Virus record (IMG/VR): IMGVR_UViG_3300045988_183134
Coordinates: 1-64,000 of that record
DNA length: 64,000 nt
Strand: one strand, 5' to 3'
From: a virus
In this document: positions 1-64,000 of the stretch, piece by piece
Layout: every line of letters begins with the position of its first letter
Position numbering within the stretch: position 1 is the first letter of the stretch
The notes under the pieces: generated by a model
What the model saw: only the letters and a program-made list of their open reading frames with translations
Database searches by the model: none
Told to the model about the DNA's origin: nothing
Made by a program: the position numbers and the translations under genes

Positions 1-28
1 AAGAAAACCATTATTGTCGGCCTATCAT

Positions 29-48
29 CCCACGGTTGAAACCGTGGG
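29..48 (+). other. 7-bp hairpin CCCACGG-TTGAAA-CCGTGGG, possible terminator of an upstream unit
   Basis: perfect inverted repeat read directly; only a weak T-tract follows. Confidence 0.3.
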
Positions 49-140
49 CTTTCCCGGCCTTCATTTTGTAAAGACAAAAAGCGTCTTCTCAGAGCAGGCT
101 GACCAAATGCTGTATCAGGTACGGCGCTTCGGGCAAAAAA

Positions 141-485
141 ATGGCCGTTGCCTACAGCATGACCCAGGATAGCAAGACGTCCGGGGAACAAGCCAAGTGC
201 CTAACGTTATTGGAATCCGCAGAACGTATCTTCTATGACCGACTGGATGACGCGATTCGCTCGGCTTCAATGTTTGATGAAACGGAATACAAGGCTTTCT
301 GTCTGGTCGAAGCGGCACGGCCGTCAGCTACCAGTGCCACTCGATGGATGAGGCGGTCGATATGGTCGCCGCCTTGTACAATGGCAGAAAAACAGAAGCA
401 GCGCAAGCATAACCATTCTGCAAAAATATATGCCGTTCACCTTTTTGGGTGGGCGGCTTTTTATTTTGTGAATACAGCAATCTGA
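141..485 (+). CDS. hypothetical protein, 3' end doubtful
   Basis: 114-aa ORF without clear RBS; its tail runs through the terminator at 432-462 and another frame (281-409) looks more protein-like, so a frameshift is possible. Confidence 0.3.
   Translation: MAVAYSMTQDSKTSGEQAKCLTLLESAERIFYDRLDDAIRSASMFDETEYKAFCLVEAARPSATSATRWMRRSIWSPPCTMAEKQKQRKHNHSAKIYAVHLFGWAAFYFVNTAI
432..462 (+). terminator. intrinsic terminator
   Basis: GCCGTTCACC/GGTGGGCGGC stem with two G.U pairs, followed by TTTTTATTTT. Confidence 0.6.
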
Positions 486-562
486 AGGATAAGCAAGCTG
501 ATTTTACCAGCAGTTTGATATTCTGCGGTATGATTTCCAGCAGTTTGATACTCTGTGGGCAG

Positions 563-590
563 TTGCACAGCCGTGCAAATTGCATACAAT
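563..590 (+). promoter_or_regulatory. dyad-box promoter, family copy
   Basis: TTGCAC agcc GTGCAAA ttgca TACAAT; perfect TTGCAC/GTGCAA dyad. Confidence 0.65.
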
Positions 591-933
591 GGGAATTGGA
601 AAACAAAAAGAGCGATGCAAGGCTGTATTTACAAAAAATCCTGTGAGCGTTTTTTAGTATTCATGAAACGACACGAAATTCAACAAAACGCGAAGAGAAT
701 ACAAGAAAAGACGAATGAAATCCGGCTGAGGCGGATAATACTTGTGCCGAGTAGTTTAAAGTCCGGACAATGGGACAGCTAAAGTGGTAAAATAAAACTA
801 GGAATACCTAAAATCAGATTTAACCGAAAAAACAAAAACCATGAATGAATAATTGGTTGCTAAAAAGTAACCGCTCGCTTTTATACCCAAACCAACAAAT
901 GACCCAAATCTGTTTAGGAAGGATAGGCACAAA

Positions 934-3099
934 ATGGCAAGAAGGAAAACAAACGACTTGGAAAATCAGATGTCGCTCATGGACATGATGGCATCGAAAA
1001 GCCCCGAATATACCGAAGAAGGCCCGGAAGAACTCTTGGACCCCGGCGAGGACATGGAGGACAGTGAAGGGCAGACGGATAAGCCCTTCAAACTCGTGGC
1101 GAACAAGACCACGAAGGCAAAGGCGAGCATCTCCACGCAGGCGTTGAGTGTTGTGAAGGCGGTATATGCTGATACGGTCGAAACGAATTGGGAAGAATTG
1201 TTTGACGGGTTCGACAGACTCTATGCTATCACTTTTTCGTCCGGTATCGAGTTCGTGAATAAGGTCATCAACAAGTTCTCGTATGCGGAAGTCGTGTTCG
1301 GATGCGAGAAAATCATCGCCAACGACATTGCTGCCATCATGTCGGTGCAAATCGACAGCGTGCAGCGGCTCGCTAAGTCTAAGTCGGCAGGAAACCTTGC
1401 GAACCGCCTCGATGACGGGTCCTTGCAGCTGTATGTATCGCGGGACACGAAATCGCACGAGAAAATCTTTATCTTGGAGAGCGCTGACCATAAGCGTGTC
1501 CGAGTCATCACCGGCAGTGCGAATATGTCGGCATCGGCGTTTTGCGGCATTCAGCGAGAGAATATCGTCTGCTTCGATGACGAGGCGGCATTTTCGCATT
1601 ACAAGGTTCTGTTCGAGACCTTCAAGGAGACCTGCTCCGACAATGTCTCCTATAAGGCAGTCGTGAACACCATGAACCAGGAAGATTATCTGAAAGAGAA
1701 CATCAAAGAAGTGCCCGTCTTTCAGTCTATTGAAAAGCAGAAGCTTGTCTTTCTGGAACAGGCACAGCCTGAGGATGAGGTCGAATACGAGATAGCTGCC
1801 GATGTCAAGAAAATGCAGGAACTCGTCAAGCCAATCATGCCTAAGATGCCGGTACAGGCGAATCGTATTGTAGTGGCAGCGGAACCGATGCGCGTTTTCG
1901 GGAAACGATATACCGAGGTGCGGCGTGTGGCAGCTGAGGCAGTTAAGCAGCTCCCGAAATTACATATCGACTATGATGCCGGGACCATGACCTTCAACGA
2001 CGAGAATATCGACCTCAATCCGAATCTCAGCGAGGTGGCAAAGAACATCAAGAGCATCCAGAAGTTCTTCTCAGGCATGGACTACTTTTACGGCGATGTC
2101 GAACAGGCCAAGAAGGACTACTTCAAGTACATGACCTGGTATCTGGCTACTCCGTTCATGGCGTATCTGCGGTATTTCGCATCGAGGAACAACTACGATA
2201 CGAAGCTGTTCCCGATGTACGGCGTTATATACGGCGACTCAAACGGCGGCAAGACGACCTTTATAAAATTTCTTGTCAAACTCATGTGCGGTGAGACCGT
2301 TAAGATGAACACGACGGAGGATTTCACAGCCACAAGAATCGACGGCCTCAAACGAGTTTGTGAGGGACTGCCGCTGAACATCGACGACCTCGCCAAGACC
2401 CAGTTTCAGAACCATTCAGAACGGGTAATCAAGAACGATGAATGGGGTATCTCGGACAGGCTCGTGAACTATCCTGCTGTATCTATCACATCGAATAAAA
2501 TTACCTCGCTGACAAAAGACCTCTCGAAACGTGCTATCATCTGTCGAATTGGTGCTAAAATCGACAACGAGCGCGGTGCCAAGAACTCGAAGCGTGTGAA
2601 TGAGAGTATGTCGGAGCTGACAACCGCGTTCTATGGCGAATATGTCCGCCGAATGCTTGTTTGCATCGATGAGATGACGACGGAAATGCGTGAAAATGCG
2701 AATGGCAAGGAATACTTCCCGGATATCTTCCACGCTTCGTCTAGTGTCATTGCAGATATCTTCGAGGCATGCGGAATCGATTTGCCGGACTATGTGCGTA
2801 TCCTGTACTATAACGACTATATGGGTGATGAGAGCATTGGTCGTGCTGCAATTGAGAAAATCGAACTGGCATGGCAGGCTGACCCGAGCAAGTTCCGGGT
2901 CGATAAGAAGCAGAACAGGCTCATTTACTCCTATCCGCCGGATGGACCGTGGTACGAACTGAAATACATTGCAGATGAGCTGCCGAACTCCCTCGAAGCA
3001 GAGATTTCTGGCGGCAACCAGCTTATCATGAACTACGAGCAGGCACAGGAATTGTTCGGCATCAAGTTTCGGCGCTGGCTGGGCATCTTTAACCTCTAA
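934..3099 (+). CDS. PLD-family (HKD) nuclease domain fused to P-loop NTPase (D5/SF3-helicase-like)
   Basis: 721-aa ORF with GGAAGGA RBS; HEKIFIL..GSANMSASAF matches HxK..GSxN; GDSNGGKTT Walker A. Confidence 0.75.
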   Translation: MARRKTNDLENQMSLMDMMASKSPEYTEEGPEELLDPGEDMEDSEGQTDKPFKLVANKTTKAKASISTQALSVVKAVYADTVETNWEELFDGFDRLYAITFSSGIEFVNKVINKFSYAEVVFGCEKIIANDIAAIMSVQIDSVQRLAKSKSAGNLANRLDDGSLQLYVSRDTKSHEKIFILESADHKRVRVITGSANMSASAFCGIQRENIVCFDDEAAFSHYKVLFETFKETCSDNVSYKAVVNTMNQEDYLKENIKEVPVFQSIEKQKLVFLEQAQPEDEVEYEIAADVKKMQELVKPIMPKMPVQANRIVVAAEPMRVFGKRYTEVRRVAAEAVKQLPKLHIDYDAGTMTFNDENIDLNPNLSEVAKNIKSIQKFFSGMDYFYGDVEQAKKDYFKYMTWYLATPFMAYLRYFASRNNYDTKLFPMYGVIYGDSNGGKTTFIKFLVKLMCGETVKMNTTEDFTATRIDGLKRVCEGLPLNIDDLAKTQFQNHSERVIKNDEWGISDRLVNYPAVSITSNKITSLTKDLSKRAIICRIGAKIDNERGAKNSKRVNESMSELTTAFYGEYVRRMLVCIDEMTTEMRENANGKEYFPDIFHASSSVIADIFEACGIDLPDYVRILYYNDYMGDESIGRAAIEKIELAWQADPSKFRVDKKQNRLIYSYPPDGPWYELKYIADELPNSLEAEISGGNQLIMNYEQAQELFGIKFRRWLGIFNL

Positions 3100-3106
3100 T
3101 ATGCAT

Positions 3107-3139
3107 GGCAGGTTCTTTTCGGAGCCTGCCTTCTTATTT
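3107..3139 (+). terminator. intrinsic terminator
   Basis: GGCAGG..CCTGCC hairpin followed by TTCTTATTT, directly after the stop at 3099. Confidence 0.65.
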
Positions 3140-3150
3140 CGCAAAAATAG

Positions 3151-3178
3151 TTGCCCATTTGTGCGAATTGCAGACAAT
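3151..3178 (+). promoter_or_regulatory. dyad-box promoter, family copy
   Basis: TTGCCC attt GTGCGAA ttgca GACAAT. Confidence 0.6.
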
Positions 3179-3261
3179 CAGAAATAAAGCATAAAGCAAA
3201 GGAGCTGAGTACCATCTCAAAATTTGCAAGCAAAAAGTTGATTGAGCGAAATTGGAATATC

Positions 3262-3729
3262 ATGAAAGACTACGGCAACGGCTATTCCATTGAGGAGCTT
3301 GCCGCAAAATACAGGTTGAGCGTCCGTACATGCTATCGAGCGTTAGACGACGCGAAACAGGAGGCCAGAATTCAGTTGGCGCAGGTAGAGGATGCTAGAA
3401 AGGCCGAAATTCTTGCGGCATACAAGAACAGTGTCCCTCTCAAGGAAATGATTGCGAAATTTAACGTGGCAGAAGGATATTGCAGCATGGTTGCCAACGA
3501 TGCGGGCCTGACTGAAAACCGTAGAAATGAGCGCATCAAAATTAGACAAAGACCGCGCAATGAGAATATCTTTCGAGAATATGAGAGTGGCGTACCGGTG
3601 CAGAAACTATCCGAAAAATATCAGCTCTCGGTTCCTGGTATTTACAAGGTTATCCAGCGAGTGAGAAGGCAAAAGGAGGCGATGAGTCTTGCAATGGATT
3701 GTGAAGCAAACCAAATCGAAAGGATATGA
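3262..3729 (+). CDS. tandem-HTH protein (3 HTH repeats), paralog of 36948-38941
   Basis: the track ORF starts inside the promoter, so the first ATG after it (3262) is used; repeats such as YSIEELAAKYRLSVRTCYRAL and VPVQKLSEKYQLSVPGIYKVI. Confidence 0.6.
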   Translation: MKDYGNGYSIEELAAKYRLSVRTCYRALDDAKQEARIQLAQVEDARKAEILAAYKNSVPLKEMIAKFNVAEGYCSMVANDAGLTENRRNERIKIRQRPRNENIFREYESGVPVQKLSEKYQLSVPGIYKVIQRVRRQKEAMSLAMDCEANQIERI

Positions 3730-4327
3730 GTTCACCTTCGATATCGTGAAAGGCAAGGCCGTTATCGGGCAGGCACACTATATCCCGAAATTGCTACGGC
3801 AGGGTTATGGCATCCGGCTGAATGATTCCAAGTTTCTGCTGCAATACATGCCAGCTGCTGACGCAAGGGCGTACATGCGCGGCATCAACACGAAAGATAT
3901 TCTGAGACACCCTTTTGCTATCCGTGAGAACAACTGCACGGTAGGCGAAATTTCCGTCATCCATACAAAAACCGGATTCCTCCAAGGATACAATTCTATC
4001 GCCATGCAGCTGTATGGCGAGGAATACCAGAGCTACAAAATTGGCTTTGGAAAAGAAGGAGTATGCTGCCCTGTATTCCTTTGCGGACAGCAAATCGCCC
4101 AAATCAATAAGAGCGCGGTGGTCAAGGATAATCTGGATGAATACCTGATTTACGCAGTGAATGAAAAGGCACTGATGCCGTCCGTCATGTTCGCCATTTA
4201 TATTGATGGAATATACTACGCAAACCGAGGCATGTATGTGGATGACGCAACGACTATCAACTGCGAATACAGCTTGAACGAGGAAGTCCTGTCCCACTAC
4301 GACCCGAATTTTGTCAAAGGACTATGA
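3689..4327 (+). CDS. hypothetical protein
   Basis: 212-aa ORF, TTG start 10 nt after AAGGAGG, overlaps the end of the preceding gene. Confidence 0.5.
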   Translation: MQWIVKQTKSKGYEFTFDIVKGKAVIGQAHYIPKLLRQGYGIRLNDSKFLLQYMPAADARAYMRGINTKDILRHPFAIRENNCTVGEISVIHTKTGFLQGYNSIAMQLYGEEYQSYKIGFGKEGVCCPVFLCGQQIAQINKSAVVKDNLDEYLIYAVNEKALMPSVMFAIYIDGIYYANRGMYVDDATTINCEYSLNEEVLSHYDPNFVKGL

Positions 4328-4360
4328 CTCCGATAACTGGTATTCACAGACAATATCATG

Positions 4361-4388
4361 TTGCGAAACTGTGCGAATTGCAGACAAT
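4361..4388 (+). promoter_or_regulatory. dyad-box promoter, family copy
   Basis: TTGCGA aact GTGCGAA ttgca GACAAT. Confidence 0.6.
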
Positions 4389-4427
4389 TAAAAGTGAATG
4401 AATTACAAAAGCTACAGAGGATAAACA

Positions 4428-5027
4428 ATGAGCTATGAACCCATTATCACACCGGGCAGGAATTTCTTTCTTGTCTCGACGGAGTACAAAGAGAGCTGCT
4501 CTGCCTGGTGCCGCAAGCAAATTAGAGCGACACTGAGGACCTGTCAGGGACGAGTCATCATCATTGATGCAACGGGCGAGTACGCGGACTTGGCGCTTGA
4601 ACATGACAGATTGATTCGAGAGAAAATCCCGTCCATCATTTATCGGTATAAGCTGGTGGACGGGAAACCGTATATTGCTCATGTCATTGAAGTTGATACG
4701 GAAGCAAATGAAGCACCGCACCTGATTGTATACGATATCAGCCGGACCATAATCACCAGCTGGAAGGTCGGCGTAGAGGCAATTGATAAAATCCTGCAAT
4801 CCTATGCCGTGATGCAGGACAGTGAAATCGCGTGGCTGTATGTTCCGCTGGACTTATATACCAATGTCAAGCCCGAAAGCGAATCCTGGAACATTTTGGA
4901 ACGAACTATCAAGGGTAATGAAGGCAAGCTCATGACAGTACTGACGACTCGCAAATTCACCATTGGGATGGTCCAGCGCTGTTTACATATGGCAAAAATC
5001 AAAAATAATTTGGAGGATAACAAATGA
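4428..5027 (+). CDS. hypothetical protein
   Basis: 199-aa ORF with GAGGA RBS; stop overlaps the next start (ATGA). Confidence 0.65.
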   Translation: MSYEPIITPGRNFFLVSTEYKESCSAWCRKQIRATLRTCQGRVIIIDATGEYADLALEHDRLIREKIPSIIYRYKLVDGKPYIAHVIEVDTEANEAPHLIVYDISRTIITSWKVGVEAIDKILQSYAVMQDSEIAWLYVPLDLYTNVKPESESWNILERTIKGNEGKLMTVLTTRKFTIGMVQRCLHMAKIKNNLEDNK

Positions 5028-5911
5028 CCAATGAACAGCTGAGAATCGCATTGACGGCGAATGCCGTTACCAAACAAACCCGAAACCATTTTGGATTCAG
5101 TGACCCGTGTGGAAAAACGCTGGAAGAATACAACAAGTCCGCGATGCTGTGCTGCATGACAGCGGCGCAGAGAATGAACACGCCGGGTTTTGAGCGTGTT
5201 TTGGCTGCGCAGATTTTTCCCTGCTTTACCATTGGCTGCTGGAATCAGACGAAGACGGTCTATGATTTTGACTACGAGTTTCAGAAAATGCTGATGGATA
5301 CGGATGACGTGGCAATTCATCAGGATATCCTGCAGCGACTCCCGGTTCGTGATTTCTTTATCCCGGTGTATGACAGCTACGACTACAACGGTATGTTCGT
5401 GCATGTGGAATTCGACGAAAAAGAGAAAACCACAGCTTTCGGTATCGTTCTTGTCGGCCCCACTAAGGGCAGCCACGATGATTTCACGTTCCTGACTCTG
5501 CCTGCCTGGGCCAAGGAAAATCAGAGTTTGACGGAAGCAACCCGGAGTACGAAAGAATATCTGGAAAAGGCAGCAGGACAGCGGCAAGTGAACGGTATCA
5601 GTGTTCCGGCCGTAATGGAAGAAGTGCCTTCGGTCTTTGACGACGGAACGCCTTATGTCCGGCTGGCAATCCTGTGCGCCAACTATCTTGCCAGCAAGAA
5701 CCCTGATGTCCGCTTGGAAACTTCCAAAAAGCGTGACCGCCCGGTATTCGTGTTTCAGGGAAAGGCACAGCGCATCAACATTAAACCGTATACCGTTGGT
5801 GAGAATGCGGCCAAAGAATACAAAAAGAATGGGGAAGGCAAACCCCCCCGCTGGCGGCATTACTGGTGCGGCAATGGCCGGGAACGCCGGGAATGCAAGT
5901 TTATTTACTGA
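5024..5911 (+). CDS. hypothetical protein, His/Trp-motif paralog family (copy 1)
   Basis: 295 aa; shares DFF.P..D..Y.GMFVHVEFD, YL.IA...YLASKN and C-terminal RWRHYWCGNGR with 48408-49484. Confidence 0.7.
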   Translation: MTNEQLRIALTANAVTKQTRNHFGFSDPCGKTLEEYNKSAMLCCMTAAQRMNTPGFERVLAAQIFPCFTIGCWNQTKTVYDFDYEFQKMLMDTDDVAIHQDILQRLPVRDFFIPVYDSYDYNGMFVHVEFDEKEKTTAFGIVLVGPTKGSHDDFTFLTLPAWAKENQSLTEATRSTKEYLEKAAGQRQVNGISVPAVMEEVPSVFDDGTPYVRLAILCANYLASKNPDVRLETSKKRDRPVFVFQGKAQRINIKPYTVGENAAKEYKKNGEGKPPRWRHYWCGNGRERRECKFIY

Positions 5912-5929
5912 TGGCGGTGAGGGTGAATC

Positions 5930-6637
5930 ATGGCTCCCCATACTTATCAGGACCCGATTGGGTTCTATGAATGGTTCGATGACCTTCCTTATGCTATCCA
6001 GGATAGTATTCTGAAACACCTGCCGCATATGGAAGGCGAGGAATGGCTCATTGTCATTATCCTTGCAGCTCTTCTTCTGATGATTCTGGTTTCAGCGTAT
6101 CTGGGCTTTGCAAGACATAATGTCAAAAAAACGAGTGAACGACTCAACGCTTTGAAAGAGCTGAACAACACGACTGAATTCATGCCGGTCGAGGCGCAGT
6201 ACCGCTACTATCTACGTTCTGATACGAAGCTGGAATACGAGGAGTTCTCGCTCCCGAAGTTCTTTCGCCGTGAAGTGAGGGAAAACTTCAAGCTGTACAA
6301 TACCCTGCTTGGCAATGCTCGGGCAAACACGGTATTGTATGAAACATACGGCCGCGAAATCCAGGAACTCCCGGATTGGACAGAATCGGATGACGATTGC
6401 GGGCGGCATATCCCGTGCTTTCTCTACCACAACATCGAGAAAGAGTTGTACGATGAAACTGTCCTGGACTGCCCTGTAACGAGCCCTGAGTTTGTCTGTA
6501 CGAAAAGCTATCTGCCCAAAGATGCCAAAGAGCCGATTGAGACGGAAGAAACCTATACGCTGGAAGAGCTCGAAGAGTACATACGCCGCTTGAAGGTTGC
6601 AGCCGATGTCAAGAAGAACAGCCAGAACGCAGGCTGA
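5930..6637 (+). CDS. single-pass membrane protein, HNH-less paralog of 22184-23020
   Basis: GAGGGTG RBS; TM segment WLIVIILAALLLMILVSAYLGF; collinear similarity to the N-terminal 200 aa of the TM-HNH protein. Confidence 0.65.
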   Translation: MAPHTYQDPIGFYEWFDDLPYAIQDSILKHLPHMEGEEWLIVIILAALLLMILVSAYLGFARHNVKKTSERLNALKELNNTTEFMPVEAQYRYYLRSDTKLEYEEFSLPKFFRREVRENFKLYNTLLGNARANTVLYETYGREIQELPDWTESDDDCGRHIPCFLYHNIEKELYDETVLDCPVTSPEFVCTKSYLPKDAKEPIETEETYTLEELEEYIRRLKVAADVKKNSQNAG

Positions 6638-6777
6638 AAAAAAGTCAGCAGCCATAAGCAAGAGGCAGGGCCCTGTGTTTCATGGTTCCAGAACGTCTTC
6701 CCACCTTAATTTTACCAGTACTTTGATATTTTGTGGCCATTGACAAACGGCGCAAAAGGTGCTTGGGTTAAAAGCCC

Positions 6778-6805
6778 TTGCAAAAAAGTGCAATATCCAT
6801 ATAAT
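6778..6805 (+). promoter_or_regulatory. dyad-box promoter, family copy
   Basis: TTGCAA aaaa GTGCAAT atcca TATAAT. Confidence 0.55.
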
Positions 6806-6832
6806 AAGAAATCCAAAAGGGAGATACACATT

Positions 6833-7441
6833 ATGAGTGAACAGAAAGAAAATGCTCAGCTCGAAGCTTATCGGAAGCTCGTTGAAGATTTCAAGCGCTT
6901 CGTCAGTTCTGAAATTCGGGCAGAAGAGAACAGCTACAGGATTGTGGACATGACTTCCGAAGATGCCGAAATCGATGACCCGAGCGTTCCGGTGACTCAA
7001 CTGGAGGACGAAAAAGCAGAGAAGCTTGCCGGTATTTGCATGGACCTGTCCAATGCCACGCTGTGGCTCTACTACAACCGTGACAAATTTGCAAACGTCG
7101 AGTTTATGCCCCTGACTGATGAAACTCTGAAAGAATACCAGAAGCAGGCTCAGAATGCTCTGAATGAACCGAAGAGCCCTCTGTATCTGAAATCCTGGTA
7201 TCAGCTCATTGAAATGTTGAGTCAGGAATGTATCCCGCAGCGCTACGAGGACGACGGTCAGCGATATACAGACGTCTATGTGAACACCTATATGCTCATG
7301 TACCTGACCATGACCCGACTCAAGAACGGCGGAACCTTTACACGCCTTGCAAACGGGCAGGGAAGCGATGCTGTGAAAATCACGACCATCGCAATGTACT
7401 ACTTCTCCAGCCTTTTGACGGTTCTCTGCACTGAATATTAA
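6833..7441 (+). CDS. hypothetical protein
   Basis: start moved to the ATG after the GGGAGA RBS, downstream of the promoter; 202 aa. Confidence 0.65.
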   Translation: MSEQKENAQLEAYRKLVEDFKRFVSSEIRAEENSYRIVDMTSEDAEIDDPSVPVTQLEDEKAEKLAGICMDLSNATLWLYYNRDKFANVEFMPLTDETLKEYQKQAQNALNEPKSPLYLKSWYQLIEMLSQECIPQRYEDDGQRYTDVYVNTYMLMYLTMTRLKNGGTFTRLANGQGSDAVKITTIAMYYFSSLLTVLCTEY

Positions 7442-7450
7442 GAAATTTTT

Positions 7451-7488
7451 TCCCGTGTGAGCAGCGACGCTCATGCGGGAATTTTTTT
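7451..7488 (+). terminator. intrinsic terminator
   Basis: TCCCGTGTGAGC..GCTCATGCGGGA hairpin followed by ATTTTTTT. Confidence 0.65.
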
Positions 7489-7499
7489 GTAATTTTCTA

Positions 7500-7527
7500 T
7501 TGTCAATCTGTGCGAATTGCGTACAAT
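7500..7527 (+). promoter_or_regulatory. dyad-box promoter, family copy
   Basis: TTGTCA atct GTGCGAA ttgcg TACAAT. Confidence 0.65.
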
Positions 7528-7593
7528 GAAAAATATAAGCCAAAAATATATCTTATCGTTGTCCCGCATGAGTTGATTGTGCGGGACTTTTTT
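7528..7593 (+). terminator. promoter-proximal leader ending in an intrinsic terminator (not homologous to the cassette family)
   Basis: GTCCCGCA..TGCGGGAC hairpin at 7561-7587 followed by TTTTTT, between the promoter and the RBS of 7616. Confidence 0.6.
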
Positions 7594-7615
7594 GTTTGCG
7601 GAAAGGAAATGCACT

Positions 7616-7813
7616 ATGTACGGTTTATCAGAAGAAAGCTTAACGATTGTTGGTGTTATTTTGATTGTGGTTGGTGTCGCTATGATTGGTTGGGGATTTG
7701 AATGGAATCAGGACATTACCAATGATAAACGGGTCGGAACCGTTGTCAGAGACATTGGCGTTATGGTTTTGGCAACCGGCATTATATTTGTGATGCAGCG
7801 GGCAATGAACTAA
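7616..7813 (+). CDS. small membrane protein (2 predicted TM segments)
   Basis: ATG after GGAAAGGAAA; IVGVILIVVGVAMIGWGF and VGVMVLATGIIFV hydrophobic stretches. Confidence 0.55.
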   Translation: MYGLSEESLTIVGVILIVVGVAMIGWGFEWNQDITNDKRVGTVVRDIGVMVLATGIIFVMQRAMN

Positions 7814-7827
7814 ATTGAGAAAAAGTA

Positions 7828-7859
7828 AGGCAGGCTCATTTCGGGCCTGCTTGTTTTTT
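7828..7859 (+). terminator. intrinsic terminator
   Basis: AAGGCAGGC..GCCTGCTT hairpin followed by GTTTTTT; same stem type as the cassette terminators. Confidence 0.65.
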
Positions 7860-7868
7860 GGGTGAAAT

Positions 7869-10064
7869 ATGATTACAACAAAGAAGATTGACCCACGGCC
7901 ATATCAGCAGAAAGCTGCTGCGGCGATTCATAGAGAGTGGGATGCCGGGAATAAGAAAACGCTGGTTGTGATGCCGACCGGAACCGGCAAAACTATTGTG
8001 TTTGCAAGCATCGTGAACGACCAGGTGGCAAAGGGTGAACACGTTTTGATTCTTGCGCACCGGGAAGAGCTTTTACAGCAGGCAAGCGACAAGCTCAAGA
8101 TGGTGACGGGGCTAGAGACCGCGTTAGAGAAAGCGCAAAGCTCGGCGCTCGATTCCGATAAGATGGTCGTGGTTGCCAGTGTTCAGACTCTCTCTAAGCA
8201 GAATCGGTTAATGAAGTATCCGCGTGATTATTTCGGGACTATCATCATTGATGAAGCGCATCACACGGCAGCCAAAACTTACAAGGGAATTCTCGAGCAT
8301 TTCATCGATGCCAAAGTGTTGGGCGTGACCGCAACACCCGACCGAAGCGACATGAAATCCCTATCTGATATCTTTGATAGTCTTGCATTTGAATATAAGC
8401 TCCCGGATGCAATTCGGGAAGGATATCTCTGCAAAATTAACACGAAGACAATTCCGGTCGAGGTAGACATCAGCAAGGTTCATATCAATGCCGGTGATTT
8501 CAGTGCTCAGGACCTCGGCAATGTTCTTGACCTGTATCTGGACACGATTGCGGATGCCATTGTGCGAGAATGCCAGAACCGAAAGACTGTCATCTTTACG
8601 CCTCTGGTACGAATCAGCAAAAGACTGTGTAATATCCTCAATAAGCGAAACTTCAAGACCGCAGAAGTCAACGGCGCGTCTGCGGACCGGAAGGACGTTC
8701 TGAAAGGGTTTGACAATGGCGAGTACAAGGCGCTGACGAACGCGATGCTCCTGACGGAAGGCTGGGATTGCCCGACCGTTGACTGTATCATCTGCTTGCG
8801 TCCTACCAAGAGCCGTAGCCTGTATGCGCAGATTGTGGGACGCGGAACACGCCTATGTGAAGGGAAAAAGAATCTTCTCGTGCTGGATTTCCTGTGGCTG
8901 ACAAAGAAACATAGTCTTTGCCATCCTGCTGATATTTTCTGTGAAGACCCGGAAGTGGCACAAAAGACCACCGATATGCTGGCGGATGCGGCACTCACCG
9001 GTTCGAATAGCCAGGAGAATTTCGGGAGTCCCGAATTGGGGCTGATTGAGGCAATCGAGGAAGCACAGACTGAGCTGGACGAGGAAAAGCGGAAAGCACT
9101 GTGTGAACTCGAAAAGCAGGATACGATTCAGCGCAAGCTCAAGGCACAGCGTCAAAAGCCGAGAGGATTGGTTGACCCGCTGCAGTACATTTTCAGCATC
9201 GAAGCGCCGGAACTCAACGATTATCAGCCGATGTTTGAGAGTGAGAGGCAGGAGCCTTCCGATGACATCATCGATAGTATTTCGTGCTACGGCGTAAAAG
9301 GGGATGCCATCAAATCTCAGGGCCTTGCCGCTGCAATTCTCAAACGACTCATTGCTCGCAGAGCCAGCGGAATGGCTACCCCGAAACAGATTCGGTGTCT
9401 TGAAAGTTTTGGGTTCGTCCATGTTGGGCGCTGGACATTGCGCTATGCAAGCAGCTTTTTGGACATCATCAGTTCTCATGACTGGAAACTTCCGAATGGG
9501 TTCGACGCATCCACGCTGGACCCGGAAAAGAATACGGCAGAAGACCTCGCCAAGCTGTATCCAGACTACAAGGAAGATGAGACGAAGAAAGCACCGCGTG
9601 GGGATGCTTTCATCTGCTGCTACTACGATGCAAGCTACAATTTGGCTCGCAAGAAGGTCTGCAACAGTGAAAAAGAAATGTTGAATCTGTATTATTCACT
9701 GTTCAATACTTGCGAAGCAAAGTACTTCTATTATACGAAGGAAGCTGATGCCTGGATGGCAGAAAAGCAGAATCTAATTGCCAGAAAGACTGGAACACCG
9801 ATTCCTGCCGCACAGCCGACTCAGGCAACACCCGCAGTACCTCCTCCCTTTGTCCCGACAGCTCCCGCTAAGAGCCACGAATATTATTGCTGCCTTGCCC
9901 GATGGGATGGGTCCTACATTGGCTATGAGATTTACAAGAGTGAGCAGGCAGCTCAGAATGCCCGAAAGCAGATTGCCCGGCGCGGTGAGACGGCAGTGTA
10001 TGCCACAGTAGAGGAAGCCGAAGCGTGGGTCGAACAACAGAAGGCGGCAAGAACCAGGAGGTAA
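7869..10064 (+). CDS. SF2 DEAD/DEAH-box (ResIII-type) helicase with a C-terminal extension
   Basis: MPTGTGKT Walker A, IIIDEAHH motif II, GVTATPDR motif III, VGRGTR motif VI; 731 aa. Confidence 0.9.
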   Translation: MITTKKIDPRPYQQKAAAAIHREWDAGNKKTLVVMPTGTGKTIVFASIVNDQVAKGEHVLILAHREELLQQASDKLKMVTGLETALEKAQSSALDSDKMVVVASVQTLSKQNRLMKYPRDYFGTIIIDEAHHTAAKTYKGILEHFIDAKVLGVTATPDRSDMKSLSDIFDSLAFEYKLPDAIREGYLCKINTKTIPVEVDISKVHINAGDFSAQDLGNVLDLYLDTIADAIVRECQNRKTVIFTPLVRISKRLCNILNKRNFKTAEVNGASADRKDVLKGFDNGEYKALTNAMLLTEGWDCPTVDCIICLRPTKSRSLYAQIVGRGTRLCEGKKNLLVLDFLWLTKKHSLCHPADIFCEDPEVAQKTTDMLADAALTGSNSQENFGSPELGLIEAIEEAQTELDEEKRKALCELEKQDTIQRKLKAQRQKPRGLVDPLQYIFSIEAPELNDYQPMFESERQEPSDDIIDSISCYGVKGDAIKSQGLAAAILKRLIARRASGMATPKQIRCLESFGFVHVGRWTLRYASSFLDIISSHDWKLPNGFDASTLDPEKNTAEDLAKLYPDYKEDETKKAPRGDAFICCYYDASYNLARKKVCNSEKEMLNLYYSLFNTCEAKYFYYTKEADAWMAEKQNLIARKTGTPIPAAQPTQATPAVPPPFVPTAPAKSHEYYCCLARWDGSYIGYEIYKSEQAAQNARKQIARRGETAVYATVEEAEAWVEQQKAARTRR

Positions 10065-10068
10065 TCAT

Positions 10069-10623
10069 ATGCGTACAGACAAAACAGCAAGCCACATTTG
10101 CTACGAGCTTGACCACGATGTGCAGGAATATGCGAAACGGCTTTTAGCCAAAAAAATGCTGCACGCGGTACGGCAGGACAATACTGCTTCATTGCCTGAC
10201 GAAATGGCAAAAAAACTCTCCGAAACGGCAGTATTTCTGACCGAACGCCTCGCGCTTTTGTATGAACTGAATTCCGGATTCCGAGGCATCCGATTCAGCA
10301 CTTTCGGAGAACAACCTGCTGTTTACACTACCATGGTCCAGCACAATGCTCCGCTGTACGATGAGCTGATGCTTGGACGGGCCTATAACCTTGCCAACTA
10401 CCTTACTGCTGATAATGAGGATATCAAAGAATCTGCTTTGATGAAGCACAAGGTTTTGGCAGCAATTTATAGTGCCGCTGCATACATGAAAGGGCAGACT
10501 CCGGAGCAGGGAAAAATCTCGATTCAGAACCAGCTGTTTGTGTCTACGGCTGTTGAGCTGTTTGATGGTCTTTTGAGTGCAGCGGAAGAGAAAAAGAACG
10601 GCAGCGATAAAAGTGCCGCCTGA
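10069..10623 (+). CDS. hypothetical protein
   Basis: 184-aa ORF with AGGAGG RBS. Confidence 0.65.
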   Translation: MRTDKTASHICYELDHDVQEYAKRLLAKKMLHAVRQDNTASLPDEMAKKLSETAVFLTERLALLYELNSGFRGIRFSTFGEQPAVYTTMVQHNAPLYDELMLGRAYNLANYLTADNEDIKESALMKHKVLAAIYSAAAYMKGQTPEQGKISIQNQLFVSTAVELFDGLLSAAEEKKNGSDKSAA

Positions 10624-10645
10624 GTTAGAAATTAGGAGAATTTGC

Positions 10646-11098
10646 ATGATTCGAGTTAAGAAAGAGAACCACCGTAGTTGGTTCATGAGCAACTATTATC
10701 CTTGCGAATTTGTGATGAATGGGATTCGCTACAAGAACGCTGAAGCAGCGTTTCAGAGTCACAAGGTCCCACTGGAAGAGCGCAGACAGTTTGCGGACAT
10801 GCCACCGGCTTCTGCCAAGCGCTTTGGCCGCAATGTAGCTATCCCCGCAAACTGGGACAAAACTCGGGACGATGTAATGCGCCGCGTGGTGATGGCTAAA
10901 TTCGAACAGAATGAAGACCTCAAGCAGCGTCTCCTCGAAACGGGTACGCAGCCCATCGAGGAAGATACCACCAGCTGGCATGACAATTACTGGGGCGACT
11001 GCCATTGCCCGAAATGCCAGAACATCCCAGGTCAAAACCGGCTTGGAACTATTCTGATGGAAACGAGGGATAAATTGAAAAAGCAAGCTGGCAAATAA
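10646..11098 (+). CDS. NADAR (YbiA/DUF1768) family ADP-ribose-processing protein
   Basis: ATG after AGGAG; SNYYPCEF..YKNAEAAFQ..and E.TSWHDNYWGDC..GQNRLG.ILM motifs typical of NADAR. Confidence 0.8.
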   Translation: MIRVKKENHRSWFMSNYYPCEFVMNGIRYKNAEAAFQSHKVPLEERRQFADMPPASAKRFGRNVAIPANWDKTRDDVMRRVVMAKFEQNEDLKQRLLETGTQPIEEDTTSWHDNYWGDCHCPKCQNIPGQNRLGTILMETRDKLKKQAGK

Positions 11099-11210
11099 TA
11101 CTTGCAATGGCTTGCGAGTCCCATATAATTAGAAACGTAATCAAAAAGAACTATCTTTTGCGAGGACTCCGTTGCCGACGGCGTTCTCGTTTTCTTTTGT
11201 TCAAACGCAA

Positions 11211-11251
11211 AAGGCTGCCGCCCAGTAATGGGTAGCAGCCTTATTTTTTTT
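11211..11251. terminator. bidirectional terminator between convergent genes
   Basis: AAGGCTGC..GCAGCCTT hairpin flanked by an A-run and a T-run. Confidence 0.65.
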
Positions 11252-11302
11252 GTTTGTATCAACCGATAGGGCAGCAAATCATCTTGCCGCATTCAGAATG
11301 AT

Positions 11303-13189
11303 TCATTGCACGATTTCGCCCAGGTCATTTGCGTATTTCGGGTCACACATCATGAAGTAGTTGACGGGGCCGTACTCCAGACCGAGCTCCTGCGCGTATG
11401 CCTTGATAGTTTCCAGAACGTCCTCTTTCTTGAGGCCAAACTTGGAATGCAGACGGGCAAACTCTTTGTCAGAGACAGAAACGCAAGAGCAATTTTCTGC
11501 ATCGGTTTCTTTGCTGCCCAGCATCCCGTCAAAGATGTCCTGCCCTGCACAGAGAATCGTCTCATTGTTCATCGCATAGGCGATAACGGAAGCCTTACAG
11601 TCAAAGTCGCTGTCTTCCACAAGGAAATCCTCAGGGCGGCCGTGACGTTCAACAACGTTTTCATAGATGTCCCGGAGTTCGATAGGAGCAGAAGGAGCGG
11701 TCAGCGCTGCTTTATGAAGGCGCATGAATTCCACAAACTTTTCATCCGAGAGGGTATCGGTATAAAAGCCGATGCCGGAAACGCGAACCTTCACTTCGCT
11801 GGCAAAGTAATCGTCAATTTTGGAGACGATTTTCTGCTGAACCCGCTTGTACGCTTCCTGAACATTGGAAGCCGTGTAAAATACCGGGAACTTCATGATG
11901 TCGATTCCCTCCGGCAGACTCGCGTCATAGGCCGCATCAATGCCGCCTCGCAGCGCCGGAACCGCGTCATGCAGCTCTTTCACAGAAGAAATGTATCCGG
12001 TAATGTACAGCTCATCGTTTTTGCTGTAATGCCCGATAAGTCCTACATAGAGAGTCTGCATCAGCATCCGCTTGAAGCTGAACCAACAAAGACGAATGGG
12101 TAGAATGACATTAGCAGCCGTACCTTCCGCACGATAGGTGCCGGGGGCAGAGACCTTTTCCAGCAGAATCTGGTCGTTCTTGTCACCGTATTTTTCCTTG
12201 AAAAGAGCTTGAAGAATTTCAGTGGACGAAAGAGGAGTGGACATTGGAATCGTTTCATTCAGAAAAGAGAGGAATGCATCCACGTTGTCTTTCTGCCATG
12301 CGTCATCAGACATGCTTGCACGCTGCATAGAGAGCTTGTCTTTCCCGTCGTCAGGCAAGGGCTTATACCCACAGGCGATACGAAGCTCGTTCTCCGTGAC
12401 AGCATCCGTTGCGCTTGCAATTTTCTTGATGGTATTCTCGGTCGGCTGAGCTTTCGCGTTGCCGTTCGCAAGGTTACTGATATATCCACGAGTCAGCCCC
12501 GCTTGAAACGCAAACTTGCCCTGTGTGCGGGTTCCAATGGCTTTTTTGACCAGCGATGCCAGCCTTTGAAAGTCGGGCTCTTTGGGAAAGGTGGCCTCCG
12601 TATCCTTATTGCTGTTCTTTTCAAGTACCGACTTGTCCCAACCGGTGACAAGAGAATACCCAATATCCTTCAAGGATTGATAGGCAACCCCGTTCTGGTC
12701 AAGAGCCGGGGAGTAAATACCGCTGTTATCTTCCAGCTGCTCTACTGCCTCACGCATCATCCTTGCTTCGTTCATCAGGATGACGTCCGGGGCTTCAAGC
12801 CGGGCAAGACTCTTGTACCGATTATTGAGGCGCTCGACTCGTGCGGCCAATGCAGTGATGTTGGCAACTTGGTCTTCCGTTGCATGGGCAGAGATATCTG
12901 CACCAAGTTCAAAATGGTTCAGTGCAGGAATATCCACGCCTTTGCTCTTGGCGAATTCCACAATGGCTTCCGCGCCATAGAAACGCTTCTCATGGGCTGC
13001 GACAACTTTCGTTATCGTGTCGGCCGAGTTGTCCAGCTCAAGCACTTCACCTTTTCCGGCATCCTCGACATAACACCTGGCGTTGGTGAGAAAGCCTTTC
13101 AAAAAATCAGCATCCACATCCAGCTTCTTAGCGATGTCGGGCAGCTGCTTATAGAAAATCACGCGCGTGGCGAGGTTAACAGAAATCAT
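11303..13189 (-). CDS. large protein with a central XRE-type HTH
   Basis: 628 aa, AAAGGAG RBS; HTH KFAFQAGLTRGYISNLANG; one of three minus-strand genes, divergent from the operator region. Confidence 0.8.
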   Translation of the reverse strand: MISVNLATRVIFYKQLPDIAKKLDVDADFLKGFLTNARCYVEDAGKGEVLELDNSADTITKVVAAHEKRFYGAEAIVEFAKSKGVDIPALNHFELGADISAHATEDQVANITALAARVERLNNRYKSLARLEAPDVILMNEARMMREAVEQLEDNSGIYSPALDQNGVAYQSLKDIGYSLVTGWDKSVLEKNSNKDTEATFPKEPDFQRLASLVKKAIGTRTQGKFAFQAGLTRGYISNLANGNAKAQPTENTIKKIASATDAVTENELRIACGYKPLPDDGKDKLSMQRASMSDDAWQKDNVDAFLSFLNETIPMSTPLSSTEILQALFKEKYGDKNDQILLEKVSAPGTYRAEGTAANVILPIRLCWFSFKRMLMQTLYVGLIGHYSKNDELYITGYISSVKELHDAVPALRGGIDAAYDASLPEGIDIMKFPVFYTASNVQEAYKRVQQKIVSKIDDYFASEVKVRVSGIGFYTDTLSDEKFVEFMRLHKAALTAPSAPIELRDIYENVVERHGRPEDFLVEDSDFDCKASVIAYAMNNETILCAGQDIFDGMLGSKETDAENCSCVSVSDKEFARLHSKFGLKKEDVLETIKAYAQELGLEYGPVNYFMMCDPKYANDLGEIVQ

Positions 13190-13201
13190 GGTGTACTCCT
13201 T

Positions 13202-13323
13202 TCAAATATGTCATTTGCTGTATAATAATGTCATCTTCTGTAATTATAATAGCACATCTCGTACTAAAAAGCAAGCATGAATTTACAATAAATGACAATA
13301 AAATACACAAGATGACATATTTG
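13202..13323. promoter_or_regulatory. divergent control region: two ~39-bp inverted repeats carrying four A(A/G)ATGACAT operator-like sites
   Basis: ATGTCAT at 13208 and 13228, ATGACA(A/T) at 13292 and 13312, 20-bp spacing in each pair; minus-strand TTGCTT-17-TATTAT lies between them. Confidence 0.6.
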
Positions 13324-13426
13324 GGCAAAGCGGTTGATTTCCGAGCCTTTGCTACCCCATGACGGAACGTGCCCTGTGCGTCTTGTCTATGCCACAGTTT
13401 TGTCACGGCTTTGCCATATTTTTGCC

Positions 13427-13454
13427 TTGTGCATCCGTGCGAATTGAATATGAT
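13427..13454 (+). promoter_or_regulatory. dyad-box promoter, family copy
   Basis: TTGTGC atcc GTGCGAA ttgaa TATGAT. Confidence 0.55.
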
Positions 13455-13513
13455 GGGAAATATAAAATAAATAAGTGTAAGCCGCAGAGGATAGGTTTCT
13501 GCGGCTTCTTTTT
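13455..13513 (+). terminator. promoter-proximal leader ending in an intrinsic terminator
   Basis: AAGCCGCAG..CTGCGGCTT hairpin at 13479-13507 followed by CTTTTT. Confidence 0.6.
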
Positions 13514-13528
13514 GTGTTTTCTAAATTT

Positions 13529-13708
13529 CATCCGGAACTGTGCGACAACTGGAACCGTAAGCTCAACACCCGCATCGACCCGATGCAGGTAACAGCTTCC
13601 GGCACAAAGGCTGTTTACTGGGTCTGCACCAAGTGCGGGCGCAAATGAAAAGCATCCATCAACGACAGGGTACAGGGGAAAGCAGAATGCCCTACTCTGA
13701 AGTGCCAC
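13529..13708 (+). pseudogene. remnant of a DUF4379-type zinc-ribbon repeat, paralog of 13950-15818
   Basis: HPELCDNWN..YWVCTKCGRK*KASIND..ECP aligns to HPELLKEWD..HWICSKCGHKWEAPING..TCP; no start codon; TGA sits where the paralog has Trp. Confidence 0.6.
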
Positions 13709-13749
13709 TATATATATTCTCTCATTTCATTAAATAAAAGCTATCATAA

Positions 13750-13789
13750 ACGCACGCATGCATTCAAAAAATGTGTGCGTGCGTTTTTT
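13750..13789 (+). terminator. intrinsic terminator
   Basis: ACGCACGCA..TGCGTGCGT hairpin followed by TTTTTT. Confidence 0.65.
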
Positions 13790-13895
13790 GTGCGTTTCCG
13801 CACATTTAACGCTCATTTTTTTGTGGGGACCAGCCCGTGACATAATAGATTCAGACGGAAGAAATAAACAGCCTTATTCAAATAAGTAAAAAGGC

Positions 13896-13930
13896 ATCCT
13901 ATGCAGAGAGATTCTGCATAGGATTTTTTA
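13896..13930 (+). terminator. hairpin plus T-tract directly upstream of 13950
   Basis: ATCCTATGCAGA..TCTGCATAGGAT followed by TTTTTTA. Confidence 0.55.
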
Positions 13931-13949
13931 TTAAAGAGGGAAATTCAAT

Positions 13950-15818
13950 ATGGCAGCGAAAATAAATAGAACAGGCAAAACATACGGAGATTTAACAGTT
14001 CTCGAAACTATCCCCGGCTCTAATTCAAAAGCAGATACCTATTTGGTGAAATGTAACTGCTGCGGAAACACAATGATAATTGGTATCGATGCGCTCTTGA
14101 AAGGGTTAAAGTGTAAAGACTGCCGAGGTAAAGACCGTAAACGTACATACCAGGATTTGGTTGGCGAAGAACACAACGGTATCAAAGTTATTTCTTTGGC
14201 AGAAGATGCGATTGGAAGCACGGGGCATAGAAACATTCGTTATAACTGTATGTGTAGCTGCGGAAAAGAGTTTGTTGCTTATCGCTCTTCTTTGCTGCGG
14301 GGAAAAGTGAAGTCTTGCGGTTGTTGCAAACACATTACCGAAGCTTCGAAAATGCTGGTAGATAATGCAGAAGCTATGCAAGACTATGACTTTGCAAAAA
14401 ATAAGGACGTAGATGTCAGTATGCTGACACAAGGAAGCAATATTGTTGTATGGTGGAAATGCTCTGCTTGTGGCACGGAATGGCAGGCAAGCGTATATCA
14501 TTACATCCAGCGTATCAAGAGTTGCCCGATATGCAGCACTATCGATAAAGGACAGACCTCGTTCCAAGAACAAGCAGTAGCGTATTATGCAAAAAAGTAT
14601 TTTTCAGAGGCTGTTATTGGAAACAAGAAAGTTATTGGAAAAGAGCTGGACATTTACATCCCCTCCATTCGCACTGCAGTAGAATACGATGGTGTTCGAT
14701 ACCATTCTGATGAGAAAAGAGTGAAAAATGACGAAGAAAAGTCCGAAAAATGCAAGCAGAATGGAATTCGGATAATTCGTATTCGCGAGCATGGGCTTCA
14801 GGAAATTCGTAATAGCGAGAATATCATCAGAGAAAACAATAGAGGGCACGCAACGCTCGACGCAGCAATTCGCCAATGCTTAGAGATGCTTGGTGTTTCT
14901 GAACCTAACATTGATACACAAAAGGATTCAAAAGACATCTATCATCAATACAAAGATTACAAAGCTGAACGAAGTATGGGCGGACGGCATCCGGAACTCC
15001 TGAAAGAATGGGACTACGAACTGAATGTAGGCATTGACCCGATGATGGTGTCATCATCTAGCTCAGAAATGGTTCATTGGATTTGCTCTAAGTGCGGGCA
15101 TAAATGGGAAGCACCCATCAATGGCAGAGCAAAAGAAAACGCAACATGTCCTGTTTGTACAACAGGCAAAAGAAGACGGAACGAAAAGAACAACCTTGCT
15201 ACAGAACATCCTGAAATTGTTGCTGAATGGGATTACGAAAAAAACAAGAATTTGAAGCCCGAATATTTCTCATCCGGGTCTGCAGAAAAATGCTGGTGGA
15301 AATGCAAAAACGGTCATTCCTACAAGATGATAATAGCCGATAGAGTATACGGGCATGACTGCCCTCAATGCTATAAACAAAAACACTTCAAGAGTGTGAT
15401 TTGCGTTGAAACAAAAGAGAGATTTTCTACAGCAAAAGAGGCTTCTCTTAAATACGGGATTAGCGGCGGTTCGCCTATCTTGAACTGCTGCAACAAGCTA
15501 CGTACAGTTGCCGGAGGATATCATTGGTTATTTGCCAATGAATACGAAAGCATGACAGAAGAGGAAGCAGATGCCTTTTTGAAAGCAAATCCATCACGCG
15601 ATAAGTTCGTCAAAAAAGGAAGAACTTACGATTTAGCTAATATGCACTTTGGTAAGCTAAAGGTCATTGAGAGAGCAGGAAGCCAAAACGGTCATGCTCG
15701 ATGGAAATGTCAATGTGATTGCGGAAACGAATGCTTTGCGATAACCCAAAGTCTTGTAGAAAACAAGAAAACATCATGCGGTCATTGTAATACGGAAAAT
15801 ACATCCAGTGCTGAGTAA
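13950..15818 (+). CDS. multi-zinc-ribbon protein with Vsr/DUF559-like PD-(D/E)xK core and NUMOD1-like HTH (homing-endonuclease-like mosaic)
   Basis: repeated W.C..CG..W......R....CP.C ribbons; ELDIYIP..AVEYDG..YH..IRIIRIRE core; GISGGSPILNCC..AGGYHW motif. Confidence 0.7.
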   Translation: MAAKINRTGKTYGDLTVLETIPGSNSKADTYLVKCNCCGNTMIIGIDALLKGLKCKDCRGKDRKRTYQDLVGEEHNGIKVISLAEDAIGSTGHRNIRYNCMCSCGKEFVAYRSSLLRGKVKSCGCCKHITEASKMLVDNAEAMQDYDFAKNKDVDVSMLTQGSNIVVWWKCSACGTEWQASVYHYIQRIKSCPICSTIDKGQTSFQEQAVAYYAKKYFSEAVIGNKKVIGKELDIYIPSIRTAVEYDGVRYHSDEKRVKNDEEKSEKCKQNGIRIIRIREHGLQEIRNSENIIRENNRGHATLDAAIRQCLEMLGVSEPNIDTQKDSKDIYHQYKDYKAERSMGGRHPELLKEWDYELNVGIDPMMVSSSSSEMVHWICSKCGHKWEAPINGRAKENATCPVCTTGKRRRNEKNNLATEHPEIVAEWDYEKNKNLKPEYFSSGSAEKCWWKCKNGHSYKMIIADRVYGHDCPQCYKQKHFKSVICVETKERFSTAKEASLKYGISGGSPILNCCNKLRTVAGGYHWLFANEYESMTEEEADAFLKANPSRDKFVKKGRTYDLANMHFGKLKVIERAGSQNGHARWKCQCDCGNECFAITQSLVENKKTSCGHCNTENTSSAE

Positions 15819-15852
15819 TTCGGTGCTGGATTTTTTATTGGGAGATATAGAC

Positions 15853-16905
15853 ATGGCAAAGAACGATAATTTGCATAAGGCGAAGGATGCGAAGAATGAT
15901 GAGTTCTACACCAGAATTGAGGATGTCGCTGAAGAACTGCGGCACTACAAGAAGCATTTCGCAGGCAAGGTTGTATTCTGCAACTGTGACGACCCCACTT
16001 GGTCTGCTTTCTGGCGGTACTTTCACCTGAACTTTGCAGAACTTGGCTTAAAGAAGCTGATTTCCACGCACTATGACCGTACCGAACCAACCTACAAGAT
16101 GGAGTACGAGGGCGGGAATGATAATGATGTGGAAGTCGGTGTAAAAACCCCGCTGGAAGGCAACGGCGATTTCCGGAGCAAGGAATGTCTCGACTTGCTG
16201 GATGAGTGTGATATTGTGGTAACCAATGAGCCGTTCAGCTTATTTCGCGAGTATGTTGGTACACTGATGCAGCACGGCAAAAAGTTCCTGATTATCGGGA
16301 ATAAGAACGCCATTACATACAAAGAGTTTTTTCCACTTCTGAAAGAAAACAAAGTGTGGATTGGCTATAGCTCACCTTCCGAGTTTGATACCCCAAATGG
16401 AATGACCAAGAAAATCAACGGTCTAACAAGATGGTTCACCAACCTCGACATCCAGAAGCGCCACGAGAAACTGATTCTTTGGCAGCGGTACTATGATAAT
16501 GACGGAAATCCTATGCCGGATGCGAAGGAGAGGTATCCGCATTACGATAACTATGATGCTATCAATGTGGGCAAGGTTGCTGATATTCCAATTGATTATC
16601 AAGGTGTAATGGGTGTGCCGATTACGTTCTTGGATAAGTATAATCCTGAACAATTTGAGATTGTTGGACTGTTAAATTCAAGCAGCGAATCATTAGCAGG
16701 TATTAAGGAACTCAGAATTTATGATGAATTCAAAGAAGTAAAACAAGACGGCTCATTTACAAAAGCAACTGGAAAAAAGACGAGAGGAAATCCCGTAATA
16801 AATGGAAAAGCTAAAAGCGGAAATTACTATATAAATCCAAATACTGGAGAATGTGTACATTCTACTTATGCACGCATTCTTATTCACAAAAAGGAAAATG
16901 AATGA
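15853..16905 (+). CDS. EcoRI-methylase-family N6-adenine DNA methyltransferase
   Basis: ATG after GGGAGAT; N-terminal DEFYT box and VVTNEPFSLFREY (NPPF-like catalytic motif). Confidence 0.75.
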   Translation: MAKNDNLHKAKDAKNDEFYTRIEDVAEELRHYKKHFAGKVVFCNCDDPTWSAFWRYFHLNFAELGLKKLISTHYDRTEPTYKMEYEGGNDNDVEVGVKTPLEGNGDFRSKECLDLLDECDIVVTNEPFSLFREYVGTLMQHGKKFLIIGNKNAITYKEFFPLLKENKVWIGYSSPSEFDTPNGMTKKINGLTRWFTNLDIQKRHEKLILWQRYYDNDGNPMPDAKERYPHYDNYDAINVGKVADIPIDYQGVMGVPITFLDKYNPEQFEIVGLLNSSSESLAGIKELRIYDEFKEVKQDGSFTKATGKKTRGNPVINGKAKSGNYYINPNTGECVHSTYARILIHKKENE

Positions 16906-17663
16906 TGGCAGAATATGATGTATTTATTTCCCACGCCAACGCTGATAAAGAACAATTTGTTGAAGAATTGTATAAATCTTTTCAAAAACTTGGAATTAAG
17001 ATTTTTTACGATTCTGATTCAATTGAGTGGGGCGACGATTGGGCATGCAAAATTCAGGATGGATTGGCAAAATGTCGTTACGGCGTTATTGTTATCTCAA
17101 ACAATTTTTATGATAGAGAGTGGACTGAAAAGGAATTAAAATCTCTATTGGTACGTCAAAACGATAATGGTGAAAATGTAATTTTGCCGATTTTATATAA
17201 CACTAACATTGATGAACTCAAGAAACACTGCAAAAGAGGATGTTATAAAGATTTAGCAAAAATTCAATTTATCAATAAGGAAGAGGTCGATGTTAAAGAC
17301 ATCACAATCCTTCTTGCCCGTAAACTACTCAAAGACAGCCGCATTGCAAATTCAACGGTACAAAAGTCCAAAGACAATAAAGCTATGTTTGACAATTTTT
17401 TTGAAAAAAACAATAGTATTGATTTTTATAGATGGCTTGACAGTTTGATTAAAAGCAATAACCAATGGAGCGATGGTTACCCTAATGACTTTATTGGCTG
17501 GCATCTCTTTAAGTATAATGGTAAATCAATTGCATTGATACAGGAGCAAGAGGACGAAAGTAATCCTTATGATAATTATATCAATTGTCAATATCGTATC
17601 AATCCGATATATTATAGCGATTTCTGTAAATACTTTGAAACTTATATTCGTCCACAGATGTAA
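16902..17663 (+). CDS. TIR-domain protein with an uncharacterised C-terminal domain
   Basis: YDVFISHANADKE..GIKIFYDS..W..I..GL..C.YGVIVIS..F..REW.EKEL; start overlaps the methylase stop (ATGA). Confidence 0.8.
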   Translation: MMAEYDVFISHANADKEQFVEELYKSFQKLGIKIFYDSDSIEWGDDWACKIQDGLAKCRYGVIVISNNFYDREWTEKELKSLLVRQNDNGENVILPILYNTNIDELKKHCKRGCYKDLAKIQFINKEEVDVKDITILLARKLLKDSRIANSTVQKSKDNKAMFDNFFEKNNSIDFYRWLDSLIKSNNQWSDGYPNDFIGWHLFKYNGKSIALIQEQEDESNPYDNYINCQYRINPIYYSDFCKYFETYIRPQM

Positions 17664-17677
17664 AGGAGACTACACCT

Positions 17678-18814
17678 ATGAAAATCACAGAAACCAAAAT
17701 CAAGGTATCTGACCTTGTCGAGAACTACAAGGACAATGGTGATGGCGGAGTCTTTGGTTACAATGACCGCCTTACGATTCGCCCGTCCTTCCAGCGTGAG
17801 TTCATTTACGGGGAGAAGCAGCGTGCAGCCGTCATCGATTCCGTGATGAACGGATTTCCGCTGAACGTCATGTACTGGTCTAAGACCGGTTCGGATTCCT
17901 ACGAGGTTCTCGATGGTCAGCAGCGGACAATTTCCATTGCGCAGTATGTCAACAAAGACTACCCCGTCAAAATCAACGGCAATGACAAGTTCTTCCAAAA
18001 CTTGACCAACGAGGAAAAGCAGACAATTTTGGACTATGAATTGACGGTCTACATCTGCGAAGGCACCGAATCCGAGAAATTGGAATGGTTCAAGCGCATC
18101 AATATCGCTGGTGAAGTTCTGACTCCGCAGGAATTGCTGAACGCTACCTATACGGGACCGTGGCTGGCAGATGCAAAGAACTATTTCTCGAAGCGCAACT
18201 GTGTTGCTGCGAAAATGGCCGACGGATACCTGAAAGGCAACCCAATTCGGCAGGAGTTGCTGGAAAAGGCACTGGCGTGGATTGCTGACCGTGATGGTCT
18301 GGCATCCGGGCAGATGTATATGGCGGTTCACCAGCATGACGAGGACGCCAATGACCTCTGGCTTTACTTCCAGTCGGTAATCAACTGGGCTAAAATGCTG
18401 TTCCCGACGAAGCGGAAGGGGATTACTGATGCACAGGCATGGGGACTGCTTTACAACAAGTACCATTCAAGGCAGTACAACAGCAACGCTCTGGAAGCAG
18501 ACATCAAGCAGCTCGTGATGGACGATGATGTGACGAAAAAAGCAGGCATCGTTCCGTACATCCTGTCTGACCGTATATGGCGTGACGAGAAGCACCTGTC
18601 TCTGCGTGCGTTTACTGAATCCCAGAAACTCCGCGCCTATGAGCGGCAGGGTCATAAGTGCCCGCTGTGCGTTGCGAATGGCATCAACACTGAGTATGCC
18701 TTTGAGGACATGGAAGGCGACCACATCATTCCTTGGAGCAAGGGCGGACATACCACTGATGACAATCTGCAGATGCTGTGCAAGAAGTGTAATGCGGCGA
18801 AGTCGGATATGTAA
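17678..18814 (+). CDS. DUF262 (GmrS/ParB-like) domain fused to HNH endonuclease
   Basis: AAAGGAG RBS; FQREF..VLDGQQR N-terminal motifs; C-terminal CPLC..GDHIIPWSKGG..N.Q.LCK.CN..K His-Me finger. Confidence 0.8.
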   Translation: MKITETKIKVSDLVENYKDNGDGGVFGYNDRLTIRPSFQREFIYGEKQRAAVIDSVMNGFPLNVMYWSKTGSDSYEVLDGQQRTISIAQYVNKDYPVKINGNDKFFQNLTNEEKQTILDYELTVYICEGTESEKLEWFKRINIAGEVLTPQELLNATYTGPWLADAKNYFSKRNCVAAKMADGYLKGNPIRQELLEKALAWIADRDGLASGQMYMAVHQHDEDANDLWLYFQSVINWAKMLFPTKRKGITDAQAWGLLYNKYHSRQYNSNALEADIKQLVMDDDVTKKAGIVPYILSDRIWRDEKHLSLRAFTESQKLRAYERQGHKCPLCVANGINTEYAFEDMEGDHIIPWSKGGHTTDDNLQMLCKKCNAAKSDM

Positions 18815-18900
18815 TGGTGGGAGCATATCATGAAAAAATATCGCTATTTCATGTTCGGTATGTTCACCGGCACAGATGGGAATACAAATGTCGCATTTTT

Positions 18901-19305
18901 TCAAAAATCCAATTTATAATCCCCTGTAAGAATCCCATCAACCTCCATTGTTGCGTTCGGGTCTGCTCGAAACCCAGCTTTATGACAAAAGACTTCCATT
19001 TCACGAGTTAGTACAGATTGCATAACGATACGATGCACACCATAGTCTTCGCAAATTTCTTTCAACGCATCGAGCAACAGAGACATTGTACCATGACGCT
19101 TTATAGAAAACCTAACACGTGAAATAACCAAAGCAAAATTACAAAGAAATGAAACCCTAAGTTCATTTTCACCGTCATCAGAAGTAATCCAGACTGTGCG
19201 CATACTATTAGATACGTTGCAAATACAACCTTGCTTATCCTCGATGATATTCACAAGCCGTTGCGTTTGTTCCTTCGTAAGCTCAAGCATACCGGGCAAT
19301 GCCAT
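18901..19305 (-). CDS. GNAT-like acetyltransferase
   Basis: 134 aa, GGAGGA RBS; R.HGTMSLLLDAL..A...G...I core resembles GNAT motif A; convergent with the island operon. Confidence 0.55.
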   Translation of the reverse strand: MALPGMLELTKEQTQRLVNIIEDKQGCICNVSNSMRTVWITSDDGENELRVSFLCNFALVISRVRFSIKRHGTMSLLLDALKEICEDYGVHRIVMQSVLTREMEVFCHKAGFRADPNATMEVDGILTGDYKLDF

Positions 19306-19449
19306 AAAGATTCCTCCGACAGTTATGTAGTATCATTTCATACATATATTATACATGTATTCTATACCGTTGGCCAAGCTGCTAGGTCGTTATTTTACAA
19401 AAAAATTCAAAAACAGGAGCCGTTCATACCACAGGAAAGCCTGCGGGTT

Positions 19450-19797
19450 TTCTAGCTCCCAATTATAACATTGGTGCCCGGTATTTCATCCGCGAGGTAA
19501 CAAAACCCATGTCAAAGAAGGCATGGTCTCAGTGTAAGGCTAAAGTTCCTGACATTGAGCGTAGAACCCAATGCACATTGTACTCCCTTAAACAGTTGCA
19601 TTCACTGTTGAGCCCCCCCGTGGCGACTCAACAACCCAGGCCCATCTGTTGGGATTACACTGTGTTGCGAGAACTTTGCGGGAGACTAACCCCTATGTGG
19701 CGACCAATGCCGTCAGGCATTGTTAGCTAAGTTCGGGTCGTATCTCTACCTTCGGGTTACGCAGAGACTTACCGTGGGGTTACAACCCACGGAGAAG
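19450..19797 (+). ncRNA. ORF-free, GC-rich, hairpin-dense region; candidate structured RNA of unknown class
   Basis: UUCG-loop hairpin ACC-TTCG-GGT, CCGTGGG-GTTACAA-CCCACGG, ATGCC-GTCA-GGCAT; repeated GTGGCGAC; no credible ORF. Confidence 0.35.
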
Positions 19798-19836
19798 CCC
19801 CAACTATAGCCGAAAGGTTTAGGTGGGGAGGTCCAC
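19798..19836 (+). repeat. conserved GNRA-capped 5' UTR hairpin, copy A
   Basis: CCCCaaCTATAGCCGAAAGGTTTAGGTGGGGAGGTCCAC; 34/39 identical to 62319-62357, including a G.U to G-C change. Confidence 0.7.
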
Positions 19837-19870
19837 GATGAAGCATACAAAATTAGCGAGGTAGAAGTTA

Positions 19871-20260
19871 ATGTTTAATACTAAGAAAACCGTCCGCCAG
19901 GACATTCACGAAAACGAAGTAGCTTACTCCGGCACTGTGACTGCCGTCACCCACATGACCATCGTGGTCTTCATCCCGGCACTCGATGTCGAGGTGGATG
20001 TCAAGCGTAACCCCGATGCATCCGTCCAGAACGGTTCTGTCCCCGAAGTAGGGGATATTGCTACTGTGCAAGTAGTGCTTGAAGACGGCGATTATAACGC
20101 TACCGCTGCCACGTTCGTGCCACAGCAGGACATCAAGGAAGACATTCCCGTCACCGATGACGACTTCTTTGATGACGATTTGGATGATGAAAAAGCAGAG
20201 GAGTATGACTGGTACAACGAGCCACCTGCAGAAGATTTTGGCAATTGGGACATTGACTGA
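19871..20260 (+). CDS. acidic hypothetical protein
   Basis: GAGGTA RBS; 129 aa with D/E-rich tail DDDFFDDDLDDEKAEEYDW. Confidence 0.65.
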   Translation: MFNTKKTVRQDIHENEVAYSGTVTAVTHMTIVVFIPALDVEVDVKRNPDASVQNGSVPEVGDIATVQVVLEDGDYNATAATFVPQQDIKEDIPVTDDDFFDDDLDDEKAEEYDWYNEPPAEDFGNWDID

Positions 20261-20276
20261 ATTATTGAGATTGGCC

Positions 20277-20304
20277 TTGAGTAATTCACGAAGCGTGGTA
20301 TAAT
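20277..20304 (+). promoter_or_regulatory. dyad-box promoter, degenerate copy
   Basis: TTGAGT aatt CACGAAG cgtgg TATAAT. Confidence 0.4.
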
Positions 20305-20379
20305 AAGACTATCACAAAAGGTTTAAGCCTCCCATCGTAATCAGTAGCATGCTGACTGCGGTGGGAGGTTGTTTGTTTT
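20305..20379 (+). terminator. promoter-proximal leader ending in an intrinsic terminator
   Basis: AAGCCTCCCA..TGGGAGGTT long hairpin at 20325-20370 followed by GTTTGTTTT. Confidence 0.55.
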
Positions 20380-20393
20380 AAGGAGGATTCTGT

Positions 20394-20750
20394 ATGAAAA
20401 GCGAAAATGACGACAAGAAAATTGTGGCACAGCACATTTATACTTATTACCATAATAAGCGAAAAAAAGCTATTATGAGAAACGAAAACATGACAGTGAC
20501 TACTAAGGACGCGGAAGAATGGTTTTCCAAGATTGGTGGCAAGGAATCTATTACAATATTGAAAAAGGCACTAGAACTCGCAAATGGTCAAGATAGTGTT
20601 CCTATAGCGATTGATAACAACTCTGAATTGCGAATGCTTTTTTATGACGGGAAATGGATACAAAGACCGAGAAAACAACGCAAACCAAAAAGAAGCGACA
20701 AGAAAAGCACGCCTACGTTTCGAAGACTTGAAAAATCGTGGCTATTTTAA
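20394..20750 (+). CDS. hypothetical protein, probably frame-disrupted at a T6 run
   Basis: AAGGAGG RBS; after CTTTTTTA (about 20636-20643) the sequence turns basic and low-complexity while the +1 frame stays protein-like. Confidence 0.45.
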   Translation: MKSENDDKKIVAQHIYTYYHNKRKKAIMRNENMTVTTKDAEEWFSKIGGKESITILKKALELANGQDSVPIAIDNNSELRMLFYDGKWIQRPRKQRKPKRSDKKSTPTFRRLEKSWLF

Positions 20751-20844
20751 TGGTAGTTGTAACAATTTTTGGGTAACACTATACGGCAAAGAATACGTCC
20801 TTTCCGCAACAAACAAGAGCACAGGGAACCTAGAAAATGGTTGA
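20644..20844 (+). CDS. +1-frame continuation or separate small ORF
   Basis: ATG at 20644 without RBS; sequence GNGYKDRENN..GYFNGSCNNFWVTLYGKEYVLSA. Confidence 0.3.
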   Translation: MTGNGYKDRENNANQKEATRKARLRFEDLKNRGYFNGSCNNFWVTLYGKEYVLSATNKSTGNLENG

Positions 20845-20900
20845 TATTGGAGACCAATAGTGAACCGGGCTTTGTTTGCGTACTAACACTTTAAATGGAA

Positions 20901-20929
20901 TTGCTAAAATCATCACAGCATGGTATAAT
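20901..20929 (+). promoter_or_regulatory. sigma-A-type promoter without the dyad box
   Basis: TTGCTA-18-TATAAT with TG extended -10. Confidence 0.5.
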
Positions 20930-21021
20930 ATACTCAATATAAAGACTATAACATCATTCCACACACCATCAAGCAGAATACCAATAACCAAAACCAATCA
21001 CATAACGAAAGGAACCATACC

Positions 21022-21486
21022 ATGTCCACCCTCAAAAACGGCGAGTTCGGCATCGACTTGGACAAGGAGAAAATTCTCTGGACTGACCGAAAACGCCACA
21101 CCATCTTTTCTCTGCCCCTGTCCTTCACGAAGTACACTTTGACCGAGACCAAACTCATCATCCAGCGTGGCTGCTTTAACCTGCGCGAGGATGAAATTCA
21201 ACTGTACCGCGTCCGGGACATCGCATTCAAGCAGAACTTCTATGAGCGTCTGTGCCGTGTCGGCAGCATCCATCTCTGCTCCACGGATGCCATGACACCG
21301 GAAATCGATATCCGTCGTATCAAGAACCCGCGTGATGTCAAGGAAGTGCTTTCTAAGACCATCGAGGCTTGCCGGAAAGCGAACGGTATCCGTACTTCGG
21401 AAATCATCGGGGACCATGGTCACTTCCCAGAGCCTGCCCCGCATGGTATGCCGCCTGAACCTTGCCACGAACATCCCCATGACTAA
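21022..21486 (+). CDS. bacterial PH (bPH_2/YdbT-like) domain protein
   Basis: GAAAGGAA RBS; LTETKLIIQRG.F...EDEI.LYRV.DI...Q.F.ERL..VG.I pattern. Confidence 0.7.
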   Translation: MSTLKNGEFGIDLDKEKILWTDRKRHTIFSLPLSFTKYTLTETKLIIQRGCFNLREDEIQLYRVRDIAFKQNFYERLCRVGSIHLCSTDAMTPEIDIRRIKNPRDVKEVLSKTIEACRKANGIRTSEIIGDHGHFPEPAPHGMPPEPCHEHPHD

Positions 21487-21492
21487 TACCAG

Positions 21493-21529
21493 CCCGTACA
21501 GATTCAGTTCTGTGCGGGTTTCTTTTTTT
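21493..21529 (+). terminator. intrinsic terminator
   Basis: CCCGTACAG..CTGTGCGGG hairpin followed by TTTCTTTTTTT. Confidence 0.7.
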
Positions 21530-21644
21530 GTTTGCAAAAGAAATTTAAAATCCAGTCTGGTCGGATTCATGAGGTATAACGGTTGACCGATTATGCGAAC
21601 CTCATACAAGTCAACTACCCAACCTGAAGGAGGGGTGTACTAAG

Positions 21645-21764
21645 ATTGGCCTTGAATACAAGCAGGTTAGCAGCTTCTCCGACCACATGCAGCGGATGAC
21701 TGTTGAGGAGTTTGGTGAGCGCCTGAAGGAACGGTGGAAGGCTCTAACGAGAAACCTGAAATAG
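21645..21764 (+). CDS. small ORF with unclear start
   Basis: frame is open from 21573; AAGGAGGGG at 21627 but only an ATT/ATG(21687) in frame; a strong terminator follows. Confidence 0.25.
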   Translation: MGLEYKQVSSFSDHMQRMTVEEFGERLKERWKALTRNLK

Positions 21765-21783
21765 AATGCTCAGTATAAGAAAT

Positions 21784-21822
21784 GACCTGCCTGCCACAAG
21801 CGGGTGGGTCTTTTTCTTTTTT
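21784..21822 (+). terminator. intrinsic terminator
   Basis: GACCTGCC..GGGTGGGTC hairpin (G.U pairs) followed by TTTTTCTTTTTT. Confidence 0.65.
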
Positions 21823-21889
21823 GTGCAGGCAGCGGCCTAAAGAAGAGGGAAACAACCCAAATGGAATGCCTATTCCAGAACGTCTTAAA

Positions 21890-21917
21890 TTGACTCGTGG
21901 TGCGATTCGCATAGAAT
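21890..21917 (+). promoter_or_regulatory. dyad-box promoter, family copy
   Basis: TTGACT cgtg GTGCGAT tcgca TAGAAT. Confidence 0.55.
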
Positions 21918-21942
21918 GAAAAGAAATGAAACAGAAAGCGAG

Positions 21943-22152
21943 ATGAGTATAATGTTTGCAATGTGTCGAGATGGCTCAACCGTTCATGCCTTTGGAAACG
22001 CCATCAGTGTCAGCGGCCGGGGCATGAGTGAAACCTATATTTTGTGCGGGAACATGCTCACCGGCCCTCATGGGTTCAGGTCAAGGAACTGCAGGAGCAT
22101 CGACGAGGCGTTTTGCCTGGTGTGCGGTGTACACGGCGGAAAAAAATGGTAA
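21943..22152 (+). CDS. small Cys-rich hypothetical protein
   Basis: the track start (21916) lies inside the -10 box, so the next in-frame ATG is used; weak RBS. Confidence 0.4.
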   Translation: MSIMFAMCRDGSTVHAFGNAISVSGRGMSETYILCGNMLTGPHGFRSRNCRSIDEAFCLVCGVHGGKKW

Positions 22153-22183
22153 AGCAGTAAATAGCAGAAAGGATAGAAGAAAG

Positions 22184-23020
22184 ATGTTTCATTACAATAG
22201 CTTGATATGGTGGATGGAAATGGGAATTATTATACTTCTTCCTGTTACAATCTTTTTGCTTTATCTGTGCTATTTAGAGAAGCTCGTTGCGCGTTCCAGT
22301 AACCGATATTTGGCATATCAACAGCTTGTTAATAAATACGAATTCAATCAGGTAACTGACGTTATCAAATATAATATATCTGTGGACACAAAAGCCAAAT
22401 ATGACCGCTTCAATTTTGATAAGCGCGTTTATACGATGGTTTCGTCAAGGCGAGACAGGTTAGAAGAATTTTTGGCAAAAGTGGGTGAGAACAGAAAGTT
22501 GTATAAAGCATTTATGCGCGAATACAATAAGCTTCCTGCGTATAGCGGTGAGGATAAAGGAAATACCGAAAAGCAGCCAATACTTTATAAAACCGTTGAG
22601 AAGATGATGTTGAAAAGGGCAGAAAATGAGTGGCCGATTCCCACGACAGATATAATTCTTGCGTGTACAAAAACCTACACATCACCTCATGGCCGAAATT
22701 GCTACACAGACACAATGACATATACCATGGATGAAATCGAGTCATATATTCGTCAGTCATATGCAGAAGAAGAGAAAAAGACAAGCAAAGAATATCAGCG
22801 GCAACTCTTAACTCTTTCTTTGAGATATGACATTATGAAGCGCGATGGATTTCGATGCGTACTTTGTGGGAGAACATCAAAAGATGGCATTGCTTTGCAT
22901 GTTGACCACATTTTACCTGTATCAAAAGGCGGGCAAACCATACCATCAAATCTTCGCACTCTCTGCGACGTCTGCAATTTGGGCAAAAGTGATAAATATG
23001 ACAATGATGGATTAAACTGA
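22184..23020 (+). CDS. membrane-anchored HNH endonuclease
   Basis: N-terminal TM GIIILLPVTIFLLYLCYL; C-terminal RDGFRCVLCG..HVDHILPVSKGG..N.RTLC..CN.GK. Confidence 0.8.
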   Translation: MFHYNSLIWWMEMGIIILLPVTIFLLYLCYLEKLVARSSNRYLAYQQLVNKYEFNQVTDVIKYNISVDTKAKYDRFNFDKRVYTMVSSRRDRLEEFLAKVGENRKLYKAFMREYNKLPAYSGEDKGNTEKQPILYKTVEKMMLKRAENEWPIPTTDIILACTKTYTSPHGRNCYTDTMTYTMDEIESYIRQSYAEEEKKTSKEYQRQLLTLSLRYDIMKRDGFRCVLCGRTSKDGIALHVDHILPVSKGGQTIPSNLRTLCDVCNLGKSDKYDNDGLN

Positions 23021-23157
23021 AATCCTTGATTTGTGTTGTTTTTGGGGTGTGTTAAGGTCTTGATTTGTGTAGGATTTTACCCTTTCATAGGTCTTGATTT
23101 GTGTTAAGTCCTGAGACAAATACAAGAAATCGCGAACCCGATATAAGAAATTTTGTA

Positions 23158-23185
23158 TTGCTACAGCGTGCGAATTGCATACAAT
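23158..23185 (+). promoter_or_regulatory. dyad-box promoter, family copy
   Basis: TTGCTA cagc GTGCGAA ttgca TACAAT; a second degenerate box (TCGCGAAcccgaTATAAG) lies at 23130-23147. Confidence 0.65.
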
Positions 23186-23233
23186 AAAAGATGTCGAAAG
23201 ATAAACCACAACACACAAAAAGGAGATTTTAAC

Positions 23234-23434
23234 ATGAGCACTAGCATTCTGAAACTTGAAGCCACTGTAATCCGTCCCAAAGATTTTGACGAACTCGACG
23301 GCCTCGCCGCTTCCATCAGCTTCCCTGTCGAATACGATGATGAAGCAATTGGTGAGGCCCTGGGCGACCAGGACCTGATGGCCTATGTCGTCGGAGAGCT
23401 GCACGACCTCGTTGTCCGTATGCGTCCCGAATAG
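23234..23434 (+). CDS. small acidic protein ending at a TAG with an open in-frame extension
   Basis: AAGGAG RBS; 66 aa; 39 further sense codons run to the TAA at 23552-23554. Confidence 0.6.
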   Translation: MSTSILKLEATVIRPKDFDELDGLAASISFPVEYDDEAIGEALGDQDLMAYVVGELHDLVVRMRPE

Positions 23435-23678
23435 CTGGATAACGAGGATACCAGCCTGACCATCAAGGCATTCCTGGACGACGCCGAGTGCCAGACGTTT
23501 AAGGGCCTTGTTGCAATGAAAGAGGGCAGCTACACCTTCGACCTTGAAGGCTAAACACAACAGTGCAAAAGCAAACCCTGCTCGCAGCAAAATGCGGGTA
23601 GGACTTTTTTGTTTGCGTAGCTGCATCCTTTTGCCCGCAGAAACCGTAGGTGCCAGGATGCGTAGCTGCCGACATGGC

Positions 23679-23706
23679 TTGACCTGATGTGCGAGGCTCG
23701 TACAAT
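23679..23706 (+). promoter_or_regulatory. dyad-box promoter driving a stand-alone RNA cassette
   Basis: TTGACC tgat GTGCGAG gctcg TACAAT. Confidence 0.6.
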
Positions 23707-23794
23707 CAGATTTGTACGACAGATATCAAACACAAAATAGGGTTTACATTGAGCTGCTCAGTGGCCTTATGGCTGTTGGGTAGCTTTTTCTTTT
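23707..23794 (+). ncRNA. structured RNA cassette, family member (stand-alone)
   Basis: TTGTACGACAGATATCA box, TTTACATTG box, 14-bp stem GCTGCTCAGTGGCC/GGCTGTTGGGTAGC with five G.U pairs, then TTTTTCTTTT. Confidence 0.6.
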
Positions 23795-23812
23795 GTGCGA
23801 GTTGCGTACAAT
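23795..23812 (+). promoter_or_regulatory. dyad-box promoter copy lacking a -35 hexamer
   Basis: GTGCGAG ttgcg TACAAT immediately after the preceding T-tract. Confidence 0.5.
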
Positions 23813-23836
23813 AAAAACCAAGCGGAGGAAACGACG

Positions 23837-24244
23837 ATGAAAAAATTTATTGGAATTGTTTTAGTGTTGTGCTGCCTGGCTCTACCTTTGGCTGGCTGTG
23901 AGGACGCAATCAGCACTGTGACAAGTACCACAATGTCTGAACTCGAAGATATTCCGAGTCAGATATTGTCTACACCAGAAAGTGCTGAGACAGTACCGGA
24001 ATACAATTACATTCATTTTCGCTACGACAATATTTGGACCGTATCCGCTCTCGTAAGCTACGAAATCGTGGACAACGGGCAAAACATCAAGTTTGAAATC
24101 AACGATAGCCGTTATCGTGATAAAGTCTTTTATACCAGCATGTCCAATGTCGAGCTCGTATACCGCGACGATAGCGTTGATTATCGCACGGACTATGCTG
24201 TTTATCCTGGTAACACCTCGAAGTTTGACAGGAAGGGAAAATGA
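23837..24244 (+). CDS. lipoprotein
   Basis: GGAGGAAA RBS; signal peptide MKKFIGIVLVLCCLALPLAGC with an LAGC lipobox. Confidence 0.7.
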   Translation: MKKFIGIVLVLCCLALPLAGCEDAISTVTSTTMSELEDIPSQILSTPESAETVPEYNYIHFRYDNIWTVSALVSYEIVDNGQNIKFEINDSRYRDKVFYTSMSNVELVYRDDSVDYRTDYAVYPGNTSKFDRKGK

Positions 24245-24245
24245 C

Positions 24246-24716
24246 ATGAGTATTAAATTTATCGACGGCAATATTTTTTCACGACTTTCTGCGAGTAAGC
24301 CAACTTACATTTGCCAGCAAGTAAATTGCAAAGGCGTGATGGGAGCTGGACTTGCCATGCAAATTTGCATCCAATGGCCGGTGGTATATCAGCGCTATCT
24401 GGAGTTTTGCTATGGAAACAACGGCAACAAGCTCGGTACTTACCAGGAGGTTCTGGTAGAACCGAAACTGTATGTCGTGAATCTGTTCGGGCAAAATGGT
24501 TATGGCCGTGGTGAAAGGCAGACGAATTATGCTGCATTGGCGACTGCGCTGTTCTCGTTTTTTAGAGACTGCGCTCAAAAGAATCAGGACGTAACTATCC
24601 GGCTGCCATATGGCTTAGGCTGTGGCCTTGCCGGAGGCGATTGGAACACGGTTCTGGACATCATCAGCGATGCGGCTAAAGCCTGGAATGTAAATGTCGA
24701 GATTTGGAAGCTGTAA
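24246..24716 (+). CDS. Macro-domain (ADP-ribose binding/hydrolase) protein
   Basis: I.QQVNC.GVMGAGLA and LPYGLGCGLAGGDW motifs; start 2 nt after the previous stop. Confidence 0.85.
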   Translation: MSIKFIDGNIFSRLSASKPTYICQQVNCKGVMGAGLAMQICIQWPVVYQRYLEFCYGNNGNKLGTYQEVLVEPKLYVVNLFGQNGYGRGERQTNYAALATALFSFFRDCAQKNQDVTIRLPYGLGCGLAGGDWNTVLDIISDAAKAWNVNVEIWKL

Positions 24717-24774
24717 ATTGCTGGTGGGCGTTCTTTTTTGCCCAGAAGCAAGATGAAACATAGTAAAATAAAGC

Positions 24775-24802
24775 TTGCACATCTGTGCGAATCAGATATA
24801 AT
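24775..24802 (+). promoter_or_regulatory. dyad-box promoter, family copy
   Basis: TTGCAC atct GTGCGAA tcaga TATAAT. Confidence 0.65.
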
Positions 24803-24888
24803 AACCCTAATAAGATAAGAATTGTGCCCTGGCGGCTTCTGAATTGGATGCTGCCGGGGCATTTTTGTTTGTTAAGGAGAATTTGGCT

Positions 24889-27609
24889 ATGACACTGAAC
24901 GACTTGTCAAGCGAACAGCAGGAATTCGTACATTTGGCATTGTCGGGCAAAAACGTATTATGTGATGCCTGCATTGGCAGCGGAAAAACATCGACCATCA
25001 ACGTGCTCTGTGATGCGTACCCTCCAGAACGGCGTATCCTGTACTTGACCTATAACCGATTACTCAAACTTGACGCCAAAGACAAAATCAAAAATCATAA
25101 TGTCTTGGTTCAGAACTATCATGGATTTGCAAGCCTGCTGCTGAACAAAAAGGGAATCCGGAATTGCGGGCAGGGTGAACAGCTCGCCATGGTATTGGAA
25201 AAGAAAATTCCGATTCCGCCAATTGATACTCTTATCATTGACGAGTACCAGGATATCAATGACGAGATTGCAGAACTACTCAAATATATCCGCTCTCAGA
25301 ATCCCGGTCTACAAATCGTCGCTGTGGGCGATATGAAGCAGAAAATCTACGATGATACAGCGTTGGATGTCTGGACATTCATGCAGGATTTCCTCGGCCG
25401 CCATGAACAAGTGATTTTCACGAAGTGTTTCCGTATTTCCCATGACTTGGCAGAACGGCTTGGCAATATCTGGGGTAAGACCATCAACGGCGTAAATAGC
25501 TCCTGTATCGTGGAACAGATGTCGGTCGATGAAGTGACAGAGTTCATGAATAAGCAGAACCCAAAAAATGTCCTTTGCCTGGGTGCTCGAATTGGAGCCA
25601 TGACGAAGGTGCTCAATGACTTAGAGAATCGACCGGGGAACCTCTATGACAAGCATCATGTCTATGCAAGTATCGCAGACAATGATGGGAATAAGGCAGT
25701 AGCACCCTCCTCGGATGTTGGTATCTTCACAACTTTTGACGGCAGCAAAGGTATGGAGCGGCCTATCTGCGTTGTGTTTGATTTCACGGAAGAATACTGG
25801 TCGTCTCGTACAAGCAAACCGATGGCACGATATGAGATTCTTCGAAATTTGTTTTGTGTCGCAGCAAGCCGTGGAAAGCAACGAATCATTTTCGTAAACT
25901 CAGACCATCCGTTGAGCGATAAATCTCTGATGACCCCAACTGAAACTCTTCGCGGATTTCCGCATCCGTTCGCATTCTCTGAGATGTTTGACCATAAATT
26001 CATCGAGGATGTAGATGCCTGCTATAAGCTGTTGGAAGTCGCACCGATTGAACGTAATGATACCACGACCATTGATATCCAGACGGCAGATGCAATGATT
26101 GATTTGTCTCCCTGCATCAGCATCTACATGCAGGCAGGATTCTTTAATTCCTACGATATAGATGACGCACTTGCGTATTACATGGACCTGCATAAAGACA
26201 TGCAGTATTTGAAAATCAAGAAAGGCGCAACGGTCGAGGATAAGGTTCTGCTGCTCACGGCGCTTGAAACGAATCAGTGCCGGTATGTAAAACAGGTCAA
26301 GCCTCCTTTTGTGAGCGCAAAAGCCAAAATGTCGCTCAGTATGCGGCTTGGCACCGTGTTCACTCCCGATGAGTATGTTCAGGCACGCGGAGATATCGAC
26401 ATCCATACTAATGACCATAAAGTGATTTATGCCTCGGGCCTTGCGGATGTCGTAAAGAACAACACCGTCTACTGCATCAAGTTCATCAGCAGTCTGGCAC
26501 ACAAGCATTTTCTGCAGTGTGCGTGTTCTATGATTACGCTGGGGCTTCCATATGGCGTTGTCTGGAACGTGAAAAGTAACCTGATGTACAGCGTAAAAAT
26601 CAAGGATAAGGACGCTCTGATTGACGCAATCCTCAAGTGCATCACGAAACGAGCTTACAACGGCGCGGATTATTACACCTGCCGAAAAGGCTTTGTACAG
26701 GATACGGCATCGATTATCGACCGCTGGACTGACGACGGATATGCGGAAGAGCCCACCACTATCACTTCCGGAGATGGTATTGCCATCATCAAGCAAGGAA
26801 GCCGTTATTTCGTGATGGATGGAGCACGCCGAAACACTCTGAACGATAATTTTGGGCTTGGTTTTGCCGATGTGAAAGACGCTTGTCTTGCTTATGCGAA
26901 GAGTTGCGAACTTCAAAAAAACGTGGACCATGATTCTCCTTATTCCGAAGTCGAGTTCTGGCTCGACCAGAACAAGGCGTTTGAGGAATACATGACTCAG
27001 GTAAGCCATGAAATCGAGCAGCACGAAGAAGGACCGTATGCAAAATACAAGTCTTTCGCTACGCCTGCTGTCCGAAAGATGCTGGCGGAAAAGGGACTGA
27101 CCATCACGTTCCCGGAAAAAGTCCTCATCAAGGTTTGGAAGATGCGCCGCGCCGAAGATGCCATGTATCAGAAAATCGAAGAAGCAAAGAAGCAGAACAG
27201 CCCCAACGTACCTCTTGATGAGGCGTTCTTTGACTCTGAACTGGTGGATTCCGTTGAGGGAAGCATCGAAAGCGCCAAGGCAAAATCCAAGCCCAAAAAG
27301 GAATCCGCATTACCGTTTTCCAAGTACGGCGCAGATGAGAAGAAGAGCTATCGTGTCGTGAAAAGCGATGAACTCTCAAAGCCCAACCAGCCCCGTTATG
27401 TTGTGGTCGAGGCCGCAACTGATAAGGTCTTGGACAACGCTAACGGATACGGATACCTCTCCTATCAGGCTGCCTGGAAAGGGTATTCGTACAAGAGCAA
27501 GCATCATCTGGATGGGGCAAAGAAGCCTATGAGCAAGAGCGCAAAAGAACGGGCTAAGAAAAAGGCAGCTTTCTTCTCGACCGATTCGGAACAGCTCAGT
27601 TTCGGCTGA
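24889..27609 (+). CDS. UvrD/Rep-like SF1 helicase with a long C-terminal extension
   Basis: AAGGAG RBS; CIGSGKTS Walker A, IIDEYQD, VGDMKQKIY, FDGSKGMERP, VAASRGKQRI motifs. Confidence 0.85.
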   Translation: MTLNDLSSEQQEFVHLALSGKNVLCDACIGSGKTSTINVLCDAYPPERRILYLTYNRLLKLDAKDKIKNHNVLVQNYHGFASLLLNKKGIRNCGQGEQLAMVLEKKIPIPPIDTLIIDEYQDINDEIAELLKYIRSQNPGLQIVAVGDMKQKIYDDTALDVWTFMQDFLGRHEQVIFTKCFRISHDLAERLGNIWGKTINGVNSSCIVEQMSVDEVTEFMNKQNPKNVLCLGARIGAMTKVLNDLENRPGNLYDKHHVYASIADNDGNKAVAPSSDVGIFTTFDGSKGMERPICVVFDFTEEYWSSRTSKPMARYEILRNLFCVAASRGKQRIIFVNSDHPLSDKSLMTPTETLRGFPHPFAFSEMFDHKFIEDVDACYKLLEVAPIERNDTTTIDIQTADAMIDLSPCISIYMQAGFFNSYDIDDALAYYMDLHKDMQYLKIKKGATVEDKVLLLTALETNQCRYVKQVKPPFVSAKAKMSLSMRLGTVFTPDEYVQARGDIDIHTNDHKVIYASGLADVVKNNTVYCIKFISSLAHKHFLQCACSMITLGLPYGVVWNVKSNLMYSVKIKDKDALIDAILKCITKRAYNGADYYTCRKGFVQDTASIIDRWTDDGYAEEPTTITSGDGIAIIKQGSRYFVMDGARRNTLNDNFGLGFADVKDACLAYAKSCELQKNVDHDSPYSEVEFWLDQNKAFEEYMTQVSHEIEQHEEGPYAKYKSFATPAVRKMLAEKGLTITFPEKVLIKVWKMRRAEDAMYQKIEEAKKQNSPNVPLDEAFFDSELVDSVEGSIESAKAKSKPKKESALPFSKYGADEKKSYRVVKSDELSKPNQPRYVVVEAATDKVLDNANGYGYLSYQAAWKGYSYKSKHHLDGAKKPMSKSAKERAKKKAAFFSTDSEQLSFG

Positions 27610-27827
27610 TTCAGACGACAGAGCTAGGACTCATAACCTCAGCGGCAGGGATACCTTATCGCCGCTGGTGAGAGGAGGTGTTATGCACAGACTCAGAACG
27701 CTGCGCATTGTTTCGATGCAGCTACGCCAACTCGACCAACACGAATATAATCACAAATCAGGGAATTTTTCTGAATATCAATAACAAATATCAAACACAC
27801 GCCTACTTGGGCAGAAAGGAATCACAA

Positions 27828-28694
27828 ATGGGACGCTATAATTTCAATCAGAGAACGCGGGATGGCTACGAAATCTCGCCCGAACAGGCAGCAAAATGGC
27901 TTGAGAGGAATGATAACAATCGGAACGTGAACGTCGCCAAAGTCAAAAAGATGGCGAAGGACATGAGAGAAGGACATTGGGATACTACGCATCAGGGTAT
28001 TGCCATCGCCTCCGATGGCACGCTGGTTGACGGACAGCATCGGCTGCTCGCTATCGTCGAGTCCGGTGTGACCGTGCGTATGAACGTGACCTTTAATGCC
28101 GCCAAGTCTCAGCACATCGATTCCGGAAACATCCGCTCCATGGCGAACCGTGTGCAGATGTCCGAGTACGATATGAGCTGGACGAACAATACGATTCTCT
28201 CCGCAGCAAACCTCATCGGCCGCGTGTTCGCAGGCTCGAACCTCAGTCACGAGGAAGCTTTGAGCGAATGGCTGATGAAATACCGCACGCAAATCGAATC
28301 CGCCACCAAGTGCATCAAGAAGGCTACGCTGCCGGGACTCAATTCCGCAGGTACAACAGCGGCCATCATTGTGGCTGCCATGAACGATGTTCCCGCTATT
28401 TATATCGAGAAGTTCATGGACGTGTTCTATTCGGGGTTCACCAACAATGAAGCCGAACATTATGCTATCGCGCTGCGGGACGAACTGCTGCGCGAAAACC
28501 GTGTCAAGCGCGGCACACAGTATGCAAGGTTTGCCTTTTTCCGTACTGCAAACCGACTGAACCAGTATTATAAGACTGCCACCGGGCAGCGCGTTGCTAA
28601 GCGCGTCAATAACGGTGACTTCCCATACAATGTCTACGATGCCAACGGCGGTATCGTAAAGCCCGAAACCAAGAAGACCAAGAAAGCTGGGTAA
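27828..28694 (+). CDS. ParB/sulfiredoxin-like nuclease domain protein
   Basis: GAAAGGAA RBS; NR.V....V..MA.DM..G.W......I....DG.LVDGQHRL. Confidence 0.75.
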   Translation: MGRYNFNQRTRDGYEISPEQAAKWLERNDNNRNVNVAKVKKMAKDMREGHWDTTHQGIAIASDGTLVDGQHRLLAIVESGVTVRMNVTFNAAKSQHIDSGNIRSMANRVQMSEYDMSWTNNTILSAANLIGRVFAGSNLSHEEALSEWLMKYRTQIESATKCIKKATLPGLNSAGTTAAIIVAAMNDVPAIYIEKFMDVFYSGFTNNEAEHYAIALRDELLRENRVKRGTQYARFAFFRTANRLNQYYKTATGQRVAKRVNNGDFPYNVYDANGGIVKPETKKTKKAG

Positions 28695-28802
28695 TGCCAT
28701 CAACTTGAGTCTTTGTGGCTGTATGGATGTTGCAAAACTAAGATATAGCCCCAAAAATTCCGTTAAATCGCATAAAAGATTGTTGCAAGGAGGACGAAAA
28801 CT

Positions 28803-29078
28803 ATGAATGAATTCAAAGCAAGGAGCACGCTGGGAAGCGAGGCTGTCCCGGTTTTCGACGATGACGGTGAGCTCACGGAATGGCTGCACCGGGACAACTA
28901 TACTGTCGAGGAATTGGAACTGATGAACTTTGTCGGCGATGAAAAGCCCGTCATCAAAAAGGACGGCGTGAAAATCATCCGGGATGGCACGGTCATTCGG
29001 AGGACCAACACTGAAACAAGAAAAACTGAATTTCTATTCATCCCGCGCATTGTCACCAGCGAACAGAAAACGGTGTGA
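28803..29078 (+). CDS. hypothetical protein
   Basis: 91-aa ORF with AAGGAGG RBS. Confidence 0.6.
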   Translation: MNEFKARSTLGSEAVPVFDDDGELTEWLHRDNYTVEELELMNFVGDEKPVIKKDGVKIIRDGTVIRRTNTETRKTEFLFIPRIVTSEQKTV

Positions 29079-29368
29079 GGTGCAACGTGTTAAAAATTTA
29101 TGGGTCCAGTGACGACCTTGTCTGCCTGGATAATTCCAACTATGGGGTCGATGAAATTGGTTGCTTCGATGTCAAGGGAGTCCGGCTGTTCTTGGATGAT
29201 GACACGATTTTGGTAGTGCGCTATACGAACGGTATCTGGCGCATTGAAATTAAACGCAAGGGTACGGCACCATATCAGCATGAGGTCTGTGCGGGCAATG
29301 ATGAGGCCGATTACAGCGATATCTTTTGTACGGAATCCGACGTTATTGCGCACGAAATCATTCGATGA
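29075..29368 (+). CDS. hypothetical protein
   Basis: GTG start overlapping the previous stop; alternative GTG at 29087 after GAGGTG. Confidence 0.55.
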   Translation: MRCNVLKIYGSSDDLVCLDNSNYGVDEIGCFDVKGVRLFLDDDTILVVRYTNGIWRIEIKRKGTAPYQHEVCAGNDEADYSDIFCTESDVIAHEIIR

Positions 29369-29382
29369 GGATTGGAGCAGCC

Positions 29383-30048
29383 ATGGCAAAAACTCTTCTG
29401 ACTCAAAAAATCGAATCAGCGCTAAAGGTTTGGCATCCTGCCAACTATGGTGGATACCGGGTTGATTCGTTCCGTCAAGGCTTCGACGCTCTGGAAGTAC
29501 CTGTCGAGTGTGGCTCGATAAAATCCGGCCTTGTTGACTTCGTTCGGGTTCAAGAGTGCTTCACATCAGAAACAAAATGTGGGACCTGCAAACTCTCAAT
29601 GTACAGGGATGAGGACAGAGACTTAGTTATGCCGTCCGTCCGGCAGTGGACGCAGGAAGTATCATGCCCTAAAGATATCGCCAACTGGAGTTTTCGTAAT
29701 GAACCGTGTACGGAACGGTTCTGCAGGCTATATAAGACGAAACATACATACACCATCGACACCGTCATCACCTGCGTGGAAATTAAGGTTTCCGTGAGTG
29801 ACTTTCACTCTGACCATGGCCACAACTTTGTGGGGCACTGTAACTACTATGCGATGCCGTTAGCGCTATACAAGAAGGTCAAAGATGAGATTCCTGATGG
29901 TATAGGAGTTCTGCTATATTACAACGGCGAAAATACCTGCGGGATTCGCAAGAAAATCGAATGCAAGCCCCGCCAACTCTCGGAGAAAACCCAGAAATGG
30001 CTCATCATGTCAGTTGCTAAGCGACTGACAAAAATGAGCAAAGCATAA
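29383..30048 (+). CDS. PD-(D/E)xK-like nuclease (MmcB-like)
   Basis: GGAG RBS; GLVDFV ... ITCVEIKVS arrangement resembles D..ExK; Cys-rich insert. Confidence 0.55.
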   Translation: MAKTLLTQKIESALKVWHPANYGGYRVDSFRQGFDALEVPVECGSIKSGLVDFVRVQECFTSETKCGTCKLSMYRDEDRDLVMPSVRQWTQEVSCPKDIANWSFRNEPCTERFCRLYKTKHTYTIDTVITCVEIKVSVSDFHSDHGHNFVGHCNYYAMPLALYKKVKDEIPDGIGVLLYYNGENTCGIRKKIECKPRQLSEKTQKWLIMSVAKRLTKMSKA

Positions 30049-30084
30049 ACAATGAGAGATATTAAGAATTGGGATATATCGGCC

Positions 30085-30102
30085 GTGACAAGTCGGTATA
30101 AA
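30085..30102 (+). promoter_or_regulatory. dyad-box promoter, degenerate copy
   Basis: GTGACAA gtcgg TATAAA upstream of two small membrane-protein genes. Confidence 0.4.
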
Positions 30103-30161
30103 ATGTTTTATAATTGCCCTTGCGGTGACATTTTTGCATCCGCAGCATAAAGGAGAACGAA

Positions 30162-30278
30162 ATGAAAAGGCTTTTGAAAATTATCATTTTTGCCATCCTG
30201 GCCGGACTTAGTATTTTCTGGTATACAGAAAGCCGGAAGCGCCAGGCCATGATTCCGCTCGAATTTCGAGGCGAGTGA
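30162..30278 (+). CDS. 38-aa membrane peptide (not in the ORF track)
   Basis: AAAGGAG RBS 6 nt upstream; MKRLLKIIIFAILAGLSIFWY.. Confidence 0.4.
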   Translation: MKRLLKIIIFAILAGLSIFWYTESRKRQAMIPLEFRGE

Positions 30279-30279
30279 A

Positions 30280-30492
30280 ATGCGAAAAGACATCAAAATT
30301 GTGCTGGAAAGCATCTGGTATCTAATTCTGCCGGTGTTTATTTTTGTACTTAACATTAGATATTGGCATGGGTATCTAGCGAATCCTGGCTGGTCCTTGA
30401 CCCATCCGTCATATGTTGTTCTTGGATTTGTCTTGAGCGCTGCGTTGTGCTTTGAGATTGTATATATCGACATCAAGTTTGGGGAAAAATAG
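30280..30492 (+). CDS. small membrane protein
   Basis: 70 aa with two hydrophobic segments; starts 1 nt after the previous stop. Confidence 0.5.
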   Translation: MRKDIKIVLESIWYLILPVFIFVLNIRYWHGYLANPGWSLTHPSYVVLGFVLSAALCFEIVYIDIKFGEK

Positions 30493-30495
30493 CGC

Positions 30496-30523
30496 TTGCC
30501 AAAATATACGAACGCCGTACAAT
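30496..30523 (+). promoter_or_regulatory. dyad-box promoter, family copy
   Basis: TTGCCA aaat ATACGAA cgccg TACAAT. Confidence 0.55.
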
Positions 30524-30616
30524 GTAAAGTGTGAACAGATACTAAGCAATCAGTAGGATTCACAATCTGTATTTTAAGCGGACTTATCCCATAGCGGGGT
30601 AGGTCCGCTTTTTTTG
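30524..30616 (+). ncRNA. structured RNA cassette, family member
   Basis: GTGAACAGATACTA box, TGTGAA/TTCACA helix, ATTCACAATCTG box, terminator AAGCGGACTT..AGGTCCGCTT followed by T7. Confidence 0.6.
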
Positions 30617-30634
30617 TTGAAAGGAGAAGAATTC

Positions 30635-31795
30635 ATGAAAATCAAAAACAAGCTTTTACGGAGTACAGCGGCAATCATCGCTGCGCTCTTTGCACTCAGC
30701 TTCACCGGCTGCGGTCAGAATCCGATAATATCGGAAAGTCCATCCAGTATCGGGGTCGTCTCAGAAAGCACTGTGAGCAGTGACCAGACGGCTGGCGGTT
30801 CGGTGGACGGCAGCTTTACCATTCATTTTATAGACGTAGGGCAGGCGGATTCCGCTCTTGTTACCTGCGACGGCCACTCAATGCTCATTGATGGCGGCAA
30901 TGTCGATGATTCTAACCTCTTATATTCTGTTATGCAGCGTGAAACCGATGGGCACCTGGATTATGTCGTTGGGACTCACGCGCACGAAGACCACATCGGC
31001 GGCTTGTCCGGTGCTTTTGAGGCCGTCACTGCGAACATGACTCTATGCCCTGTGACAGAATACGACAGCAAAGCATTTCGGGACTTTGCAAGCTACGCGG
31101 AGCAAAAAGGCGGAGGCATCACGATACCGGATGTGGGTGAAACCTACACTCTGGGGGAAGCGGAATTCACGATAGTTGGTGTTAATTCTGTTCCCAATGA
31201 CACGAACAATACTTCGATTGTTTTGCGTATTGTCTATGGAGACACCTCGTTCCTCTTTACCGGAGATGCGGAACAGGAAGCGGAAAACGTGATACTTGCA
31301 TCGGGACAAGACATTCAGTCAACAGTTCTGAAAGTAGGGCATCATGGCTCAAGTACATCTACCTCAGAGGCTTTTCTGGATGCGGTAAATCCAACATATG
31401 CTGTGATTTCTTGTGGCACAGGGAACAGTTACGGTCATCCACATCAGGAAACACTCGACAAGTTGCAAAACAAAGGTGTCGAGGTTTATCGCACAGACCT
31501 GCTGGGTGATATTTACTGCACCTCGGATGGCAAAGAGGTAAGTTTCACTTCCGGTGAATATCATGATGAAAATCGGATTGAAGCCGGTAGTGCTGCAGAT
31601 TCCAAGGATGAACAGGACAAAGCTTCACTTGTCATAGACGAGACATACGTTCTGAACACGAGCACTATGAAGTTTCACAAACCCGATTGCTCTGCAGTCG
31701 AATCGATGAGTCAAAAGAATCGAATCGACTATATGGGGCCCCGCGATGAGCTCATCCAGGAAGGGTATTCGGCGTGTGGGATTTGCAAACCATAA
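30635..31795 (+). CDS. MBL-fold (ComEC/Rec2 C-terminal-like) hydrolase lipoprotein with a Cys-rich tail
   Basis: lipobox LSFTGC; HFIDVGQADS, DGG, GTHAHEDHIGG, TGD, VGHHGS motifs; C-terminal HKPDC..C.IC. Confidence 0.85.
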   Translation: MKIKNKLLRSTAAIIAALFALSFTGCGQNPIISESPSSIGVVSESTVSSDQTAGGSVDGSFTIHFIDVGQADSALVTCDGHSMLIDGGNVDDSNLLYSVMQRETDGHLDYVVGTHAHEDHIGGLSGAFEAVTANMTLCPVTEYDSKAFRDFASYAEQKGGGITIPDVGETYTLGEAEFTIVGVNSVPNDTNNTSIVLRIVYGDTSFLFTGDAEQEAENVILASGQDIQSTVLKVGHHGSSTSTSEAFLDAVNPTYAVISCGTGNSYGHPHQETLDKLQNKGVEVYRTDLLGDIYCTSDGKEVSFTSGEYHDENRIEAGSAADSKDEQDKASLVIDETYVLNTSTMKFHKPDCSAVESMSQKNRIDYMGPRDELIQEGYSACGICKP

Positions 31796-31813
31796 AAATT
31801 GCACCTGATTTAC

Positions 31814-31841
31814 TCGACAAGCTGTGCGAACCGACTACAAT
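31814..31841 (+). promoter_or_regulatory. dyad-box promoter, family copy
   Basis: TCGACA agct GTGCGAA ccgac TACAAT. Confidence 0.6.
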
Positions 31842-31952
31842 AAAAATTGTACGATAGATAACATTCCATATCGAAAGGGTTTTATGCCTTTCGTACATTC
31901 ACAATTTCGCTTAAAGGGCGGACTTCCTGTTTTTAGGGAGCCCGCCCTTTTT
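31842..31952 (+). ncRNA. structured RNA cassette, family member
   Basis: TTGTACGATAGATAACA box, GTACGA/TCGTAC helix, ATTCACAATTTCG box, terminator GGGCGGACTTCC..GGGAGCCCGCCC followed by T5. Confidence 0.65.
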
Positions 31953-31978
31953 GTATGAACAAGAAGGAGCGTAATGCA

Positions 31979-32719
31979 ATGTTCAAAATTCACGATGACA
32001 AAGTCTATTTCGTCGCCGAAACCCCCGATATCAACAAAGTTATCGAAATCTTCCTACCTAAGGATGACCGCGGCACCATTATGGATTCACACGAAATCCG
32101 TGTGGACCTGTGCCGTGCCGTCATTCACATGGAGAAGAAGGGTGTCCGTGTCTTGAAGGTCCGCAACATTGAGGATACCAACAAGGCAAGCATCGACATC
32201 TGGCACATGCCGGAATATCAGGAGGCTGCAGAGTCTCCCGTAAGCGATGTGGTCAATGCCTGCATTGAGTCCTGCTTTGATTCCGGTGCAATGTTCAATC
32301 TGCCATGCAAAGCCAACCGCAAAACCCATGAAGTTTTTGCTGTCGAATGCTGCGCAAGCCCCGATGATGATGACTCGTTCAGTTATGCAGAAGTGAAAAT
32401 CAACGGCAAGGATTATCCTATCAATTTTATTGACGATATTCTTCTCGAAAACAATGTTGATGATGCGCTGGATGAGTTTTATAGAATTCAGCAGACAGGC
32501 GAGTATTGGCAGCCTGATGGCAACAAAACGCTGGATGATGCCATTCACGAATGTCGTTGGGCTATCCTGAAGGATGCCATCCAGAAGCGCGGACATGAGG
32601 CTGTTGCTGATTTTGTCGGGACCGACATTTCCAGCGATACTTACGACCGCGTGATGGATGAAACCGAAGCCCAAATGCCGGACGAAGAGTTCGAGCGCTT
32701 CTGGGAAAAGTACATCTAA
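31979..32719 (+). CDS. hypothetical protein
   Basis: ATG 9 nt after AAGGAG (the track start at 31955 abuts the terminator); 246 aa. Confidence 0.65.
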   Translation: MFKIHDDKVYFVAETPDINKVIEIFLPKDDRGTIMDSHEIRVDLCRAVIHMEKKGVRVLKVRNIEDTNKASIDIWHMPEYQEAAESPVSDVVNACIESCFDSGAMFNLPCKANRKTHEVFAVECCASPDDDDSFSYAEVKINGKDYPINFIDDILLENNVDDALDEFYRIQQTGEYWQPDGNKTLDDAIHECRWAILKDAIQKRGHEAVADFVGTDISSDTYDRVMDETEAQMPDEEFERFWEKYI

Positions 32720-32754
32720 GAAACATCTCACACACAGAAAGGGAGCATATTACT

Positions 32755-33081
32755 ATGGCTATTTTCAATACCAACGAATTTCTCCACAAAACCTTCAGCA
32801 AGACCATCTTTGGTACTGCTGCACTTCGTCCGGAAGCAGTTTGTGCAGACGGCTTCACCCTGTCGATTCAGGCAAGCGGCATGCACTACTGCATACCGAA
32901 CGAAGACCTGTCGGACGGCAATTACTCTAAGGTCGAACTCAGCTACTTGTCTGAGGAGGTCGAAGAGTTTCTGCCGTTTGCTGAAGACGACGAGGCACCG
33001 CTGGCTACGGTCTACGGGTATGTGCCCGTAGAAACCGTAGAAGCGGTTCTGGCCAAGCATGGCGGCATCGTCAACGTTTAG
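32755..33081 (+). CDS. hypothetical protein
   Basis: 108-aa ORF with AAGGGAG RBS. Confidence 0.65.
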   Translation: MAIFNTNEFLHKTFSKTIFGTAALRPEAVCADGFTLSIQASGMHYCIPNEDLSDGNYSKVELSYLSEEVEEFLPFAEDDEAPLATVYGYVPVETVEAVLAKHGGIVNV

Positions 33082-33096
33082 GAAGGAGGAATACCA

Positions 33097-33426
33097 ATGC
33101 TAAAGACTTTCACTATCGTCGCCAATGAGGTCATTGGCTTATCCGCAACGGAATGCACACTGATTCAGTTTAGCTACAATCCGGAGCAAATCCGTGACCC
33201 CGAAACGGTCCTGCGCAGTGCTGTCATGGACTATCTCAAGACGGATGAAGGCAAACGACAGCTGGAAATCAACTGTGGTTGCTGGAACTGGGGCGATGTC
33301 GATGACATTCCCGGCTCGTTCTTCTTGAACTATGGTCTGACTAAAATCGCTCCGCCGGATGTGAATGTTGTCGTCGACCGCAACGAGAACTTCATGGACG
33401 ACTACGAGGATTGCGAGGAAGAATAA
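33097..33426 (+). CDS. hypothetical acidic protein
   Basis: 109-aa ORF with GGAAGGAGG RBS. Confidence 0.65.
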   Translation: MLKTFTIVANEVIGLSATECTLIQFSYNPEQIRDPETVLRSAVMDYLKTDEGKRQLEINCGCWNWGDVDDIPGSFFLNYGLTKIAPPDVNVVVDRNENFMDDYEDCEEE

Positions 33427-33444
33427 CAGAAAGGGCATGGAAAA

Positions 33445-34185
33445 ATGCGTATTTATAGCGCAAACAACGTATTCATAGAAGTTACGCGCCGGTGCAATAT
33501 GTGCTGTGCGCACTGCCTGCGCGGAGATGCCGAAAGCATCGATATTCAGGAGAAGTACATCGATGCTTTTCTCGACAGCTTTGAGAAGGGAGCTTATATC
33601 AGCTCTCTTACCTTTACCGGTGGGGAAATCTCTCTGAATATACCGGCAATTCGATACACCTTGAAAGCTGTCAAAGAGCGCGGTATCGCCGTTGGAAGCT
33701 TTTACATGGTCACTAACGGAAAAGCTGTCGATAAGATGGCTGACCTTGCTATGGCGAGTCTGGAGTGGTGGGCCTACTGCGATGAAAAAGATGACTATAT
33801 GTGCGGTCTTTGCATCAGCAGTGATAACTTCCACGAAGTAATCCCATATGAAAGTAAAAGTATCCTTAGTGGCTTGAAATATAACCGTAACGATAAGGTA
33901 ACGGACTTTCATCTGGCTTATTTACTGAACGAAGGGCGTGCTAAGAATCTCGATTCGAATATCTATAAGAAGCGTGAACCTCATGTAGACAAGCTCGAAT
34001 ACGAATTCAACAAAACCGGCGATATCGACTTTTACAGCGGCGAGCTGTACTTGAACGCCATCGGTGATGTCGTTTCCGGCTGCGATTGGTCCTACAAGTC
34101 GCAGAAGAAATATCGTTTTGGTAATGTAATGAACAAAAACTGGCTGGAGAACATTTCCAACAGCGAGTTGTACATTGCAAGCTAA
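33445..34185 (+). CDS. small radical SAM enzyme with a truncated SPASM/twitch-like tail
   Basis: CNMCCAHC fits CX3CX2C; FTGGE SAM motif; C-terminal GDVVSGCDWSY..FGNV. Confidence 0.8.
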   Translation: MRIYSANNVFIEVTRRCNMCCAHCLRGDAESIDIQEKYIDAFLDSFEKGAYISSLTFTGGEISLNIPAIRYTLKAVKERGIAVGSFYMVTNGKAVDKMADLAMASLEWWAYCDEKDDYMCGLCISSDNFHEVIPYESKSILSGLKYNRNDKVTDFHLAYLLNEGRAKNLDSNIYKKREPHVDKLEYEFNKTGDIDFYSGELYLNAIGDVVSGCDWSYKSQKKYRFGNVMNKNWLENISNSELYIAS

Positions 34186-34255
34186 ACCATATCACTTATA
34201 CATTGCCACTGTTTTCCTACAGAAACGGTGGCTTTTTTAGAAAAGGAGACCACAA

Positions 34256-35689
34256 ATGACTGAAACAAAAGACATGTTTGAACAAATCAGCGCCATCTTA
34301 ACCGATAAGAAAGATAAGCCGTTTTCCTATGAGGAGCTTGCAGCAATGCTCAAAACTGACCCTGATGCCCTCAAAACCTTTGATGAGGTCTATAAGACAC
34401 AGGTTCTTGAAAGCGGAGAGCTGCATGAAAATATGCTCCAGTGGGATACAGCTACAGTCAAAGCAATTCTCGACAAAAAGGTCTACTTCCCACCGGAACT
34501 CAATTCGCTCATTGACCGCATCGTCACAGAACTGGTGCTTGAAACGCGTCTGTACATCTACAACGCGGAACGCGGTGGCTATTATGTGACATACTCTGCC
34601 AACCGCGACTTTATGACAGAGGTTACAAACGAGGAGTTGAAACGCTACCCCGAAGAACTCCGTCCGCAGCTCACCGGAAAGTTGATGAAGATTGACATTT
34701 CTGAGCCGTCGTACAAGGAACTGCTTCAAAACTACGCAGGCTACAAGAATGCAAAGAACGACAGCACAAAAATGTTCTACTACAACATGTTCCGTCAAGG
34801 TCTTGACATCCTCGACCTTGATGACTTCACTTATCAGATGCTTGAGATGAACCCCAACTCTATGGGCTTCTGGTTTCCTCCTCTGGTAGAGGGATTGTAC
34901 GGCAGCGCATTTTTCAAGGTTCCGGACACAAAAATTCTTCGCGTACCTATCACCATGCTGCAGCTTACCCGCCTTGGTTTCGAGACGTTGAATCCCGTTA
35001 CAAAGGAAATCGTGAACCGTTATTGCCAGAAAGTCTTCCATCTTGATGGATACGAAGACTATTTTATCAAAACGGGCACGTATTCTTCCAAATACGAATT
35101 CCGCAACGCTCATATCCATAACCCGAAGGAAATCAATGAGATGGGCGAGTATTTCTTGTTTTTGAATCATCTGACATGCTCGATGGCATCCCCTCTGAAC
35201 AATCGCTGCTTCTACGGCGCGAACACCACGAACGAGTGGGTCGTCAGAGAATACATCAAGGACAAAGAAAATAACCCCACCATCTACAACGGTTTGCCGC
35301 TGCACACTGAATATCGCGTGTTTGTGAATTTTGATACAAAGGAAATCCTTGGCGCAAGTCCTTATTGGCGCAGCGATGTTATGAAGAACGAATTCAAAAA
35401 AGTCAGCAGCCCACAGGAACGCCATGATTATGTTGTCTACAAGATGCATGAAGACATTCTGAACCAGCGTTACCACGAAAGCGTTCAAACTGTTCTGGCT
35501 GAGCTGAAGAAGGTTATTCCTCGCATTGAGTTGACAGGGCAGTGGAGCGTCGATGTAATGCGCAACGGCAATGATTACTACATCATTGATATGGCTCTTG
35601 CTGAGAATTCCGCTCTGAATGACTGCGTACCGAAAAATCTGCTTCGCGCTTATCCTCAGCAGTGGCTGCCGGGTGAATCGAACAGCTGA
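34256..35689 (+). CDS. ATP-grasp-fold protein (phage R2K-like) with an N-terminal extension
   Basis: AAGGAG RBS; FIKTGTYSSKYEF, VVREYI, EYRVFV, WSVDVM..G.DYYIIDMA..ENS pattern. Confidence 0.65.
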   Translation: MTETKDMFEQISAILTDKKDKPFSYEELAAMLKTDPDALKTFDEVYKTQVLESGELHENMLQWDTATVKAILDKKVYFPPELNSLIDRIVTELVLETRLYIYNAERGGYYVTYSANRDFMTEVTNEELKRYPEELRPQLTGKLMKIDISEPSYKELLQNYAGYKNAKNDSTKMFYYNMFRQGLDILDLDDFTYQMLEMNPNSMGFWFPPLVEGLYGSAFFKVPDTKILRVPITMLQLTRLGFETLNPVTKEIVNRYCQKVFHLDGYEDYFIKTGTYSSKYEFRNAHIHNPKEINEMGEYFLFLNHLTCSMASPLNNRCFYGANTTNEWVVREYIKDKENNPTIYNGLPLHTEYRVFVNFDTKEILGASPYWRSDVMKNEFKKVSSPQERHDYVVYKMHEDILNQRYHESVQTVLAELKKVIPRIELTGQWSVDVMRNGNDYYIIDMALAENSALNDCVPKNLLRAYPQQWLPGESNS

Positions 35690-35810
35690 TACTCCTAGAA
35701 CGAAACTTTGATTCGGGTTCTTTCAGCAAAAAGCGTAGGAACCAAAATCATACGAAATGATTGTGTTGACACATAAAAACAAGTATAATATATGCAAGGA
35801 AGTGATAATA

Positions 35811-36263
35811 ATGGTTCTGTATCATGGCAGCGATGTAATAGTCCGCAACCCTGAGGTCAGAAAAACAAGGTACGCCAAAGATTTTTCATGGGGATTCTAT
35901 TGCACTAGCAACTACGAACAAGCCGCTCGCTGGTCAAAAAAAGGCAGGTCTCGTGGTATTGTCAACGTGTTTGAATATACAGAATCTCCCATGCTAAATA
36001 TTAAGAAATTCCCCGAAATGAGTGATGAGTGGCTTGATTTTATTGCTATATGTCGCTCGGGCAAACATCATGACTATGATATTGTGGAAGGACCCATGGC
36101 GGATGACACCATTTGGAACTACGTCAACGACTTTCTAAGCGGTGATATTAGCCGTGAAGCTTTTTGGGCGTTGGCAAAATTCAAGCATCCCACGCATCAA
36201 ATCAGCTTTCACACGGAAGTCGCTTTGAAATGTCTCTCTTTTAAGGAGGCGATTGAAGTATGA
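35811..36263 (+). CDS. DUF3990-like protein (ADP-ribosyltransferase-fold candidate)
   Basis: LYHGS..V..P.......DFSWGFY.T....A..W .. DIVEGPMADD pattern recalled for DUF3990. Confidence 0.65.
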   Translation: MVLYHGSDVIVRNPEVRKTRYAKDFSWGFYCTSNYEQAARWSKKGRSRGIVNVFEYTESPMLNIKKFPEMSDEWLDFIAICRSGKHHDYDIVEGPMADDTIWNYVNDFLSGDISREAFWALAKFKHPTHQISFHTEVALKCLSFKEAIEV

Positions 36264-36709
36264 CTGAAACTGCAACCTACAGCAAAAACGATGTCTTTTA
36301 TACCTGCAGCCTGATTGAATATATCGGCCGCGTTACGAGGAATCATCGCAAGGATGTGGTTTCTGCTCTTGGCACAAACGGAGTCAAGGCAATTCTCGAC
36401 TCAGCGGATGTGTTTCACTGCCAGAGCTTTGAGCAATCTGCCGATGAAATTTGTGAGCTTTTTCCTGTGCCGGAAGGAACGTATGATACGGTGTCTAACT
36501 GCCACTACAAGGTTCCATCTTATACAGATATCGGAAAAGTGTACCAGCGCATCATCTTTGACTGTACTAGCACTCCTGGTGTCCAGGATGTAATTGATGT
36601 ATTTTCCTCGTTCATTAGCGATGACATCTCAGATTTTAATACTGCAACTTACTATTGTAATCCGAGCTATTTGTACCACTCATACAAGGCCGGAAAACTA
36701 CTGGATTGA
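36260..36709 (+). CDS. hypothetical protein, translationally coupled partner (DUF3791-like?)
   Basis: ATGA start/stop overlap with 35811-36263; 149 aa. Confidence 0.55.
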   Translation: MTETATYSKNDVFYTCSLIEYIGRVTRNHRKDVVSALGTNGVKAILDSADVFHCQSFEQSADEICELFPVPEGTYDTVSNCHYKVPSYTDIGKVYQRIIFDCTSTPGVQDVIDVFSSFISDDISDFNTATYYCNPSYLYHSYKAGKLLD

Positions 36710-36730
36710 TTTTCAAAAGCAATAGCAATC

Positions 36731-36770
36731 AAGACCACTGCCCCAAAAAGGGTGGTGGTCTTATTTTTTT
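36731..36770 (+). terminator. intrinsic terminator
   Basis: AAGACCAC..GTGGTCTT hairpin followed by ATTTTTTT. Confidence 0.7.
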
Positions 36771-36807
36771 GCACAATACTTACCATAAATTACCAGAAAG
36801 AAAAACA

Positions 36808-36835
36808 TTGTGCATCTGTGCGAATTGCATATAAT
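36808..36835 (+). promoter_or_regulatory. dyad-box promoter, family copy
   Basis: TTGTGC atct GTGCGAA ttgca TATAAT. Confidence 0.65.
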
Positions 36836-36947
36836 ACAAAATATAGAACGAAAGGCATCAAAAAACATCGTTGGTCGGGCAAAATCCGACCGAAAGGCTA
36901 GGGCGGGCTCAGTTTTGAACCTGCTCTTTCTTTTTATCGGAGGCTTT

Positions 36948-37475
36948 ATGTCAAACAAAGAAGAACGCATGAACCGCAATAAAAGCATCATCGAAGATTA
37001 CAAAAATAGAAAGCCGATTTTAGAAATCGCGAGGGAATATAATCTTTCAGAAACGATGTGCTACAAGATTCTAAAAGGTACGCAGGAGCCGCCTCGTTAT
37101 TTTGAAAAAAAGAGGAAGAGACTTACCACTCGAAATGAGCAAATTGTTAAACAGTATAAAGGCGGTATGACGGCCAGAGAATTGGGCAAGATGTACGGCA
37201 TTTCCATGCAGCGTATTTATGCAATCTTGCATTCGAGCGGAGAGTACGAAAGCCAAAAATACAATCATATTGAAACGGCTCTCAAAAAAGAGAAAAAGAT
37301 GCGGAACCAAACTTTTCTTGATGCTTACAAGAAAAATCCTCGAAAATCGATTATCGAGTTGAGCAGGGAGGTAAATATCAGCCCTTCACTAGGTTACCTT
37401 ATCCTTCATCAAAATGGGATTTACCAGTATAACGTAAAAGCCAGAGCTAAGGAGAATAGCGAAAATGCCGATTAA
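36948..37475 (+). CDS. tandem-HTH protein (3 repeats)
   Basis: GGAGG RBS; repeats ILEIAREYNLSETMCYKIL, ARELGKMYGISMQRIYAIL, IIELSREVNISPSLGYLIL. Confidence 0.7.
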   Translation: MSNKEERMNRNKSIIEDYKNRKPILEIAREYNLSETMCYKILKGTQEPPRYFEKKRKRLTTRNEQIVKQYKGGMTARELGKMYGISMQRIYAILHSSGEYESQKYNHIETALKKEKKMRNQTFLDAYKKNPRKSIIELSREVNISPSLGYLILHQNGIYQYNVKARAKENSENAD

Positions 37476-37983
37476 CAAGATTACCCACGTGTGTCTAACT
37501 CATGACAAAGTCAGGGCACGAAATGAAAAGATGCTGGAGGATGCCAAGAACGGTATGTCCCAGGAACAGCTGGCCGAAAAGTATCAAATCTGTGTTTCTA
37601 CTGTCCGATATAGTCTGAAGGACTTTTACGAAGAACAGGCCCGGCAGAGAAAAGCAAAGAAGAAAGCCTGGCAAACCCAGATGATTCATGAATATGAGAT
37701 GGGCGCAAAATCTCCGGAGCTTCAGGAAAAATACGGCATCAGTGGAACGCTCTTTTATCGGATTCTTCATGCGCACGGAAAGAATGGCCGACAAATCCAC
37801 AGCCAAAACCGTATCGAGACCGGCAAGAAAAGAAACGCCGAGATGGTCAGGAAATACAAGAACGGCGTTTCTGTCAAAGAGCTTGCGGAAGAATACGGGC
37901 TCAAAAAGGGAAGCGTATATCGCGCCATGAAGCGGTATAGTCCAGGCCCAGGGGAAAGTAAAAGTTGTCAAAGTGAGGAATAA
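37465..37983 (+). CDS. tandem-HTH protein (3 repeats)
   Basis: AAGGAG RBS; repeats QEQLAEKYQICVSTVRYSL, SPELQEKYGISGTLFYRIL, VKELAEEYGLKKGSVYRAM. Confidence 0.7.
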   Translation: MPINKITHVCLTHDKVRARNEKMLEDAKNGMSQEQLAEKYQICVSTVRYSLKDFYEEQARQRKAKKKAWQTQMIHEYEMGAKSPELQEKYGISGTLFYRILHAHGKNGRQIHSQNRIETGKKRNAEMVRKYKNGVSVKELAEEYGLKKGSVYRAMKRYSPGPGESKSCQSEE

Positions 37984-37987
37984 TTGC

Positions 37988-38941
37988 ATGGCTGCATCAA
38001 AGAAAGATGTTGCGAAGCAGCAGGTCAAAGAAGACCGCGAAAAGGTTCGGGAAATGTATCTTTCTGGCAAAACTGTCAAGGAAATCGCCAAGGAAACGTA
38101 TTTTTCAAGCTCTTATTGCTATGCCATGGTGAGAGACCTAGCAAAAGAAAAGAATCTTGCAAAGAAAGCAAAAAGAGCACCTCTCAACGAAGCTATGATT
38201 CAAGATGCGAAAGCCGGGATGACGGTTGCTGAAATCGCAAAGAAGCATGGCGTGACTTATCAGCAGTGCTACTATACTGTTTCTGAATACGCTCAAGCTA
38301 CGATTAAGAAGAACAAGAAAAAGCAGTCTGCTGCCACGAAAGTTCGCAATGCGGCTATGTTGGAAGATGCGAAAGCCGGAATGACTGATAAGGAAATCGC
38401 CAAAAAATACTTTTTGTCTCGAAGCAGTGTCCGTACCGTCCTTGCAGGGCATTTACATACAAATTCCAAAAAGTTGGATGAAAGGCGCAAGGCGATTCTT
38501 GCGGATTATGAGGCAGGAACGTCCTCAAAAGACATCTGTGAGAAATACGGTATTTCAAAATCCACTCTTTACAAGGACATGCGCCAAGTTGAAAAAACCT
38601 GTCAGGAATACTATCACAAGGCGCTGAAAGACAAGACCAATCAAAGGAATTCCGATATTCGAAGCAAAATCGAAAGAGGGGTCTCGGTCAGCACTATTGC
38701 CAAGGAATACGGAATCTCTAAAACGGCGATTTATGAAACGTTTCATCAGGAAAATGTCAGAGCTGGAATTTTACAGAAACGCGGCCGTCCGCGAAAAAAC
38801 ACGGAACGTAATGCACTGATTGCTAAACGCCACAGGGAAGGCGAGAAGGTGCAGGCGCTTGCCACTGAATATAATCTCTCTGTTTCGACGGTAAACACTA
38901 TTTGCAGTAGAAACAAAAATCAGAATATAACCTCATATTAA
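37988..38941 (+). CDS. tandem-HTH protein (6 repeats)
   Basis: GAGGAA RBS; six units of about 50 aa, e.g. VKEIAKETYFSSSYCYAMV and VSTIAKEYGISKTAIYETF. Confidence 0.7.
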   Translation: MAASKKDVAKQQVKEDREKVREMYLSGKTVKEIAKETYFSSSYCYAMVRDLAKEKNLAKKAKRAPLNEAMIQDAKAGMTVAEIAKKHGVTYQQCYYTVSEYAQATIKKNKKKQSAATKVRNAAMLEDAKAGMTDKEIAKKYFLSRSSVRTVLAGHLHTNSKKLDERRKAILADYEAGTSSKDICEKYGISKSTLYKDMRQVEKTCQEYYHKALKDKTNQRNSDIRSKIERGVSVSTIAKEYGISKTAIYETFHQENVRAGILQKRGRPRKNTERNALIAKRHREGEKVQALATEYNLSVSTVNTICSRNKNQNITSY

Positions 38942-38942
38942 C

Positions 38943-38973
38943 AGGCTGCCATTTGGCGGCCTATTTCTTTTTT
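38943..38973 (+). terminator. intrinsic terminator directly upstream of the next RBS
   Basis: AGGCTGCC-ATTT-GGCGGCCT followed by ATTTCTTTTTT. Confidence 0.6.
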
Positions 38974-38986
38974 AGGAGGAAATGAA

Positions 38987-39901
38987 ATGACAGACGACGT
39001 ACGTAATTTAATTCGATTTGTGGTGGATGGCGATATTCGTAACGCGCAGACTCAGTGCCGAATCATGCTTGAAAAGAATGTACCCGAAAAGGACGCCAGG
39101 TTCAAAGAAAACGAACTCAGAAAGTTGAATCTTCTGAAACCGGAACTGATTCAGCTGCCCGCCAACCTGGAAAACCTCTTGATTGCGGAGGATGCCACGA
39201 ATTTCCCTGAGAGCCGGTTCCTGCTCCGCGAGGAGGAAGAAACAGTCATCAACAAGCTCTTGGCCACCAGAAAAGCAGCTTTAGCCATCAAGGAGCTTGG
39301 CATCCACTATACTTGCTCTTTGCTTTTGACGGGCCTTCCTGGTGTTGGTAAGACTGAATTGGCCCGCTACATTGCACACAAGGCAAATTTACCGTTTGTT
39401 TTCCTGAAATTTTCTGGCCTTGTCAATTCTGCTCTTGGCCGGACACAGCAGAACATCGGCAGAGTGTTCGATTACGCAAAGCGCACGCCCTGCGTTCTTT
39501 GTGTTGATGAAATTGATGCTATCGGAATGTGCCGTGGCGGCCGTGATGACGTCGCTGAAATGAGCCGCGTCACCATCGCATTGATGCAGGAACTTGACCG
39601 GCTCCCGAATGACGTCATTCTCATTGGCACTACAAACCGCGTCGATAACCTTGACGAAGCCCTCATTCGCCGATTCACTTTCAAACACCGCGTCAAGCCT
39701 TTAGGCGACGATGACATGAAAGAACTGTGCAAAAAGTTCCTTGCTTCGGCAGACTATCCCTTCACGGAATCCGAACTCGACGAACTCTGCCATTCGCTGC
39801 GTGAACAGCGGACGGCCAGCGCCGTTGTCAATGCCTGTACAGAACGTATCGTTGCACATATCGTATCGCAGCTGCCTGAAAATTCGACAGATGCCGTGTA
39901 A
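38987..39901 (+). CDS. classical AAA+ ATPase
   Basis: GLPGVGKTELA Walker A, VLCVDEIDA Walker B, GTTNR sensor-1, EALIRRF arginine-finger region. Confidence 0.85.
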   Translation: MTDDVRNLIRFVVDGDIRNAQTQCRIMLEKNVPEKDARFKENELRKLNLLKPELIQLPANLENLLIAEDATNFPESRFLLREEEETVINKLLATRKAALAIKELGIHYTCSLLLTGLPGVGKTELARYIAHKANLPFVFLKFSGLVNSALGRTQQNIGRVFDYAKRTPCVLCVDEIDAIGMCRGGRDDVAEMSRVTIALMQELDRLPNDVILIGTTNRVDNLDEALIRRFTFKHRVKPLGDDDMKELCKKFLASADYPFTESELDELCHSLREQRTASAVVNACTERIVAHIVSQLPENSTDAV

Positions 39902-39905
39902 AAGT

Positions 39906-40604
39906 ATGATAGCCTGGGAAGAAAGCCCTCGTCAGTTTAAGATGTCAAAGCAACTCGATGAGGGAAAATTCGGAGAAGACTTGGCTCGCAAATTCCTTAA
40001 CGACCCGATTATCAAAGTGAATCATGGCATTAGCCATTACGATGACGTGACTCAGGATAAATCATATCAAGACAAAGATACCGATTTCATTGTCTGGAAG
40101 AAGAATGGTAAGACCTTTGGCCTGGAAGCGAAAGTGGACAGTCACAATACCGGAAATTTCTACCTGGAAACCTCGGTAGACTACTTCTCCATGGTGCCTG
40201 ACGCTCTGTACGAACAACGGGTGGCGCGGCGGTATCGGGATGGCATCGACCCTTTATGGCACACCCCGGGCTGGGTATACAGGAGTGGTGCGGACCAGAT
40301 TCTCTATTATTTCAGAACCACGCAGCTGCTTTACATTTTCTCCCGCGTTGATGTCTGGTTCTATGCTGAAAAGCTGATGCGCGGTGGAATCCATCTCGAC
40401 CCCGGAATCAGAAAGCCAAAAATGTATTCTGCCGAAAATATAAGTGAACGCAATGGTTCCACTCTCTTCTTTGCCAACGGCTTATGCGTGAACGCCGAGC
40501 AGACATACAAGGCTTTAGGAGCTCAAAAAAGAGTCATCAAATACCAGGTTGAAAACCCTGATTCAGACGTTCCAACGTTCAGCTTTTGCCCTTTCAAATT
40601 ATGA
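39906..40604 (+). CDS. PD-(D/E)xK-like nuclease candidate
   Basis: DKDTDFIVW...FGLEAKVD resembles D..ExK; start uncertain (39906 or 39942, no clear RBS). Confidence 0.5.
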   Translation: MIAWEESPRQFKMSKQLDEGKFGEDLARKFLNDPIIKVNHGISHYDDVTQDKSYQDKDTDFIVWKKNGKTFGLEAKVDSHNTGNFYLETSVDYFSMVPDALYEQRVARRYRDGIDPLWHTPGWVYRSGADQILYYFRTTQLLYIFSRVDVWFYAEKLMRGGIHLDPGIRKPKMYSAENISERNGSTLFFANGLCVNAEQTYKALGAQKRVIKYQVENPDSDVPTFSFCPFKL

Positions 40605-40684
40605 ATTTTTCGCTAACAATCGTCAAGAAATCACATTTCAGTTTATCGGAAGAGTATAATTGTAGTAGAAAGAGAGAAAAAAGC

Positions 40685-40894
40685 ATGAACCAAATCAACG
40701 TTGTCACGATTGGGAAACTCATTGAAGCGCATCGTGAAGGTGACGAGCAGAAGTTCAAAACTTACGTCGATTTTATTGTAAAAGCCTACGAAGAGCAGGA
40801 GAACGGCCGTGCCGCACGAATCATCCGAAGCAGCTATACGGGTGACTACGGTGAGCAGGGGAAAGTTGTTCTGGATGAAGCAAACGGACTCTGA
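40685..40894 (+). CDS. hypothetical protein
   Basis: 69-aa ORF from the ATG at 40685. Confidence 0.5.
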   Translation: MNQINVVTIGKLIEAHREGDEQKFKTYVDFIVKAYEEQENGRAARIIRSSYTGDYGEQGKVVLDEANGL

Positions 40895-41030
40895 GGAAGA
40901 GGCCCTGCAACAGCTGCAAAAGCACGCAGCAAACTATGCACAACGTATCACGATATATAAGATAGACGGTAGAACCGTGAAACGGGAAGTTGCCGAATAC
41001 GACCAGTGGGAAAAGAAGTGGATGAGTTAA
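40875..41030 (+). CDS. small hypothetical protein
   Basis: 51 aa, overlaps the previous gene end, GGGGAAAG upstream. Confidence 0.4.
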   Translation: MKQTDSEEEALQQLQKHAANYAQRITIYKIDGRTVKREVAEYDQWEKKWMS

Positions 41031-41032
41031 TC

Positions 41033-41509
41033 ATGAAGCACAAAATCTCGGAAACCGGCGCTCGGATGCTTAAATATCAAGAGCAGCTTGCCCGCGAATA
41101 CAAATACAAGCCTATTCCGCGTACCTTTTTCAAGGATGTGCGAGCAGAGTTCAAAGAAGCTCTGCCAGAATGGTGCAACGTATCCGGTGGTACGACCAAA
41201 CTCGAAACCAGTAACGGCACAGTCATTACCAGCGGGTACAACCGTATCGTGATTGGCGACTACGGCGCATTCGTTGAGTTTTCGCGTGCCCAAGCAAATG
41301 CACGTCATTTGAAAATCAAAGAGGGGCAGAGCTATCGTATCGAAGACCCGCGCTATGCTGAGCACGTCAAGTATCTTTGGCTCACGGCGGACGATGACTC
41401 AGACGTGAAAGTATACGACCAAAAGCGCTCGGTTGAGTACGCTGACTACAAGCCGGGGATGCTGTATGTCAGCGTGTACGAGGTGTTTCCGGCAGAAGAA
41501 GGTCACTGA
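41033..41509 (+). CDS. hypothetical protein
   Basis: 158-aa ORF from the ATG at 41033. Confidence 0.6.
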   Translation: MKHKISETGARMLKYQEQLAREYKYKPIPRTFFKDVRAEFKEALPEWCNVSGGTTKLETSNGTVITSGYNRIVIGDYGAFVEFSRAQANARHLKIKEGQSYRIEDPRYAEHVKYLWLTADDDSDVKVYDQKRSVEYADYKPGMLYVSVYEVFPAEEGH

Positions 41510-41657
41510 AAAGAAAGCCGAACCACGGGACGAATGGGGACAGGGTGATTCCATTGCCGACCTGTACGCGAAAAGTGGCGCTGTGGTTTCCATGGTAGGT
41601 TCGGCTAAAGATTTGCTGACTTCCCTGCAATCTGCCGGAACCACAAGACATTTGTGA
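41466..41657 (+). CDS. +1-frame overlapping small ORF
   Basis: 63 aa, GGGGA 8 nt upstream; the tail EWGQGDSIADLYAKSGAVVSMVGSAKDLL looks protein-like. Confidence 0.35.
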   Translation: MSACTRCFRQKKVTEKKAEPRDEWGQGDSIADLYAKSGAVVSMVGSAKDLLTSLQSAGTTRHL

Positions 41658-41736
41658 TGCGCTTGCCTCAACCACAAGATATAGTGGTATCTTAATGTTT
41701 GTTTACAATTTAGACACTATATATTGTGTCTTTTCA

Positions 41737-41765
41737 TTGACCGGATACCACATATATGGTATAAT
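41737..41765 (+). promoter_or_regulatory. strong sigma-A consensus promoter of the tRNA array
   Basis: TTGACC-17 nt-TATAAT with TGn extended -10; no GTGCGAA box. Confidence 0.7.
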
Positions 41766-42011
41766 ACAATTGTTCTCAGGAAGAGGAACGGCTCCTGAGA
41801 CATCAAGGTTTTCCTTTCCCCAATCTTGGTCGCATGGCTTCATTTGAGCTGACACAGGTGAAGCGTGAAAATCATCCGTTTCATAGTAATATCCTTCCTT
41901 TCTTTGGCGTGGGTAACTCCGCGCCAGCCGTCCAAGTAAACAGCCTCCACGCGGCGGACGGTGGACAACAGATGTTTCCGTGTTCCGGGCATCTGGCTAA
42001 TGTTTGTATTT
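41766..42011 (+). ncRNA. structured leader of the tRNA operon
   Basis: hairpins CTCAGGA..TCCTGAG, GCTTCA..TGAAGC and CCGTCC..GGACGG; no ORF. Confidence 0.35.
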
Positions 42012-42087
42012 GCTGGTTTAGCTCAGCTGGTAGAGCAACTGATTTGTAATCAGTCGGTCATCGGTTCAAGTCCGATTTCCAGCTCCA
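42012..42087 (+). tRNA. tRNA-Thr(TGT)
   Basis: hand-folded cloverleaf, loop TTTGTAA, CCA encoded; U.U mismatches at 6-67 and 7-66. Confidence 0.75.
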
Positions 42088-42560
42088 GACGCTATCCGTT
42101 GGATGTATCGAAATCACATGATACGATGCTATACACAACATCTGGCGGACAGCATGCCACCCATTAAGGCGGCCTCCTCGTGGCGGGTGGCGGACAGCGG
42201 CTCTTGCGGCTGCTGACGAATGTCTTAGAAGCATGCAAACGTACGAGCATCCCCGTCAAGTCGGGGCGCATCCAGACGCGACACAGCCGTAAAGGCGAGA
42301 TTGCTGCACGGCAACTGGTAAGTTTCGCCGCAGTCTCACACACAGCCCAACGACAACCGTTAACCCGATTTGACAGGGAATCAACGACAGGGCTCAAAAT
42401 TTGAAGTTGACCAACACCCAAGCGCTTTCTTGGATTCTCGCGTATCGTCAACGATGAGGTTCGCAAGATTGTCAGGTGGTGTGAAGATGACATCCGGGGA
42501 TGACGACCTACTAAACGGATGTCATGGCGGGGCTAAGTGAGGGTTCACCCGCAATCTTAT
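42088..42560 (+). ncRNA. 473-nt ORF-free structured spacer; candidate large ncRNA
   Basis: 10-bp stem ATGACATCCG..CGGATGTCAT, CCCCG-TCAAGT-CGGGG, several GNRA-type loops; only short, unsupported ORF-track entries (42164-42493 on the - strand, 42180-42404 on +). Confidence 0.35.
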
Positions 42561-42635
42561 GCAGGTATCGTATAACGGCTAATACTCCGCCCCTCCAAGG
42601 CGGAGACGCGGGTTCGACCCCCGCTACTTGCTCCA
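42561..42635 (+). tRNA. tRNA-Gly(TCC) with C33
   Basis: perfect CCGCC/GGCGG anticodon stem, loop CCTCCAA; D-arm TCGTATAACGGCTAATAC resembles Gly-UCC; discriminator U; CCA encoded. Confidence 0.75.
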
Positions 42636-42907
42636 CACGTCGCAGTCACCGTACGCCACGACGTTAAACTTGGTGAGCATGGTCCACTTGTGGTCCGCTG
42701 TCCGAATGTCGATGAGACAGCCTCAAAAATAATAGACAAACAGGTGCTGTGCCTGAAAGTATTCGAAAGTCCCGGTGTTAGTCGCGAATAAGACCGGAAA
42801 ACGGTGAATAGGGTACAATACAGAATCTATCGGCGTGGCTGCCGAATGGTGCTGGATGCGAGTTGGCTTCTCGCTCAAGGGGTGACCAGCATAAAACACC
42901 CTATCGT
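42636..42907 (+). ncRNA. 272-nt ORF-free spacer
   Basis: no credible ORF; GC-rich inverted repeats. Confidence 0.25.
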
Positions 42908-42983
42908 GCTCGATTAGCTCAGTTGGTAGAGCAGCGCATTCGTAACGCGCAGGTCGGCAGTTCGAACCTGCCATCAAGCCCCA
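42908..42983 (+). tRNA. tRNA-Thr(CGT)
   Basis: cloverleaf, loop TTCGTAA, anticodon arm GCGCATTCGTAACGCGC; one C.A acceptor mismatch; CCA encoded. Confidence 0.8.
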
Positions 42984-43021
42984 TTACCCAATGAAGCGAC
43001 AATAGAAAGGAGATGAAACTT

Positions 43022-43405
43022 ATGGAACAGGCAATTATCAATGTTGAAGGTACGACTACCATTGAAACCGCTGCAGCGGCAAAAAAGCTGATTGAAATGT
43101 TTGGCAATCAGAACGTCCGCGCCATCGCTGTCAACCGTGTAAACGACAAGAGCGACGAGGTCATTGTTGAACTCGATTTCGTTCCCGGTTTGGCACCGCA
43201 TCTGCACGGCTTCACGCTTCAGGTTAATGGCTTGACCTGTGGTTATGCTGGTACTGGTCCTTCCAATCTGTATGAAGTCCTGCAGGCGGCTGGCGTGAGT
43301 GAAGCTCAGGTAGCACGCGAGGACATCACTCAGAAGAGCACAAAAACCATTCCTCTGCGCCTGGAACGCGCCGTGACTCAGTACGGCGACTTCCAGTTTG
43401 CGTAA
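43022..43405 (+). CDS. hypothetical protein embedded in the tRNA array
   Basis: ATG 10 nt after GGAG (the track start at 43013 is too close to the RBS); 127 aa. Confidence 0.6.
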   Translation: MEQAIINVEGTTTIETAAAAKKLIEMFGNQNVRAIAVNRVNDKSDEVIVELDFVPGLAPHLHGFTLQVNGLTCGYAGTGPSNLYEVLQAAGVSEAQVAREDITQKSTKTIPLRLERAVTQYGDFQFA

Positions 43406-43435
43406 CGCTATTTGGCGGGCTTGACCCGCCATCAT

Positions 43436-43511
43436 GGAGGGATAGCTTAGCTGGATAAAGCACCTGCCGCAAAGCAGGGTATCGATGGTTCGAGGCCATC
43501 TCCCTTCTCCA
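43436..43511 (+). tRNA. tRNA-Cys(GCA)-like with a 6-nt anticodon loop
   Basis: good acceptor, D and T arms; CCTGC/GCAGG stem encloses CGCAAA (no U33); CCA encoded. Confidence 0.55.
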
Positions 43512-43870
43512 TCCAGACACCCTTTCGCTTCCTTTCGCCAAAGGTATCTGGGGTATTGTACTGCATTGCGTGTAGTACGGCCAATCAGGCGCGGAACTCC
43601 GAAACCATACCACGAAGAATTTTATCCTCTCCGCGCAGCATGGACATGCGATTTTACGGGGATAAATTCAAACCGAAATTGTGTCGAGTGGCGAAGACGG
43701 TTGCGACACTGGCGAAGCACATATCTGCTTCGTCAACCATCCATGAGAAAGCCTCCACGTGGCAGATGGTGGGCAACGCAGCAAAGCTGCGGCTGATTTC
43801 TTTCAAACCGGTATCTGAATAAATGCAGATAAATAGACGAAAAAATCAAAAAAGCAAAGGAGTACACAGC
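43512..43870 (+). ncRNA. 359-nt ORF-poor spacer
   Basis: no RBS-supported ORF between the tRNA and 43871. Confidence 0.25.
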
Positions 43871-45004
43871 ATGAGTAATCAGAAAATCATCAAAGCAATC
43901 GCAGGGATTGCAGCAGCCGGTATGATGGCAACTTGTCTGCCTGTCGCAGCATTCGCAGCCACCGGCGACACCTATCATTTCTCTTTCAGCAACGGTTCTT
44001 CCCAGGACCTGGCTCCGGGCGGCTCTATGACGTTCCCGGCAAGCCAGTATGACTACGGTTACTGGATTACCCTGCAGGGCCACGGCGGCTACACCTACAA
44101 CTACTATCCCGGCGACACTCTGCCGTACGATGCAGTTGACCAGTGGTTCACCGCTGACGGCATCACTTCCTGCTATGCGGCCGAAGGTAATCCGCGTTCC
44201 ATCACCATCAACTATCAGATTGACGGCAACACTGTGCTGACCGAAACTGACACCGCCACTTTCCCCGGCAGCGTTGATGGTCAGAGCGTTGAAGCCTGGA
44301 CCACGGATTCCGGTGATACTTACACCGCATCCAGCAAGAGCCTGAACCATGACCGCCTGTTCTACTACCTGGGCGACGACATCCACGACAATGTCCTGAC
44401 CCTGAAAGCCACTTCTGCATCCACTCCCGATGACGGCAAGGATGACAACAAGGGCGATGACAAGGGCGATGTCACCAACCCCGACGATAAGGGCGACAAC
44501 AAGGGCGACAATACCGGCGACAGCGGCACCACCACTCCCGATGACAAGGGCGACGTAGTGGCCCCCGATAAGGACAACACCGGTAAGGACAACACTTCTA
44601 CCGGCTCCAACAAGGGCAACGGTACTACCACCACTACTCCGACCGCTCCTCGCAAGAACGTTGAAGTCTCTGAGCACGGTGAAATTGCCGCCGCTATTGC
44701 CAATGGCACCTGGGGCAATGAGTACACCGTCTGCACCAGCTGTGGCTATCACAACTGGACCCGCAAGGGTAACGTTTACGTCTGTGACCATTGTGGTCAT
44801 GAAGTTCTGACTGTTAAGGGCGCTGATGGCGTCAAGGGCTATGCTGGCACTCTGGCTGGCAACGAGCCCCAGTACGCTTCTACCTCTGAAGCTCAGGCTG
44901 CTGCTGAAAAGCGTGAAGCCGCTTATGCCGCTTCCATCGCTGCTTTGCAGGCACAGGTTGCCGCTCGTGAAGCTGCTTATGCTGCTTCCCTGGGCATCCA
45001 CTAA
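43871..45004 (+). CDS. secreted GC-rich protein with (D/N)KGD repeats and a C-terminal Cys4 motif
   Basis: AAAGGAG RBS; signal peptide ..ATCLPVAAFAATG; DDKGDNKGDNTGD repeats; CTSCG..VCDHCGH; the antisense ORF 43733-45001 is a shadow. Confidence 0.8.
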   Translation: MSNQKIIKAIAGIAAAGMMATCLPVAAFAATGDTYHFSFSNGSSQDLAPGGSMTFPASQYDYGYWITLQGHGGYTYNYYPGDTLPYDAVDQWFTADGITSCYAAEGNPRSITINYQIDGNTVLTETDTATFPGSVDGQSVEAWTTDSGDTYTASSKSLNHDRLFYYLGDDIHDNVLTLKATSASTPDDGKDDNKGDDKGDVTNPDDKGDNKGDNTGDSGTTTPDDKGDVVAPDKDNTGKDNTSTGSNKGNGTTTTTPTAPRKNVEVSEHGEIAAAIANGTWGNEYTVCTSCGYHNWTRKGNVYVCDHCGHEVLTVKGADGVKGYAGTLAGNEPQYASTSEAQAAAEKREAAYAASIAALQAQVAAREAAYAASLGIH

Positions 45005-45041
45005 TTTGCCATCCTCTAACTAACGGTAATCGATAGTTATT

Positions 45042-45115
45042 CGAGGATTCGCCAAACGGTAAGGCATCAGGCTTTGACCCTGACAACGGTTGTTCGACTC
45101 GACCATTCTCGGCCA
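45042..45115 (+). tRNA. tRNA-Gln(TTG)
   Basis: cloverleaf, loop CTTTGAC, D-arm GCCAAACGGTAAGGC; CCA encoded. Confidence 0.8.
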
Positions 45116-45195
45116 ACGCTCACTTTCATGCGCATCGGAAGTGAGATTCCTCAAAGCTGTGTTCCCATAAGCAAGGCACGGAAGATGCGCGACAA

Positions 45196-45271
45196 GTGCT
45201 CGTAACTCAATCGGTAGAGTACCCGACTTTTAATCGGGGTGTTCGGGATTCGATTTCCCGCGAGCGCACCA
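45196..45271 (+). tRNA. tRNA-Lys(TTT)
   Basis: cloverleaf, loop CTTTTAA; CCA encoded. Confidence 0.85.
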
Positions 45272-45302
45272 TGCCCGGCAGAGCATTATCTGCCACTTTT
45301 GT

Positions 45303-45378
45303 GGGTGTATAGCTCAGTAGGCAGAGCGGCGGACCGTTAATCCGTTTGTCGCAGGTTCAAATCCTGCTACGCCCGCCA
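45303..45378 (+). tRNA. tRNA-Asn(GTT) with C33
   Basis: cloverleaf, loop CCGTTAA; CCA encoded. Confidence 0.8.
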
Positions 45379-45381
45379 TAA

Positions 45382-45459
45382 GCTCCTCTGGTGAAATTGG
45401 CAGACACAGTGCGCTCAAACCGCACCGTTTTGAGGGTTCGAATCCCTCGGGGAGTACCA
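45382..45459 (+). tRNA. tRNA with CAA (Leu) anticodon and Leu-type D-arm but no long variable arm
   Basis: perfect GTGCG/CGCAC stem, loop CTCAAAC; D-arm TGGTGAAATTGGCAGACAC; 6-nt variable region; A73; CCA encoded. Confidence 0.6.
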
Positions 45460-45488
45460 TGTCCGGCAGTACAACAACTGCCATTTAT

Positions 45489-45564
45489 GGGTTGTTAGCT
45501 CAGCTGGTAGAGCAACGGACCGTTAATCCGTGGGCCGCAGGTTCAAACCCTGTACAACCCGCCA
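45489..45564 (+). tRNA. tRNA-Asn(GTT) with C33, second copy
   Basis: cloverleaf, loop CCGTTAA; CCA encoded. Confidence 0.8.
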
Positions 45565-45567
45565 TAT

Positions 45568-45642
45568 GCTCCAGTGGCGAAACTGGCAAACGCGGCGGCT
45601 TTATGTCCCGTTTTACTCTGGGTTCGACTCCCAGCTGGAGTA
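45568..45642 (+). tRNA. tRNA with TAT (Ile, AUA) anticodon on the same Leu-like scaffold
   Basis: loop TTTATGT, stem has a C.C at 31-39; D-arm TGGCGAAACTGGCAAACGC; A73; no encoded CCA. Confidence 0.5.
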
Positions 45643-45649
45643 TCTATAT

Positions 45650-45725
45650 AGGGGTGTAGCTCAAGTGGTAGAGCAGCGGTCTCCAAAACCGCTTGTTGCA
45701 TGTTCGAGTCGTGTTACCCCTGCCA
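45650..45725 (+). tRNA. tRNA-Trp(CCA)
   Basis: AGGGG 5' end, loop CTCCAAA; CCA encoded. Confidence 0.85.
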
Positions 45726-45735
45726 CAATAAGAAA

Positions 45736-45764
45736 AGCCGTCCTCACATAAGAGGCGGCTTTTT
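45736..45764 (+). terminator. intrinsic terminator after the first tRNA block
   Basis: AGCCGTCCTC..GAGGCGGCT hairpin followed by TTTTT. Confidence 0.65.
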
Positions 45765-45807
45765 GTTTTGGAGAGTATACAGACCAAAAAACTAAACCAC
45801 AAGTTGA

Positions 45808-45835
45808 TTGCAGATGTGCAAAAACATGGTATAAT
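45808..45835 (+). promoter_or_regulatory. promoter related to the dyad-box family (shifted box)
   Basis: TTGCAG at GTGCAAA aacatgg TATAAT. Confidence 0.45.
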
Positions 45836-45869
45836 AATATCAGAACGAAACGAAAGGAGATACCCCAAA

Positions 45870-46010
45870 ATGCTGTGCAACACTGTTAATGTCATGTCGT
45901 ATGAGTATAGTTACGAATATTCTGAGTTCATGTCCTTTGAACGCAGTTTTATTTCTCATACTCCTCGACAGGCAAAAACAGACCATGTACAGATGCGGTG
46001 CGTCTTCTAA
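45870..46010 (+). CDS. 46-aa hypothetical peptide
   Basis: AAAGGAG RBS 8 nt upstream of the ATG at 45870. Confidence 0.4.
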   Translation: MLCNTVNVMSYEYSYEYSEFMSFERSFISHTPRQAKTDHVQMRCVF

Positions 46011-46028
46011 GCGATAACTGCATGTCAT

Positions 46029-46064
46029 AGCTGCTTGTCGAGATTTCGGCAGGCAGCTTTTTTG
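46029..46064 (+). terminator. intrinsic terminator
   Basis: AGCTGC..GCAGCT hairpin followed by TTTTTT. Confidence 0.6.
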
Positions 46065-46095
46065 TTGCCTGCAATACAGAAAGGCAGCAAGAAAA

Positions 46096-46317
46096 ATGAA
46101 CGTTCCTACTATTGATATCCAGCAGACAGGTGCCAATATCAAGGCCCTGCGAAAGGCAGCAGGCATCAAGGTGAAGGATGTGGCAGACATGCTCGGTGTA
46201 TCTCCGCAGGCGGTTGCTAAATGGCAAGCCGGAACAGCGCTTCCCACCATCGATAACCTTGTGATATTAGCAGCAATGCTCGATACGAAAATTGATGACA
46301 TCCTTGTCATCGCATAA
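46096..46317 (+). CDS. XRE/Cro-type HTH regulator
   Basis: 73 aa; IKALRKAAGIKVKDVADMLGVSPQAVAKWQAG..P.....ILA.ML. Confidence 0.8.
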   Translation: MNVPTIDIQQTGANIKALRKAAGIKVKDVADMLGVSPQAVAKWQAGTALPTIDNLVILAAMLDTKIDDILVIA

Positions 46318-46346
46318 ACCCTCGCCGCAGGATTGCGGCTATATAT

Positions 46347-46426
46347 GGCCCGTTGGACGAATTGGTAGAGTTGCCGCCCTTTCACGGCGGAGGTTATTGT
46401 GGGTTCGAAACCCACACGGGTCACCA
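46347..46426 (+). tRNA. tRNA-Glu(TTC), atypical D-arm and 8-nt variable loop
   Basis: acceptor GGCCCGT/ACGGGTC-A and arm CCGCCCTTTCACGGCGG match bacterial tRNA-Glu; CCA encoded. Confidence 0.7.
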
Positions 46427-46427
46427 T

Positions 46428-46503
46428 GCTTCTGTAGCTCAACAGGTAGAGCAGTGGTCTGAAGAGCCACGTGCAGCTGGTTCGAATCCAGCCGGAAGCA
46501 CCA
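46428..46503 (+). tRNA. tRNA-Phe(GAA)
   Basis: cloverleaf, loop CTGAAGA; CCA encoded. Confidence 0.85.
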
Positions 46504-46527
46504 TCGAGGTTTTATACCTCATTCTAT

Positions 46528-46612
46528 GTGTCGGTATGCAAGTGGTTAAAGCAAACGGTCTGTAAAACCGCTCCGTTACGGTTCACTGGTTCGAATCCAG
46601 TCCGACACACCA
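46528..46612 (+). tRNA. tRNA-Tyr(GTA), class II
   Basis: loop CTGTAAA, variable arm CCG-TTA-CGG; CCA encoded. Confidence 0.85.
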
Positions 46613-46615
46613 TAA

Positions 46616-46689
46616 GGCCCCTTCGACAAGTTGGTCTAAGTCGCCAGCCTCTCAAGCTGGAGTCGGCAGTTCGAGTCTGCCAGGGGTCA
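46616..46689 (+). tRNA. tRNA-Glu(CTC)
   Basis: perfect CCAGC/GCTGG stem, loop CTCTCAA; Glu-like acceptor GGCCCCT/AGGGGTC-A; no encoded CCA. Confidence 0.7.
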
Positions 46690-46725
46690 TACAAGCACCT
46701 ATGTTATGTCAAAAAGGTGCATTAT

Positions 46726-46815
46726 GCAGAGGTCGCCTAACGGTAGGGCAGCAGCTTGCTAAGCTGCCGTCGCGGAAATCGCGGCATGTGAGTTCGAATC
46801 TCACCCTCTGCGCCA
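46726..46815 (+). tRNA. tRNA-Ser(GCT), class II
   Basis: loop TTGCTAA, long variable arm CGCGG-AAAT-CGCGG, G73; CCA encoded. Confidence 0.8.
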
Positions 46816-46818
46816 TCT

Positions 46819-46906
46819 GCTTGCTTGTTCGAGTGGTTGATGAAATCGGTCCAGAAAACCGACGATGGGAGACTGTCCGAAGGTTCGAATCCTTCAGCAA
46901 GCGCCA
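46819..46906 (+). tRNA. class II Ser-like tRNA with loop CCAGAAA (anticodon AGA, C33)
   Basis: perfect acceptor GCTTGCT/AGCAAGC, TCGGT/ACCGA stem, long variable arm, G73; CCA encoded. Confidence 0.55.
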
Positions 46907-47265
46907 CTGCCCTCATTCTGTGCGGTATCCGTGCAGGTGAGGGCTTTTTCTTTTGCTTTTCGCTTCGAATTTCGGACTCGAATGGCGTTAATGGTCGGAT
47001 ATTCTTGATTATACATGCCTTTGCTGTATGGCAAATAGCTCCAAACAGTATTGGTTTTTACACCCAATTCTTCTGCAATTTCAGGAACTGACATACCGTT
47101 CGCACGCAGCTTCCCGATTTTTTCTGATGTTTCATCTGACCATGCCCCGGCTGTAATCAGTATTTTGCGCACTTTCTGCAATGAGATGCCTGCACGTTTG
47201 GCAATGGTTCTTCTAGGTATACCTTGCTCATGGAGCCGGAGAACCGTCTGCATTGTCGCGTCCAT
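46894..47265 (-). CDS. tandem-HTH protein (2 repeats), minus strand
   Basis: IPRRTIAKRAGISLQKVRKIL and SVPEIAEELGVKTNTVWSYL; the C-terminal tail runs through the terminator and 13 nt of the tRNA. Confidence 0.65.
   Translation of the reverse strand: MDATMQTVLRLHEQGIPRRTIAKRAGISLQKVRKILITAGAWSDETSEKIGKLRANGMSVPEIAEELGVKTNTVWSYLPYSKGMYNQEYPTINAIRVRNSKRKAKEKALTCTDTAQNEGSGAC
46909..46949. terminator. terminator at the end of the tRNA array, shared with the convergent gene
   Basis: GCCCTCA..TGAGGGC hairpin followed by TTTTT. Confidence 0.65.
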
Positions 47266-47430
47266 TTGTCAGTACCTCGCCGTTATCGATTTTTGTATTG
47301 CCCTAATTGTTGTACTTTAATCATACAGCAAAGCAACAAAATTGTCCAGGAAGCAAAAGTGCCTTCATTTGCCACTGATTCATCTATTGCAAAAGAATGT
47401 GTATAAACTGTTACCATTTAACGCTTTCCG

Positions 47431-47459
47431 TTGTGAGAAATTGCGAATCGCGGTATAAT
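47431..47459 (+). promoter_or_regulatory. dyad-box promoter, family copy (17-nt spacer)
   Basis: TTGTGA gaaa TTGCGAA tcgcgg TATAAT. Confidence 0.55.
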
Positions 47460-47491
47460 TAAAGTGTAGAAAATGAAAGGATTTTTGCCGT

Positions 47492-48163
47492 ATGTACATT
47501 GATTTCACGAGCAAGCAGTACTCTTTCATCCTGCACGCTCTTGCCATCATGATAACGTTTTATAGCAACGATTTTTCCTCTATCTGCAAAGAGGTTGGAG
47601 AGGCTTATGGAGCAAGCGAGGCAGACATTGCAAGTGCTTGCGCTACTCTGACGGCTATCAACGTAACGGCTCCTGTTAAAAGCTATTCCGACAAGTGCAG
47701 CGAAATACTGGAAGATATGCTGCATCATGCACGGGAACTGCCGGAAAAGGATGCTCCGTATAAATACAGTATCGGCTTAGATACTCCTTCCTGGAAAGTC
47801 GTTGCCAATGCGTTGGATACATACTCTCGCATTCTAATGGGTCAATTTGGTGTCATTTATGAAGCCCTCGATATTTCTGGTAACGATGAACAGCACTTTC
47901 AGGCGTATCATGATGCACGCTGGAACGGAACAGGCGTCATCGAAGCCCGTGACCTTCTAATTCCGCAGCTCAAAAGGATGGGAATTGGCTGGAACGGAAA
48001 CTTCGGTATTTCCAACGCAGGGCTTGCCTACAACAGCAAGCTGGCATACGAGATTCTTAAAACCATTCGATATACGACAGAGAAACGAGATAGCTCCGTT
48101 CTGAAAGTGACAAACGAGCCGCTGCCGCATGTCGAGGGCTCTTTCCAAATCAAAGCACTGTGA
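47492..48163 (+). CDS. hypothetical protein
   Basis: 223-aa ORF with GAAAGGA RBS. Confidence 0.65.
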   Translation: MYIDFTSKQYSFILHALAIMITFYSNDFSSICKEVGEAYGASEADIASACATLTAINVTAPVKSYSDKCSEILEDMLHHARELPEKDAPYKYSIGLDTPSWKVVANALDTYSRILMGQFGVIYEALDISGNDEQHFQAYHDARWNGTGVIEARDLLIPQLKRMGIGWNGNFGISNAGLAYNSKLAYEILKTIRYTTEKRDSSVLKVTNEPLPHVEGSFQIKAL

Positions 48164-48185
48164 ACAAGATTGGAGGTTTTCCAGG

Positions 48186-48398
48186 GTGGGCGACCACATT
48201 ATTTCTTTTCTCGACATCTGCGCCATGCGCGGTCAGCTGGTTTTGGCAAAAGCACCGTCCATCCCGGCTATCAATAACAAAACTGTGTATTGTACCGGCG
48301 CTCACAAACACGGAGAGGACCGCTGCATCGTTCTTGACGGTGAGAAGTACAGCCAGATTCTCTTTGTTGACGGAACAATAAAATTATGCTGGCAGTGA
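48186..48398 (+). CDS. small Cys-containing hypothetical protein
   Basis: GTG 9 nt after GGAGG; competes with the alternative-frame ORF 48160-48381. Confidence 0.45.
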   Translation: MGDHIISFLDICAMRGQLVLAKAPSIPAINNKTVYCTGAHKHGEDRCIVLDGEKYSQILFVDGTIKLCWQ

Positions 48399-48407
48399 GG
48401 TGGCATT

Positions 48408-49484
48408 GTGGATAATATCATTGTGAACAGTGCTCTCTGGTATGCCGAGCAGAGCAGTCAATTTCTTGCGAATTCTGGGGCCAACAAGCTGCTGGATAAA
48501 GGCTATGACTACTATGTAAGTGAATTTATTCCGCTTGGGCACCGCCTTATCCAAAATGGTCAAATTGCTGCCAATGCGATGGATGGAGAGCTTGCCGCAC
48601 AGTTCTCGATGGCATACGTTGCAAACTATTGGCGTGCAGCAAAAACCGTATATAATTTTGCGCCGGAGTTTCTCAGAACATTGGCTGAGACTGAGGACGC
48701 ACCTATTTATTCTGACATTATGATGCGGTTGCCATACAGAGATTTTGTCATGAATCTGCCCACTGGCTCTCATCATGATGCGATGTTCGTACACATTGAA
48801 TTCGATGCTTCCCACGGGCCAAATGATGTGGATACGCTCTTCCTGATTGTTCCTTTTAAGGCGAACCCGAATGTCGATAACATCGAACTTTGCCAGTGCA
48901 TGCAGTGGTGTCTCAACGGCAAAAAGCTGATTGAATCTTATCGGCGCAACAATGATGCTCGCGAGCAGGCATTTCAGAACGGAACTGATTCTGCAACTGT
49001 CAATGACGCCACGGTTTCAAACGTACCAGGTGCCGTTCTCAGCGAGGAAGAGCTGCAAAAGCAGCGAGAATTCAACGCCGGTATTGAGCCGTATCTTCGT
49101 ATCGCGGTCTCTGCCGCTTATTATCTTGCATCAAAAAACGCAGAAATCAAAGAGGTAAAAATCCCGAAAGAGAAGCGGCCCGTCCTTGTTTCCAAACCCG
49201 GTGCTACTCCTAAAAAAGTAAATGTCAAAACTTACAATGTGGGCTTTGTAATCGGCAAGAGCTTTGAAATGCAGCTGGTTTCCGGTGCAGAATATCAGAA
49301 ATCCACAGCAACTGGCACAGGCCGTACGGTCAGACCACATGTCCGCCGTGCTCATTGGCACCACTACTGGGTTGGAGAAGGTCGAACTCGCTTAGAAGTC
49401 CGCTGGATTGAGCCAACTTTTGTGCTGCCGGAAGGGAAACGTGAGATAAAAATTGCAACAGTAAGACGCGTCATGGGCACTTAA
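48408..49484 (+). CDS. hypothetical protein, His/Trp-motif paralog family (copy 2)
   Basis: GTG after GAGGTGG; RPHVRRAHWHHYWVGEGRTRLEVRWIEP near the C-terminus. Confidence 0.7.
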   Translation: MDNIIVNSALWYAEQSSQFLANSGANKLLDKGYDYYVSEFIPLGHRLIQNGQIAANAMDGELAAQFSMAYVANYWRAAKTVYNFAPEFLRTLAETEDAPIYSDIMMRLPYRDFVMNLPTGSHHDAMFVHIEFDASHGPNDVDTLFLIVPFKANPNVDNIELCQCMQWCLNGKKLIESYRRNNDAREQAFQNGTDSATVNDATVSNVPGAVLSEEELQKQREFNAGIEPYLRIAVSAAYYLASKNAEIKEVKIPKEKRPVLVSKPGATPKKVNVKTYNVGFVIGKSFEMQLVSGAEYQKSTATGTGRTVRPHVRRAHWHHYWVGEGRTRLEVRWIEPTFVLPEGKREIKIATVRRVMGT

Positions 49485-49495
49485 AGGAGATTCAT

Positions 49496-50032
49496 ATGAA
49501 AGCAAACTACAAAGTAATCGCAAACAAGCAGAAAATTCTTGAAAAAGAAATTGAAAATTTCGAGCCAACATCAACAATGTCAGTGCTTCTGATGCGCTAC
49601 AGCATCATACAAGGGCTACTCCAGGTTAAACTGAACGAAAAAGACGCGAATGGTAGCCCTAACATCAGCCCTTCCGATATGGCATACGATATGACTACAT
49701 TTTTTAGCGATGCCGTCAATACTGCGGCCGATGATTTCACAGATGATGATGACGACCGCACAATAAAATTTGATGGCACCGTTGATGAATTCCGGCAAGA
49801 ACTGGCTAATCGGGTTCTGATAACACTCAGCCTGGCGTTTGAACATGAATTCATAAATTTTACAGAACAAACCGGGATTACCCGCGCCCAGTATGAGATT
49901 CTTGCCGCTGAATACATCGCCCACGCTGAAGATGATGGCAGCAAAGTATCCGAAATGTTCAAAGGTGACGATTCTGAAAAAACCAAGCCCAAAGGTTGGA
50001 CCAGCGCCACACCACAAAACAGACGAAGCTAA
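49496..50032 (+). CDS. acidic hypothetical protein
   Basis: AAAGGAG RBS; 178 aa including DDFTDDDDDR. Confidence 0.65.
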   Translation: MKANYKVIANKQKILEKEIENFEPTSTMSVLLMRYSIIQGLLQVKLNEKDANGSPNISPSDMAYDMTTFFSDAVNTAADDFTDDDDDRTIKFDGTVDEFRQELANRVLITLSLAFEHEFINFTEQTGITRAQYEILAAEYIAHAEDDGSKVSEMFKGDDSEKTKPKGWTSATPQNRRS

Positions 50033-50041
50033 AAAAGCCAC

Positions 50042-50069
50042 TTGCACGAATGTGCGAACCGCCTAAAAT
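50042..50069 (+). promoter_or_regulatory. dyad-box promoter, family copy
   Basis: TTGCAC gaat GTGCGAA ccgcc TAAAAT. Confidence 0.6.
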
Positions 50070-50170
50070 AATAATTGCATAACAGATACCATCACTTACC
50101 TCCTAACTGAACATTAACAATCTGTCATGCTTGTAAGCAGACTCTCTTTTGAGGGCCTGCTTCTTTTTTT
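50070..50170 (+). ncRNA. structured RNA cassette, family member
   Basis: GCATAACAGATACCA box pairing with ATCTGTCATGC, ATTAACAATCTG box, terminator AAGCAGACTCTC..GAGGGCCTGCTT followed by T7. Confidence 0.6.
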
Positions 50171-50216
50171 GTATGTATTGATTAGAAACAAAATTATTTT
50201 AGAAAGGATGAATACC

Positions 50217-50456
50217 ATGACGAATACCAAAAACAGCTTCACCAGGTTCGCAGCTGCCGCAAAAGATTGCTTCTATGTGAACTCTTTTCGAGCAGACTTA
50301 GTTCAGTGCGACAGGGCCTTGAAAATGGACGGTGAAATGCGCGTCGAAGCGGAATGCTGGATGAACATTTTGGATGCCCTGGACGATAACGACATCAAGA
50401 TGTATGTCGATAACGAATACCGTCCCGGACTTTTGAACCCGTTCCATAAATGGTAA
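50217..50456 (+). CDS. hypothetical protein
   Basis: second ATG, 9 nt after AGAAAGG; 79 aa. Confidence 0.55.
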   Translation: MTNTKNSFTRFAAAAKDCFYVNSFRADLVQCDRALKMDGEMRVEAECWMNILDALDDNDIKMYVDNEYRPGLLNPFHKW

Positions 50457-50496
50457 CGTTCCCAAAAAAACAAATGAATCACAACCCATTACTCAT

Positions 50497-50532
50497 GCGG
50501 TAGGGCAGCATTGCTGTTCTGCCGCTATTTTT
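50497..50532 (+). terminator. intrinsic terminator
   Basis: GCGGTAGGGCAGC..GCTGTTCTGCCGC stem (three G.U pairs) followed by TATTTTT. Confidence 0.65.
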
Positions 50533-50538
50533 GTTTTT

Positions 50539-50793
50539 GATGTCGGTTACGTTATCGGGAAAAGCTTTGAGCAGCAAATGCGTTCTGCTAATGCAACCTG
50601 TGCCGAAAGCTTTTCCCATTGTGGCAGCAGTCACAGCGTTCGCCCTTATGTGCGCCGCGCTCACTGGCATCATTACTGGGTCGGGGAAGGCCGCACAAGA
50701 CTCGGAGTCCGTTGGATTGAACCGGCCTTGGTTCTTACCAACAGCAAAAACGAAGCCGATGCGGCTATTGTAAGAAACGTGAAAGGAGCATGA
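50539..50793 (+). pseudogene. 3' remnant of a third His/Trp-motif paralog
   Basis: DVGYVIGKSFEQQ..VRPYVRRAHWHHYWVGEGRTRLGVRWIEP aligns to the last ~85 aa of 48408-49484; begins right after a terminator with no RBS. Confidence 0.65.
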
Positions 50794-50795
50794 CA

Positions 50796-51278
50796 ATGCT
50801 TAATCCAAATATCAATAATGCTCTCGAAACCAATTCAAGCAAAGCGGTGCTTCTCAGCATCAAAAAGCAATGGCTTGAAAAGATTCTGAGCGGAGAAAAG
50901 ACCATTGAGGTCCGAAAAACCATGCCGTGGGAAATCAGCTATCCTTTTGTGGTGTTTTGCTACGAGACAAAAGCTGATGGTGGTGCCGGAAAAGTAACTG
51001 CTGCATTTGTTTGCCGAGACATCGATACGCTCGACTGTCTGCGTGAACTCCCGGCATATGCTATTGGCACAAAAGTAACCGAAAAGACCGCTCGATTCGT
51101 CAAGGATAGCTGCCTTACCGCAAACGAGCTGATTGCATACGGCAATAAGTCTGGCACTCTATATGGTTGGAACGTCTCTGACATCCAATCTATGGATATG
51201 TCACTGCGAGAGCTTGGCGTTAAGCGAGCACCACAGTCCTGGATGTATCTGCAAGTTCCCAACGACAAGACGTTCTGA
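50796..51278 (+). CDS. ASCH (PUA-like) domain protein
   Basis: LLSIKKQWLEKILSGEKTIEVRK typical N-terminal ASCH strand pair; alternative start at 50790. Confidence 0.7.
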   Translation: MLNPNINNALETNSSKAVLLSIKKQWLEKILSGEKTIEVRKTMPWEISYPFVVFCYETKADGGAGKVTAAFVCRDIDTLDCLRELPAYAIGTKVTEKTARFVKDSCLTANELIAYGNKSGTLYGWNVSDIQSMDMSLRELGVKRAPQSWMYLQVPNDKTF

Positions 51279-51324
51279 ACGATGCCTGTTGGGGCTGGCT
51301 GCATGTGCGGACCAAGCAAAACAT

Positions 51325-51392
51325 CTACTGCACGATAGAATAAATCGTGCAAACAAAGCAGACTCTCAATTCTTGAGGGCCTGCTATTTTTT
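51325..51392 (+). ncRNA. structured RNA cassette, short family member without a convincing own promoter
   Basis: GCACGATAGAATAAATCGTGC hairpin, terminator AAGCAGACTCTC..GAGGGCCTGCT followed by ATTTTTT; the upstream GTGCGGA box has a poor -10. Confidence 0.5.
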
Positions 51393-51411
51393 ATTTCAGG
51401 AGGAAATAACC

Positions 51412-51951
51412 GTGATTCTTTATCATATCATGGCAGACACCGGATGCCTGCCGGACGATGTCATTCCACAGATACCTACGAATCGGATGAAAGGGGAGGA
51501 CCAGGAAATCCCAAGAATTTGTCTTGGGCATACCCTTGACGACTGCCTGACCAGCATCGGCATTGCGCATTTTGTCTCAAAATTCCTGCTCGCTGAGCTG
51601 CGTCAGAACAAAAAATACTCCAAGGACATGCCGTTACCGTTCATTGTCCGAATGTACAACATCAAGGACGAAGACCCGAATCTCTTGACCGAGGAAGAAA
51701 CACAGAAATATGTGGCGGATTCTGTCGTGACCAGTGAATGCTGGCTCACAAGATACGAGAAACCCGTCAAAATCCAGAAACTTTGGCTTGTGGGCGGCGA
51801 AGTGGTGCTTTGGCCCTATATCGTTGACGGCGTTGTATACAATTACCCAATCGTCCGTAACTCAATTTGGGCAGACAGCAAAACCTTGCCGGACCCGGAA
51901 TTTCAGAATCAAATCATGGATATCACTCAGAAATGGCTTAACGAAGCCTGA
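51412..51951 (+). CDS. hypothetical protein
   Basis: GTG 7 nt after AGGAGGAAA, downstream of the cassette terminator; 179 aa. Confidence 0.6.
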   Translation: MILYHIMADTGCLPDDVIPQIPTNRMKGEDQEIPRICLGHTLDDCLTSIGIAHFVSKFLLAELRQNKKYSKDMPLPFIVRMYNIKDEDPNLLTEEETQKYVADSVVTSECWLTRYEKPVKIQKLWLVGGEVVLWPYIVDGVVYNYPIVRNSIWADSKTLPDPEFQNQIMDITQKWLNEA

Positions 51952-51973
51952 AAAAGAAGCACATCAAAAGCTC

Positions 51974-52001
51974 TTGCACATCCTTGCGAATTCCATAGTA
52001 T
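51974..52001 (+). promoter_or_regulatory. dyad-box promoter, family copy
   Basis: TTGCAC atcc TTGCGAA ttcca TAGTAT. Confidence 0.55.
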
Positions 52002-52110
52002 TAAAGTTGTACGACAGATAACATCTACTTGGCACGCCGCGTGCTCGTACAATTCATAATTCTGTTCTCATTCAAGGCAGACTCATCTTCATGATGGGCC
52101 TGCCTTTTTT
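52002..52110 (+). ncRNA. structured RNA cassette, family member
   Basis: TTGTACGACAGATAACA box, GTACG/CGTAC helix around GCACG-CCG-CGTGC, ATTCATAATTCTG box, terminator AAGGCAGACTC..GGGCCTGCCTT followed by T6. Confidence 0.65.
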
Positions 52111-52202
52111 GTTTACAGAAAAAGGAGGAATTAAAAACAAACCACAAATCTCAAATCACAATCTTCCGCTACAAGGAAAAGACACAAAAAAGGAGTCACA
52201 AA

Positions 52203-53030
52203 ATGAAAGTCGAAAAGAATAATAACAGCATTTTTCGGAACAAGCATGTCCTGGTTGTCGTCGCGGTGATGTGTATTTTTACCATCATCGCCTGCATGGG
52301 TTTTATGCTTTCTGTTCCTGCACACGCAGAGGAAAACATAGCTCCCAAAACCGAACCTATCGCTTTTTCCACTCCCATTGAAACGGTGAATGAGCTCGAT
52401 AAAGCGTTCCCGATAACGGAAACTTCCGAAGAAGCACAGGAGGAAATTACAACTGCTGAGGTCGAATCTTCCGATGCTGCAGAACCGGAACCACGGATTG
52501 AGACCGCAGAAGCAGCCATCGAAGAAGCCAAACCGAAACCCGAGACAATCCCAGATAATCTCAACGACAATGAGCTTGAAATCTACACAGCTCTGCGGTC
52601 CGCTGGCCTTTCCAAGGCCGGTACTGCCGCAGTGATGGGCTGCATGTCGATGGAGAGTGGTCTTAACGCTTCAGCCGAAAACCCTTCGGATGGCGGCTAT
52701 GGACTCCTGCAATGGACTTATAGCCGAAAGACAGACCTTTTCAACTGGTGTTATGGCAATGGCTATGACACCAACACCGTTACGGGACAGGTGATGTTCT
52801 TCGTGTATGAGCTCAATAGCACATACAGCAAGGCCGCCAAATACTCATATCCGGTGTACGAAACTCTTACTACAAGCGACAGCCTGGAAGATTGCCTTTC
52901 GATGTTCTTCTCCCATATGGAAGCAGGAACCAACGTGATAATCTCTTCCCGCAAAGTCTATGCAGGAGGGCTGACCACGTTAGACCTGTACCGCAAACGC
53001 TTAACTGCCGCTTACAAATACTTCATTTGA
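52203..53030 (+). CDS. phage tail-lysozyme-like peptidoglycan hydrolase with an N-terminal signal anchor
   Basis: AAGGAG RBS; TM VLVVVAVMCIFTIIACMGFML; GCMSMESGLNASAEN..GGYGLLQWT matches the tail-lysozyme signature as I recall it. Confidence 0.7.
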   Translation: MKVEKNNNSIFRNKHVLVVVAVMCIFTIIACMGFMLSVPAHAEENIAPKTEPIAFSTPIETVNELDKAFPITETSEEAQEEITTAEVESSDAAEPEPRIETAEAAIEEAKPKPETIPDNLNDNELEIYTALRSAGLSKAGTAAVMGCMSMESGLNASAENPSDGGYGLLQWTYSRKTDLFNWCYGNGYDTNTVTGQVMFFVYELNSTYSKAAKYSYPVYETLTTSDSLEDCLSMFFSHMEAGTNVIISSRKVYAGGLTTLDLYRKRLTAAYKYFI

Positions 53031-53047
53031 ATTAGGAGGAAATCACA

Positions 53048-53383
53048 ATGAAAACAACCGTTTATCTGTCCCGAAAACTCTTGAACCAGTTAAAGGTAAA
53101 AGAAACCGAAAGCAAAGACCTTATGCTAACCCATAACCTACACAACATCATCATCAACGGTAAGCGTGTTGGCTGCTCAGGCCACATTCAGAACGTTCTC
53201 AACAATAAGTGCGTTTACGTCAGCACCGAAAAGAGTTGCTATCAGCCCTTGTCTGACAAGAACCTGGTTCGCTATGCCGCCAGTATGAAAGATTACTCCT
53301 CTGTATCGCTCGGTGCAAAAGGACGTAATCAGTTCGTGACCAATGATGAGTTGGTTGGAAAAATCATTGATATGCTCCGATAA
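53048..53383 (+). CDS. hypothetical protein
   Basis: 111-aa ORF with AGGAGGAAA RBS. Confidence 0.6.
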   Translation: MKTTVYLSRKLLNQLKVKETESKDLMLTHNLHNIIINGKRVGCSGHIQNVLNNKCVYVSTEKSCYQPLSDKNLVRYAASMKDYSSVSLGAKGRNQFVTNDELVGKIIDMLR

Positions 53384-53410
53384 GGGCATAAACAGAAAGA
53401 GAAAAAGCTC

Positions 53411-53581
53411 ATGAAAACCGGCATCAAGAGTCAGATAGTAATAGTATCTGCTGTGGCAGCTGTTCTGCTCATTGTTATGAGTGGCTGTGCAATTGCGGAG
53501 AGCATTACCTTTGAGAAGGTTGCTGTTCTCGCTGCAAGCGTACTTGCCTTGAACAAATGCTGCGGCATCCTGTTAAACTAA
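53411..53581 (+). CDS. 56-aa membrane or lipoprotein-like peptide (not in the ORF track)
   Basis: hydrophobic IVIVSAVAAVLLIVMSGC followed by a second hydrophobic stretch; weak RBS. Confidence 0.35.
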   Translation: MKTGIKSQIVIVSAVAAVLLIVMSGCAIAESITFEKVAVLAASVLALNKCCGILLN

Positions 53582-53593
53582 GGAGAAAAAATC

Positions 53594-54178
53594 ATGAAGA
53601 ATAAATACAAAGTTGTTGCCTTAGTTCCTTTGGAGTTCTCTGTTGAGGGAAGCTCCGATTCCAAAGAGGCAATCGAATCCATCAAAAACATTTTCGAAGC
53701 GTGTCGGGATGATAAAGACTACGCGGACATCGTTTTTGATGGTATCGAAGAGTCACTTCGTCACAACAGTATCGAGTACAAAGTTGAAGCCGTCCAGCAT
53801 GAACCTGAGGTGAAGGTAAATTCCGATATCCGTTCTGTTGCCTTCGATATCTGCGACTTCTTCGAGAACTATCTCGACGAAAACGGTATTTGCATCGTTT
53901 GCGATGATGCAGATGAGGAGCGGGAACGGAAAGACAATGAAAGCGGCGCGATGCTGTACGGCATGGAATATTGGCATCTCGTTGAGGATGTCGAGTTCTG
54001 GCTGAGTCACATGAGTGCGCAGGGAAAGCCGGTCATTACTTCTAAAATTTTGAAGGCGTTCGACGAACTTCTCGTATCCAAAAACCTCGGTAACTCCGTG
54101 CCAAGCGGCGATAATCGCTATCAACTGCACTCAAAGATTCTGAGTTGCTTGCGTTCTCGTGAGGAGGGGTTGGAATGA
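53594..54178 (+). CDS. acidic hypothetical protein
   Basis: 194-aa ORF with AAGGAG RBS. Confidence 0.65.
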   Translation: MKNKYKVVALVPLEFSVEGSSDSKEAIESIKNIFEACRDDKDYADIVFDGIEESLRHNSIEYKVEAVQHEPEVKVNSDIRSVAFDICDFFENYLDENGICIVCDDADEERERKDNESGAMLYGMEYWHLVEDVEFWLSHMSAQGKPVITSKILKAFDELLVSKNLGNSVPSGDNRYQLHSKILSCLRSREEGLE

Positions 54179-54705
54179 GCGCGAAAGGCTGGAACAGTCT
54201 GAAACCTATTACGACCCCTGACCAGATGTCCGCACCAATTCATTGGAACCCAATGAACGAGGATTGGAAAATGCGGCTTACCAAAAGCCAGATTTACAAC
54301 ACCTCTTCTGGTTTCGATACTCAAACGCTCGATGCTATGAAGAAGCTGCATGACAAAATCCTCACATTTGGCGGGGATGAAGTCTGCATGACGGAATTTG
54401 ACGAAGACGCCCCAAAAATCCTCAAACGCGGCCAATTCTTTTATGGCAGCAGCTATATGAGGAAAGGCCAGGATTGCCAGTGCCATTACAATTCTGCACG
54501 GCTTTGGTATAAAAACAAAGACCGGTGCTTTATTGCAACGGGCTATGCTCTTTCCGAAGACGGGCTCTGGCGCTGTCATTCCTGGGTCGTTCAGCCAATG
54601 GCACGCACCGTTCGCGTGTGGGAAACCACCGTCAAGCGTGTTGCCTATTTTGGCGTGGTTTTGACCAGCGAGGAATGCGAAGACTTTGTCGAGAACAACA
54701 CATAA
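54175..54705 (+). CDS. hypothetical protein
   Basis: 176 aa, ATGA start/stop overlap. Confidence 0.6.
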   Translation: MSAKGWNSLKPITTPDQMSAPIHWNPMNEDWKMRLTKSQIYNTSSGFDTQTLDAMKKLHDKILTFGGDEVCMTEFDEDAPKILKRGQFFYGSSYMRKGQDCQCHYNSARLWYKNKDRCFIATGYALSEDGLWRCHSWVVQPMARTVRVWETTVKRVAYFGVVLTSEECEDFVENNT

Positions 54706-54726
54706 CAATTGGGGAGGTTACCCAAC

Positions 54727-55728
54727 ATGGGTGAACAACTACATTTCAGTATGGATGGTGAGTTCCTCACCGCCATTGCACGTGACTGGTTCTGGAAGAT
54801 GGACAAGCCGTATAAAAAGTGTGAGGAGCTGCTGCTCTCCTGCATGATGGGTGGCAACGAGGAAGAAAAAAGGCATGTTTGCCAGGACATTATCGAAGGC
54901 CGGAAAAAACTTGTTGGTGTCAATGAGTTTGAACTTGTCGATGACAATGTTCATGTTCGTCCCCTCGGGCAGAAGGTTGAGGAGCTTCAACACAAGATGC
55001 TGGTCAATCAAATTCGTGAGGATATGATTGCACATCCGCTCAATTATGTTGACCGCTTTGCTATGACTGATAGCTATGAAACGCTCTGCACCAATGCAAA
55101 ACATCATTATATCGATTGCAGCTATGACGGTATCAAGTGCTTCCTCTATGGGAAAACGGGTTATTCTGATGCATTCAACAACGGTGCATGGCTTTTTACC
55201 CACCCAGACCTTGTTGCAGAATTCAATGGCGAACCGCTTCCTGAGCAGGAATCCAACCCGGAATTCTACAAAACCGATTTTTGGACCAAGCTTGCCTCTT
55301 GGATTGAAGCAAACATGAAAGGCACATCCGTTGAACGCCGTCAGCGACTGTACAACAGCTATATCAGTGATAGACCCATTCAGCATCAGCTGACCGAATA
55401 TGGTCTGATTGCTCCCGATGGCACCTGGTATGCCTGCGAGTTTGGCGAGCACGCTGCCCTGGCTGGCCGCATCATCATGCGCAATCGAGAAGCGTTTGGT
55501 CTTTCTGACCATGAAGTTCTCAATATGGCGTATGACTGGAGCGGCAAGGGTCTCGATTTCCTATATAAACGCGGTTGGATTGCCATTCGTAATCCTTCGA
55601 TGGGCAATACATTCCTCGATATGGATGAGACCAAAACCGCAACAAAAGCTCAAGTAAATACCATTTTTGACTATATTTCTAAATTCAACCGCTATGACAT
55701 GAATATTTCTAAAGTTATGGTTGACTAA
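54727..55728 (+). CDS. hypothetical protein
   Basis: ATG after GGGGAGG; 333 aa. Confidence 0.65.
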   Translation: MGEQLHFSMDGEFLTAIARDWFWKMDKPYKKCEELLLSCMMGGNEEEKRHVCQDIIEGRKKLVGVNEFELVDDNVHVRPLGQKVEELQHKMLVNQIREDMIAHPLNYVDRFAMTDSYETLCTNAKHHYIDCSYDGIKCFLYGKTGYSDAFNNGAWLFTHPDLVAEFNGEPLPEQESNPEFYKTDFWTKLASWIEANMKGTSVERRQRLYNSYISDRPIQHQLTEYGLIAPDGTWYACEFGEHAALAGRIIMRNREAFGLSDHEVLNMAYDWSGKGLDFLYKRGWIAIRNPSMGNTFLDMDETKTATKAQVNTIFDYISKFNRYDMNISKVMVD

Positions 55729-55743
55729 GAAGGAGATTTTATT

Positions 55744-56319
55744 ATGACTTCCAATATGACTATGACCGCTATTTCCATCTGTAATTTTCTGAAACTCATC
55801 GTGAAAAGCACGGTTGAGCATTACACCGAGGATTTCAAGCTGGACATAAAGATTTTTAAGCGCTATGCAAAAGAAGCGCAGGAAACTGGAAAGCCCGTAT
55901 CGATGCTCTGGTTCTGCCGCTCTTGTGGAACGTATCTCTGCCCTGAGGAAGATGCGTACAAGAAAGATACTCCCATGTTCATCACGTTCAAATACTATGA
56001 TGAGCAGGAAGAGGAAGAAGCCCGGACCATTAAGGCTTTTCTGGTCACTGTGACAGGGATGGAAGGACAAAAGCCAGTTGGCTATATCACTCCCATCAAC
56101 TATGCGGATGAATGTGACCGCATTCGCCGTTACGCAGTACCTGCCGAAAAGGTCGAGCTTGTCTATGATAAAGGTTCCCTTGTCCAGAACAATGGCAACT
56201 ATACGATTCTGAAGCATCCCAAGCTTGGTACACTTCAGAAAACGAAATTCTTGGCCGATGACCCTGACGCGCTTGATTATGCGCTGCATATGGCTCGCAA
56301 TGAGAGAAAGGCAGGGTAA
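55744..56319 (+). CDS. hypothetical protein
   Basis: 191-aa ORF with GAAGGAG RBS. Confidence 0.65.
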   Translation: MTSNMTMTAISICNFLKLIVKSTVEHYTEDFKLDIKIFKRYAKEAQETGKPVSMLWFCRSCGTYLCPEEDAYKKDTPMFITFKYYDEQEEEEARTIKAFLVTVTGMEGQKPVGYITPINYADECDRIRRYAVPAEKVELVYDKGSLVQNNGNYTILKHPKLGTLQKTKFLADDPDALDYALHMARNERKAG

Positions 56320-56324
56320 CAGCC

Positions 56325-56600
56325 ATGAAAACGATGGTTACATTGACTCACGAAGAAGCCCAAAGCTATTTGGCGTACGCTCTGATTTGCGAAACGATGG
56401 AAGGAGCCTTTTGGAATTCCGGACGCCGTCGCAGACTATACAGCAAGACGTTTACCGAAGCCGAACAGAGGCAGATTCCCCGCATCAAAGCCATTGCTCA
56501 CAAATGGTGTTTGGTTACTGGTGTTCCTGAAAAGGTACGCATGAGATACAGCACCTATTTGCTGTGGCAGAAACTCGCGATGTTCTGCGCTGAAATTTAA
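56325..56600 (+). CDS. hypothetical protein
   Basis: 91-aa ORF followed by the terminator at 56610. Confidence 0.55.
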   Translation: MKTMVTLTHEEAQSYLAYALICETMEGAFWNSGRRRRLYSKTFTEAEQRQIPRIKAIAHKWCLVTGVPEKVRMRYSTYLLWQKLAMFCAEI

Positions 56601-56609
56601 TTTTTCATT

Positions 56610-56638
56610 ACCGCTGCCCATTTGGGTGGCGGTTTTTT
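56610..56638 (+). terminator. intrinsic terminator
   Basis: ACCGCTGCCCA-TT-TGGGTGGCGGT followed by TTTTT. Confidence 0.7.
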
Positions 56639-56639
56639 G

Positions 56640-56667
56640 TTGCGGATTTATGCGAACGGCCTATAAT
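56640..56667 (+). promoter_or_regulatory. dyad-box promoter, family copy
   Basis: TTGCGG attt ATGCGAA cggcc TATAAT. Confidence 0.55.
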
Positions 56668-56770
56668 CAAAAATGTACGATAGATAACAGATATCGAAAA
56701 GGCATCCTGCCCTTCGCACACTTAACAATGCGCTTTAGGCGAACTTCCCATTTGGGCGGTTCGCCTTTTT
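56668..56770 (+). ncRNA. structured RNA cassette, family member
   Basis: ATGTACGATAGATAACA box, GAAAAGGCA/TGCCCTTC hairpin, CTTAACAATGCG box, terminator AGGCGAACTTCCC..GGGCGGTTCGCCT followed by T5. Confidence 0.65.
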
Positions 56771-56802
56771 GCGTATAATATAAAAGAAAGGACGTAATCC
56801 AA

Positions 56803-57042
56803 ATGAATGAGTACGAAGCAACAATACAAATCAACCCAACCGACGATATCAAGTTCATACTTGAGGAGTCCGGCTGCTATGAGTCTGAAATTGAAATGAT
56901 GAAGGCCGGTGGCACCTATGATGCGTTTGTCAAGCGTGTCTATGATGCCATCGACTGGTCTCATCTGTTTGAGCGTATTGCTCAGATGGAAAACGAAGCC
57001 ATCACGACAGCTATCGACAAATTGTCTGATAGCATAATTTGA
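56803..57042 (+). CDS. hypothetical protein
   Basis: 79-aa ORF with GAAAGGA RBS. Confidence 0.6.
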   Translation: MNEYEATIQINPTDDIKFILEESGCYESEIEMMKAGGTYDAFVKRVYDAIDWSHLFERIAQMENEAITTAIDKLSDSII

Positions 57043-57061
57043 TTGTTAGGAGGTAAATACT

Positions 57062-57634
57062 ATGTACATTCTCATTAAAAACCAGGAAGGCGAAAGCATG
57101 AACTTGCTTTCCCAGAATACCGATTTCAACGCTCTACTGACAGCCATGAAAACTGACATTGAGGCAGAGTACGAAAAGGCAACAGGTTATGCGATTGACC
57201 TTGACGAGGATTCCGGCAGCGATTATGAAGTCGGTATCAACGTTGAGGACAGTGCAGCAGACGGTTTCTGCCTTGCGTCCGGGTATATGTACGGCGCAGA
57301 CAGCAACTTTGACTGGGGCATTTTCAAAGTAAAGTCTCAGAAAAACAATGTCGCAGCGAAACCCTACATTAGCTTGGATATGAACAAGTTCTTTCGGCAG
57401 AAAATGCTGCTGATTGACCTCTCGGCAAAAGTAAAGGACCTCGGCTATGACCATCTGGCCGATGAGCTTTGGGGCGCAATCGGTGTCTTCGACGCTGTAC
57501 AGGATTCAGCTGAAGGAGACGGTGTTTTCACTGCTCCGGAAGCGGATGAAGAAACCGGTCTGTTCCTTGACGATTTTTATAACGACGTTCTGGAAAAGAT
57601 TCTGAACGCCGACAAGAAAAAGGAGGAAAAGTAA
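57062..57634 (+). CDS. acidic hypothetical protein
   Basis: 190-aa ORF with AGGAGG RBS. Confidence 0.65.
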   Translation: MYILIKNQEGESMNLLSQNTDFNALLTAMKTDIEAEYEKATGYAIDLDEDSGSDYEVGINVEDSAADGFCLASGYMYGADSNFDWGIFKVKSQKNNVAAKPYISLDMNKFFRQKMLLIDLSAKVKDLGYDHLADELWGAIGVFDAVQDSAEGDGVFTAPEADEETGLFLDDFYNDVLEKILNADKKKEEK

Positions 57635-57637
57635 GCC

Positions 57638-58123
57638 ATGAGACTCTACATCCAAGGCGAACACGGTAAGCTCCTAACTTTCACCCCGGAAGAAATCAAG
57701 GAAAAGCTCGGTATTCCATTCGATATCGCTGCTCTTGGCATCGAGGTAGATGATGGCGACACCACCATCAGGGCTCAGTCATACCCCAAATGGGATTATC
57801 AGAACGGGAACCCGCCCATTGACCTCTGTGTCAATGAAATGCAGGTTGGCTCACTGGCTATTCCGACGCCCAACATTCCGGCTCCCGTCATTTATCTTTA
57901 TGATGAACAGGGGCAGGATGAATTGGATTGGTTTGCATGTACCAGCTTTGCACCCCGTGCATCTGGTGACGAAAGTTCTCACGTCGTCTTCTGTGACATG
58001 AGTTTTGGCAATGCGTTTGCTACCACAGACGTTTTTGTGAATCCGCGCAAGGGAATTCCTTTCGTGCAGTGTTCCACTGAGAATCAACTTTCTGATTTCA
58101 GGAAAGCTGATTCCCATGAATAA
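57638..58123 (+). CDS. hypothetical protein
   Basis: 161-aa ORF with AAGGAGGAAA RBS. Confidence 0.65.
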   Translation: MRLYIQGEHGKLLTFTPEEIKEKLGIPFDIAALGIEVDDGDTTIRAQSYPKWDYQNGNPPIDLCVNEMQVGSLAIPTPNIPAPVIYLYDEQGQDELDWFACTSFAPRASGDESSHVVFCDMSFGNAFATTDVFVNPRKGIPFVQCSTENQLSDFRKADSHE

Positions 58124-58141
58124 TATCTGACTCGTATCTTT

Positions 58142-58173
58142 GCGGTCGTTCCTTTTGGAGCGACCGCTTTTTT
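58142..58173 (+). terminator. intrinsic terminator
   Basis: GCGGTCG..CGACCGC hairpin followed by TTTTTT. Confidence 0.75.
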
Positions 58174-58187
58174 GTTTTTTAGTTTTG

Positions 58188-58215
58188 TTGCACAAATGTG
58201 CGACTCTCTTAAAAT
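58188..58215 (+). promoter_or_regulatory. dyad-box promoter, family copy
   Basis: TTGCAC aaat GTGCGAC tctct TAAAAT. Confidence 0.6.
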
Positions 58216-58236
58216 AGAAATTAGGGAGGTGCTGTT

Positions 58237-58533
58237 TTGAAAATTCAGAGAATCGTGCCTGCAACTGCTCATTCTATGAAGGATGCTTTGCCACTTGGCA
58301 CTATCCTGACGGTGAAAAATGTTGCAGACCAGAAATATATTGTAGTGGGTTACGATACCAGTGCTGTTCCACACAACTACTACGCGGTTCCCTGGCCGCA
58401 GGGGTACATGGGCGAAGAAAACATGTACCTGGTAGGATTTGATGATATTGCGAAAGTTCTGTGTCGCGGCGGAATCAATGAGGAATCCAGAGTTTTCTTG
58501 CAGGCACTGGATGATGTGTTGAACGGGAGGTGA
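58237..58533 (+). CDS. hypothetical protein
   Basis: TTG start after GGGAGG; 98 aa. Confidence 0.55.
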   Translation: MKIQRIVPATAHSMKDALPLGTILTVKNVADQKYIVVGYDTSAVPHNYYAVPWPQGYMGEENMYLVGFDDIAKVLCRGGINEESRVFLQALDDVLNGR

Positions 58534-58537
58534 CACG

Positions 58538-58753
58538 GTGACGGTAAAAGAGCTGAAGCATATGCTTGAGAACGCGGACGACAATGCTATCGTCGTTGTG
58601 CGAAATAACTGGGCTCCGGCGGAATTCCTGAATACCTCTGCTCGGAAGATGGTGCTTGTGAAAGCAAATGGCAAGCTCATGACGCCGAAACGGGCCGAGG
58701 CGAGCGGGTATATCTGCGAAGGCCCTGCTATGTCGGCAATTTTATTCGATTGA
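58538..58753 (+). CDS. hypothetical protein
   Basis: GTG start after GGGAGGTG; 71 aa. Confidence 0.5.
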   Translation: MTVKELKHMLENADDNAIVVVRNNWAPAEFLNTSARKMVLVKANGKLMTPKRAEASGYICEGPAMSAILFD

Positions 58754-58766
58754 GGTGAGAAAAATC

Positions 58767-59096
58767 ATGCCCGATAAAAAAGTGGCCACGCAGGCATCTG
58801 ATGGACCCTGGGAACGCGAAACCATCATCACATTCAATGATGCAGAGAAGAAAGCATCCTACTACACCTGCAACAAAGCTCGTATGGAACAGCTAAAAGA
58901 GCTTGCCAAAGAATACCCTGATGCTGTTAAAATCACGCGGGATGAGGACTGGTGTATGGAGGCAGATATGCCCAAGAAATGGGTCAAAATCAAGCCGCCT
59001 CGCAAGCTGACCGAAGAGCAATATGCGGAACTGGTCAGACGCGGCAAAGAACTTGCAGAGCGGCAGCGACAGGCAAAGAACTTAGTGAAGGAATAA
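58767..59096 (+). CDS. hypothetical protein
   Basis: ATG after GAGGTGAG; 109 aa. Confidence 0.6.
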   Translation: MPDKKVATQASDGPWERETIITFNDAEKKASYYTCNKARMEQLKELAKEYPDAVKITRDEDWCMEADMPKKWVKIKPPRKLTEEQYAELVRRGKELAERQRQAKNLVKE

Positions 59097-59130
59097 TCCG
59101 GCTTCATATGCCGGAAGAGGAGGATATAAA

Positions 59131-59748
59131 ATGTATAATTCTTACAGCGCATTGAATCTTTTGGGCGGTATGCTCTACACGGTGATTCTTTTGGTAGTGG
59201 CGTATTTTGTGCTCAAAATCGTCGCCAATTGGAAAATTTTTGAGAAGGCCGGGCAGCCTGGCTGGGCATCCATCGTCCCGTTCTACAGCAACTACATCGA
59301 ATTCAACATTTACTGGGGGAACGGCTGGTTGTTTCTGATTCCGGTCGTGCTGAGCCTTTTGTCTGGCATCCCGCTGCTCGGCAATCTGTTCCTGGTTGTT
59401 GCTCTCATCATCGGTGCTATTACCAACTACAAGAAAGCTGTTGCGTTCGGTGAAGGTATTGGTTTCACGATTGGTCTTTGCCTTCTGAATCCGGTGTTCA
59501 ACATGATTCTTGCTTTCGGCCATTATGAGTATCACGGTATCCCGCAGGATGGCTATTCCTATTCTCAGCTCAAGACCAAATATGAGGAAAAGAAAGCCGA
59601 ACAGCAGAACAACCCCAGTACTGTTCAGTACCAGGCCCCCGAAACTCCCAAAGAGCCGAGCCAAAATGTTCAGTATCAGACTCCGAATGCTCCTGCTGAA
59701 GTCAAGACCCAGCCGACTCAGCAAAATCAAAATCAGGACAATGGCTGA
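59131..59748 (+). CDS. DUF5684-like multi-pass membrane protein
   Basis: AGGAGG RBS; WKIFEKAGQPGWASIVPFY motif plus 3-4 TM segments; Q/P-rich tail. Confidence 0.65.
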   Translation: MYNSYSALNLLGGMLYTVILLVVAYFVLKIVANWKIFEKAGQPGWASIVPFYSNYIEFNIYWGNGWLFLIPVVLSLLSGIPLLGNLFLVVALIIGAITNYKKAVAFGEGIGFTIGLCLLNPVFNMILAFGHYEYHGIPQDGYSYSQLKTKYEEKKAEQQNNPSTVQYQAPETPKEPSQNVQYQTPNAPAEVKTQPTQQNQNQDNG

Positions 59749-59941
59749 TATTATTTGGGTCGTTGTGTTTCTCTGCGTTCTCATCGCGTCCTGCTTTGGA
59801 ATGTACTATTTCCAGGGTGAGAACAAACAAAAATTTGTGTTTTGCTTTTTGCTGGTAGCATTATCTTTTGGAGTTCTTGCGTTTCGACTCCTGGATATTG
59901 CCTACACAATGATAAACGCAGCTGTCAAAGCCGCACAATGA
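59741..59941 (+). CDS. small membrane protein
   Basis: 66 aa, ATG overlaps the previous stop; two TM segments. Confidence 0.5.
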   Translation: MADIIWVVVFLCVLIASCFGMYYFQGENKQKFVFCFLLVALSFGVLAFRLLDIAYTMINAAVKAAQ

Positions 59942-59943
59942 CC

Positions 59944-60004
59944 TTTTTGCAATTCTCAAACTGTTTTTTTGGCAGACCTTCCAACCGAGGGCCTGCCCTT
60001 TTTA
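59944..60004 (+). ncRNA. partial cassette (3' half only) acting as an inter-gene terminator
   Basis: AATTCTCAAACTG box, then GGCAGACCTTCC..GAGGGCCTGCC followed by CTTTTTA; no promoter or 5' box. Confidence 0.5.
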
Positions 60005-60025
60005 TTGTTGCCAGGAGGAAAATCT

Positions 60026-60907
60026 ATGAAAATCCGATTCTATACAACCAACAAGGAAGCTATTGTATTCGACCTTGAGGATATTTTGAAGCAGCTCAAC
60101 ATTGAAGAGCAGGTAGCCACTGTCGGTCTTGTCATTGAAAAAGACGAGGCCGAGGTTGAGGCAATCGCTCAGACAATACAAGACGATTATCCGAACATGT
60201 ATCTCCAGGCAAAAGAATACGGACGGAATCTGACCTTGGCTTGTGCGGAGCTTCCGAACCCTACTAACCCAGATATTGTAACCTACCTCTATGCGGGCGA
60301 TGATGCTACGGAAACTGACAGTTGGATTGCGAAAGTGAACAACACAATTCGTGCGCAAGGGGATAACAGTGAACGGCTCATCCATATTGACTCGAATCTC
60401 GCTGCCGTGGTAGAAGCAAACGAAACGGAACAAGGATACTATGCTTCCACCGTGTCGCAGCATGACAAGGCCACAAACGAAATGCTGAGTTTTCGACAGA
60501 TTGCAGAGTCGTTGGAAGCTGTTGGGGATAACTACAAGTACCAGAGCGCAAGCAACATTCTGACTGCAAGAACCAAAGCAGAGCGGAACTATATTGTCCG
60601 GCTTATCAAGATGTATTGCGACGATACTAAATACCTTGCTGGTTCTATGCCGCAAAGTGAGAACCCGTTCTGTGTCCAGAACGTTGACGCTCTGAACCAG
60701 CGCGATGCGCAGTGGTCCGAAATCAAAGAGTATCTTGCACAGGACGAGAATCGCAACAAGCTGGATGTGATTCTTGGCTTCGTGCCGGATGAGGAGAGCG
60801 ACAAGACTCTAATTCTGCGCAGCATTGAAGAAAAAGGGAAGGCCATGTCTGATTCTGAAATCGAAAAAGCATATAATTTGCTGTTTGGTGACTGTAGCAA
60901 TGGATGA
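60026..60907 (+). CDS. hypothetical protein
   Basis: ATG after AGGAGGAAA; 293 aa. Confidence 0.65.
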   Translation: MKIRFYTTNKEAIVFDLEDILKQLNIEEQVATVGLVIEKDEAEVEAIAQTIQDDYPNMYLQAKEYGRNLTLACAELPNPTNPDIVTYLYAGDDATETDSWIAKVNNTIRAQGDNSERLIHIDSNLAAVVEANETEQGYYASTVSQHDKATNEMLSFRQIAESLEAVGDNYKYQSASNILTARTKAERNYIVRLIKMYCDDTKYLAGSMPQSENPFCVQNVDALNQRDAQWSEIKEYLAQDENRNKLDVILGFVPDEESDKTLILRSIEEKGKAMSDSEIEKAYNLLFGDCSNG

Positions 60908-60913
60908 ATAATC

Positions 60914-60941
60914 TTGCGCTTTCGTGCGAGACCCGTATAAT
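60914..60941 (+). promoter_or_regulatory. dyad-box promoter, family copy
   Basis: TTGCGC tttc GTGCGAG acccg TATAAT. Confidence 0.6.
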
Positions 60942-61043
60942 TTAGCTTGTACGATAGATACCATCTACTAAGCACACTGTGTGCTCGTACAATTCACACT
61001 TCGCTTTAAGGCGGACTTCCCACACCGGGAGGTTCGCCTTTTT
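60942..61043 (+). ncRNA. structured RNA cassette, family member
   Basis: TTGTACGATAGATACCA box, AGCACAC/GTGTGCT hairpin closed by GTACG/CGTAC, ATTCACACTTCG box, terminator AAGGCGGACTTCCC..GGGAGGTTCGCCTT followed by T5. Confidence 0.65.
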
Positions 61044-61067
61044 GCGTACAAAAAAAGGAGTGTTATA

Positions 61068-61472
61068 ATGGGTAGTATATGGACGGCTCTTGGCAACCGA
61101 CTTGAAACCGCTTGGAAGAGACCTACTAAGCCCAACTCTAAACGCCCGAAAGACGGTGAAATCATCGACGAAGAGAAATCGGTGCGCTGGAACAGGGAAG
61201 AGGTCGTTCGCCGACAGAAAGCCTGGGATGCGGAATGCTCTCGGCTGAAGAAGGCGCAGAATGCAGAAATCGAACACATCTCGGAAGCTATCGAACTTCA
61301 AATTCAGGAAGACATCAAAGCCAAAACGAAACGCAGCATTTCCAAAAAGGCTGCAACCATCCTCTGGCAAAAAGCCTACGACCGTGGCCACGCCTATGGT
61401 TTCGCTGACATCTACTGTGCCATCGAGGACTACGAGGAGCTGGTTGTTGCCGTACTCACAAACGCTCGTTGA
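61068..61472 (+). CDS. hypothetical protein
   Basis: ATG after AAAGGAG, downstream of the cassette; 134 aa. Confidence 0.6.
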   Translation: MGSIWTALGNRLETAWKRPTKPNSKRPKDGEIIDEEKSVRWNREEVVRRQKAWDAECSRLKKAQNAEIEHISEAIELQIQEDIKAKTKRSISKKAATILWQKAYDRGHAYGFADIYCAIEDYEELVVAVLTNAR

Positions 61473-61488
61473 AAGAAAGGAAAATACC

Positions 61489-62298
61489 ATGAAGCTGAAT
61501 GAATACCTCGCTAAAAATGCCGTCAAGCTGATGATTAAGGGCTCTGGAGAAAAGAATCCTACGCGCCAGACCAATGACCTCGGCATGTACGATTATGTTG
61601 AGAACCTTGAAAGCGTCCTCGGCAAAATGGTCTGGATTTGCGATTATCGCGCAAATGCGGACCCGACCAAAAAGCCGATTCGTAACATCAAACCTACCCC
61701 GGTTGTTGTAACGGACGCAAAAGAAACGAGCAAAACCATCTATTATTCTCCGGTCTATTTTCGGCCGGTAAATCGGGGTAAGATTTCTTCAACCGTCATT
61801 GCCCCATTGGACAACACCGGGTATCGCTGCTGCTCCGGCACTTCCGTCAACATCTTCTACACGAAAGAAGAGTGCGTGAAGTGCTATCGGGAGCAGGTTC
61901 GACAGGCAGACGAGATTTATGAGAAAGAGAAGGCTCGCATCATCAAAGAGTTCGACGCTCGCATGCAGATTCTCAATGATTCTCTCACGCCGTTCAACGA
62001 TGTCCCGCAGAGCGATTACACCGTTGTTGCAAAAATGGATGTTACGAACGATTCTCTCGGATACAATGAGAAAAATCGGCATTTTTATCTCGAGACGACC
62101 CGAACCATGATTCCGACTCGCTATACCATCGAAATGCTCAAGATGCAGGCACTGATTGGCCTGGTGGATGAACTCCGTGCAAACACCACCTGGCAAAAGG
62201 GCGTTCCTTTCCGTATCCTTATCAGAACAACAGTTTTCGTGGATGGTATTGAAGATGTCAGCCAGGCCACAACGGAATCTCAAACCATTACCCTTTGA
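61489..62298 (+). CDS. hypothetical protein
   Basis: ATG after AAAGGAAAA; 269 aa. Confidence 0.65.
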   Translation: MKLNEYLAKNAVKLMIKGSGEKNPTRQTNDLGMYDYVENLESVLGKMVWICDYRANADPTKKPIRNIKPTPVVVTDAKETSKTIYYSPVYFRPVNRGKISSTVIAPLDNTGYRCCSGTSVNIFYTKEECVKCYREQVRQADEIYEKEKARIIKEFDARMQILNDSLTPFNDVPQSDYTVVAKMDVTNDSLGYNEKNRHFYLETTRTMIPTRYTIEMLKMQALIGLVDELRANTTWQKGVPFRILIRTTVFVDGIEDVSQATTESQTITL

Positions 62299-62318
62299 TG
62301 AACTATGAAGAGCGCACG

Positions 62319-62357
62319 CCCCGTCTATAGCCGTAAGGCTTAGGTGGGGAGGTTCAC
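62319..62357 (+). repeat. conserved GNRA-capped 5' UTR hairpin, copy B
   Basis: CCCCgtCTATAGCCGTAAGGCTTAGGTGGGGAGGTTCAC; twin of 19798-19836, same distance to a GAGGTA RBS. Confidence 0.7.
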
Positions 62358-62393
62358 AAAAAACAAAACAATACATATGTGAGGTAAAATGTT

Positions 62394-64000
62394 ATGTCTA
62401 ACAACATGTCTATTTCTTCCATCAAGGAACATTATAATAATCTCTGCACCAAAGCCAAAGAATGGAGTGCCGCCTACTATGAGCAGGATGCTCCGGTTGT
62501 AACGGATGAGGAATACGATTCCGTGATGCACGAGATTCGTGATATCGAAGCGGCACATCCTGAGTTCGTGACCGCTGACAGTCCTACGCAGGTTGTTGGC
62601 GGCAAGCGTGTTCTCGGTATTCCGGTTGAACACCGTGTACCGATGCTTTCTCTGCTTGATGTGTTTTCCGATGATGAGGTCCGCAGCTTTGTGGATTCGG
62701 TGAAAGCTGAATACTCCGATGTGACCTTCTCTGTGGAGCGCAAAATCGACGGTCTGAGCTTGTCTCTTGTCTACGAACGTTCTGACGATGGTCTTGCCTA
62801 TCTGACCCAGGCTTCGACGCGCGGTGACGGCCATGTCGGTGAGGATGTGACCGCCAATGTCGCAGCCCTCACTTGCCTGCCTCGCAGCATCGAGCTGCCC
62901 AAGGGTATCGGCAAAATCGAACTCCGTGGCGAGTGCTATATGTCGGAAAAGGACTTTGAAGCAGCCAATGCAAAGCAGGCGGAAGCAGGGAAGAAGCTCT
63001 TTGCGAATCCCCGCAACTGCGCTGCTGGCTCTCTGCGTCAGGCTGACCCGTCTATTGCACGGGAACGCAATCTGCAGGTGTTCGTTTTCAATGTTCAGAG
63101 CGTCAACAATGGTGATGCAGCACAGTTCAGCCCGTATCATTGTGACCAGCTGAACTATCTGCGTGACATCTGCGGTTTTAAGACCACCTATTACGCTCAT
63201 TGCAATGACATTGATAGCATCTTGGCAGCCATTCACGACATTGAGGAAAAACGCTATGATATCGATTACCCGATTGACGGCGCAGTCATCAAAGTCGATG
63301 AACTGAGCATTCGCCAGAATATGGGCGAGCGCACCAAAGCCCCGAAATGGGCTATTGCATACAAGTATCCCGCAGAGGAAAAGGGAACTGTCTTGCGCAA
63401 CATCCAGCTGCAGACGGGTCGTACCGGCCGCGTTACTCCTGTTGCTGTCTTTGACCCTATCCAGCTTGCCGGAACCCGTGTGGAGCGTGCAACGCTCAAC
63501 AACGCCAACTTCATCAAGACTTTGGATATCCGTATCGGTGACACGATTGTCCTGCACAAATCCGGTGACATCATCCCGAAAATCACGATGGTGGAGCTGG
63601 AAAAGCGTCCTGCAGACGCTGTACCTTATGACATGGCAAAACAGGTCTGCCCCGTTTGCGGTGCGCCTATCGCGCCCGTCAATGGTTCTGTGGACCTGTA
63701 CTGCACGAACGACACCTGCCCTGCAAAGACCGTGAATCGTGTCATTCACTTTGCCTCGAAACCCTGCATGGACATCAAGGGACTTGGTCCTCAGATGATT
63801 CAGGACTTGGTTGACAGCCGGTTCATTGAGAACCCCGTTGACCTGTACTGGCTCTATGAGGAGGAAGGTGAACTGACCAACATGTATGGCGCGAAGATTG
63901 CCAAGAAGGTTCTTGCTGCCATCGAAAAGTCCAAGGAGCAGAATGCCGACCGCGTCCTCAAGGGCCTTGGCTACCGTCTCATCGGCGGTCATGTTGCTCG
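62394..64000 (+). CDS. ligA: NAD-dependent DNA ligase, 3'-partial at the window edge
   Basis: GAGGTA RBS; YY..D.P.V.D.EYD..M..I; adenylation motif ERKIDGLS; frame open to the window end, so absent from the ORF track. Confidence 0.9.
   Translation, partial: MSNNMSISSIKEHYNNLCTKAKEWSAAYYEQDAPVVTDEEYDSVMHEIRDIEAAHPEFVTADSPTQVVGGKRVLGIPVEHRVPMLSLLDVFSDDEVRSFVDSVKAEYSDVTFSVERKIDGLSLSLVYERSDDGLAYLTQASTRGDGHVGEDVTANVAALTCLPRSIELPKGIGKIELRGECYMSEKDFEAANAKQAEAGKKLFANPRNCAAGSLRQADPSIARERNLQVFVFNVQSVNNGDAAQFSPYHCDQLNYLRDICGFKTTYYAHCNDIDSILAAIHDIEEKRYDIDYPIDGAVIKVDELSIRQNMGERTKAPKWAIAYKYPAEEKGTVLRNIQLQTGRTGRVTPVAVFDPIQLAGTRVERATLNNANFIKTLDIRIGDTIVLHKSGDIIPKITMVELEKRPADAVPYDMAKQVCPVCGAPIAPVNGSVDLYCTNDTCPAKTVNRVIHFASKPCMDIKGLGPQMIQDLVDSRFIENPVDLYWLYEEEGELTNMYGAKIAKKVLAAIEKSKEQNADRVLKGLGYRLIGGHVA

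Follow-up and report, generated by a model that had tools for sequence, protein, structure and literature searches.

We describe a family of phage promoters in which a short asymmetric box, held under selective constraint, lies at a fixed position between the -35 and -10 elements, and in which promoter, intrinsic terminator and gene repeatedly follow one another in that order. The design is confined to a single clade of large phages from the human gut. By analogy with the Q protein of phage lambda and with AlpA, the box may be the loading site of a processive antiterminator encoded by the phage, a reading that we favor tentatively and to which we give somewhat less than an even chance; it suggests itself because many box promoters lead straight into a terminator. 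The box cassettes, about two dozen and nearly identical, probably start most transcripts and are the standard transcription starts of one genome arm in a large uncultured gut phage; if the antitermination reading holds, a device of the Q-lambda or AlpA type would be deployed not at one promoter but at dozens.

A family of box promoters on one strand

The window, as we call the whole stretch of DNA analyzed, comprises 64 kb. A 31-nt weight matrix extending from the -35 to the -10 element retrieved 21 box promoters in fixed register, all on the + strand and all scoring at least 23.8 bits, with best scores elsewhere of 6.7 bits (+ strand) and 11.9 bits (- strand); 100 dinucleotide shuffles produced a mean of 0.33 matches at 12 bits or above and a maximum of 3. 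A training-free regular expression found 17 matches on the + strand and none on the - strand against 0.34 expected, and a scan for TTGCAC-N4-GTGCGAA allowing two mismatches found 13 sites against 2.3 expected. Non-coding sequence makes up 18% of the window and contains all 21 promoters, each upstream of a + strand gene. Inspection added two shifted variants, likewise intergenic and ahead of + strand genes on the + strand, one at 45808-45835 with GTGCAAA displaced by 2 nt, the other at 47431-47459 (TTGTGA-gaaa-TTGCGAA-N6-TATAAT) with a 17-bp spacer; the latter is divergent from a tandem helix-turn-helix (HTH) gene on the - strand, 46894-47265. The first-pass annotation had counted about 23 intergenic sites on the + strand, which agrees with 21 plus these two, and its nine example coordinates are all among the matrix sites; the excess over shuffled sequence (21 against about 0.3) and the strand and intergenic bias (21 of 21 for each) hold for the window as a whole.

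The promoter core consists of a -35 element TTG(c), a constant 16-bp spacer and a -10 element that is mostly TAcAAT and is not preceded by TG, and the initial reading of a sigma-A-type family is upheld. A second class in the window has no box and carries an extended -10 (TTGnnn-16/17-TGGTATAAT). The promoter predicted for the phage's tRNA (41737-41765) and that at 20901-20929 had been noted as lacking the box, as inspection of both confirmed, and the box does mark a class separate from the TGGTATAAT promoters.

Box promoters without a leader terminator include 563-590 (TTGCAC-agcc-GTGCAAA-ttgca-TACAAT; 36.5 bits), 3151-3178 (37.3 bits), which precedes the tandem-HTH, Mor-like gene 3262-3729, 4361-4388 (36.9 bits), 6778-6805 (box GTGCAAT; 26.0 bits), 23158-23185 (33.2 bits) and 23785-23812, where the preceding terminator's T-run and the -35 region overlap. 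The box reads ATGCGAA at 21583-21610 (26.5 bits), GTGCGAT at 21890-21917 (23.8 bits) and GTGCGAC at 58188-58215, where a 21-nt leader runs directly into the ribosome-binding site.

Asymmetry and selective constraint of the box

Conservation was counted over a non-redundant set of 52 promoters in which the window and its relatives are both represented. The core of the box, TGCGA, is near-invariant (50-52 of 52 at each position, 1.8-2.2 bits), and the seven positions together hold about 12 bits; the flanking spacer positions carry 0.07-0.72 bits each in N4 and 0.4-1.0 bits in N5. The -35 element retains TTG in 50 of the 52, with its last three bases nearly free (TTGCAC in 11 of 52; 0.13-0.18 bits at positions 5 and 6), and the sequence logo has no conserved element upstream of it. 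If transcription starts, as predicted, at a purine found 8 nt past the -10, the box spans -25 to -19 and is centered at about -22.

The first-pass annotation held that each promoter carries a 16-bp dyad covering the -35 and the upstream spacer. A perfect inverted repeat does exist at 563-578, yet it is the only perfect dyad in 52, and the mean is 3.3 complementary pairs out of 6. Information content per position is 0.13-0.75 bits in the left arm of the supposed dyad and 1.8-2.2 bits in the box. The symmetry is destroyed by a base that is itself near-invariant, the G at box position 5, and position 6 of the -35 shows no covariation with box position 1 across the 52 promoters. A conserved dyad was therefore dropped, and the dimeric HTH operator proposed with it is unsupported because the conserved element is asymmetric; such a box fits a monomer-type reader.

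Substitutions were compared in orthologous promoters other than those retrieved by the seed pattern. Their density was 6/84 in the box, 5/72 in the -35 and 5/72 in the -10, against 23/108 in N4 plus N5 (Fisher p=0.008). Because TGCGA is invariant where N4 and N5 vary, because orthologues show few substitutions in it and because it is asymmetric, the box is, on this comparative evidence, selected for itself, and the earlier view that the spacer is not neutral stands.

These data bear on the very unlikely case that no phage factor is involved, the box being read by the host polymerase or a host regulator, or being a mere relic of cassette copying. Promoters, leaders and terminator stems are visibly paralogous, with a decayed cassette copy at 51290-51390, and a fixed register needs no function, since any shift would take two compensating indels. 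Copying alone is nevertheless excluded by the invariance of the box beside N4, N5 and a -35 element diverged at positions 4-6, and by the few orthologue substitutions. For a host regulator there is the precedent of phi29, which embeds Spo0A boxes. The 0A box consensus is TGNCGAA, to which (T/C)GTGCGAA cannot be aligned in any register without an indel. Against a host reader stand the phage's predicted tRNA promoter, which does without the box, and a search of 185,579 species genomes of bacteria and archaea, in which the extended pattern had no match. That search therefore yielded no prophage copies, and no lysogeny module was seen in the window. A Firmicute is the probable host.

Because TTG is kept in 50 of 52, the promoter core looks competent without an activator, which weighs against a second alternative that we consider unlikely, namely that the box is a specificity element for a 'middle' class, read by a phage activator, a sigma-remodelling pair or an alternative sigma, possibly together with the adjacent TTGCA / CATACAAT; the box-less TGGTATAAT promoters would then be the true early promoters. 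The existence of two distinct designs (a 16-bp spacer and no TG with the box, 16-17 bp plus TGGTATAAT without it) speaks for this, as does the encoding in the window of five Mor/C-like tandem-HTH paralogues (PF08765, E down to 2e-12), which also match PHROG 'late transcriptional activator' families. In its GCATACAAT form the -10 region appears similar to the sigma-E -10 consensus of B. subtilis. However, activator-dependent promoters usually miss a good -35, and a box centered near -22 lies in the path of sigma region 3 and the beta' zipper, away from the sites of MotA (-30), Mor/C (-33 to -51) and class II activators. Pfam scans of the window proteins gave no sigma region 2, MotA or AsiA domain, and the box is also found at the promoters of what are presumably the earliest small genes.

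Leader terminators and readings of the box

An observation beyond those of the first-pass annotation is that a strong intrinsic terminator (a T-run with a hairpin whose dG is -12 or stronger, before the first gene) lies behind 12 of the 21 box promoters in the window and 24 of the 52 non-redundant ones. Those of the window are all on the + strand, with hairpins of dG -13.3 to -28.4. The promoter at 7500-7527, with predicted transcript start TATAAG, is followed by terminators at 7561-7587 (dG -17.0) and 7829-7851, and the helicase gene at 7869 is preceded by these two terminators with no promoter between. Two tandem terminators (11160-11241; dG -17.2 and -21.5) follow the promoter at 11102-11129, read-through from which would run antisense to gene 11303-13189 on the - strand. 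Behind 13427-13454 the leader has a -10-like TAAAAT (13463-13468) and a terminator at 13480-13506 (dG -16.4); behind 24775-24802, upstream of a gene for a 906-aa helicase, TAAGAT at 24811-24816 precedes a terminator at 24824-24862 (dG -28.4).

Several leaders share a conserved motif. It reads TGTACGACAGATATCA at 23713-23728 behind promoter 23679-23706 (terminator 23751-23786, dG -21.9), a promoter with no gene between it and the next one, and TGTACGATAGATAACA at 31848-31863 behind 31814-31841, with TACGAT at 31850-31855 (terminator 31914-31949, dG -24.4). It recurs at 52008-52023 behind 51974-52001 (box TTGCGAA; terminator 52074-52106, dG -18.5), at 56674-56689 behind 56640-56667 (box ATGCGAA; terminator 56738-56765, dG -18.0) and at 60948-60963 behind 60914-60941 (box GTGCGAG; terminator 61010-61038, dG -21.6), and in degenerate form behind 30496-30523 (box ATACGAA; terminator 30576-30610, dG -25.5) and 50042-50069 (terminator 50136-50161, dG -13.3). 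The promoter at 36808-36835, ahead of three tandem-HTH paralogues (36948-38941), is followed by a terminator at 36896-36931 (dG -14.6). Among the paralogous leaders, 7 of 11 hairpin pairs show compensatory changes. Behind seven more terminators downstream of box promoters the gene begins 17-37 nt later, which leaves no space for a promoter; the helicase gene at 7869 is one such case.

Counted from the predicted start, in a register chosen post hoc and among paralogous leaders that are not independent events, a hexamer nAnnnT (as TACGAT, AACGAT, TAAGAT or TAAAAT) occupies +2 to +7 in 15 of 24 terminator-bearing units against 2 of 28 others (p=2e-5). Without the AGATA-type leaders, and with the same post hoc register and paralogy, the figures are 4 of 8 against 2 of 25 (p=0.02).

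In the favored reading, a sequence-specific phage protein would load at the box and board RNA polymerase at the promoter, making it resistant to terminators. A core that looks competent without an activator and the separate box-less class of extended -10 promoters in the window speak for it, as do the constraint on the box and its asymmetry. With the factor absent, genes whose promoter has no leader terminator would be expressed immediately, and terminator-bearing promoters would yield just terminated leader RNAs of 40-110 nt; with the factor present, polymerase would pass both the leader terminators and the intergenic terminators that have no promoter behind them. A fuller version, possible but on the doubtful side, is a distributed Q/AlpA-like system that would run most of one arm of the genome and in which more than 30 promoters share a 6-7-bp loading box served by an antiterminator whose sequence is unrelated to the known Q families. 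Many of its units would add a leader terminator and a hexamer for sigma-dependent pausing, and the presence of that terminator alone would separate delayed-early from immediate-early genes; one of the Mor-type tandem-HTH proteins might be the antiterminator.

The first-pass annotation had offered a Q-type element as one way to read the box. The terminators at 12 of 21 promoters, the -10-like hexamers and the position of the box lend that proposal independent support, but neither a Q or AlpA protein nor any other factor could be assigned. The window, part of a genome of roughly 225-250 kb, encodes about 84 predicted proteins, among which Pfam scans found no Q21 (PF06530), Q-lambda (PF03589), Q82, AlpA or other antiterminator domain. 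For the tandem-HTH protein 3262-3729 as modelled by AlphaFold, Foldseek found no Q21-, AlpA- or Q-lambda-like match. Also against antitermination, known Q and AlpA systems serve one promoter per element, and a pure loading site would be of no obvious use at the 9 of 21 window promoters (28 of 52 non-redundant) that have an equally good box with neither leader terminator nor pause-like hexamer. The terminators could, moreover, simply be leaky, or a factor of the Xp10 p7 or P23-45 gp39 type, which acts without a DNA site, could override them.

The -35/-10 spacer is a classic site of steric repression. A third alternative, which we regard as about as unlikely as the second, takes the box as a repressor operator at which a phage protein, perhaps a tandem-HTH paralogue binding as a monomer, would occlude RNA polymerase and silence the early and middle set at once, the terminators being a separate layer of control. 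A box at every promoter of the class, irrespective of terminator, would fit such a class-wide switch, as would the apparent independence of the cores from activators; box promoters precede HTH operons 3262 and 36948-38941, the arrangement seen in negative autoregulation, and monomer-read, asymmetric, orientation-biased sites in many copies have a precedent in mycobacteriophage L5 (PMC9283540). A repressor leaves unexplained, however, both the start-proximal hexamer and the read-through of terminators in more than half of the window units, and the box is a candidate operator to which none of the window proteins is assigned as repressor.

Comparison with known systems

Under the alternative readings too, the box gives a precise means of annotating transcription units across an uncultured phage clade. 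It offers bait for the regulator in DNA-affinity methods and a basis for tightly co-regulated sets of synthetic promoters in gut Firmicutes. If the antitermination reading is true, Q-type control would not be limited to the lambdoid late promoter and a few Pseudomonas loci, and would provide a genome-wide timing device, with a new protein family, in a prevalent human-gut phage lineage with Gram-positive-type transcription.

Like MerR-type activators, the candidate reader would have its site between -35 and -10; unlike the MerR site, a dyad in an over-long spacer of 19-20 bp, the box is asymmetric and its spacer is 16 bp. With phage Mu our phage shares proteins bearing Mor/C-type HTH modules, five of them in the window. 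Mor and C bind a dyad at about -33 to -51, upstream of and overlapping a defective -35; a promoter of that kind was rejected, given the asymmetric in-spacer box, the intact -35 and the absence of anything conserved upstream. As in T4 middle promoters, a phage box and a host-type -10 would define a temporal class of many promoters, serving replication and accessory genes. The T4 MotA box is centered at -30, substitutes for the -35 and needs MotA and AsiA (PMC6755090); a box centered near -22, with TTG kept in 50 of 52 and no Pfam match to MotA or AsiA, does not correspond.

Similar in arrangement are the operator/stoperator sites of mycobacteriophage L5 (cluster A), with more than 20 asymmetric copies in short intergenic spaces, whose orientation follows transcription (PMC9283540); their reader is a monomer that contains two DNA-binding modules. 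The L5 sites, however, are 13 bp long, lie mostly outside promoters and block elongation, whereas every copy here is at one register within a -35/-10 pair; L5 is temperate and the sites serve its immunity repressor; for the present phage, neither a lysogeny module nor a prophage copy was seen. Sites of the L5 type, acting on elongation outside promoters, were accordingly set aside.

The systems of Q-lambda, Q21, Q82 and AlpA differ from ours in using one promoter per genome instead of dozens, in having no family member among the window proteins of this phage, whose host is probably a Firmicute, and in that nearly half of the promoters here have the box with neither terminator nor hexamer. The likenesses concern layout. 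A single HTH monomer reads the AlpA element GGGACG, which lies at -25 to -20 in the -35/-10 spacer, and the Pseudomonas alpB promoter has a -10-like CACGAT at -1 to +5 and an intrinsic terminator downstream (PMC9371919); the Q cassette consists of promoter, sigma-dependent pause element, terminator and genes (PMC9388147). Like the AlpA element at PalpB of P. aeruginosa, the box is, in position and conservation, a short asymmetric element inside a sigma-70-type promoter. As with Q and AlpA, a -10-like hexamer may mark the early transcript (AACGAT in lambda, CACGAT at PalpB, TACGAT, AACGAT or TAAGAT behind the predicted start here), and an intrinsic terminator stands ahead of the genes with more terminators downstream. 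By analogy, then, a box at -25 to -19, a pause-like hexamer and a terminator together appear to reproduce the cassette of lambda Q and Pseudomonas AlpA.

A bounded family of asymmetric box promoters

The promoters considered here combine a -35 TTG(c), a 16-bp spacer carrying a (G)TGCGA(A) box, and a -10 TAcAAT, with N4 separating the -35 hexamer from the box and N5 the box from the -10. A pattern scan of the window for TTGCAC-N4-GTGCGAA with up to two mismatches gave 13 matches against 2.3 expected. With a 31-nt weight matrix derived from the sites and iterated until convergence, 21 sites score 23.8-37.5 bits, all on the + strand, and the family is sharply bounded, since the top remaining scores are only 6.7 (+) and 11.9 (-). 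Dinucleotide shuffling (100 replicates) yielded a mean of 0.33 matches at 12 bits or more, with a maximum of 3, and a training-free regular expression found 17 sites in the window on the + strand and none on the - strand, against 0.34 expected. On a gene map of the window self-trained on codon usage, every one of the 21 lies in the non-coding 18%, upstream of a + strand gene. The pattern proposed by the first-pass annotation, cTTGCAC-N4-GTGCGAA-N5-TAcAAT, is thus real, with a count far above that of the shuffled controls it had suggested, and its placement of all copies between genes on the + strand holds for 21 of 21 sites. Its figure of about 23 copies corresponds to these fixed-register sites together with two shifted variants, one (47431-47459) with the box present but with N6 and a 17-bp spacer, the other (45808-45835) with GTGCAAA moved by two bases.

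Five promoters in the window are without a fixed-register box (20277, 20901, 41737, 45808 and 47431), among them the one that drives the tRNA array (41737). These have an extended -10, TGGTATAAT or CGGTATAAT, and spacers of 16-17 bp; in box promoters the TG is never present, the spacer is always 16 bp, and TAcAAT is preferred. Because the two designs differ in these features, the box does mark a separate promoter class, as had been proposed.

Conservation was assessed in a non-redundant set pooled from the window and related contigs, in which the 52 promoters retained diverge from one another by more than 20% across promoter plus leader. Within TGCGA, all 52 promoters have the T, C and A, and 51 and 50 of them have the two G; in the heptamer GTGCGAA, the first G is kept in 41/52 and the last A in 38/52. 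The TTG of the -35 is kept in 50-51 of the 52, positions 4, 5 and 6 carry 0.75, 0.13 and 0.18 bits, and TTGCAC serves as the -35 in only 11. Complementarity between -35 and box averages 3.3 of 6 pairs, and where the first box base is altered (TTGCGAA, ATGCGAA) the last -35 base is unchanged. The conserved spacer element is asymmetric, because a near-invariant G at box position 5 stops GTGCGAA from complementing TTGCAC. The 16-bp dyad that the first reading had placed in each promoter is perfect in a single case among 52, at 563-578, and a dyad operator was rejected on these conservation values and on the lack of covariation. Together with the box, the N5 consensus TTGCA could form a small palindrome of 11 bp, N5 being far less conserved; this second dyad, TGCGA-A-TTGCA, was also rejected, its right half being only 58-77% conserved and changing among orthologues at the neutral rate. 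Compared by eye, the consensus sequences of Spo0A, LexA (Cheo), cre, CRP/FNR and Rex fit neither box nor leader, and searching the literature for promoters with a GTGCGAA element brought up nothing relevant.

Among the paralogous copies in the 52 promoters, N4, N5 and -35 positions 4-6 have diverged freely while the box has stayed fixed. Orthologues were compared between relatives 90-99% identical, scoring each site in each promoter by the fewest changes required and leaving out promoters retrieved with the seed pattern, against ascertainment bias. Changes number 6/84 in the box, 5/72 in the -35 and 5/72 in the -10, as against 23/108 in N4 and N5 (Fisher p=0.008 versus the box); flanks show 0.16-0.19 changes per site and promoter. 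This fixity amid diverging neighbours, and the few changes among orthologues, show that the box is under selection. Its fixed register argues only weakly for function on its own, because a shift needs two compensating indels to preserve spacer length.

Terminators and conserved transcript starts

Each leader, the stretch from promoter to first gene, was read from the -10 to the next start codon. Of the 21 window promoters, 12 have a GC-rich hairpin and T-run ahead of their first gene (dG -13 to -28 kcal/mol), and 24 of the 52 non-redundant promoters have such a leader terminator. In an alignment of 19 diverged leaders this hairpin is the sole consensus structure supported, and 7 of its 11 pairs show compensatory changes. 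Behind seven further strong intergenic terminators that follow box promoters (7829, 13896, 15803, 34205, 38944, 46029 and 51358) the next start codon comes within 17-37 nt, leaving no space for a promoter; an eighth, at 20327, lies behind the box-less promoter 20277. Two terminators separate the helicase operon (7869) from its only promoter, 7500. Downstream of the 11102 promoter two terminators come first, and the gene beyond them is encoded on the opposite strand. The only product of the 23679 promoter is a leader ending at a terminator, whose T-run doubles as the -35 region of the next promoter. With terminators so placed between promoters and genes, expression of much of this arm would need read-through, by leakiness or antitermination. 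A decayed copy of the cassette lies between two genes at 51290-51390; its box reads GTGCGGA, its -35 and -10 are gone, and its leader start TGCACGATAGAATAAA and terminator (51358-51384) persist.

Seven window promoters share (T)GTACGAyAGATAmCA about 8 nt after the -10, at the transcript start (23713-23728, 31848-31863, 52008-52023, 56674-56689 and 60948-60963, with degenerate forms at 30530 and 50076), and many more copies occur in relatives. ATTCACAaTT follows 25-40 nt later, and then the terminator, whose stem also keeps GGCGGAC/GGCAGAC. The leader (GTACGATAGATAmCA ... ATTCACAaTT) was rejected as a structured RNA: RNAalifold backs the terminator hairpin only, a 5' stem GUACGA/UCGUAC is found in just a subset of leaders, and the conserved leader matches no Rfam family. 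The motif is conserved in sequence rather than structure, which would fit a protein site. Other terminator-bearing units start with TATAAG, TATAAAAT or AATAAGAT.

With the start placed, by inference, at the purine 8 nt after the -10, a hexamer with A2 and T6 occupies +2 to +7 in 15 of 24 promoters with a leader terminator versus 2 of 28 without (p=2e-5, in a register chosen post hoc and among related leaders). When AGATA-type leaders are excluded, the same post hoc register gives 4/8 versus 2/25 (p=0.02); hexamers of this kind have a background frequency of 7%. The association is only suggestive, since the register was picked after viewing the data and the leaders share ancestry.

Judged from sequence, from which all mechanistic steps are inferred, the box is quite probably recognised by a sequence-specific protein, probably encoded by the phage, through which RNA polymerase is acted on at a defined class of promoters. 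More tentatively, the box may be where a processive antiterminator of the Q/AlpA type loads, a reading we favour because it is the sole one that would explain the promoter-terminator-gene order and the start-proximal hexamer too. Both features are left unexplained if the box is an activator or specificity element, which is rather unlikely, if it is a class-wide repressor operator, which is unlikely, or if there is no phage factor, which is very doubtful.

Candidate factors, relatives and neighbouring genes

Five tandem-HTH paralogues (3262-3729, 36948-37475, 37465-37983, 37988-38941 and, on the - strand, 46894-47265) each contain 2-6 tandem HTH modules of Mor/C, resolvase or sigma-region-4 type. 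Two tandem-HTH operons lie directly behind box promoters, and the variant promoter 47431 and the fifth gene are divergently oriented. An AlphaFold model of the 3262-3729 product (pLDDT 83) has no significant PDB match by Foldseek; its single modules resemble Mu C, Mor and NarL, and its detectable homologues are all close relatives, with at least 85% identity over full length. The factor search, using Pfam and PHROGs on predicted proteins and Foldseek and homologues of 3262-3729, gave no assignment; the tandem-HTH proteins are plausible candidate readers of the box.

Exact copies of the 18-mer GTGCGAATTGCRTAYAAT number more than 113 in IMG/VR. Almost all of them lie on human-gut contigs, 27-346 kb long and sharing 90-99% identity with the window, and in all loci but two the copies keep to a single strand. 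A host or prophage origin was rejected: a longer pattern with the upstream TTG has no match in 185,579 bacterial and archaeal species (one genome each), and the window has no megablast match to GenBank phages. A Firmicute host is likely, given that the nearest matches to the 7869 helicase are those of Faecalibacterium and Streptococcus phages (~50% identity) and that the promoter elements are of TTG/TAnAAT type. One window protein has close homologues on contigs of 226-228 kb. The 9 kb upstream of the window hold three additional box promoters and the divergent region where the arm begins; toward the opposite arm there is one further box promoter, all being co-oriented with their genes, and the walk in that direction reached no recognisable late genes. 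In related loci the array extends beyond the window's right end. Relatives with another box were sought for box-factor covariation through exact GAACGATAGATACCA, one form of the leader motif, which in IMG/VR gave box-bearing copies and chance matches only; the box search gave mostly relatives at 90-99% identity, and neither search found a variant box. In two relatives (L209 and L210) the window's 731-aa helicase (region 7869-10064) is swapped for other genes, an RRXRR-HNH protein in one and a 94-aa ORF in the other, and both have an IS605-type TnpB gene inserted near the divergent region.

The minus-strand gene 11303-13189 encodes a 627-aa protein in which residues ~110-160 (nt 12710-12862) hold a stretch, NITALAARVERLNNRYKSLARLEAPDVILMNEARMMREAVEQLEDNSG, that aligns to the clamp helices of bacterial RNA polymerase beta' (coiled-coil, E. 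coli 264-311), with matches to more than 70 beta' chains, the best at E=3.5e-7. Sigma region 2 docks mainly on this coiled-coil. The protein also has an HTH_3 domain at residues 221-268. It may be a sigma-binding decoy or tether; GenBank phages yielded no match, and no described analogue turned up in a brief search of the literature. Upstream of the gene (13190-13330), ATGTCAT / ATGACAT occurs four times, and these copies look like operators for the HTH_3 domain.

At the head of the 17-tRNA array, transcribed from a box-less promoter, positions 41927-42007 give an above-threshold match (47.9 bits) to the HDV-like ribozyme RF02682 (HDV-F-prausnitzii), 4 nt upstream of tRNA-Thr (42012). A tRNA-like gene at 43436-43511, its anticodon unreadable by ARAGORN ('ca' at position 35), could be an unusual or suppressor tRNA. 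The ~470 nt at 19400-19870 contain many complementary GC-rich runs and no convincing ORF, and Rfam gave nothing for them up to E=1; this stretch could harbour a structured RNA of an unclassified kind. A likely counter-defence/defence-like cluster (5024-5911 and 48408-49484; 15853-18814; 10646-11098) includes two paralogues, the first with a precomputed AcrVA2-like Pfam match, as well as an EcoRI-type adenine methylase, a TIR-domain protein, a GmrSD-N and HNH protein, and a NADAR protein.

Comparison with known systems

Several well-known promoter elements differ from the phage box in position or symmetry: MerR sites are dyads in long spacers, and those of Mor/C are found upstream of a -35 that is defective. 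In T4 the MotA box, with its centre at -30, takes the place of the -35 (PMC6755090), unlike the arrangement in the window. L5 stoperators are multi-copy, asymmetric, orientation-biased and mostly outside promoters (PMC9283540); the phage boxes share their copy number, asymmetry and orientation bias, and differ in lying within promoters.

Q-lambda binds an asymmetric site as a monomer and Q21 binds direct repeats as a dimer; the lambda pause element is AACGAT. The AlpA element of P. aeruginosa is an asymmetric 6-bp GGGACG at -25 to -20, between -35 and -10, read by one HTH monomer; the system requires a -10-like CACGAT at -1 to +5 and has an intrinsic terminator downstream (PMC9371919). In the window cassette an asymmetric 6-7-bp element at -25 to -19 from the presumed start precedes a terminator, with (T/A)ACGAT or TAAGAT at the transcript start as a putative pause hexamer; it would thus have the same anatomy as the AlpA/lambda cassette. 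Unlike those systems, the window has no recognisable Q-family or AlpA-like protein among its predicted products, nearly half of the phage promoters have the box alone, and the element recurs at dozens of promoters rather than at one.

Follow-up and report, generated by a model that had tools for sequence, protein, structure and literature searches.

Positions 15853-18814 of the window (the whole stretch of 64,000 nucleotides that was analysed) belong to a variable part of the genome of a large human-gut phage (≥216-390 kb) and, judged by predicted gene content, are a type II-like restriction-modification (R-M) operon, in which a TIR gene sits in an exchangeable slot between a methylase gene (M) and the gene of a DUF262-HNH enzyme (R). 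Comparison across loci shows that the family of this TIR protein, referred to here as TIR+C, is habitually found inside R-M operons, namely EcoRI-like/DUF262-HNH type II operons, type I hsd operons and one methylase-helicase system. We tentatively propose, at slightly under even chances, that the TIR protein of the window is a second-line abortive-infection NADase attached to a first line of restriction and modification, according to the logic of PrrC and Ronin. The original suggestion that the phage carries a cassette for defence or exclusion which includes an adenine methylase is supported, as far as predicted function goes. The 5.4-kb block at 13950-19305, which had been described as an accessory island, is not one system but a mosaic of a probable mobile gene (gene A), the M-R pair with its cargo slot and a backbone gene (gene E), as listed in Table 1.

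Table 1. Features of the block and its left margin, in window positions
Feature	Position	Strand	Description
Promoter motif, nearest copy	13437..13454	+	GTGCGAATTGCA + TAnAAT, 1 mismatch; upstream of block
Hairpin	13479-13507		terminator-like
Remnant ORF, 44 aa	13514..13648	+	like DUF4379 treble-clef zinc ribbon (…YWVCTKCGRK), by-eye comparison with gene A
Hairpin	13896-13924	.	bidirectional, terminator-like; directly before gene A
Gene A, 622 aa	13950..15818	+	three DUF4379 zinc ribbons and candidate EDxHD/Vsr-like nuclease core
Hairpin with T-run	15803..15831	+	terminator-like; overlaps gene A stop, precedes methylase RBS and ATG
M-TIR-R operon	15853-18814		type II-like R-M operon (predicted)
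M, 350 aa	15853..16905	+	EcoRI-family N6-adenine DNA methyltransferase; ORF opens GTG 15808, start ATG 15853
Hypervariable cassette	16668..17661	+	divergent M 3' end and cargo gene; homology breaks
TIR cargo gene, 253 aa	16902..17663	+	TIR residues 3-124, linker helix, C-terminal domain residues ~156-253
R, 378 aa	17678..18814	+	DUF262/ParB-like NTPase domain and HNH nuclease; conserved right arm of slot
Gene E, 134 aa	18901..19305	-	convergent; conserved flank in related phages

All five open reading frames were recovered from the ORF list and the sequence at the coordinates originally given, as were the overlap of M with the TIR gene by ATGA and the spacer of 14 nt before R, and the tight coupling of the three operon genes was likewise supported. 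The M stop codon (TGA, 16903-16905) overlaps the first ATG of the TIR gene, while a second ATG at 16905 corresponds to the start in database homologues of 252 aa; downstream of the TIR stop come AAGGAG and then the R start codon. Four of the five domain calls made earlier also stood, i.e. the methylase, the TIR domain, DUF262-HNH and the zinc ribbon/Vsr-like assignment of gene A; the GNAT call did not. The AT-richness attributed to the block is real overall, with 42.3% GC against 47.0% for the window and only 3% of equal-sized windows as low, but it is uneven (gene A 41.7%, M 42.3%, TIR 32.4%, R 50.6%, gene E 40.5%), in that R lies above the background and the signal is driven by the TIR gene. 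The lack of the dyad-box promoter described earlier was borne out, since the recurrent motif GTGCGAATTGCA + TACAAT, found at 573, 3161, 4371, 7510, 23168 and 36818, has zero copies within 1 mismatch inside 13950-19305. The bracketing of the block by terminators holds on the left side, where terminator-like hairpins are present, but the stretch from R to the convergent gene E is without a predicted one; such sites occur in the sequence at about twice the shuffle expectation (12 vs 6.2 ± 2.0). A further hairpin, at the end of gene A, separates that gene from M.

Gene A is probably, by its domain content, a free-standing EDxHD/Vsr-like homing endonuclease, a separate mobile gene outside the R-M operon, with a Vsr-likeness that is weak. 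Its nuclease core (residues ~227-293, with EYDGVRYHSDE in the translation) matched MTES_1575 at 5.8e-4 with 20.3 bits, under the Pfam cutoff of 38.2, and DUF2726 at 2.1e-3 in the profile scan, and the PADLOC HEase profile matched gene A at 5.7e-5. Like the I-Bth0305I-type EDxHD homing endonucleases, it combines a putative Vsr-like core carrying E-x-D…H-x-D with a free-standing position and a sporadic distribution among related phages (L039, L098, L109, L111 and L123-127); it differs from them in that the match to PDB 3r3p is weak (E 0.042) and in that three DUF4379 zinc ribbons make up the DNA-binding part. Gene A was seen in neither an intron nor an intein context. The 44-aa remnant ORF upstream may be what is left of a previous copy of the homing endonuclease. 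Gene E, at the other end, is by comparison with related phages a conserved backbone flank, kept also where the R-M genes are missing. Its assignment to GNAT was not upheld: Acetyltransf_10 gave E 0.0088 and 16.5 bits, short of the 23.6 required, NCBIfam, PHROG and PDB searches lent no GNAT support, and no PDB match was obtained.

M and R together are, to judge from their profiles and their linkage, a widely conserved type II-like R-M pair, with R as the predicted restriction endonuclease. M matches Pfam EcoRI_methylase over nearly the whole profile (8e-111, positions 1-344/345) and PADLOC MTase_II at 3.8e-109. Its motif IV reads NEPF rather than the NPPF or NPPW of 54 of 59 related copies, and methylase activity in the window is therefore not assured. 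More than 8000 homologues of R exist at 70-95% identity; in every locus with an intact R (~50 loci examined) M lies upstream on the same strand, and in the distant relatives L118-L121 the two genes are directly adjacent, 63-169 nt apart. The earlier assignment of R to the GmrSD/BrxU type IV enzymes is not supported. R does share with GmrSD, BrxU and SspE, which are DUF262 type IV or modification-sensing nucleases, an N-terminal DUF262/ParB-like domain with DGQQR (at residue 79; GmrSD_N, 5.9e-20), but it carries a canonical HNH (2.4e-13; DHIIP at 348, NLQMLC at 363) in place of DUF1524, is always paired with an EcoRI-family methylase, and matches the REBASE-derived type II REase profile PADLOC REase_II PDLC03418 from end to end (1.5e-132, positions 1-371/372). 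No DUF1524 match at E ≤ 0.01 was found in the C terminus of R, for which HNH, HNH_5, HNH_4 and Endonuclease_7 were the only domains reported. The reading of M-TIR-R as a new integrated three-component system around a modification-dependent type IV R, which the GmrSD_N match and the GmrSD-like architecture of DUF262 with a His-Me nuclease would favour, is thus scarcely tenable: next to the type II profile and the canonical HNH, an obligate methylase partner would be suicidal for a modification-dependent R acting on the same mark, and most M-R loci either replace the TIR gene or do without it. The comparative data largely refute it.

The same comparisons show that the gap between M and R is a swap-in slot, whose cargo is exchanged through recombination within the conserved arms of M and R. 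Homology at the DNA level with ~45 related megaphage contigs stops at ~16662-16668, with the 5' two-thirds of M (to ~16667) as the conserved left arm, and resumes at 17662-17678. In L109 the flanks of the slot keep 94-97% identity and in L098 91-97%, and the cargo differs in both. At least ten unrelated AT-rich cargo families were found, including TIR, CAP12/Pycsar TIR (1.6e-22), HEPN (8.9e-5), DUF4145-like (2.3e-4) and DUF4238 (2e-14) proteins as well as membrane proteins; the cargo genes all have 25-41% GC, against ~46-50% for the M and R arms in most loci. R remains 92-96% identical in loci with non-TIR cargo, and beside slightly more divergent R homologues the slot is without an intact cargo or empty. 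An obligate three-gene system is not borne out by these data, as TIR is one of at least ten alternative cargos.

The TIR protein of the window looks catalytically competent, and we regard it as a putative NADase on the strength of its sequence and its predicted structure. TIR_2 was matched at 5.4e-20, and the closest PDB sequences are BtpA/TcpB, AbTir, PdTir and BtTir (6e-23 to 2.5e-18); the AF2 model (pLDDT 76.7) retrieved PdTir, BtTir, BtpA and AbTir in Foldseek at 1e-11 to 5e-9. The catalytic glutamate, whose loss would have spoken against a TIR effector, is kept: all 42 homologues compared share W74, T75, E78 and L79 (W74xxxE78), and E78 aligns with the Glu of WTNYEL in AbTir and of ...WPAREL in BtpA, the WxxxE motif. 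The best PADLOC score was obtained with the single-gene candidate PDC-S66 (1e-40), followed by ThsB1 (9e-26). The protein resembles PDC-S66 and Thoeris ThsB in its TIR domain, but it covers the TIR part of these profiles only (for PDC-S66, residues 3-110 against profile positions 147-253/282) and its domain order is reversed; the PDC-S66 layout is approached more closely by Clostridial relatives in hsd loci whose TIR domain is C-terminal. From Thoeris the operon further differs in having no ThsA partner, an effector of this type (SIR2, Macro, SLOG) being absent from all five block genes and called in none of the related loci. Thoeris-like signalling, in which TIR would make a cADPR-type signal on infection and so activate the DUF262-HNH nuclease as effector, is in our view highly improbable. 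The TIR clade of AbTir and BtpA reportedly makes cADPR isomers, DUF262 domains bind nucleotides, and the TIR gene, with its ThsB-type matches, lies immediately upstream of R. However, R is nearly unchanged where the cargo is not TIR, its more divergent homologues do without intact or any cargo, and TIR+C occurs also in type I operons that lack DUF262-HNH altogether, besides the missing ThsA-like partner.

The linkage of the TIR+C family to R-M genes extends well beyond the window. An R-M gene was present within ±3 genes in 19 of 26 TIR+C loci in the seed search, and additional checks raised this to 22-23 of 26; of the genes near TIR, 75 of 380 were R-M genes, vs 19 of 475 beyond. The trio, whose absence as a neighbourhood elsewhere would have spoken against the cassette, does recur, with the order M-TIR-R in ~14 distinct contigs, although these counts overstate the number of independent events because a single phage lineage accounts for many of the M-TIR-R loci. 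In type I contexts the orders are HsdM-TIR-HsdS-(x)-HsdR (L005, L063), HsdR-HsdM-HsdS-TIR (L008) and HsdS-TIR (L057, L058), and in type I and type II contexts alike the spacer to the next gene is 13-14 nt and contains an RBS. The C-terminal domain, predicted as alpha2-beta4-alpha, has no detectable relatives outside the family and only 12 matches among 1.84 billion representative proteins. It also occurs as a stand-alone gene, in L131 between the two methylase genes of a methylase-helicase operon and in L133 with no R-M linkage. An intact R-M partner is missing from three or four TIR+C loci (L009, L010 and L056; L055 has an R remnant only). In Clostridia, close homologues lie inside type I hsd operons on the chromosome (MAGs of Lachnospiraceae, Oscillospiraceae and Ruminococcus), which argues against a role in phage offence, i.e. 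a host-takeover or counter-defence enzyme that manipulates NAD+ or degrades or imitates immune signals and whose insertion into the R-M operon is incidental. The large accessory-gene-rich phage that encodes the TIR protein would suit such a role, as would the TIR-II system reported from Caudoviricetes genomes (PMC11350192), but the alternative cargos are classic abortive-infection effectors (HEPN, Pycsar-type TIR) and we consider it highly improbable.

We propose, as the preferred reading, the following series of steps for a second-line NADase. M would mark resident DNA, as expected of an EcoRI-family N6-adenine methylase, and R would cut unmarked incoming DNA, as its profile identity and its obligate linkage to M suggest. 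The TIR protein would be made alongside the R-M proteins via translational coupling and be held latent. Upon failure of restriction, for instance when the invader brings an anti-restriction protein or is already modified, TIR would self-associate and destroy NAD+, possibly also making cADPR isomers, and the loss of NAD+ would abort the competing infection, by the same logic as PrrC in EcoprrI and RonA beside HsdMS. Contact or sensing would probably be the task of the C-terminal domain. It is gene order that suggests a coupling of TIR to the R-M proteins, and the many unrelated cargos in the slot, together with the presence of one TIR family in unrelated R-M types, are explained more easily by an autonomous cargo. 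TIR+C would then be a self-contained single-gene abortive-infection system that senses phage via its C-terminal domain, and the R-M operon merely a recombination hotspot and expression platform, with no functional or physical tie to M or R. This is quite possible, if somewhat doubtful. It agrees with the compositionally foreign TIR gene, the TIR+C loci devoid of an intact R-M system and the PDC-S66 match, and single-gene TIR proteins are known to defend E. coli unaided and can give abortive infection (PMC11350192). Yet the linkage to R-M is very high (≥19 of 26) over several R-M architectures, intergenic distances are near zero in every context, the rare C-terminal domain is found alone in an R-M-like operon too, and the PDC-S66 match is limited to the TIR part. 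A stronger version of the coupling, which we think rather unlikely, makes TIR+C a dedicated guard of R-M: the C-terminal domain would dock on R-M complexes containing an N6-adenine methylase and hold the NADase inactive, and anti-restriction proteins or R-M failure would release TIR. If so, the docking targets would comprise EcoRI-like, HsdMS and a third R-M type, TIR+C would be the TIR counterpart of PrrC working across R-M types, and the M-[slot]-R arrangement of gut megaphages would be a plug-and-play socket in which any of at least ten suicide effectors is wired to one R-M sensor.

Among known systems, the nearest TIR folds are those of AbTir, BtpA/TcpB, PdTir and BtTir, whose W-x3-E motif is conserved in the window protein. 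In contrast to bacterial TIR NADases and the single-gene TIR systems of E. coli, its TIR domain is N-terminal and followed by a domain without relatives outside the family; it further differs from them in lacking a coiled coil or N-terminal sensor domain, and in belonging to a family embedded in R-M operons. TIR domains have been reported earlier with restriction-type gene clusters, in the form of paraMORC4-TIR in R-M-like loci (Iyer et al. 2008, PMC2292703), but in those loci a GHKL ATPase is fused to the TIR or lies next to it, and the window operon has no such ATPase. Effector genes inside R-M operons are represented by PrrC, an anticodon nuclease embedded in the type Ic hsd operon of EcoprrI, and association with R-M systems has been described for at least 16 HEPN clades (Anantharaman et al. 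2013, PMC3710099); HEPN and DUF4145-like cargo occupy the same slot in related phages. Ronin is a decoy system of RonA and HsdMS, in which anti-restriction proteins trigger cell death (Silas et al., bioRxiv 10.1101/2023.04.06.535777). What the window shares with Ronin is a small effector gene in tight linkage with methylase genes of an R-M system; however, RonA is a 61-aa membrane protein whereas the window effector is predicted to be enzymatic, and Ronin usually has no nuclease whereas the window operon keeps a full R-M pair. With PrrC the window operon would share a latent suicide effector gene inside an R-M operon, its latency being proposed for TIR, and a proposed second line once restriction is neutralised. 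An effector gene within an R-M operon was found in 19-23 of 26 TIR+C loci, in type II as well as type I operons. Differences from PrrC are that the partner system is type II-like (EcoRI-family M and DUF262-HNH R) besides type I and that the window system is phage-carried; silencing of TIR by R-M proteins is proposed by analogy. The window effector is a predicted TIR NADase with a new C-terminal domain, not an ABC-ATPase-HEPN tRNA nuclease, and profile scans and PADLOC gave no HEPN or ABC match in it; the analogy to PrrC is therefore one of function, and not of family membership.

All five open reading frames originally noted in the block at 13950-19305 are present as described, namely a putative homing endonuclease (gene A), an EcoRI-family methylase (M), a TIR gene, a DUF262-HNH endonuclease (R) and the convergent gene E. 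The junctions expected within the operon are also found: the TIR start codon at 16902 shares bases with the stop codon of M (TGA, 16903-05), a second ATG lies at 16905, and AAGGAG follows the TIR stop, with the ATG of R 14 nt downstream. The block had been called AT-rich, and at 42.3% GC against 47.0% for the window it falls in the bottom 3% of windows of its size, but GC differs widely from gene to gene. Of the terminators said to bracket it, two hairpins are found on the left, but none is predicted between R and gene E; a third hairpin separates gene A from M. The recurrent box GTGCGAATTGCA followed by TACAAT is missing from 13950-19305, as had been stated, and one variant with a single mismatch lies just 5' of the block. 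With up to two mismatches allowed, the GTGCGAATTGCA box has 20 matches against 9.3 ± 2.8 expected, and this promoter-like element is probably the phage's 'dyad-box' promoter. It directly precedes TACAAT or TATAAT, and TTGC or TTGT usually stands some 17 nt 5' of it.

Features of the block and of the surrounding window
Feature	Position	Strand	Length	GC	Remark
Gene A	13950-15818	+	622 aa	41.7%	ORF
M	15808/15853-16905	+		42.3%	ORF
M motif IV	16225-16236				NEPF, residues 125-128
TIR gene	16902-17663	+	253 aa	32.4%	ORF
R	17678-18814	+	378 aa	50.6%	ORF
Gene E	18901-19305	-	134 aa	40.5%	ORF
Small ORF	13514-13648		44 aa		5' of gene A
Terminator-like hairpins	13479-13507; 13896-13924; 15803-15831
GTGCGAATTGCA then TACAAT	573; 3161; 4371; 7510; 23168; 36818				promoter box copies
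Box variants	13437; 21900
tRNA cluster	42012-46906				17 tRNA genes (ARAGORN)
tRNA within cluster	43436-43511				anticodon left undetermined by ARAGORN

Judged by their sequences, M and R would be an ordinary and very common restriction-modification (R-M) pair. M matches the EcoRI-family N6-adenine methylases over its full length (Pfam, 8e-111; PADLOC MTase_II, 3.8e-109), while R combines GmrSD_N (DUF262) with a canonical HNH domain in Pfam, and retains intact DGQQR and HNH motifs; homologues of R at 70-95% identity number over 8000. R had been read as a type IV restriction enzyme, a reading contradicted by its obligate methylase partner, by a nuclease that is HNH rather than DUF1524, and by its whole-length match (1.5e-132) to PADLOC PDLC03418, a REBASE-derived profile of type II endonucleases. 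Motif IV of M is NEPF; among 59 related copies it is NPPF in 49, NPPW in five and NEPF in five, the last being the window, comparison locus L103 and the near-identical L042, L097 and L049. Since R is intact beside these NEPF methylases, either the substitution is tolerated or protection works differently. A PDB sequence search gave no match with M, and with R only TetR-like matches that we judged spurious. Four apparent M-TIR pairs lacking R (L042, L048-L050) were rejected as such, because tblastn finds R in all of them, masked by a longer antisense ORF. A shorter HNH protein similar to R, absent from the window, often lies 3' of R with zero to two genes between; it measures 281-285 aa in L040, L087, L091, L101, L104 and L125, 275 aa in L046 and L047, and 256 aa in L062 and in L036 (6162-6932), the L036 protein being the one in which Pfam confirms HNH.

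Methylase, TIR and R had been viewed as a trio, and the survey of gene neighbourhoods bears out the recurrence of M-TIR-R on many contigs, many of them from one phage lineage. Comparison of the M-R junction indicates, in place of a trio, an R-M pair carrying one of many interchangeable inserts. IMG/VR was scanned with R, and the 43 loci obtained were mapped by tblastn and blastn, which establishes how the genes are ordered, where the cassette begins and ends and how diverse its cargo is. DNA homology on the left arm runs from window position 15828 to about 16667, i.e. the first ~272 codons of M, and then stops; on the right it resumes at 17662-17678 and continues to the end of R at 18809-18815. 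Between these arms lies a variable slot. Compared with the window, the two arms show 94-96% identity in L109 and 91-97% in L098, with wholly different slot content in the former and different content in the latter, which amounts to a clean exchange of the cassette. In the distant L118-L121 (R 51-53% identical) M directly adjoins R at a distance of 63-169 nt, and this is presumably the ancestral state. The pattern had first emerged from look-ups of R homologues, with a 220-aa membrane protein in the slot of L036, a decayed fragment in L037 and L038, and a 275-aa protein in L039, which is 97% identical to the window across 11811-16662 and also has gene A. At 4500-4898 of L037/L038 a small DUF4145-like frame is broken by an in-frame TAG and followed by a duplicated, truncated start-codon region of R; in that contig the slot has either decayed or is subject to stop-codon recoding.

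The slot ORFs fall into 11 groups, one of which is a remnant of the methylase 3' end. The TIR family of the window, in which the TIR domain is joined to a rare C-terminal domain (TIR+C), occupies 19 loci on about 14 distinct contigs including the window. The other groups are the 220-aa membrane protein, with a 493-aa member matching Pfam HEPN (8.9e-5); families of 275 aa, 277 aa, 330 aa (with an RNQVTH motif) and 96-338 aa; a 185-aa membrane protein; DUF4238 (2e-14); a zinc-ribbon and DUF4145-like protein (2.3e-4); and a CAP12/Pycsar-type TIR (1.6e-22; PADLOC PDC-S35, 9e-24). All cargo genes have 25-41% GC and the arms about 46-50% in most loci, so that a low GC, as in the TIR gene of the window, can be seen as a signature of slot cargo. 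DUF4238 genes recur around R-M operons, inside an hsd operon with TIR (L063, 8966-9883), two genes 3' of R (L001, 10382-11260) or as slot cargo (L098, 4057-5004). A DUF4238-containing TIR system has been validated as a defence system in E. coli (PMC11350192), and therefore both may be joined at some loci.

Pfam places the TIR domain of the window's protein at residues 3-124. A PDB sequence search finds BtpA/TcpB, AbTir, PdTir and BtTir as the nearest solved relatives of the protein (6e-23 to 2.5e-18), and its AF2 model (pLDDT 76.7) superposes on the same structures (1e-11 to 5e-9). Retention of the catalytic glutamate had been posed as decisive, and comparison demonstrates that it is conserved: E78 aligns with the W-x3-E glutamate of AbTir and BtpA, which we take to be the catalytic residue, and W74, T75, E78 and L79 are invariant across 42 full-length homologues (46-81% identical). 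Outside the TIR part, the protein has no match in Pfam, NCBIfam or PHROGs. Modelled alone, the C-terminal domain is confident (pLDDT 85) with an alpha2-beta4-alpha arrangement; Foldseek against PDB and BFVD returned nothing significant (best E ~1 and ~0.35), and a likeness to winged helices was dismissed, the matches being weak and topologically inconsistent. Among 1.84 billion representative proteins, a profile search gave only 12 hits, and the domain thus appears private to the TIR+C family. Three of the 12 are stand-alone versions of about 120 aa. One (P0244) lies between two methylase genes, 5' of a 1161-aa ResIII helicase protein, in an R-M-like operon, and another (P0249) in a HipA/NADAR island; in this small sample the domain tends to occur with restriction operons that contain methylases, also where TIR is missing. 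That it serves as an adaptor shared with other cargoes was rejected, as blastp shows no similarity.

Beyond the slot, the TIR+C family has specialised in R-M operons of different types. Besides M-TIR-R, the arrangements comprise M-259aa-TIR followed by a degenerate start of R (L003), HsdM-TIR-HsdS-73aa-HsdR in a Lachnospiraceae MAG (L005), HsdM-TIR-HsdS-DUF4238-HsdR (L063), HsdR-HsdM-HsdS-TIR (L008) and HsdS-TIR (L057, L058), and, in type I as in type II contexts, a spacer of 13-14 nt with an RBS separates TIR from the next gene. An R-M gene lies at most three genes away in 19 of the 26 TIR+C loci by a conservative seed search, and in 22-23 once tblastn, Pfam and remnant evidence is added; R-M-positive genes make up 75 of 380 near TIR versus 19 of 475 farther off, all these counts being lower bounds because the neighbour classes rest on few seed proteins. 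L009, L010 and L056 depart from the pattern. In L009 (2026-8677) the TIR+C gene precedes an AAA_13 ABC-ATPase and a 1604-aa DEAD+UvrD double helicase, perhaps a further defence module; the AAA_13 family presumably includes the PrrC/RloC ATPase domains. Relatives sharing the TIR domain alone carry it C-terminally in proteins of 250-450 aa, and at least 20 of 48 belong to Clostridial hsd loci or have a C5 methylase as neighbour; the N-terminal domains of those embedded in Clostridial hsd loci match no Pfam or PADLOC family.

We propose that M would protect resident DNA and R would cut unmodified invaders, while the TIR protein would be a latent NADase providing a second, abortive line, restrained by, or cued from, the R-M proteins via its C-terminal domain. 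We tentatively favour such a PrrC/Ronin-like arrangement, given the high linkage across R-M types, the isolated C-terminal domain in an R-M context, the tight translational coupling and the precedents of PrrC-EcoprrI, the R-M-linked HEPN clades (at least 16; PMC3710099) and RonA-HsdMS (Ronin; bioRxiv 10.1101/2023.04.06.535777). The main rival holds that the cargoes are autonomous single-gene abortive-infection systems exploiting the M-R junction as a hotspot; the lack of relationship among slot cargoes, the presence of the TIR+C gene in different R-M types and the validation of stand-alone TIR defence proteins in E. coli (PMC11350192) speak for it, and we consider it possible, if somewhat doubtful. 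We regard a Thoeris-like TIR signal acting on the DUF262 domain of R as unlikely, since loci with a non-TIR cargo have an R that is 92-96% identical and hsd operons contain TIR in the absence of R.

The flanks of the operon show turnover of their own. Gene A has three DUF4379 zinc ribbons (Pfam), and its nuclease core appears weakly but consistently Vsr/EDxHD-like (MTES_1575, 5.8e-4; PADLOC HEase, 5.7e-5; PDB 3r3p 'mobile intron protein', 0.042). The 44-aa ORF, which lies 5' of gene A between two hairpins, looks like a piece of a DUF4379 zinc ribbon, which suggests that homing-endonuclease genes have repeatedly been gained and have decayed at this site. In the window the putative homing endonuclease occupies the position held in relatives by a conserved 437-aa protein without Pfam match, found directly 5' of M in about 20 loci. 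Together with this protein, a run of additional methylases (one N6_N4, two C5) stands 5' of the R-M operon in L001 (2522-6955), and L040-L042 and L049 have these genes too. In the related viral contigs L123 and L125-L128, M and the slot are missing and R is reduced to a 3' remnant adjoining gene E; in L123 and L125-L127 a gene for a 418-424-aa DUF4379 endonuclease abuts this remnant, suggesting that a homing endonuclease replaced the operon there. Gene E had been called a GNAT, for which Pfam and PDB give no credible signal.

INPHARED holds no annotated relative of 13000-20000 by blastn, with three short methylase matches only. IMG/VR and human-gut contigs of 216-346 kb carry TIR genes nearly identical to the window's, and viral contigs of up to 389 kb carry related R-M loci, which assigns the window to a large gut phage lineage; giant gut phages would carry layered exclusion systems.

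An R-M system is commonly regarded as a unit of two genes. Our results indicate that the M-R junction of a very common pair is a recombination-defined socket exchanging putative abortive-infection effectors, among them TIR, Pycsar-type TIR, HEPN, DUF4145, DUF4238, membrane proteins and several unknowns. The 3-kb segment 15853-18814 is a clonable test case of whether TIR NADases are wired to restriction as a back-up layer, and the other cargoes form a ready list of uncharacterised candidate effectors. Even if TIR were merely an autonomous passenger, the slot would be a new kind of defence-gene hotspot, inside an operon. In a search of open-access papers and preprints we found no account of a TIR gene standing alone between M and R or within an hsd operon, nor of a hypervariable slot for effectors in a type II R-M operon. 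Suicide effectors embedded in R-M systems (PrrC, HEPN families, Ronin) are an established concept, and TIR has earlier been tied to restriction-like loci for paraMORC4 (PMC2292703); the closest accounts in those papers concern paraMORC4-TIR and the R-M-linked HEPN proteins.

Follow-up and report, generated by a model that had tools for sequence, protein, structure and literature searches.

The unit at positions 23679-23812 of the window (the whole 64,000-nucleotide stretch of viral DNA that was analysed) is best explained, with a probability of about 0.5, as a degenerate copy of a phage-specific cis leader cassette, which occurs in many copies and seems to exert premature-termination control between a promoter and a gene block. 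In this copy, the cassette is followed by a crippled core derived from a promoter. As far as its sequence tells, the unit is a diverged member of this cassette family, whose copies elsewhere are clearly cis leaders. In the preliminary description, it had been taken for an independent small-RNA gene and not for a simple 5' leader. This is not supported by the present analysis: the homologous cassettes are leaders, the core has no -35 element, and its CGUACAA sequence can pair with the 5' box of the transcript. The features of the unit and its surroundings are as follows.

23616-23626 and 23660-23670, + strand: two direct repeats TGCGTAGCTGC, directly 5' of the -35 element of promoter 1 (sequence)
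23679..23706, + strand: promoter 1, with -35 TTGACC (23679-84), GTGCGA spacer motif (23689-94) and -10 TACAAT (23701-06)
23713..23728, + strand: 5' box TGTACGACAGATATCA, the hallmark motif of the cassette family, at the extreme 5' end of the transcript
23729..23750, + strand: degenerate middle segment, in which traces of the P1 3' strand (ACACA) and the linker (UUUACAUUG) survive
23751..23794, + strand: intrinsic-terminator-like element, with a 16-bp hairpin (23751-23786), the loop UUAU and the T-tract TTTTTCTTTT at 23785-23794 (terminator scan)
23795..23812, + strand: promoter-derived core GTGCGA-GTTGCG-TACAAT (GTGCGAGTTGCGTACAAT) without -35, adjoining the T-tract
23824..24244, + strand: RBS GGAGG (23824-28) and a 135-aa lipoprotein-like ORF with ATG at 23837 and lipobox LAGC (sequence, ORF list)
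24246-24716, next after the lipoprotein ORF: phosphatase-like ORF (phrog_335 phosphatase, 1e-36, PHROGs)

Promoter 1 is present where it had been proposed. Its sequence, TTGACC-N16-TACAAT, matched the consensus at 10/12 positions in a consensus scan, and its PWM score was 20.6 bits, with +8.3 from the -35 portion. Transcription would start at about 23712-23714, because the box lies 6 nt from the -10 element, the spacing found in 106/113 cassettes. The box differs from the family box TGTACGAYAGATAMCA by one mismatch. In the middle segment, the family linker AUUCACAAU is represented by UUUACAUUG, which reads AAUUCACAC in the orthologues, and the P1 remnant is ACACA in the window copy and UGCACA in the orthologues. 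The terminator stem, described earlier as 14 bp with five G.U pairs, is correct as to these pairs and extends to 16 bp, and its T-tract does abut the GTGCGAG box of the core. The ORF list contains no RBS-bearing ORF within 23707-23794, in agreement with the earlier claim. Counted from the putative start, a terminated RNA is predicted to be about 72-83 nt, close to the proposed 80 nt, and such a short RNA would be expected without read-through. The RBS lies 30 nt 3' of the T-tract. The N-terminus of the lipoprotein-like ORF, including the lipobox, is MKKFIGIVLVLCCLALPLAGC; a PHROGs search with this ORF gave no match. Both TGCGTAGCTGC repeats are kept in relatives, including those that have a different sequence further upstream, and this pair is a possible regulator-binding site.

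A search with the covariance model CM R1 detected nine cassettes in the window; in 792 kb of related phage loci, it detected 195. The box TGTACGAYAGATAMCA is matched seven times in the window (0.98 expected), always on the + strand. More than 116 stretches of viral contigs carry it, often with 2-5 copies at a locus. The other copies in the window are listed with their CM scores.

31844..31952, + strand: canonical cassette with three-way junction, linker, antiterminator and terminator (CM R1, 91.8 bits; fold)
52004..52110, + strand: canonical cassette, having in common with the copy at 23679-23812 a rare C at box position 8 (89.0 bits; fold)
56670..56771, + strand: canonical cassette (75.6 bits)
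60944..61044, + strand: canonical cassette, with GCGTACAA after the terminator (83.3 bits; fold)
51325..51391, + strand: minimal cassette with the compensatory P1 change UGCACGA/UCGUGCA (40.5 bits; sequence)
50072..50167, + strand: divergent cassette (40.0 bits)
30533..30615, + strand: divergent cassette without P1, in which AGAUAC, AUUCACAAUCUGU and the terminator are retained (36.4 bits)
59899..60003, + strand: divergent cassette (32.4 bits)

Every copy is on the + strand and lies between a promoter and an RBS with its ORF. In 112 of 115 distinct cassettes, no promoter core occurs within 70 nt after the terminator, and an RBS and ORF follow within about 10-50 nt. This means that the cassettes act as cis leaders. 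One other lineage (L074, L038 and L082) also has a promoter core after the cassette terminator. In addition, the leaders after the promoters at 7497, 13424 and 24772 have a terminator and no box.

The cassette appears to be confined to these phages. When CM R1 was run on 746 kb of bacterial loci carrying the same 16-mer, no cassette was found. The 16-mer itself gives scattered single matches across all bacterial phyla, and about 10^3 matches are expected by chance in 596 Gb. As these matches are at chance level and none is a cassette, they give no clue to the host. A gathering scan of the window with Rfam 15 revealed no family for the cassette, only tRNAs and one HDV-like ribozyme, and relaxed scans (E up to 10) of 23600-23900 and 51900-52250 gave noise only. 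The literature searched yielded comparators only and no description of the element.

In the canonical cassette, the promoter is followed by the 5' box, a three-way junction, the linker AUUCACAAU, a 5-bp antiterminator helix set against an intrinsic terminator, the RBS and the gene. The transcript starts with the box UGUACGAUAGAUAMCA. The junction consists of P1 (UGUACGA/UCGUACA), P2, in which UAGAU of the box pairs with AUCUA, and P3, a variable hairpin. The linker RNA, AUUCACAAUUYYGC, is single-stranded, and its 3' end (UUYYGC) can pair with the 5' arm of the terminator, GCRGACU. The box is invariant beyond the needs of pairing, and its distance from the terminator is tightly held at 90-104 nt. 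The minimal cassettes contain little beyond the box and the terminator.

These elements are constrained at the RNA level. Compensatory variants were found for P1 (UGCACGA/UCGUGCA and UGUAUG/CAUACA) and P2 (UGGAU/AUCCA). P3 adjoins P1 in 83/96 cassettes, with 41 different stem sequences. The terminator is 98% paired, with compensatory changes in 9/12 pairs. The antiterminator helix is 96% paired in 117 distinct sequences, compared with 21-48% when the pairing is slid, and it forms in the MFE fold once the 3' arm of the terminator is withheld. One of its pairs varies (C-G 61, U-A 38, U.G 13). It should be mentioned that this is the single truly covarying pair of a 5-bp helix, and that the sub-lineages UUCUGC/GGCAGAC and UUUCGC/GGCGGAC could yield part of the covariation through shared ancestry. 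RNAalifold on a MAFFT alignment recovered the terminator only, since the middle hairpins vary in length; the junction was identified from single folds, divergent copies and a position-based count.

Several other candidate interactions were rejected. Pairing of UUYYGC with the segment after the terminator (GCAGAA/GCGU) beats permutations, but TTTTTTGTTTGCG also follows terminators outside the cassettes (family D13), and the test is confounded by the two sub-lineages; this pairing is not relied on. A DNA palindrome formed by TCGTACAA of the -10 element and TTGTACGA of the box is perfect in promoter 1 and lost in the orthologues and the other cassettes, and is no general operator. The junction does not contain the conserved cores of the hammerhead, another known ribozyme or a purine-type aptamer, and had no Rfam match.

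In the copy at 23679-23812, neither the MFE nor the centroid fold contains the three-way junction of P1, P2 and P3, and the 5' 40 nt of the RNA are essentially unstructured. A truncated fold gave no alternative pairing to the terminator arm, i.e., no antiterminator. The hairpin at 23751-23786 is as stable as the canonical terminators, and its stem sequence is unlike the family arm GCRGACU. Folding of the RNA, which the preliminary description had called for, gave a free energy of -22.4 kcal/mol for the + strand (z = -5.4), compared with -8.3 kcal/mol for the - strand (z = -1.6). This large difference indicates that the hairpin acts at the RNA level and in a strand-specific manner. The covariance model score of this copy is 16.7 bits (E = 0.43), similar to its orthologues (15-20 bits), compared with 75-107 bits for the canonical copies.

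These structures suggest how the cassettes might work. In a canonical copy, the weak antiterminator, formed by the 3' end of the linker and the 5' arm of the terminator, would compete with the strong intrinsic terminator. A trans-acting factor would then decide whether the antiterminator holds and RNA polymerase enters the gene. The likeliest candidate seems to be a protein that the phage encodes and expresses earlier in infection, ahead of a small molecule or of RNA polymerase itself. No RNA-binding antiterminator was seen among the Pfam and PHROG matches listed for about 69 window proteins, a listing that gives the most frequent families for 59 of them and in which only multi-HTH DNA-binding proteins stood out. 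In the copy at 23679-23812, the junction and the antiterminator would have decayed, leaving the promoter, the box and the terminator. In the absence of an antiterminator, transcripts from promoter 1 probably stop, mostly at 23785-23794, and the RNA of about 72-83 nt would be released as a by-product. The operon of the lipoprotein and the phosphatase might thus have two inputs: residual or regulated read-through from promoter 1, and leftover activity of the core at 23795-23812.

Leaders with a terminator and an antiterminator are known from protein-dependent attenuators of the BglG/SacY/LicT-RAT type. A "zipper-type" attenuator has been described in pLS20-family plasmids (PMC13401043). With these and with riboswitch platforms, the cassettes share the order of promoter, structured 5' element, weak antiterminator having nucleotides in common with the 5' arm of a stronger terminator, RBS and gene, as well as a fixed short distance from the structured element to the terminator. 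In contrast to them, the cassette occurs in many copies per genome before unrelated phage genes, matches no Rfam family, starts precisely at +1 and is firmly joined to a special class of promoters; the copy at 23679-23812, moreover, has lost the sensor and the antiterminator.

This promoter class, TTGnnn-N4-GTGCGA-N6-TAnAAT, is phage-specific, and promoter 1 is a member. The pattern GTGCGAG...CGTACAAT was seen 16 times in the window against 1.18 expected, always on the + strand. The PWM detected 21 promoters of the class in the window, on the + strand only, and GTGCGA lies between the -35 and -10 elements in all 21, with or without a leader terminator.

The tight link between promoter and box raises the possibility, which we regard as rather unlikely, of processive antitermination. 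The box, as nascent RNA or as DNA in the initially transcribed region, would load a factor onto RNA polymerase, which would then ignore the leader terminator and later ones. The copy at 23679-23812, which keeps promoter, box and terminator, would still be fully functional, and its short RNA, made when the factor is absent, would be analogous to the 6S RNA of lambda. The fixed 6-nt spacing makes promoter and box one module, as would be expected, and the excess conservation of the box is also consistent with this reading. The box is kept in the present copy although its junction is lost, and the minimal copies amount to little more than box and terminator; as an explanation of this pattern, processive antitermination recruited by the box is no worse than a hairpin switch. 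The box-less terminator leaders after the three promoters mentioned above would require polymerases that had been modified upstream.

In lambda, Q binds the QBE between the -35 and -10 elements, and a sigma-dependent pause element lies in the initially transcribed region. The GTGCGA motif occupies the position of the QBE in all the promoters, the initially transcribed sequence is conserved as in lambda, and TACGAT inside the box resembles a -10 hexamer. The lambda pR'-tR' region with 6S RNA likewise combines a promoter, a short non-coding transcript and an intrinsic terminator just 5' of genes that depend on read-through. However, GTGCGA is also present in promoters without a leader terminator. 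The T equivalent to -7 in the -10-like hexamer, a key position, is not conserved: it is the sole variable position of the box, and is C, A or G in the present copy and its orthologues. Furthermore, lambda has one such site and this phage at least nine per 64 kb, and the RNA covariation in P1, P2, P3 and the antiterminator is a feature of the cassettes, not of Q sites. Structures for Q antitermination are available (PMC6606751, PMC9388147). No Q-like protein, nor any N-, NusG- or LoaP-like domain, appears among the matches listed (Pfam/PHROG) for the roughly 69 proteins of the 64-kb window, which is part of the genome.

Processive antitermination can also be brought about by RNA in cis, as by the put RNA of HK022. 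In Gram-positive mobile elements, cis-acting processive antiterminator RNAs are represented by conAn2 of pLS20 (PMC8191782) and canT of Tn916 (PMC11658703). Like these, the cassettes place a structured RNA right after the promoter of a mobile element and 5' of intrinsic terminators, in a Gram-positive-type context with strong AGGAGG RBSs and sigma-A-like promoters. The known RNAs, however, exert their processive effect on terminators far away, are found once per operon and do not pair with the terminator, whereas each cassette has its own terminator about 20 nt away and pairs with it. Processive action requires neither the spacing of 90-104 nt nor the conserved, covarying pairing between linker and terminator; these two features argue against it for the canonical copies.

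The whole 23679-23812 arrangement is kept in 21 related viral contigs. Across 18 distinct orthologues, 3 of the 16 box positions vary (13/16 are invariant), compared with 14/28 in the flanks and 11/22 in the middle segment (23729..23750). This copy, with its rare C at box position 8, and its orthologues have TACGAC, TACGAA or TACGAG in the box, where most boxes have TACGAT. The hairpin is 96% paired in 12 orthologues; eight pairs change one-sidedly, from G.U to G-C or A-U. Covariation was not found within this lineage, as the orthologues are too similar. Conservation within the unit is highest in the T-tract and the core, with 2/28 variable positions compared with 50/133 in the remainder (p = 0.0014), which argues for a functional core rather than a scar.

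The score of the core is 24.1 bits; the -35 portion contributes -3.8, the -35 position reads TTTTTC, and no extended -10 is present. The -35 TTG is found in 193 of 208 strong promoters of the class, and 12 of the 15 exceptions are orthologues of this core, so that the -35-less state is essentially unique to this locus among the 208. On the other hand, the core is identical to a real promoter core at 7510-7527 at 17/18 positions and to that of promoter 1 (GTGCGAGGCTCGTACAAT) at 15/18, and GTGCGAGTTGCGTACAAT recurs with a normal -35 in two other contigs (L275 and L287). It lies about as far from the RBS as bona fide direct promoters do, for example that at 58185. The second promoter that had been assigned to the lipoprotein gene has only the spacer motif and the -10 element. 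From its sequence, the core may be weak or inactive as a promoter, in which case the lipoprotein operon would depend on read-through from promoter 1. The -35-less module is limited to one orthologous lineage and probably arose once, in a single ancestral rearrangement. An RNA role could explain the conservation of the core equally well, because its CGUACAA is complementary to UUGUACG of the 5' box, a pairing that also makes up P1 of the canonical cassettes; here, the partner of the box sits 3' of the terminator.

An independent small-RNA gene is possible, but we consider it unlikely. Promoter 1 would produce a trans-acting RNA of about 72-83 nt, whose exposed box serves as a seed or a protein site, and the core at 23795-23812 would be the real promoter of the lipoprotein operon; in a variant, the RNA acts as a decoy, sequestering the factor by which the other cassettes are controlled. 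The hallmarks of a small-RNA gene, namely its own promoter, its own terminator and no ORF, are all present in 23679-23794. The strong, strand-specific hairpin and the lack of an antiterminator, which should make termination the default, are in keeping with this, and the unstructured 5' 40 nt resemble those of many base-pairing sRNAs. The core has the score, the near-identity to a real promoter core and the RBS distance of a promoter, and it is, with the T-tract, the most conserved segment; the lineage of L074, L038 and L082 provides a second case of a promoter core after a cassette terminator. Against this, the core lacks the -35 TTG, a state with almost no parallel in its class, and has no extended -10. 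The cassettes to which the unit is homologous act as leaders. Moreover, no sequence in the window is complementary to the box, except the P1 strands of the cassettes and the core itself.

The pairing between box and core also permits a very different reading, which is quite improbable: promoter 1 is the sole promoter, the terminator is poor, and the whole is one long 5' UTR. A long irregular hairpin, in which UUGUACG pairs with CGUACAA (23805-11) and CACAAAA with UUUUGUG, would stabilize or process the 5' end of the mRNA, e.g. as an RNase III site or by 5' protection. The MFE fold of the read-through RNA (23711-23840) is exactly such a structure, with 23712-18 paired to 23805-11, at -37.3 kcal/mol (z = -3.1; none of 200 shuffles was as stable). 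Both long-range helices are 94-96% paired in the orthologues, no part of the unit is more conserved than the two partners, box and core, and canonical P1 uses the same pairing. However, the helices never vary and so provide no covariation, and a 16-bp stem containing G+C followed by nine U in 10 nt fits the textbook picture of an intrinsic terminator. Pairing alone, in addition, leaves the GTGCGA motif at exact promoter spacing unexplained.

The duplicated cores GTGCGAGGCTCGTACAAT and GTGCGAGTTGCGTACAAT could finally be a mere scar of illegitimate or homologous exchange between repeated cassettes, the arrangement having no regulatory meaning; this would fit the single origin of the -35-less module, the promoter and terminator cassettes, which adjoin one another and recur at least 20 times in the window, and the block 23167-24707, which is present or absent among close relatives with helicases 95-98% identical, but it is improbable, since the higher conservation of the box and of the T-tract and core than of the neighbouring sequence in 18 distinct orthologues, together with hairpin pairing that survives one-sided changes, points to purifying selection and not neutral decay.

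The PeSLs of T4-type phages are composite promoter-early/stem-loop cassettes (PMC2839356, PMC4122927) and provide a precedent for such exchange: they too are short cassettes of terminator and promoter, repeated between small genes and plausible substrates for shuffling. In the window, terminator T-tracts repeatedly adjoin promoters, and the duplicated promoter core of the present copy looks like a shuffling junction. PeSLs differ in having the terminator before the promoter and no conserved leader RNA, and they belong to another phage group with other sequences. A role of the cassettes in recombination is tentatively suggested by the presence/absence polymorphism.

The preferred reading, a degenerate leader with a crippled core, can be extended to a bolder one that we hold to be improbable as a whole. 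The cassettes would be an undescribed class of phage riboregulator, with a 5' sensor RNA welded to the promoter and an antiterminator/terminator switch; a large clade of uncultured gut phages would use it at about ten transcription units in each genome. Without the switch but with its exposed 5' box, the copy at 23679-23812 would have been exapted as a constitutively terminated, trans-acting decoy sRNA that captures the box-binding factor and so adjusts when all the other cassettes are read through.

No annotated relative was found among GenBank phages: megablast of 22000-26000 gave no match, and tblastn with the helicase gave only matches of 7% coverage in Staphylococcus jumbo phages. The genomes of the phage clade are about 100 kb or larger and rich in tRNAs, and TAG is possibly read as a sense codon.

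If the preferred reading is true, an uncultured phage clade times much of its gene expression by a dozen or so copies of one terminator-bearing leader RNA, and not by promoter switching alone. This would open temporal regulation to concrete tests in phages that so far resist culture: the covariance model could be used to annotate transcription units, and the conserved 16-nt box might serve as bait for the regulator. The copy at 23679-23812 would be a natural dissection of the cassette, in which promoter, box and terminator outlast the junction and the antiterminator, and would illustrate how repeated regulatory cassettes recombine into new promoter/terminator junctions. For annotation, it is a warning that a phage unit of promoter, short RNA and terminator may be an attenuated leader and not necessarily an sRNA gene.

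All features that the preliminary description gives for the unit preceding the lipoprotein gene were recovered, by inspection of the sequence, a consensus scan and a + strand fold, at its coordinates. The sequence is laid out as follows:

23679-23706, + strand: promoter 1, TTGACC-N16-TACAAT (consensus scan)
between promoter 1 and the box, + strand: spacer of six nt
23713-23728, + strand: 5' box, TGTACGACAGATATCA
between the box and the hairpin, + strand: A-rich stretch of 22 nt
23751-23786, + strand: 16-bp hairpin (terminator scan)
23785-23794, + strand: T-tract, TTTTTCTTTT
23795-23812, + strand: "second promoter" core, GTGCGAGTTGCGTACAAT
23824-28, + strand: RBS, GGAGG
from ATG 23837, + strand: lipoprotein-like ORF, starting MKKFIGIVLVLCCLALPLAGC...

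The consensus scan picked out both promoter 1 and the terminator. The 14-bp stem with five G·U pairs described earlier lies within the 16-bp hairpin, and the fold check gave −22.4 kcal/mol (z = −5.4) for the + strand and only −8.3 for the − strand. This strand difference marks the hairpin as an element of the + strand RNA. Shortly before promoter 1, direct repeats TGCGTAGCTGC (23616-23626 and 23660-23670) lie 44 nt apart. Relatives keep them, including those whose sequence farther upstream is different, and they are possibly an operator or activator site.

The window has 16 occurrences of the GTGCGA...TAnAAT motif, where 1.2 would be expected, and all of them are on the + strand. A PWM derived from relatives gave 21 sites between 560 and 60911, all on the + strand and 0 on the − strand. 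The layout of this promoter class is TTGnnn, about 4 nt, (G)TGCGA, 6 nt and TAnAAT (for example at 3148, 7497, 23155, 24772, 36805 and 58185). Because the TGCGA in the spacer is invariant, recognition by a phage factor besides the host sigma is suggested. Three consecutive genes (36948-37475, 37465-37983 and 37988-38941) encode stacked helix-turn-helix proteins with 2, 2 and about 6 modules (Mor/sigma-70 region 4/HTH_23-like), and such modules underlie the internal DNA repeats at 38072-38418. These proteins are candidate regulators of the promoter class.

Some of these promoters have the box motif TGTACGAYAGATAMCA downstream, and an IMG/VR scan with that motif returned >116 stretches, many carrying 2-5 copies. 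A covariance model trained on 45 non-redundant cassette copies gave 195 matches in 792 kb of viral loci and 0 in 746 kb of bacterial loci that carry the same 16-mer. In the window it matched 4 strong and 4 divergent copies, plus the copy at 23679-23812 (16.7 bits, E = 0.43).

The −10 element and the box are 6 nt apart in 106 of 113 cassettes, which places the box at the transcription start; the terminator U-tract begins 90-104 nt beyond the box start. Single folds gave a three-way junction of the helices P1 (UGUACGA/UCGUACA), P2 (box UAGAU/AUCUA) and a variable P3, followed by single-stranded AUUCACAAUUYYGC and a 12-14-bp terminator. Covariation of the terminator was strong (98% paired; double changes at 9/12 pairs). 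P1 shows no sequence variation in the main set and is compensated in divergent copies, as UGCACGA/UCGUGCA (window 51325) and UGUAUG/CAUACA (related viral locus L031), and P2 becomes UGGAU/AUCCA in locus L059. The P3 hairpin, with 41 distinct stems, adjoins the P1 3' strand in 83/96 copies. When the terminator 3' arm was withheld from the fold, UUYYGC paired with the terminator 5' arm GCRGA. This 5-bp antiterminator helix is 96% paired among 117 distinct sequences (21-48% if it is slid) and has a single covarying pair, alternating C-G, U-A and U·G; a permutation test supports the pairing, with a signal that two sub-lineages may inflate. Of 115 distinct cassettes, 112 are free of a promoter core in the 70 nt after the terminator, and an RBS and ORF soon follow in the copies inspected. 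On this comparative basis, the canonical cassettes appear to be cis leaders with a terminator/antiterminator platform. In L074 (cassette at 1025-1132, − strand of the locus), L038 and L082, a promoter core with a near-normal −35, GTGCAT, lies about 45 nt past the cassette terminator. These loci are an independent example of the cassette-terminator-promoter-gene order, and the only other such cassette lineage.

In the copy at 23679-23812, promoter class and 6-nt spacing are retained, as are the box, with one mismatch, the RBS and gene, and a terminator of canonical strength. Missing from it are P2, P3, the antiterminator and the upstream partner of P1, and its first 40 nt were without structure in the fold. 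Its orthologues (21 contigs) display intermediate states, such as ...UGCACACAAUAGAAUUCACACUAAGCUGC..., whose middle still shows vestiges of the AUUCACA linker and the P1 3' strand. Owing to these remnants, this copy appears to be a decayed member of the cassette family. The proposed promoter-short RNA-terminator layout holds; the unit is best read as a degenerate copy of a leader family, and an independent small-RNA gene is the less likely reading. Across 18 distinct orthologues, a shallow set, variable positions numbered 3/16 in the box, 11/22 in the middle segment, 13/36 in the hairpin, 2/28 in the T-tract plus GTGCGA...TACAAT core, and 50/133 in the rest of the unit. Conservation is highest in the T-tract plus core (p = 0.0014), and the hairpin changes preserve pairing. 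In L143:82-1700 (also L288), a 420-aa IscB/HNH-like ORF lies exactly between the lipoprotein RBS and ATG; in L143 it is flanked by near-identical hairpin repeats (CCCACGACTAAAGTCGCGGG).

A second promoter had been assigned to the lipoprotein gene. Its core is indeed strong (24.1 bits, one of the top scores in the window) and conserved: 17 of 18 positions agree with the genuine core at 7510-7527, the variable positions in orthologues are low-information spacer positions, and some direct promoters lie similarly far from the RBS. The same core occurs in L275 and L287 with a normal −35, TTGCGT. The −35 slot here, however, is TTTTTC. Among 208 distinct strong cores from about 1.1 Mb of related DNA, the −35 scored at least 3 bits in 193 and was negative in 15, 12 of which are orthologues of this site; an extended −10 is absent from the sequence. 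The core might instead be conserved for pairing in the read-through RNA, where the fold joins CGUACAA with the 5' UUGUACG and UUUUGUG with CACAAAA; these long-range pairings do not vary among orthologues and so offer no covariation as a check. The odds that this core serves as a promoter of physiological relevance are put at somewhat below even.

The window looks like part of a phage genome, with nearly all genes on the + strand, and no close relative was found among the GenBank phages searched. It contains 17 tRNA genes in two blocks (42012-46906) and one HDV-like ribozyme (RF02682, 41927-42007, 47.9 bits) adjoining tRNA-Thr; for the tRNA gene at 43436-43511, with CGCAAA as its 6-nt anticodon loop, ARAGORN gave no assignment. 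Only 5/83 long + strand ORFs stop at TAG, and several + strand frames, including 11141-13225 and 32662-33426, turn into long ORFs with TAG as sense, which hints at TAG recoding, reported for gut phages that carry theta ribozymes (PMC10879173). None of the tRNAs called in the window has a CUA anticodon. With TAG as sense, the ORF upstream of the unit (TAG 23432-23434) would be extended from 23434 to a TAA at 23553-55, which directly precedes the terminator at 23577. Batch Pfam for ORFs within 141-31795 listed, among other families, TIR, NADAR, GmrSD_N, NgoFVII-like PLD nuclease, EcoRI-type adenine methylase and several HNH endonucleases, a defence/counter-defence-like set. A hairpin-forming 54-nt repeat with GGAGG at its end (19797-19850 and 62318-62371; 80% identity; GCCCCAACTATAGCCGAAAGGTTTAGGTGGGGAGG...) may be another conserved leader element.

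In the canonical copies, transcription would terminate by default, and a factor would stabilize the weak antiterminator to give read-through, probably contacting the invariant box and junction and the AUUCACAAU linker. A phage-encoded factor is favoured over a metabolite because the same element sits, many times per genome, before functionally unrelated genes (in other parts of the window, a helicase-like gene among them). The main mechanistic rival is processive antitermination (Q, put, conAn or canT type) that depends on the box; it better accounts for survival of the box alone in the copy at 23679-23812 and in minimal copies, but less well for the fixed box-terminator spacing and the covarying antiterminator. 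In the decayed copy, promoter 1 transcripts would stop by default, giving an RNA of about 72-83 nt, and the lipoprotein operon would rely on residual read-through and/or the crippled core.

The cassette logic is like that of attenuators and riboswitch platforms, the pLS20 zipper attenuator (PMC13401043), lambda pR′-6S-tR′ and Q, and cis antiterminator RNAs (PMC8191782, PMC11658703), and the duplicated core of the unit resembles PeSL-type cassette shuffling (PMC4122927). The family belongs to no curated one: no Rfam family corresponds to the cassette, and no description of it was found in the literature searched. Boxless leaders with strong intrinsic terminators ahead of the RBS (7561-7593, 13479-13513 and 24825-24866) belong to the promoters at 7497, 13424 and 24772; that upstream of the helicase-like gene is kept in all relatives examined. 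Because such leaders exist, leader termination seems to be a general strategy of this phage. Comparison of the copies shows the cassette as a predicted multi-copy leader under RNA-level constraints, whose terminator would have to be overcome for the downstream genes to be expressed.
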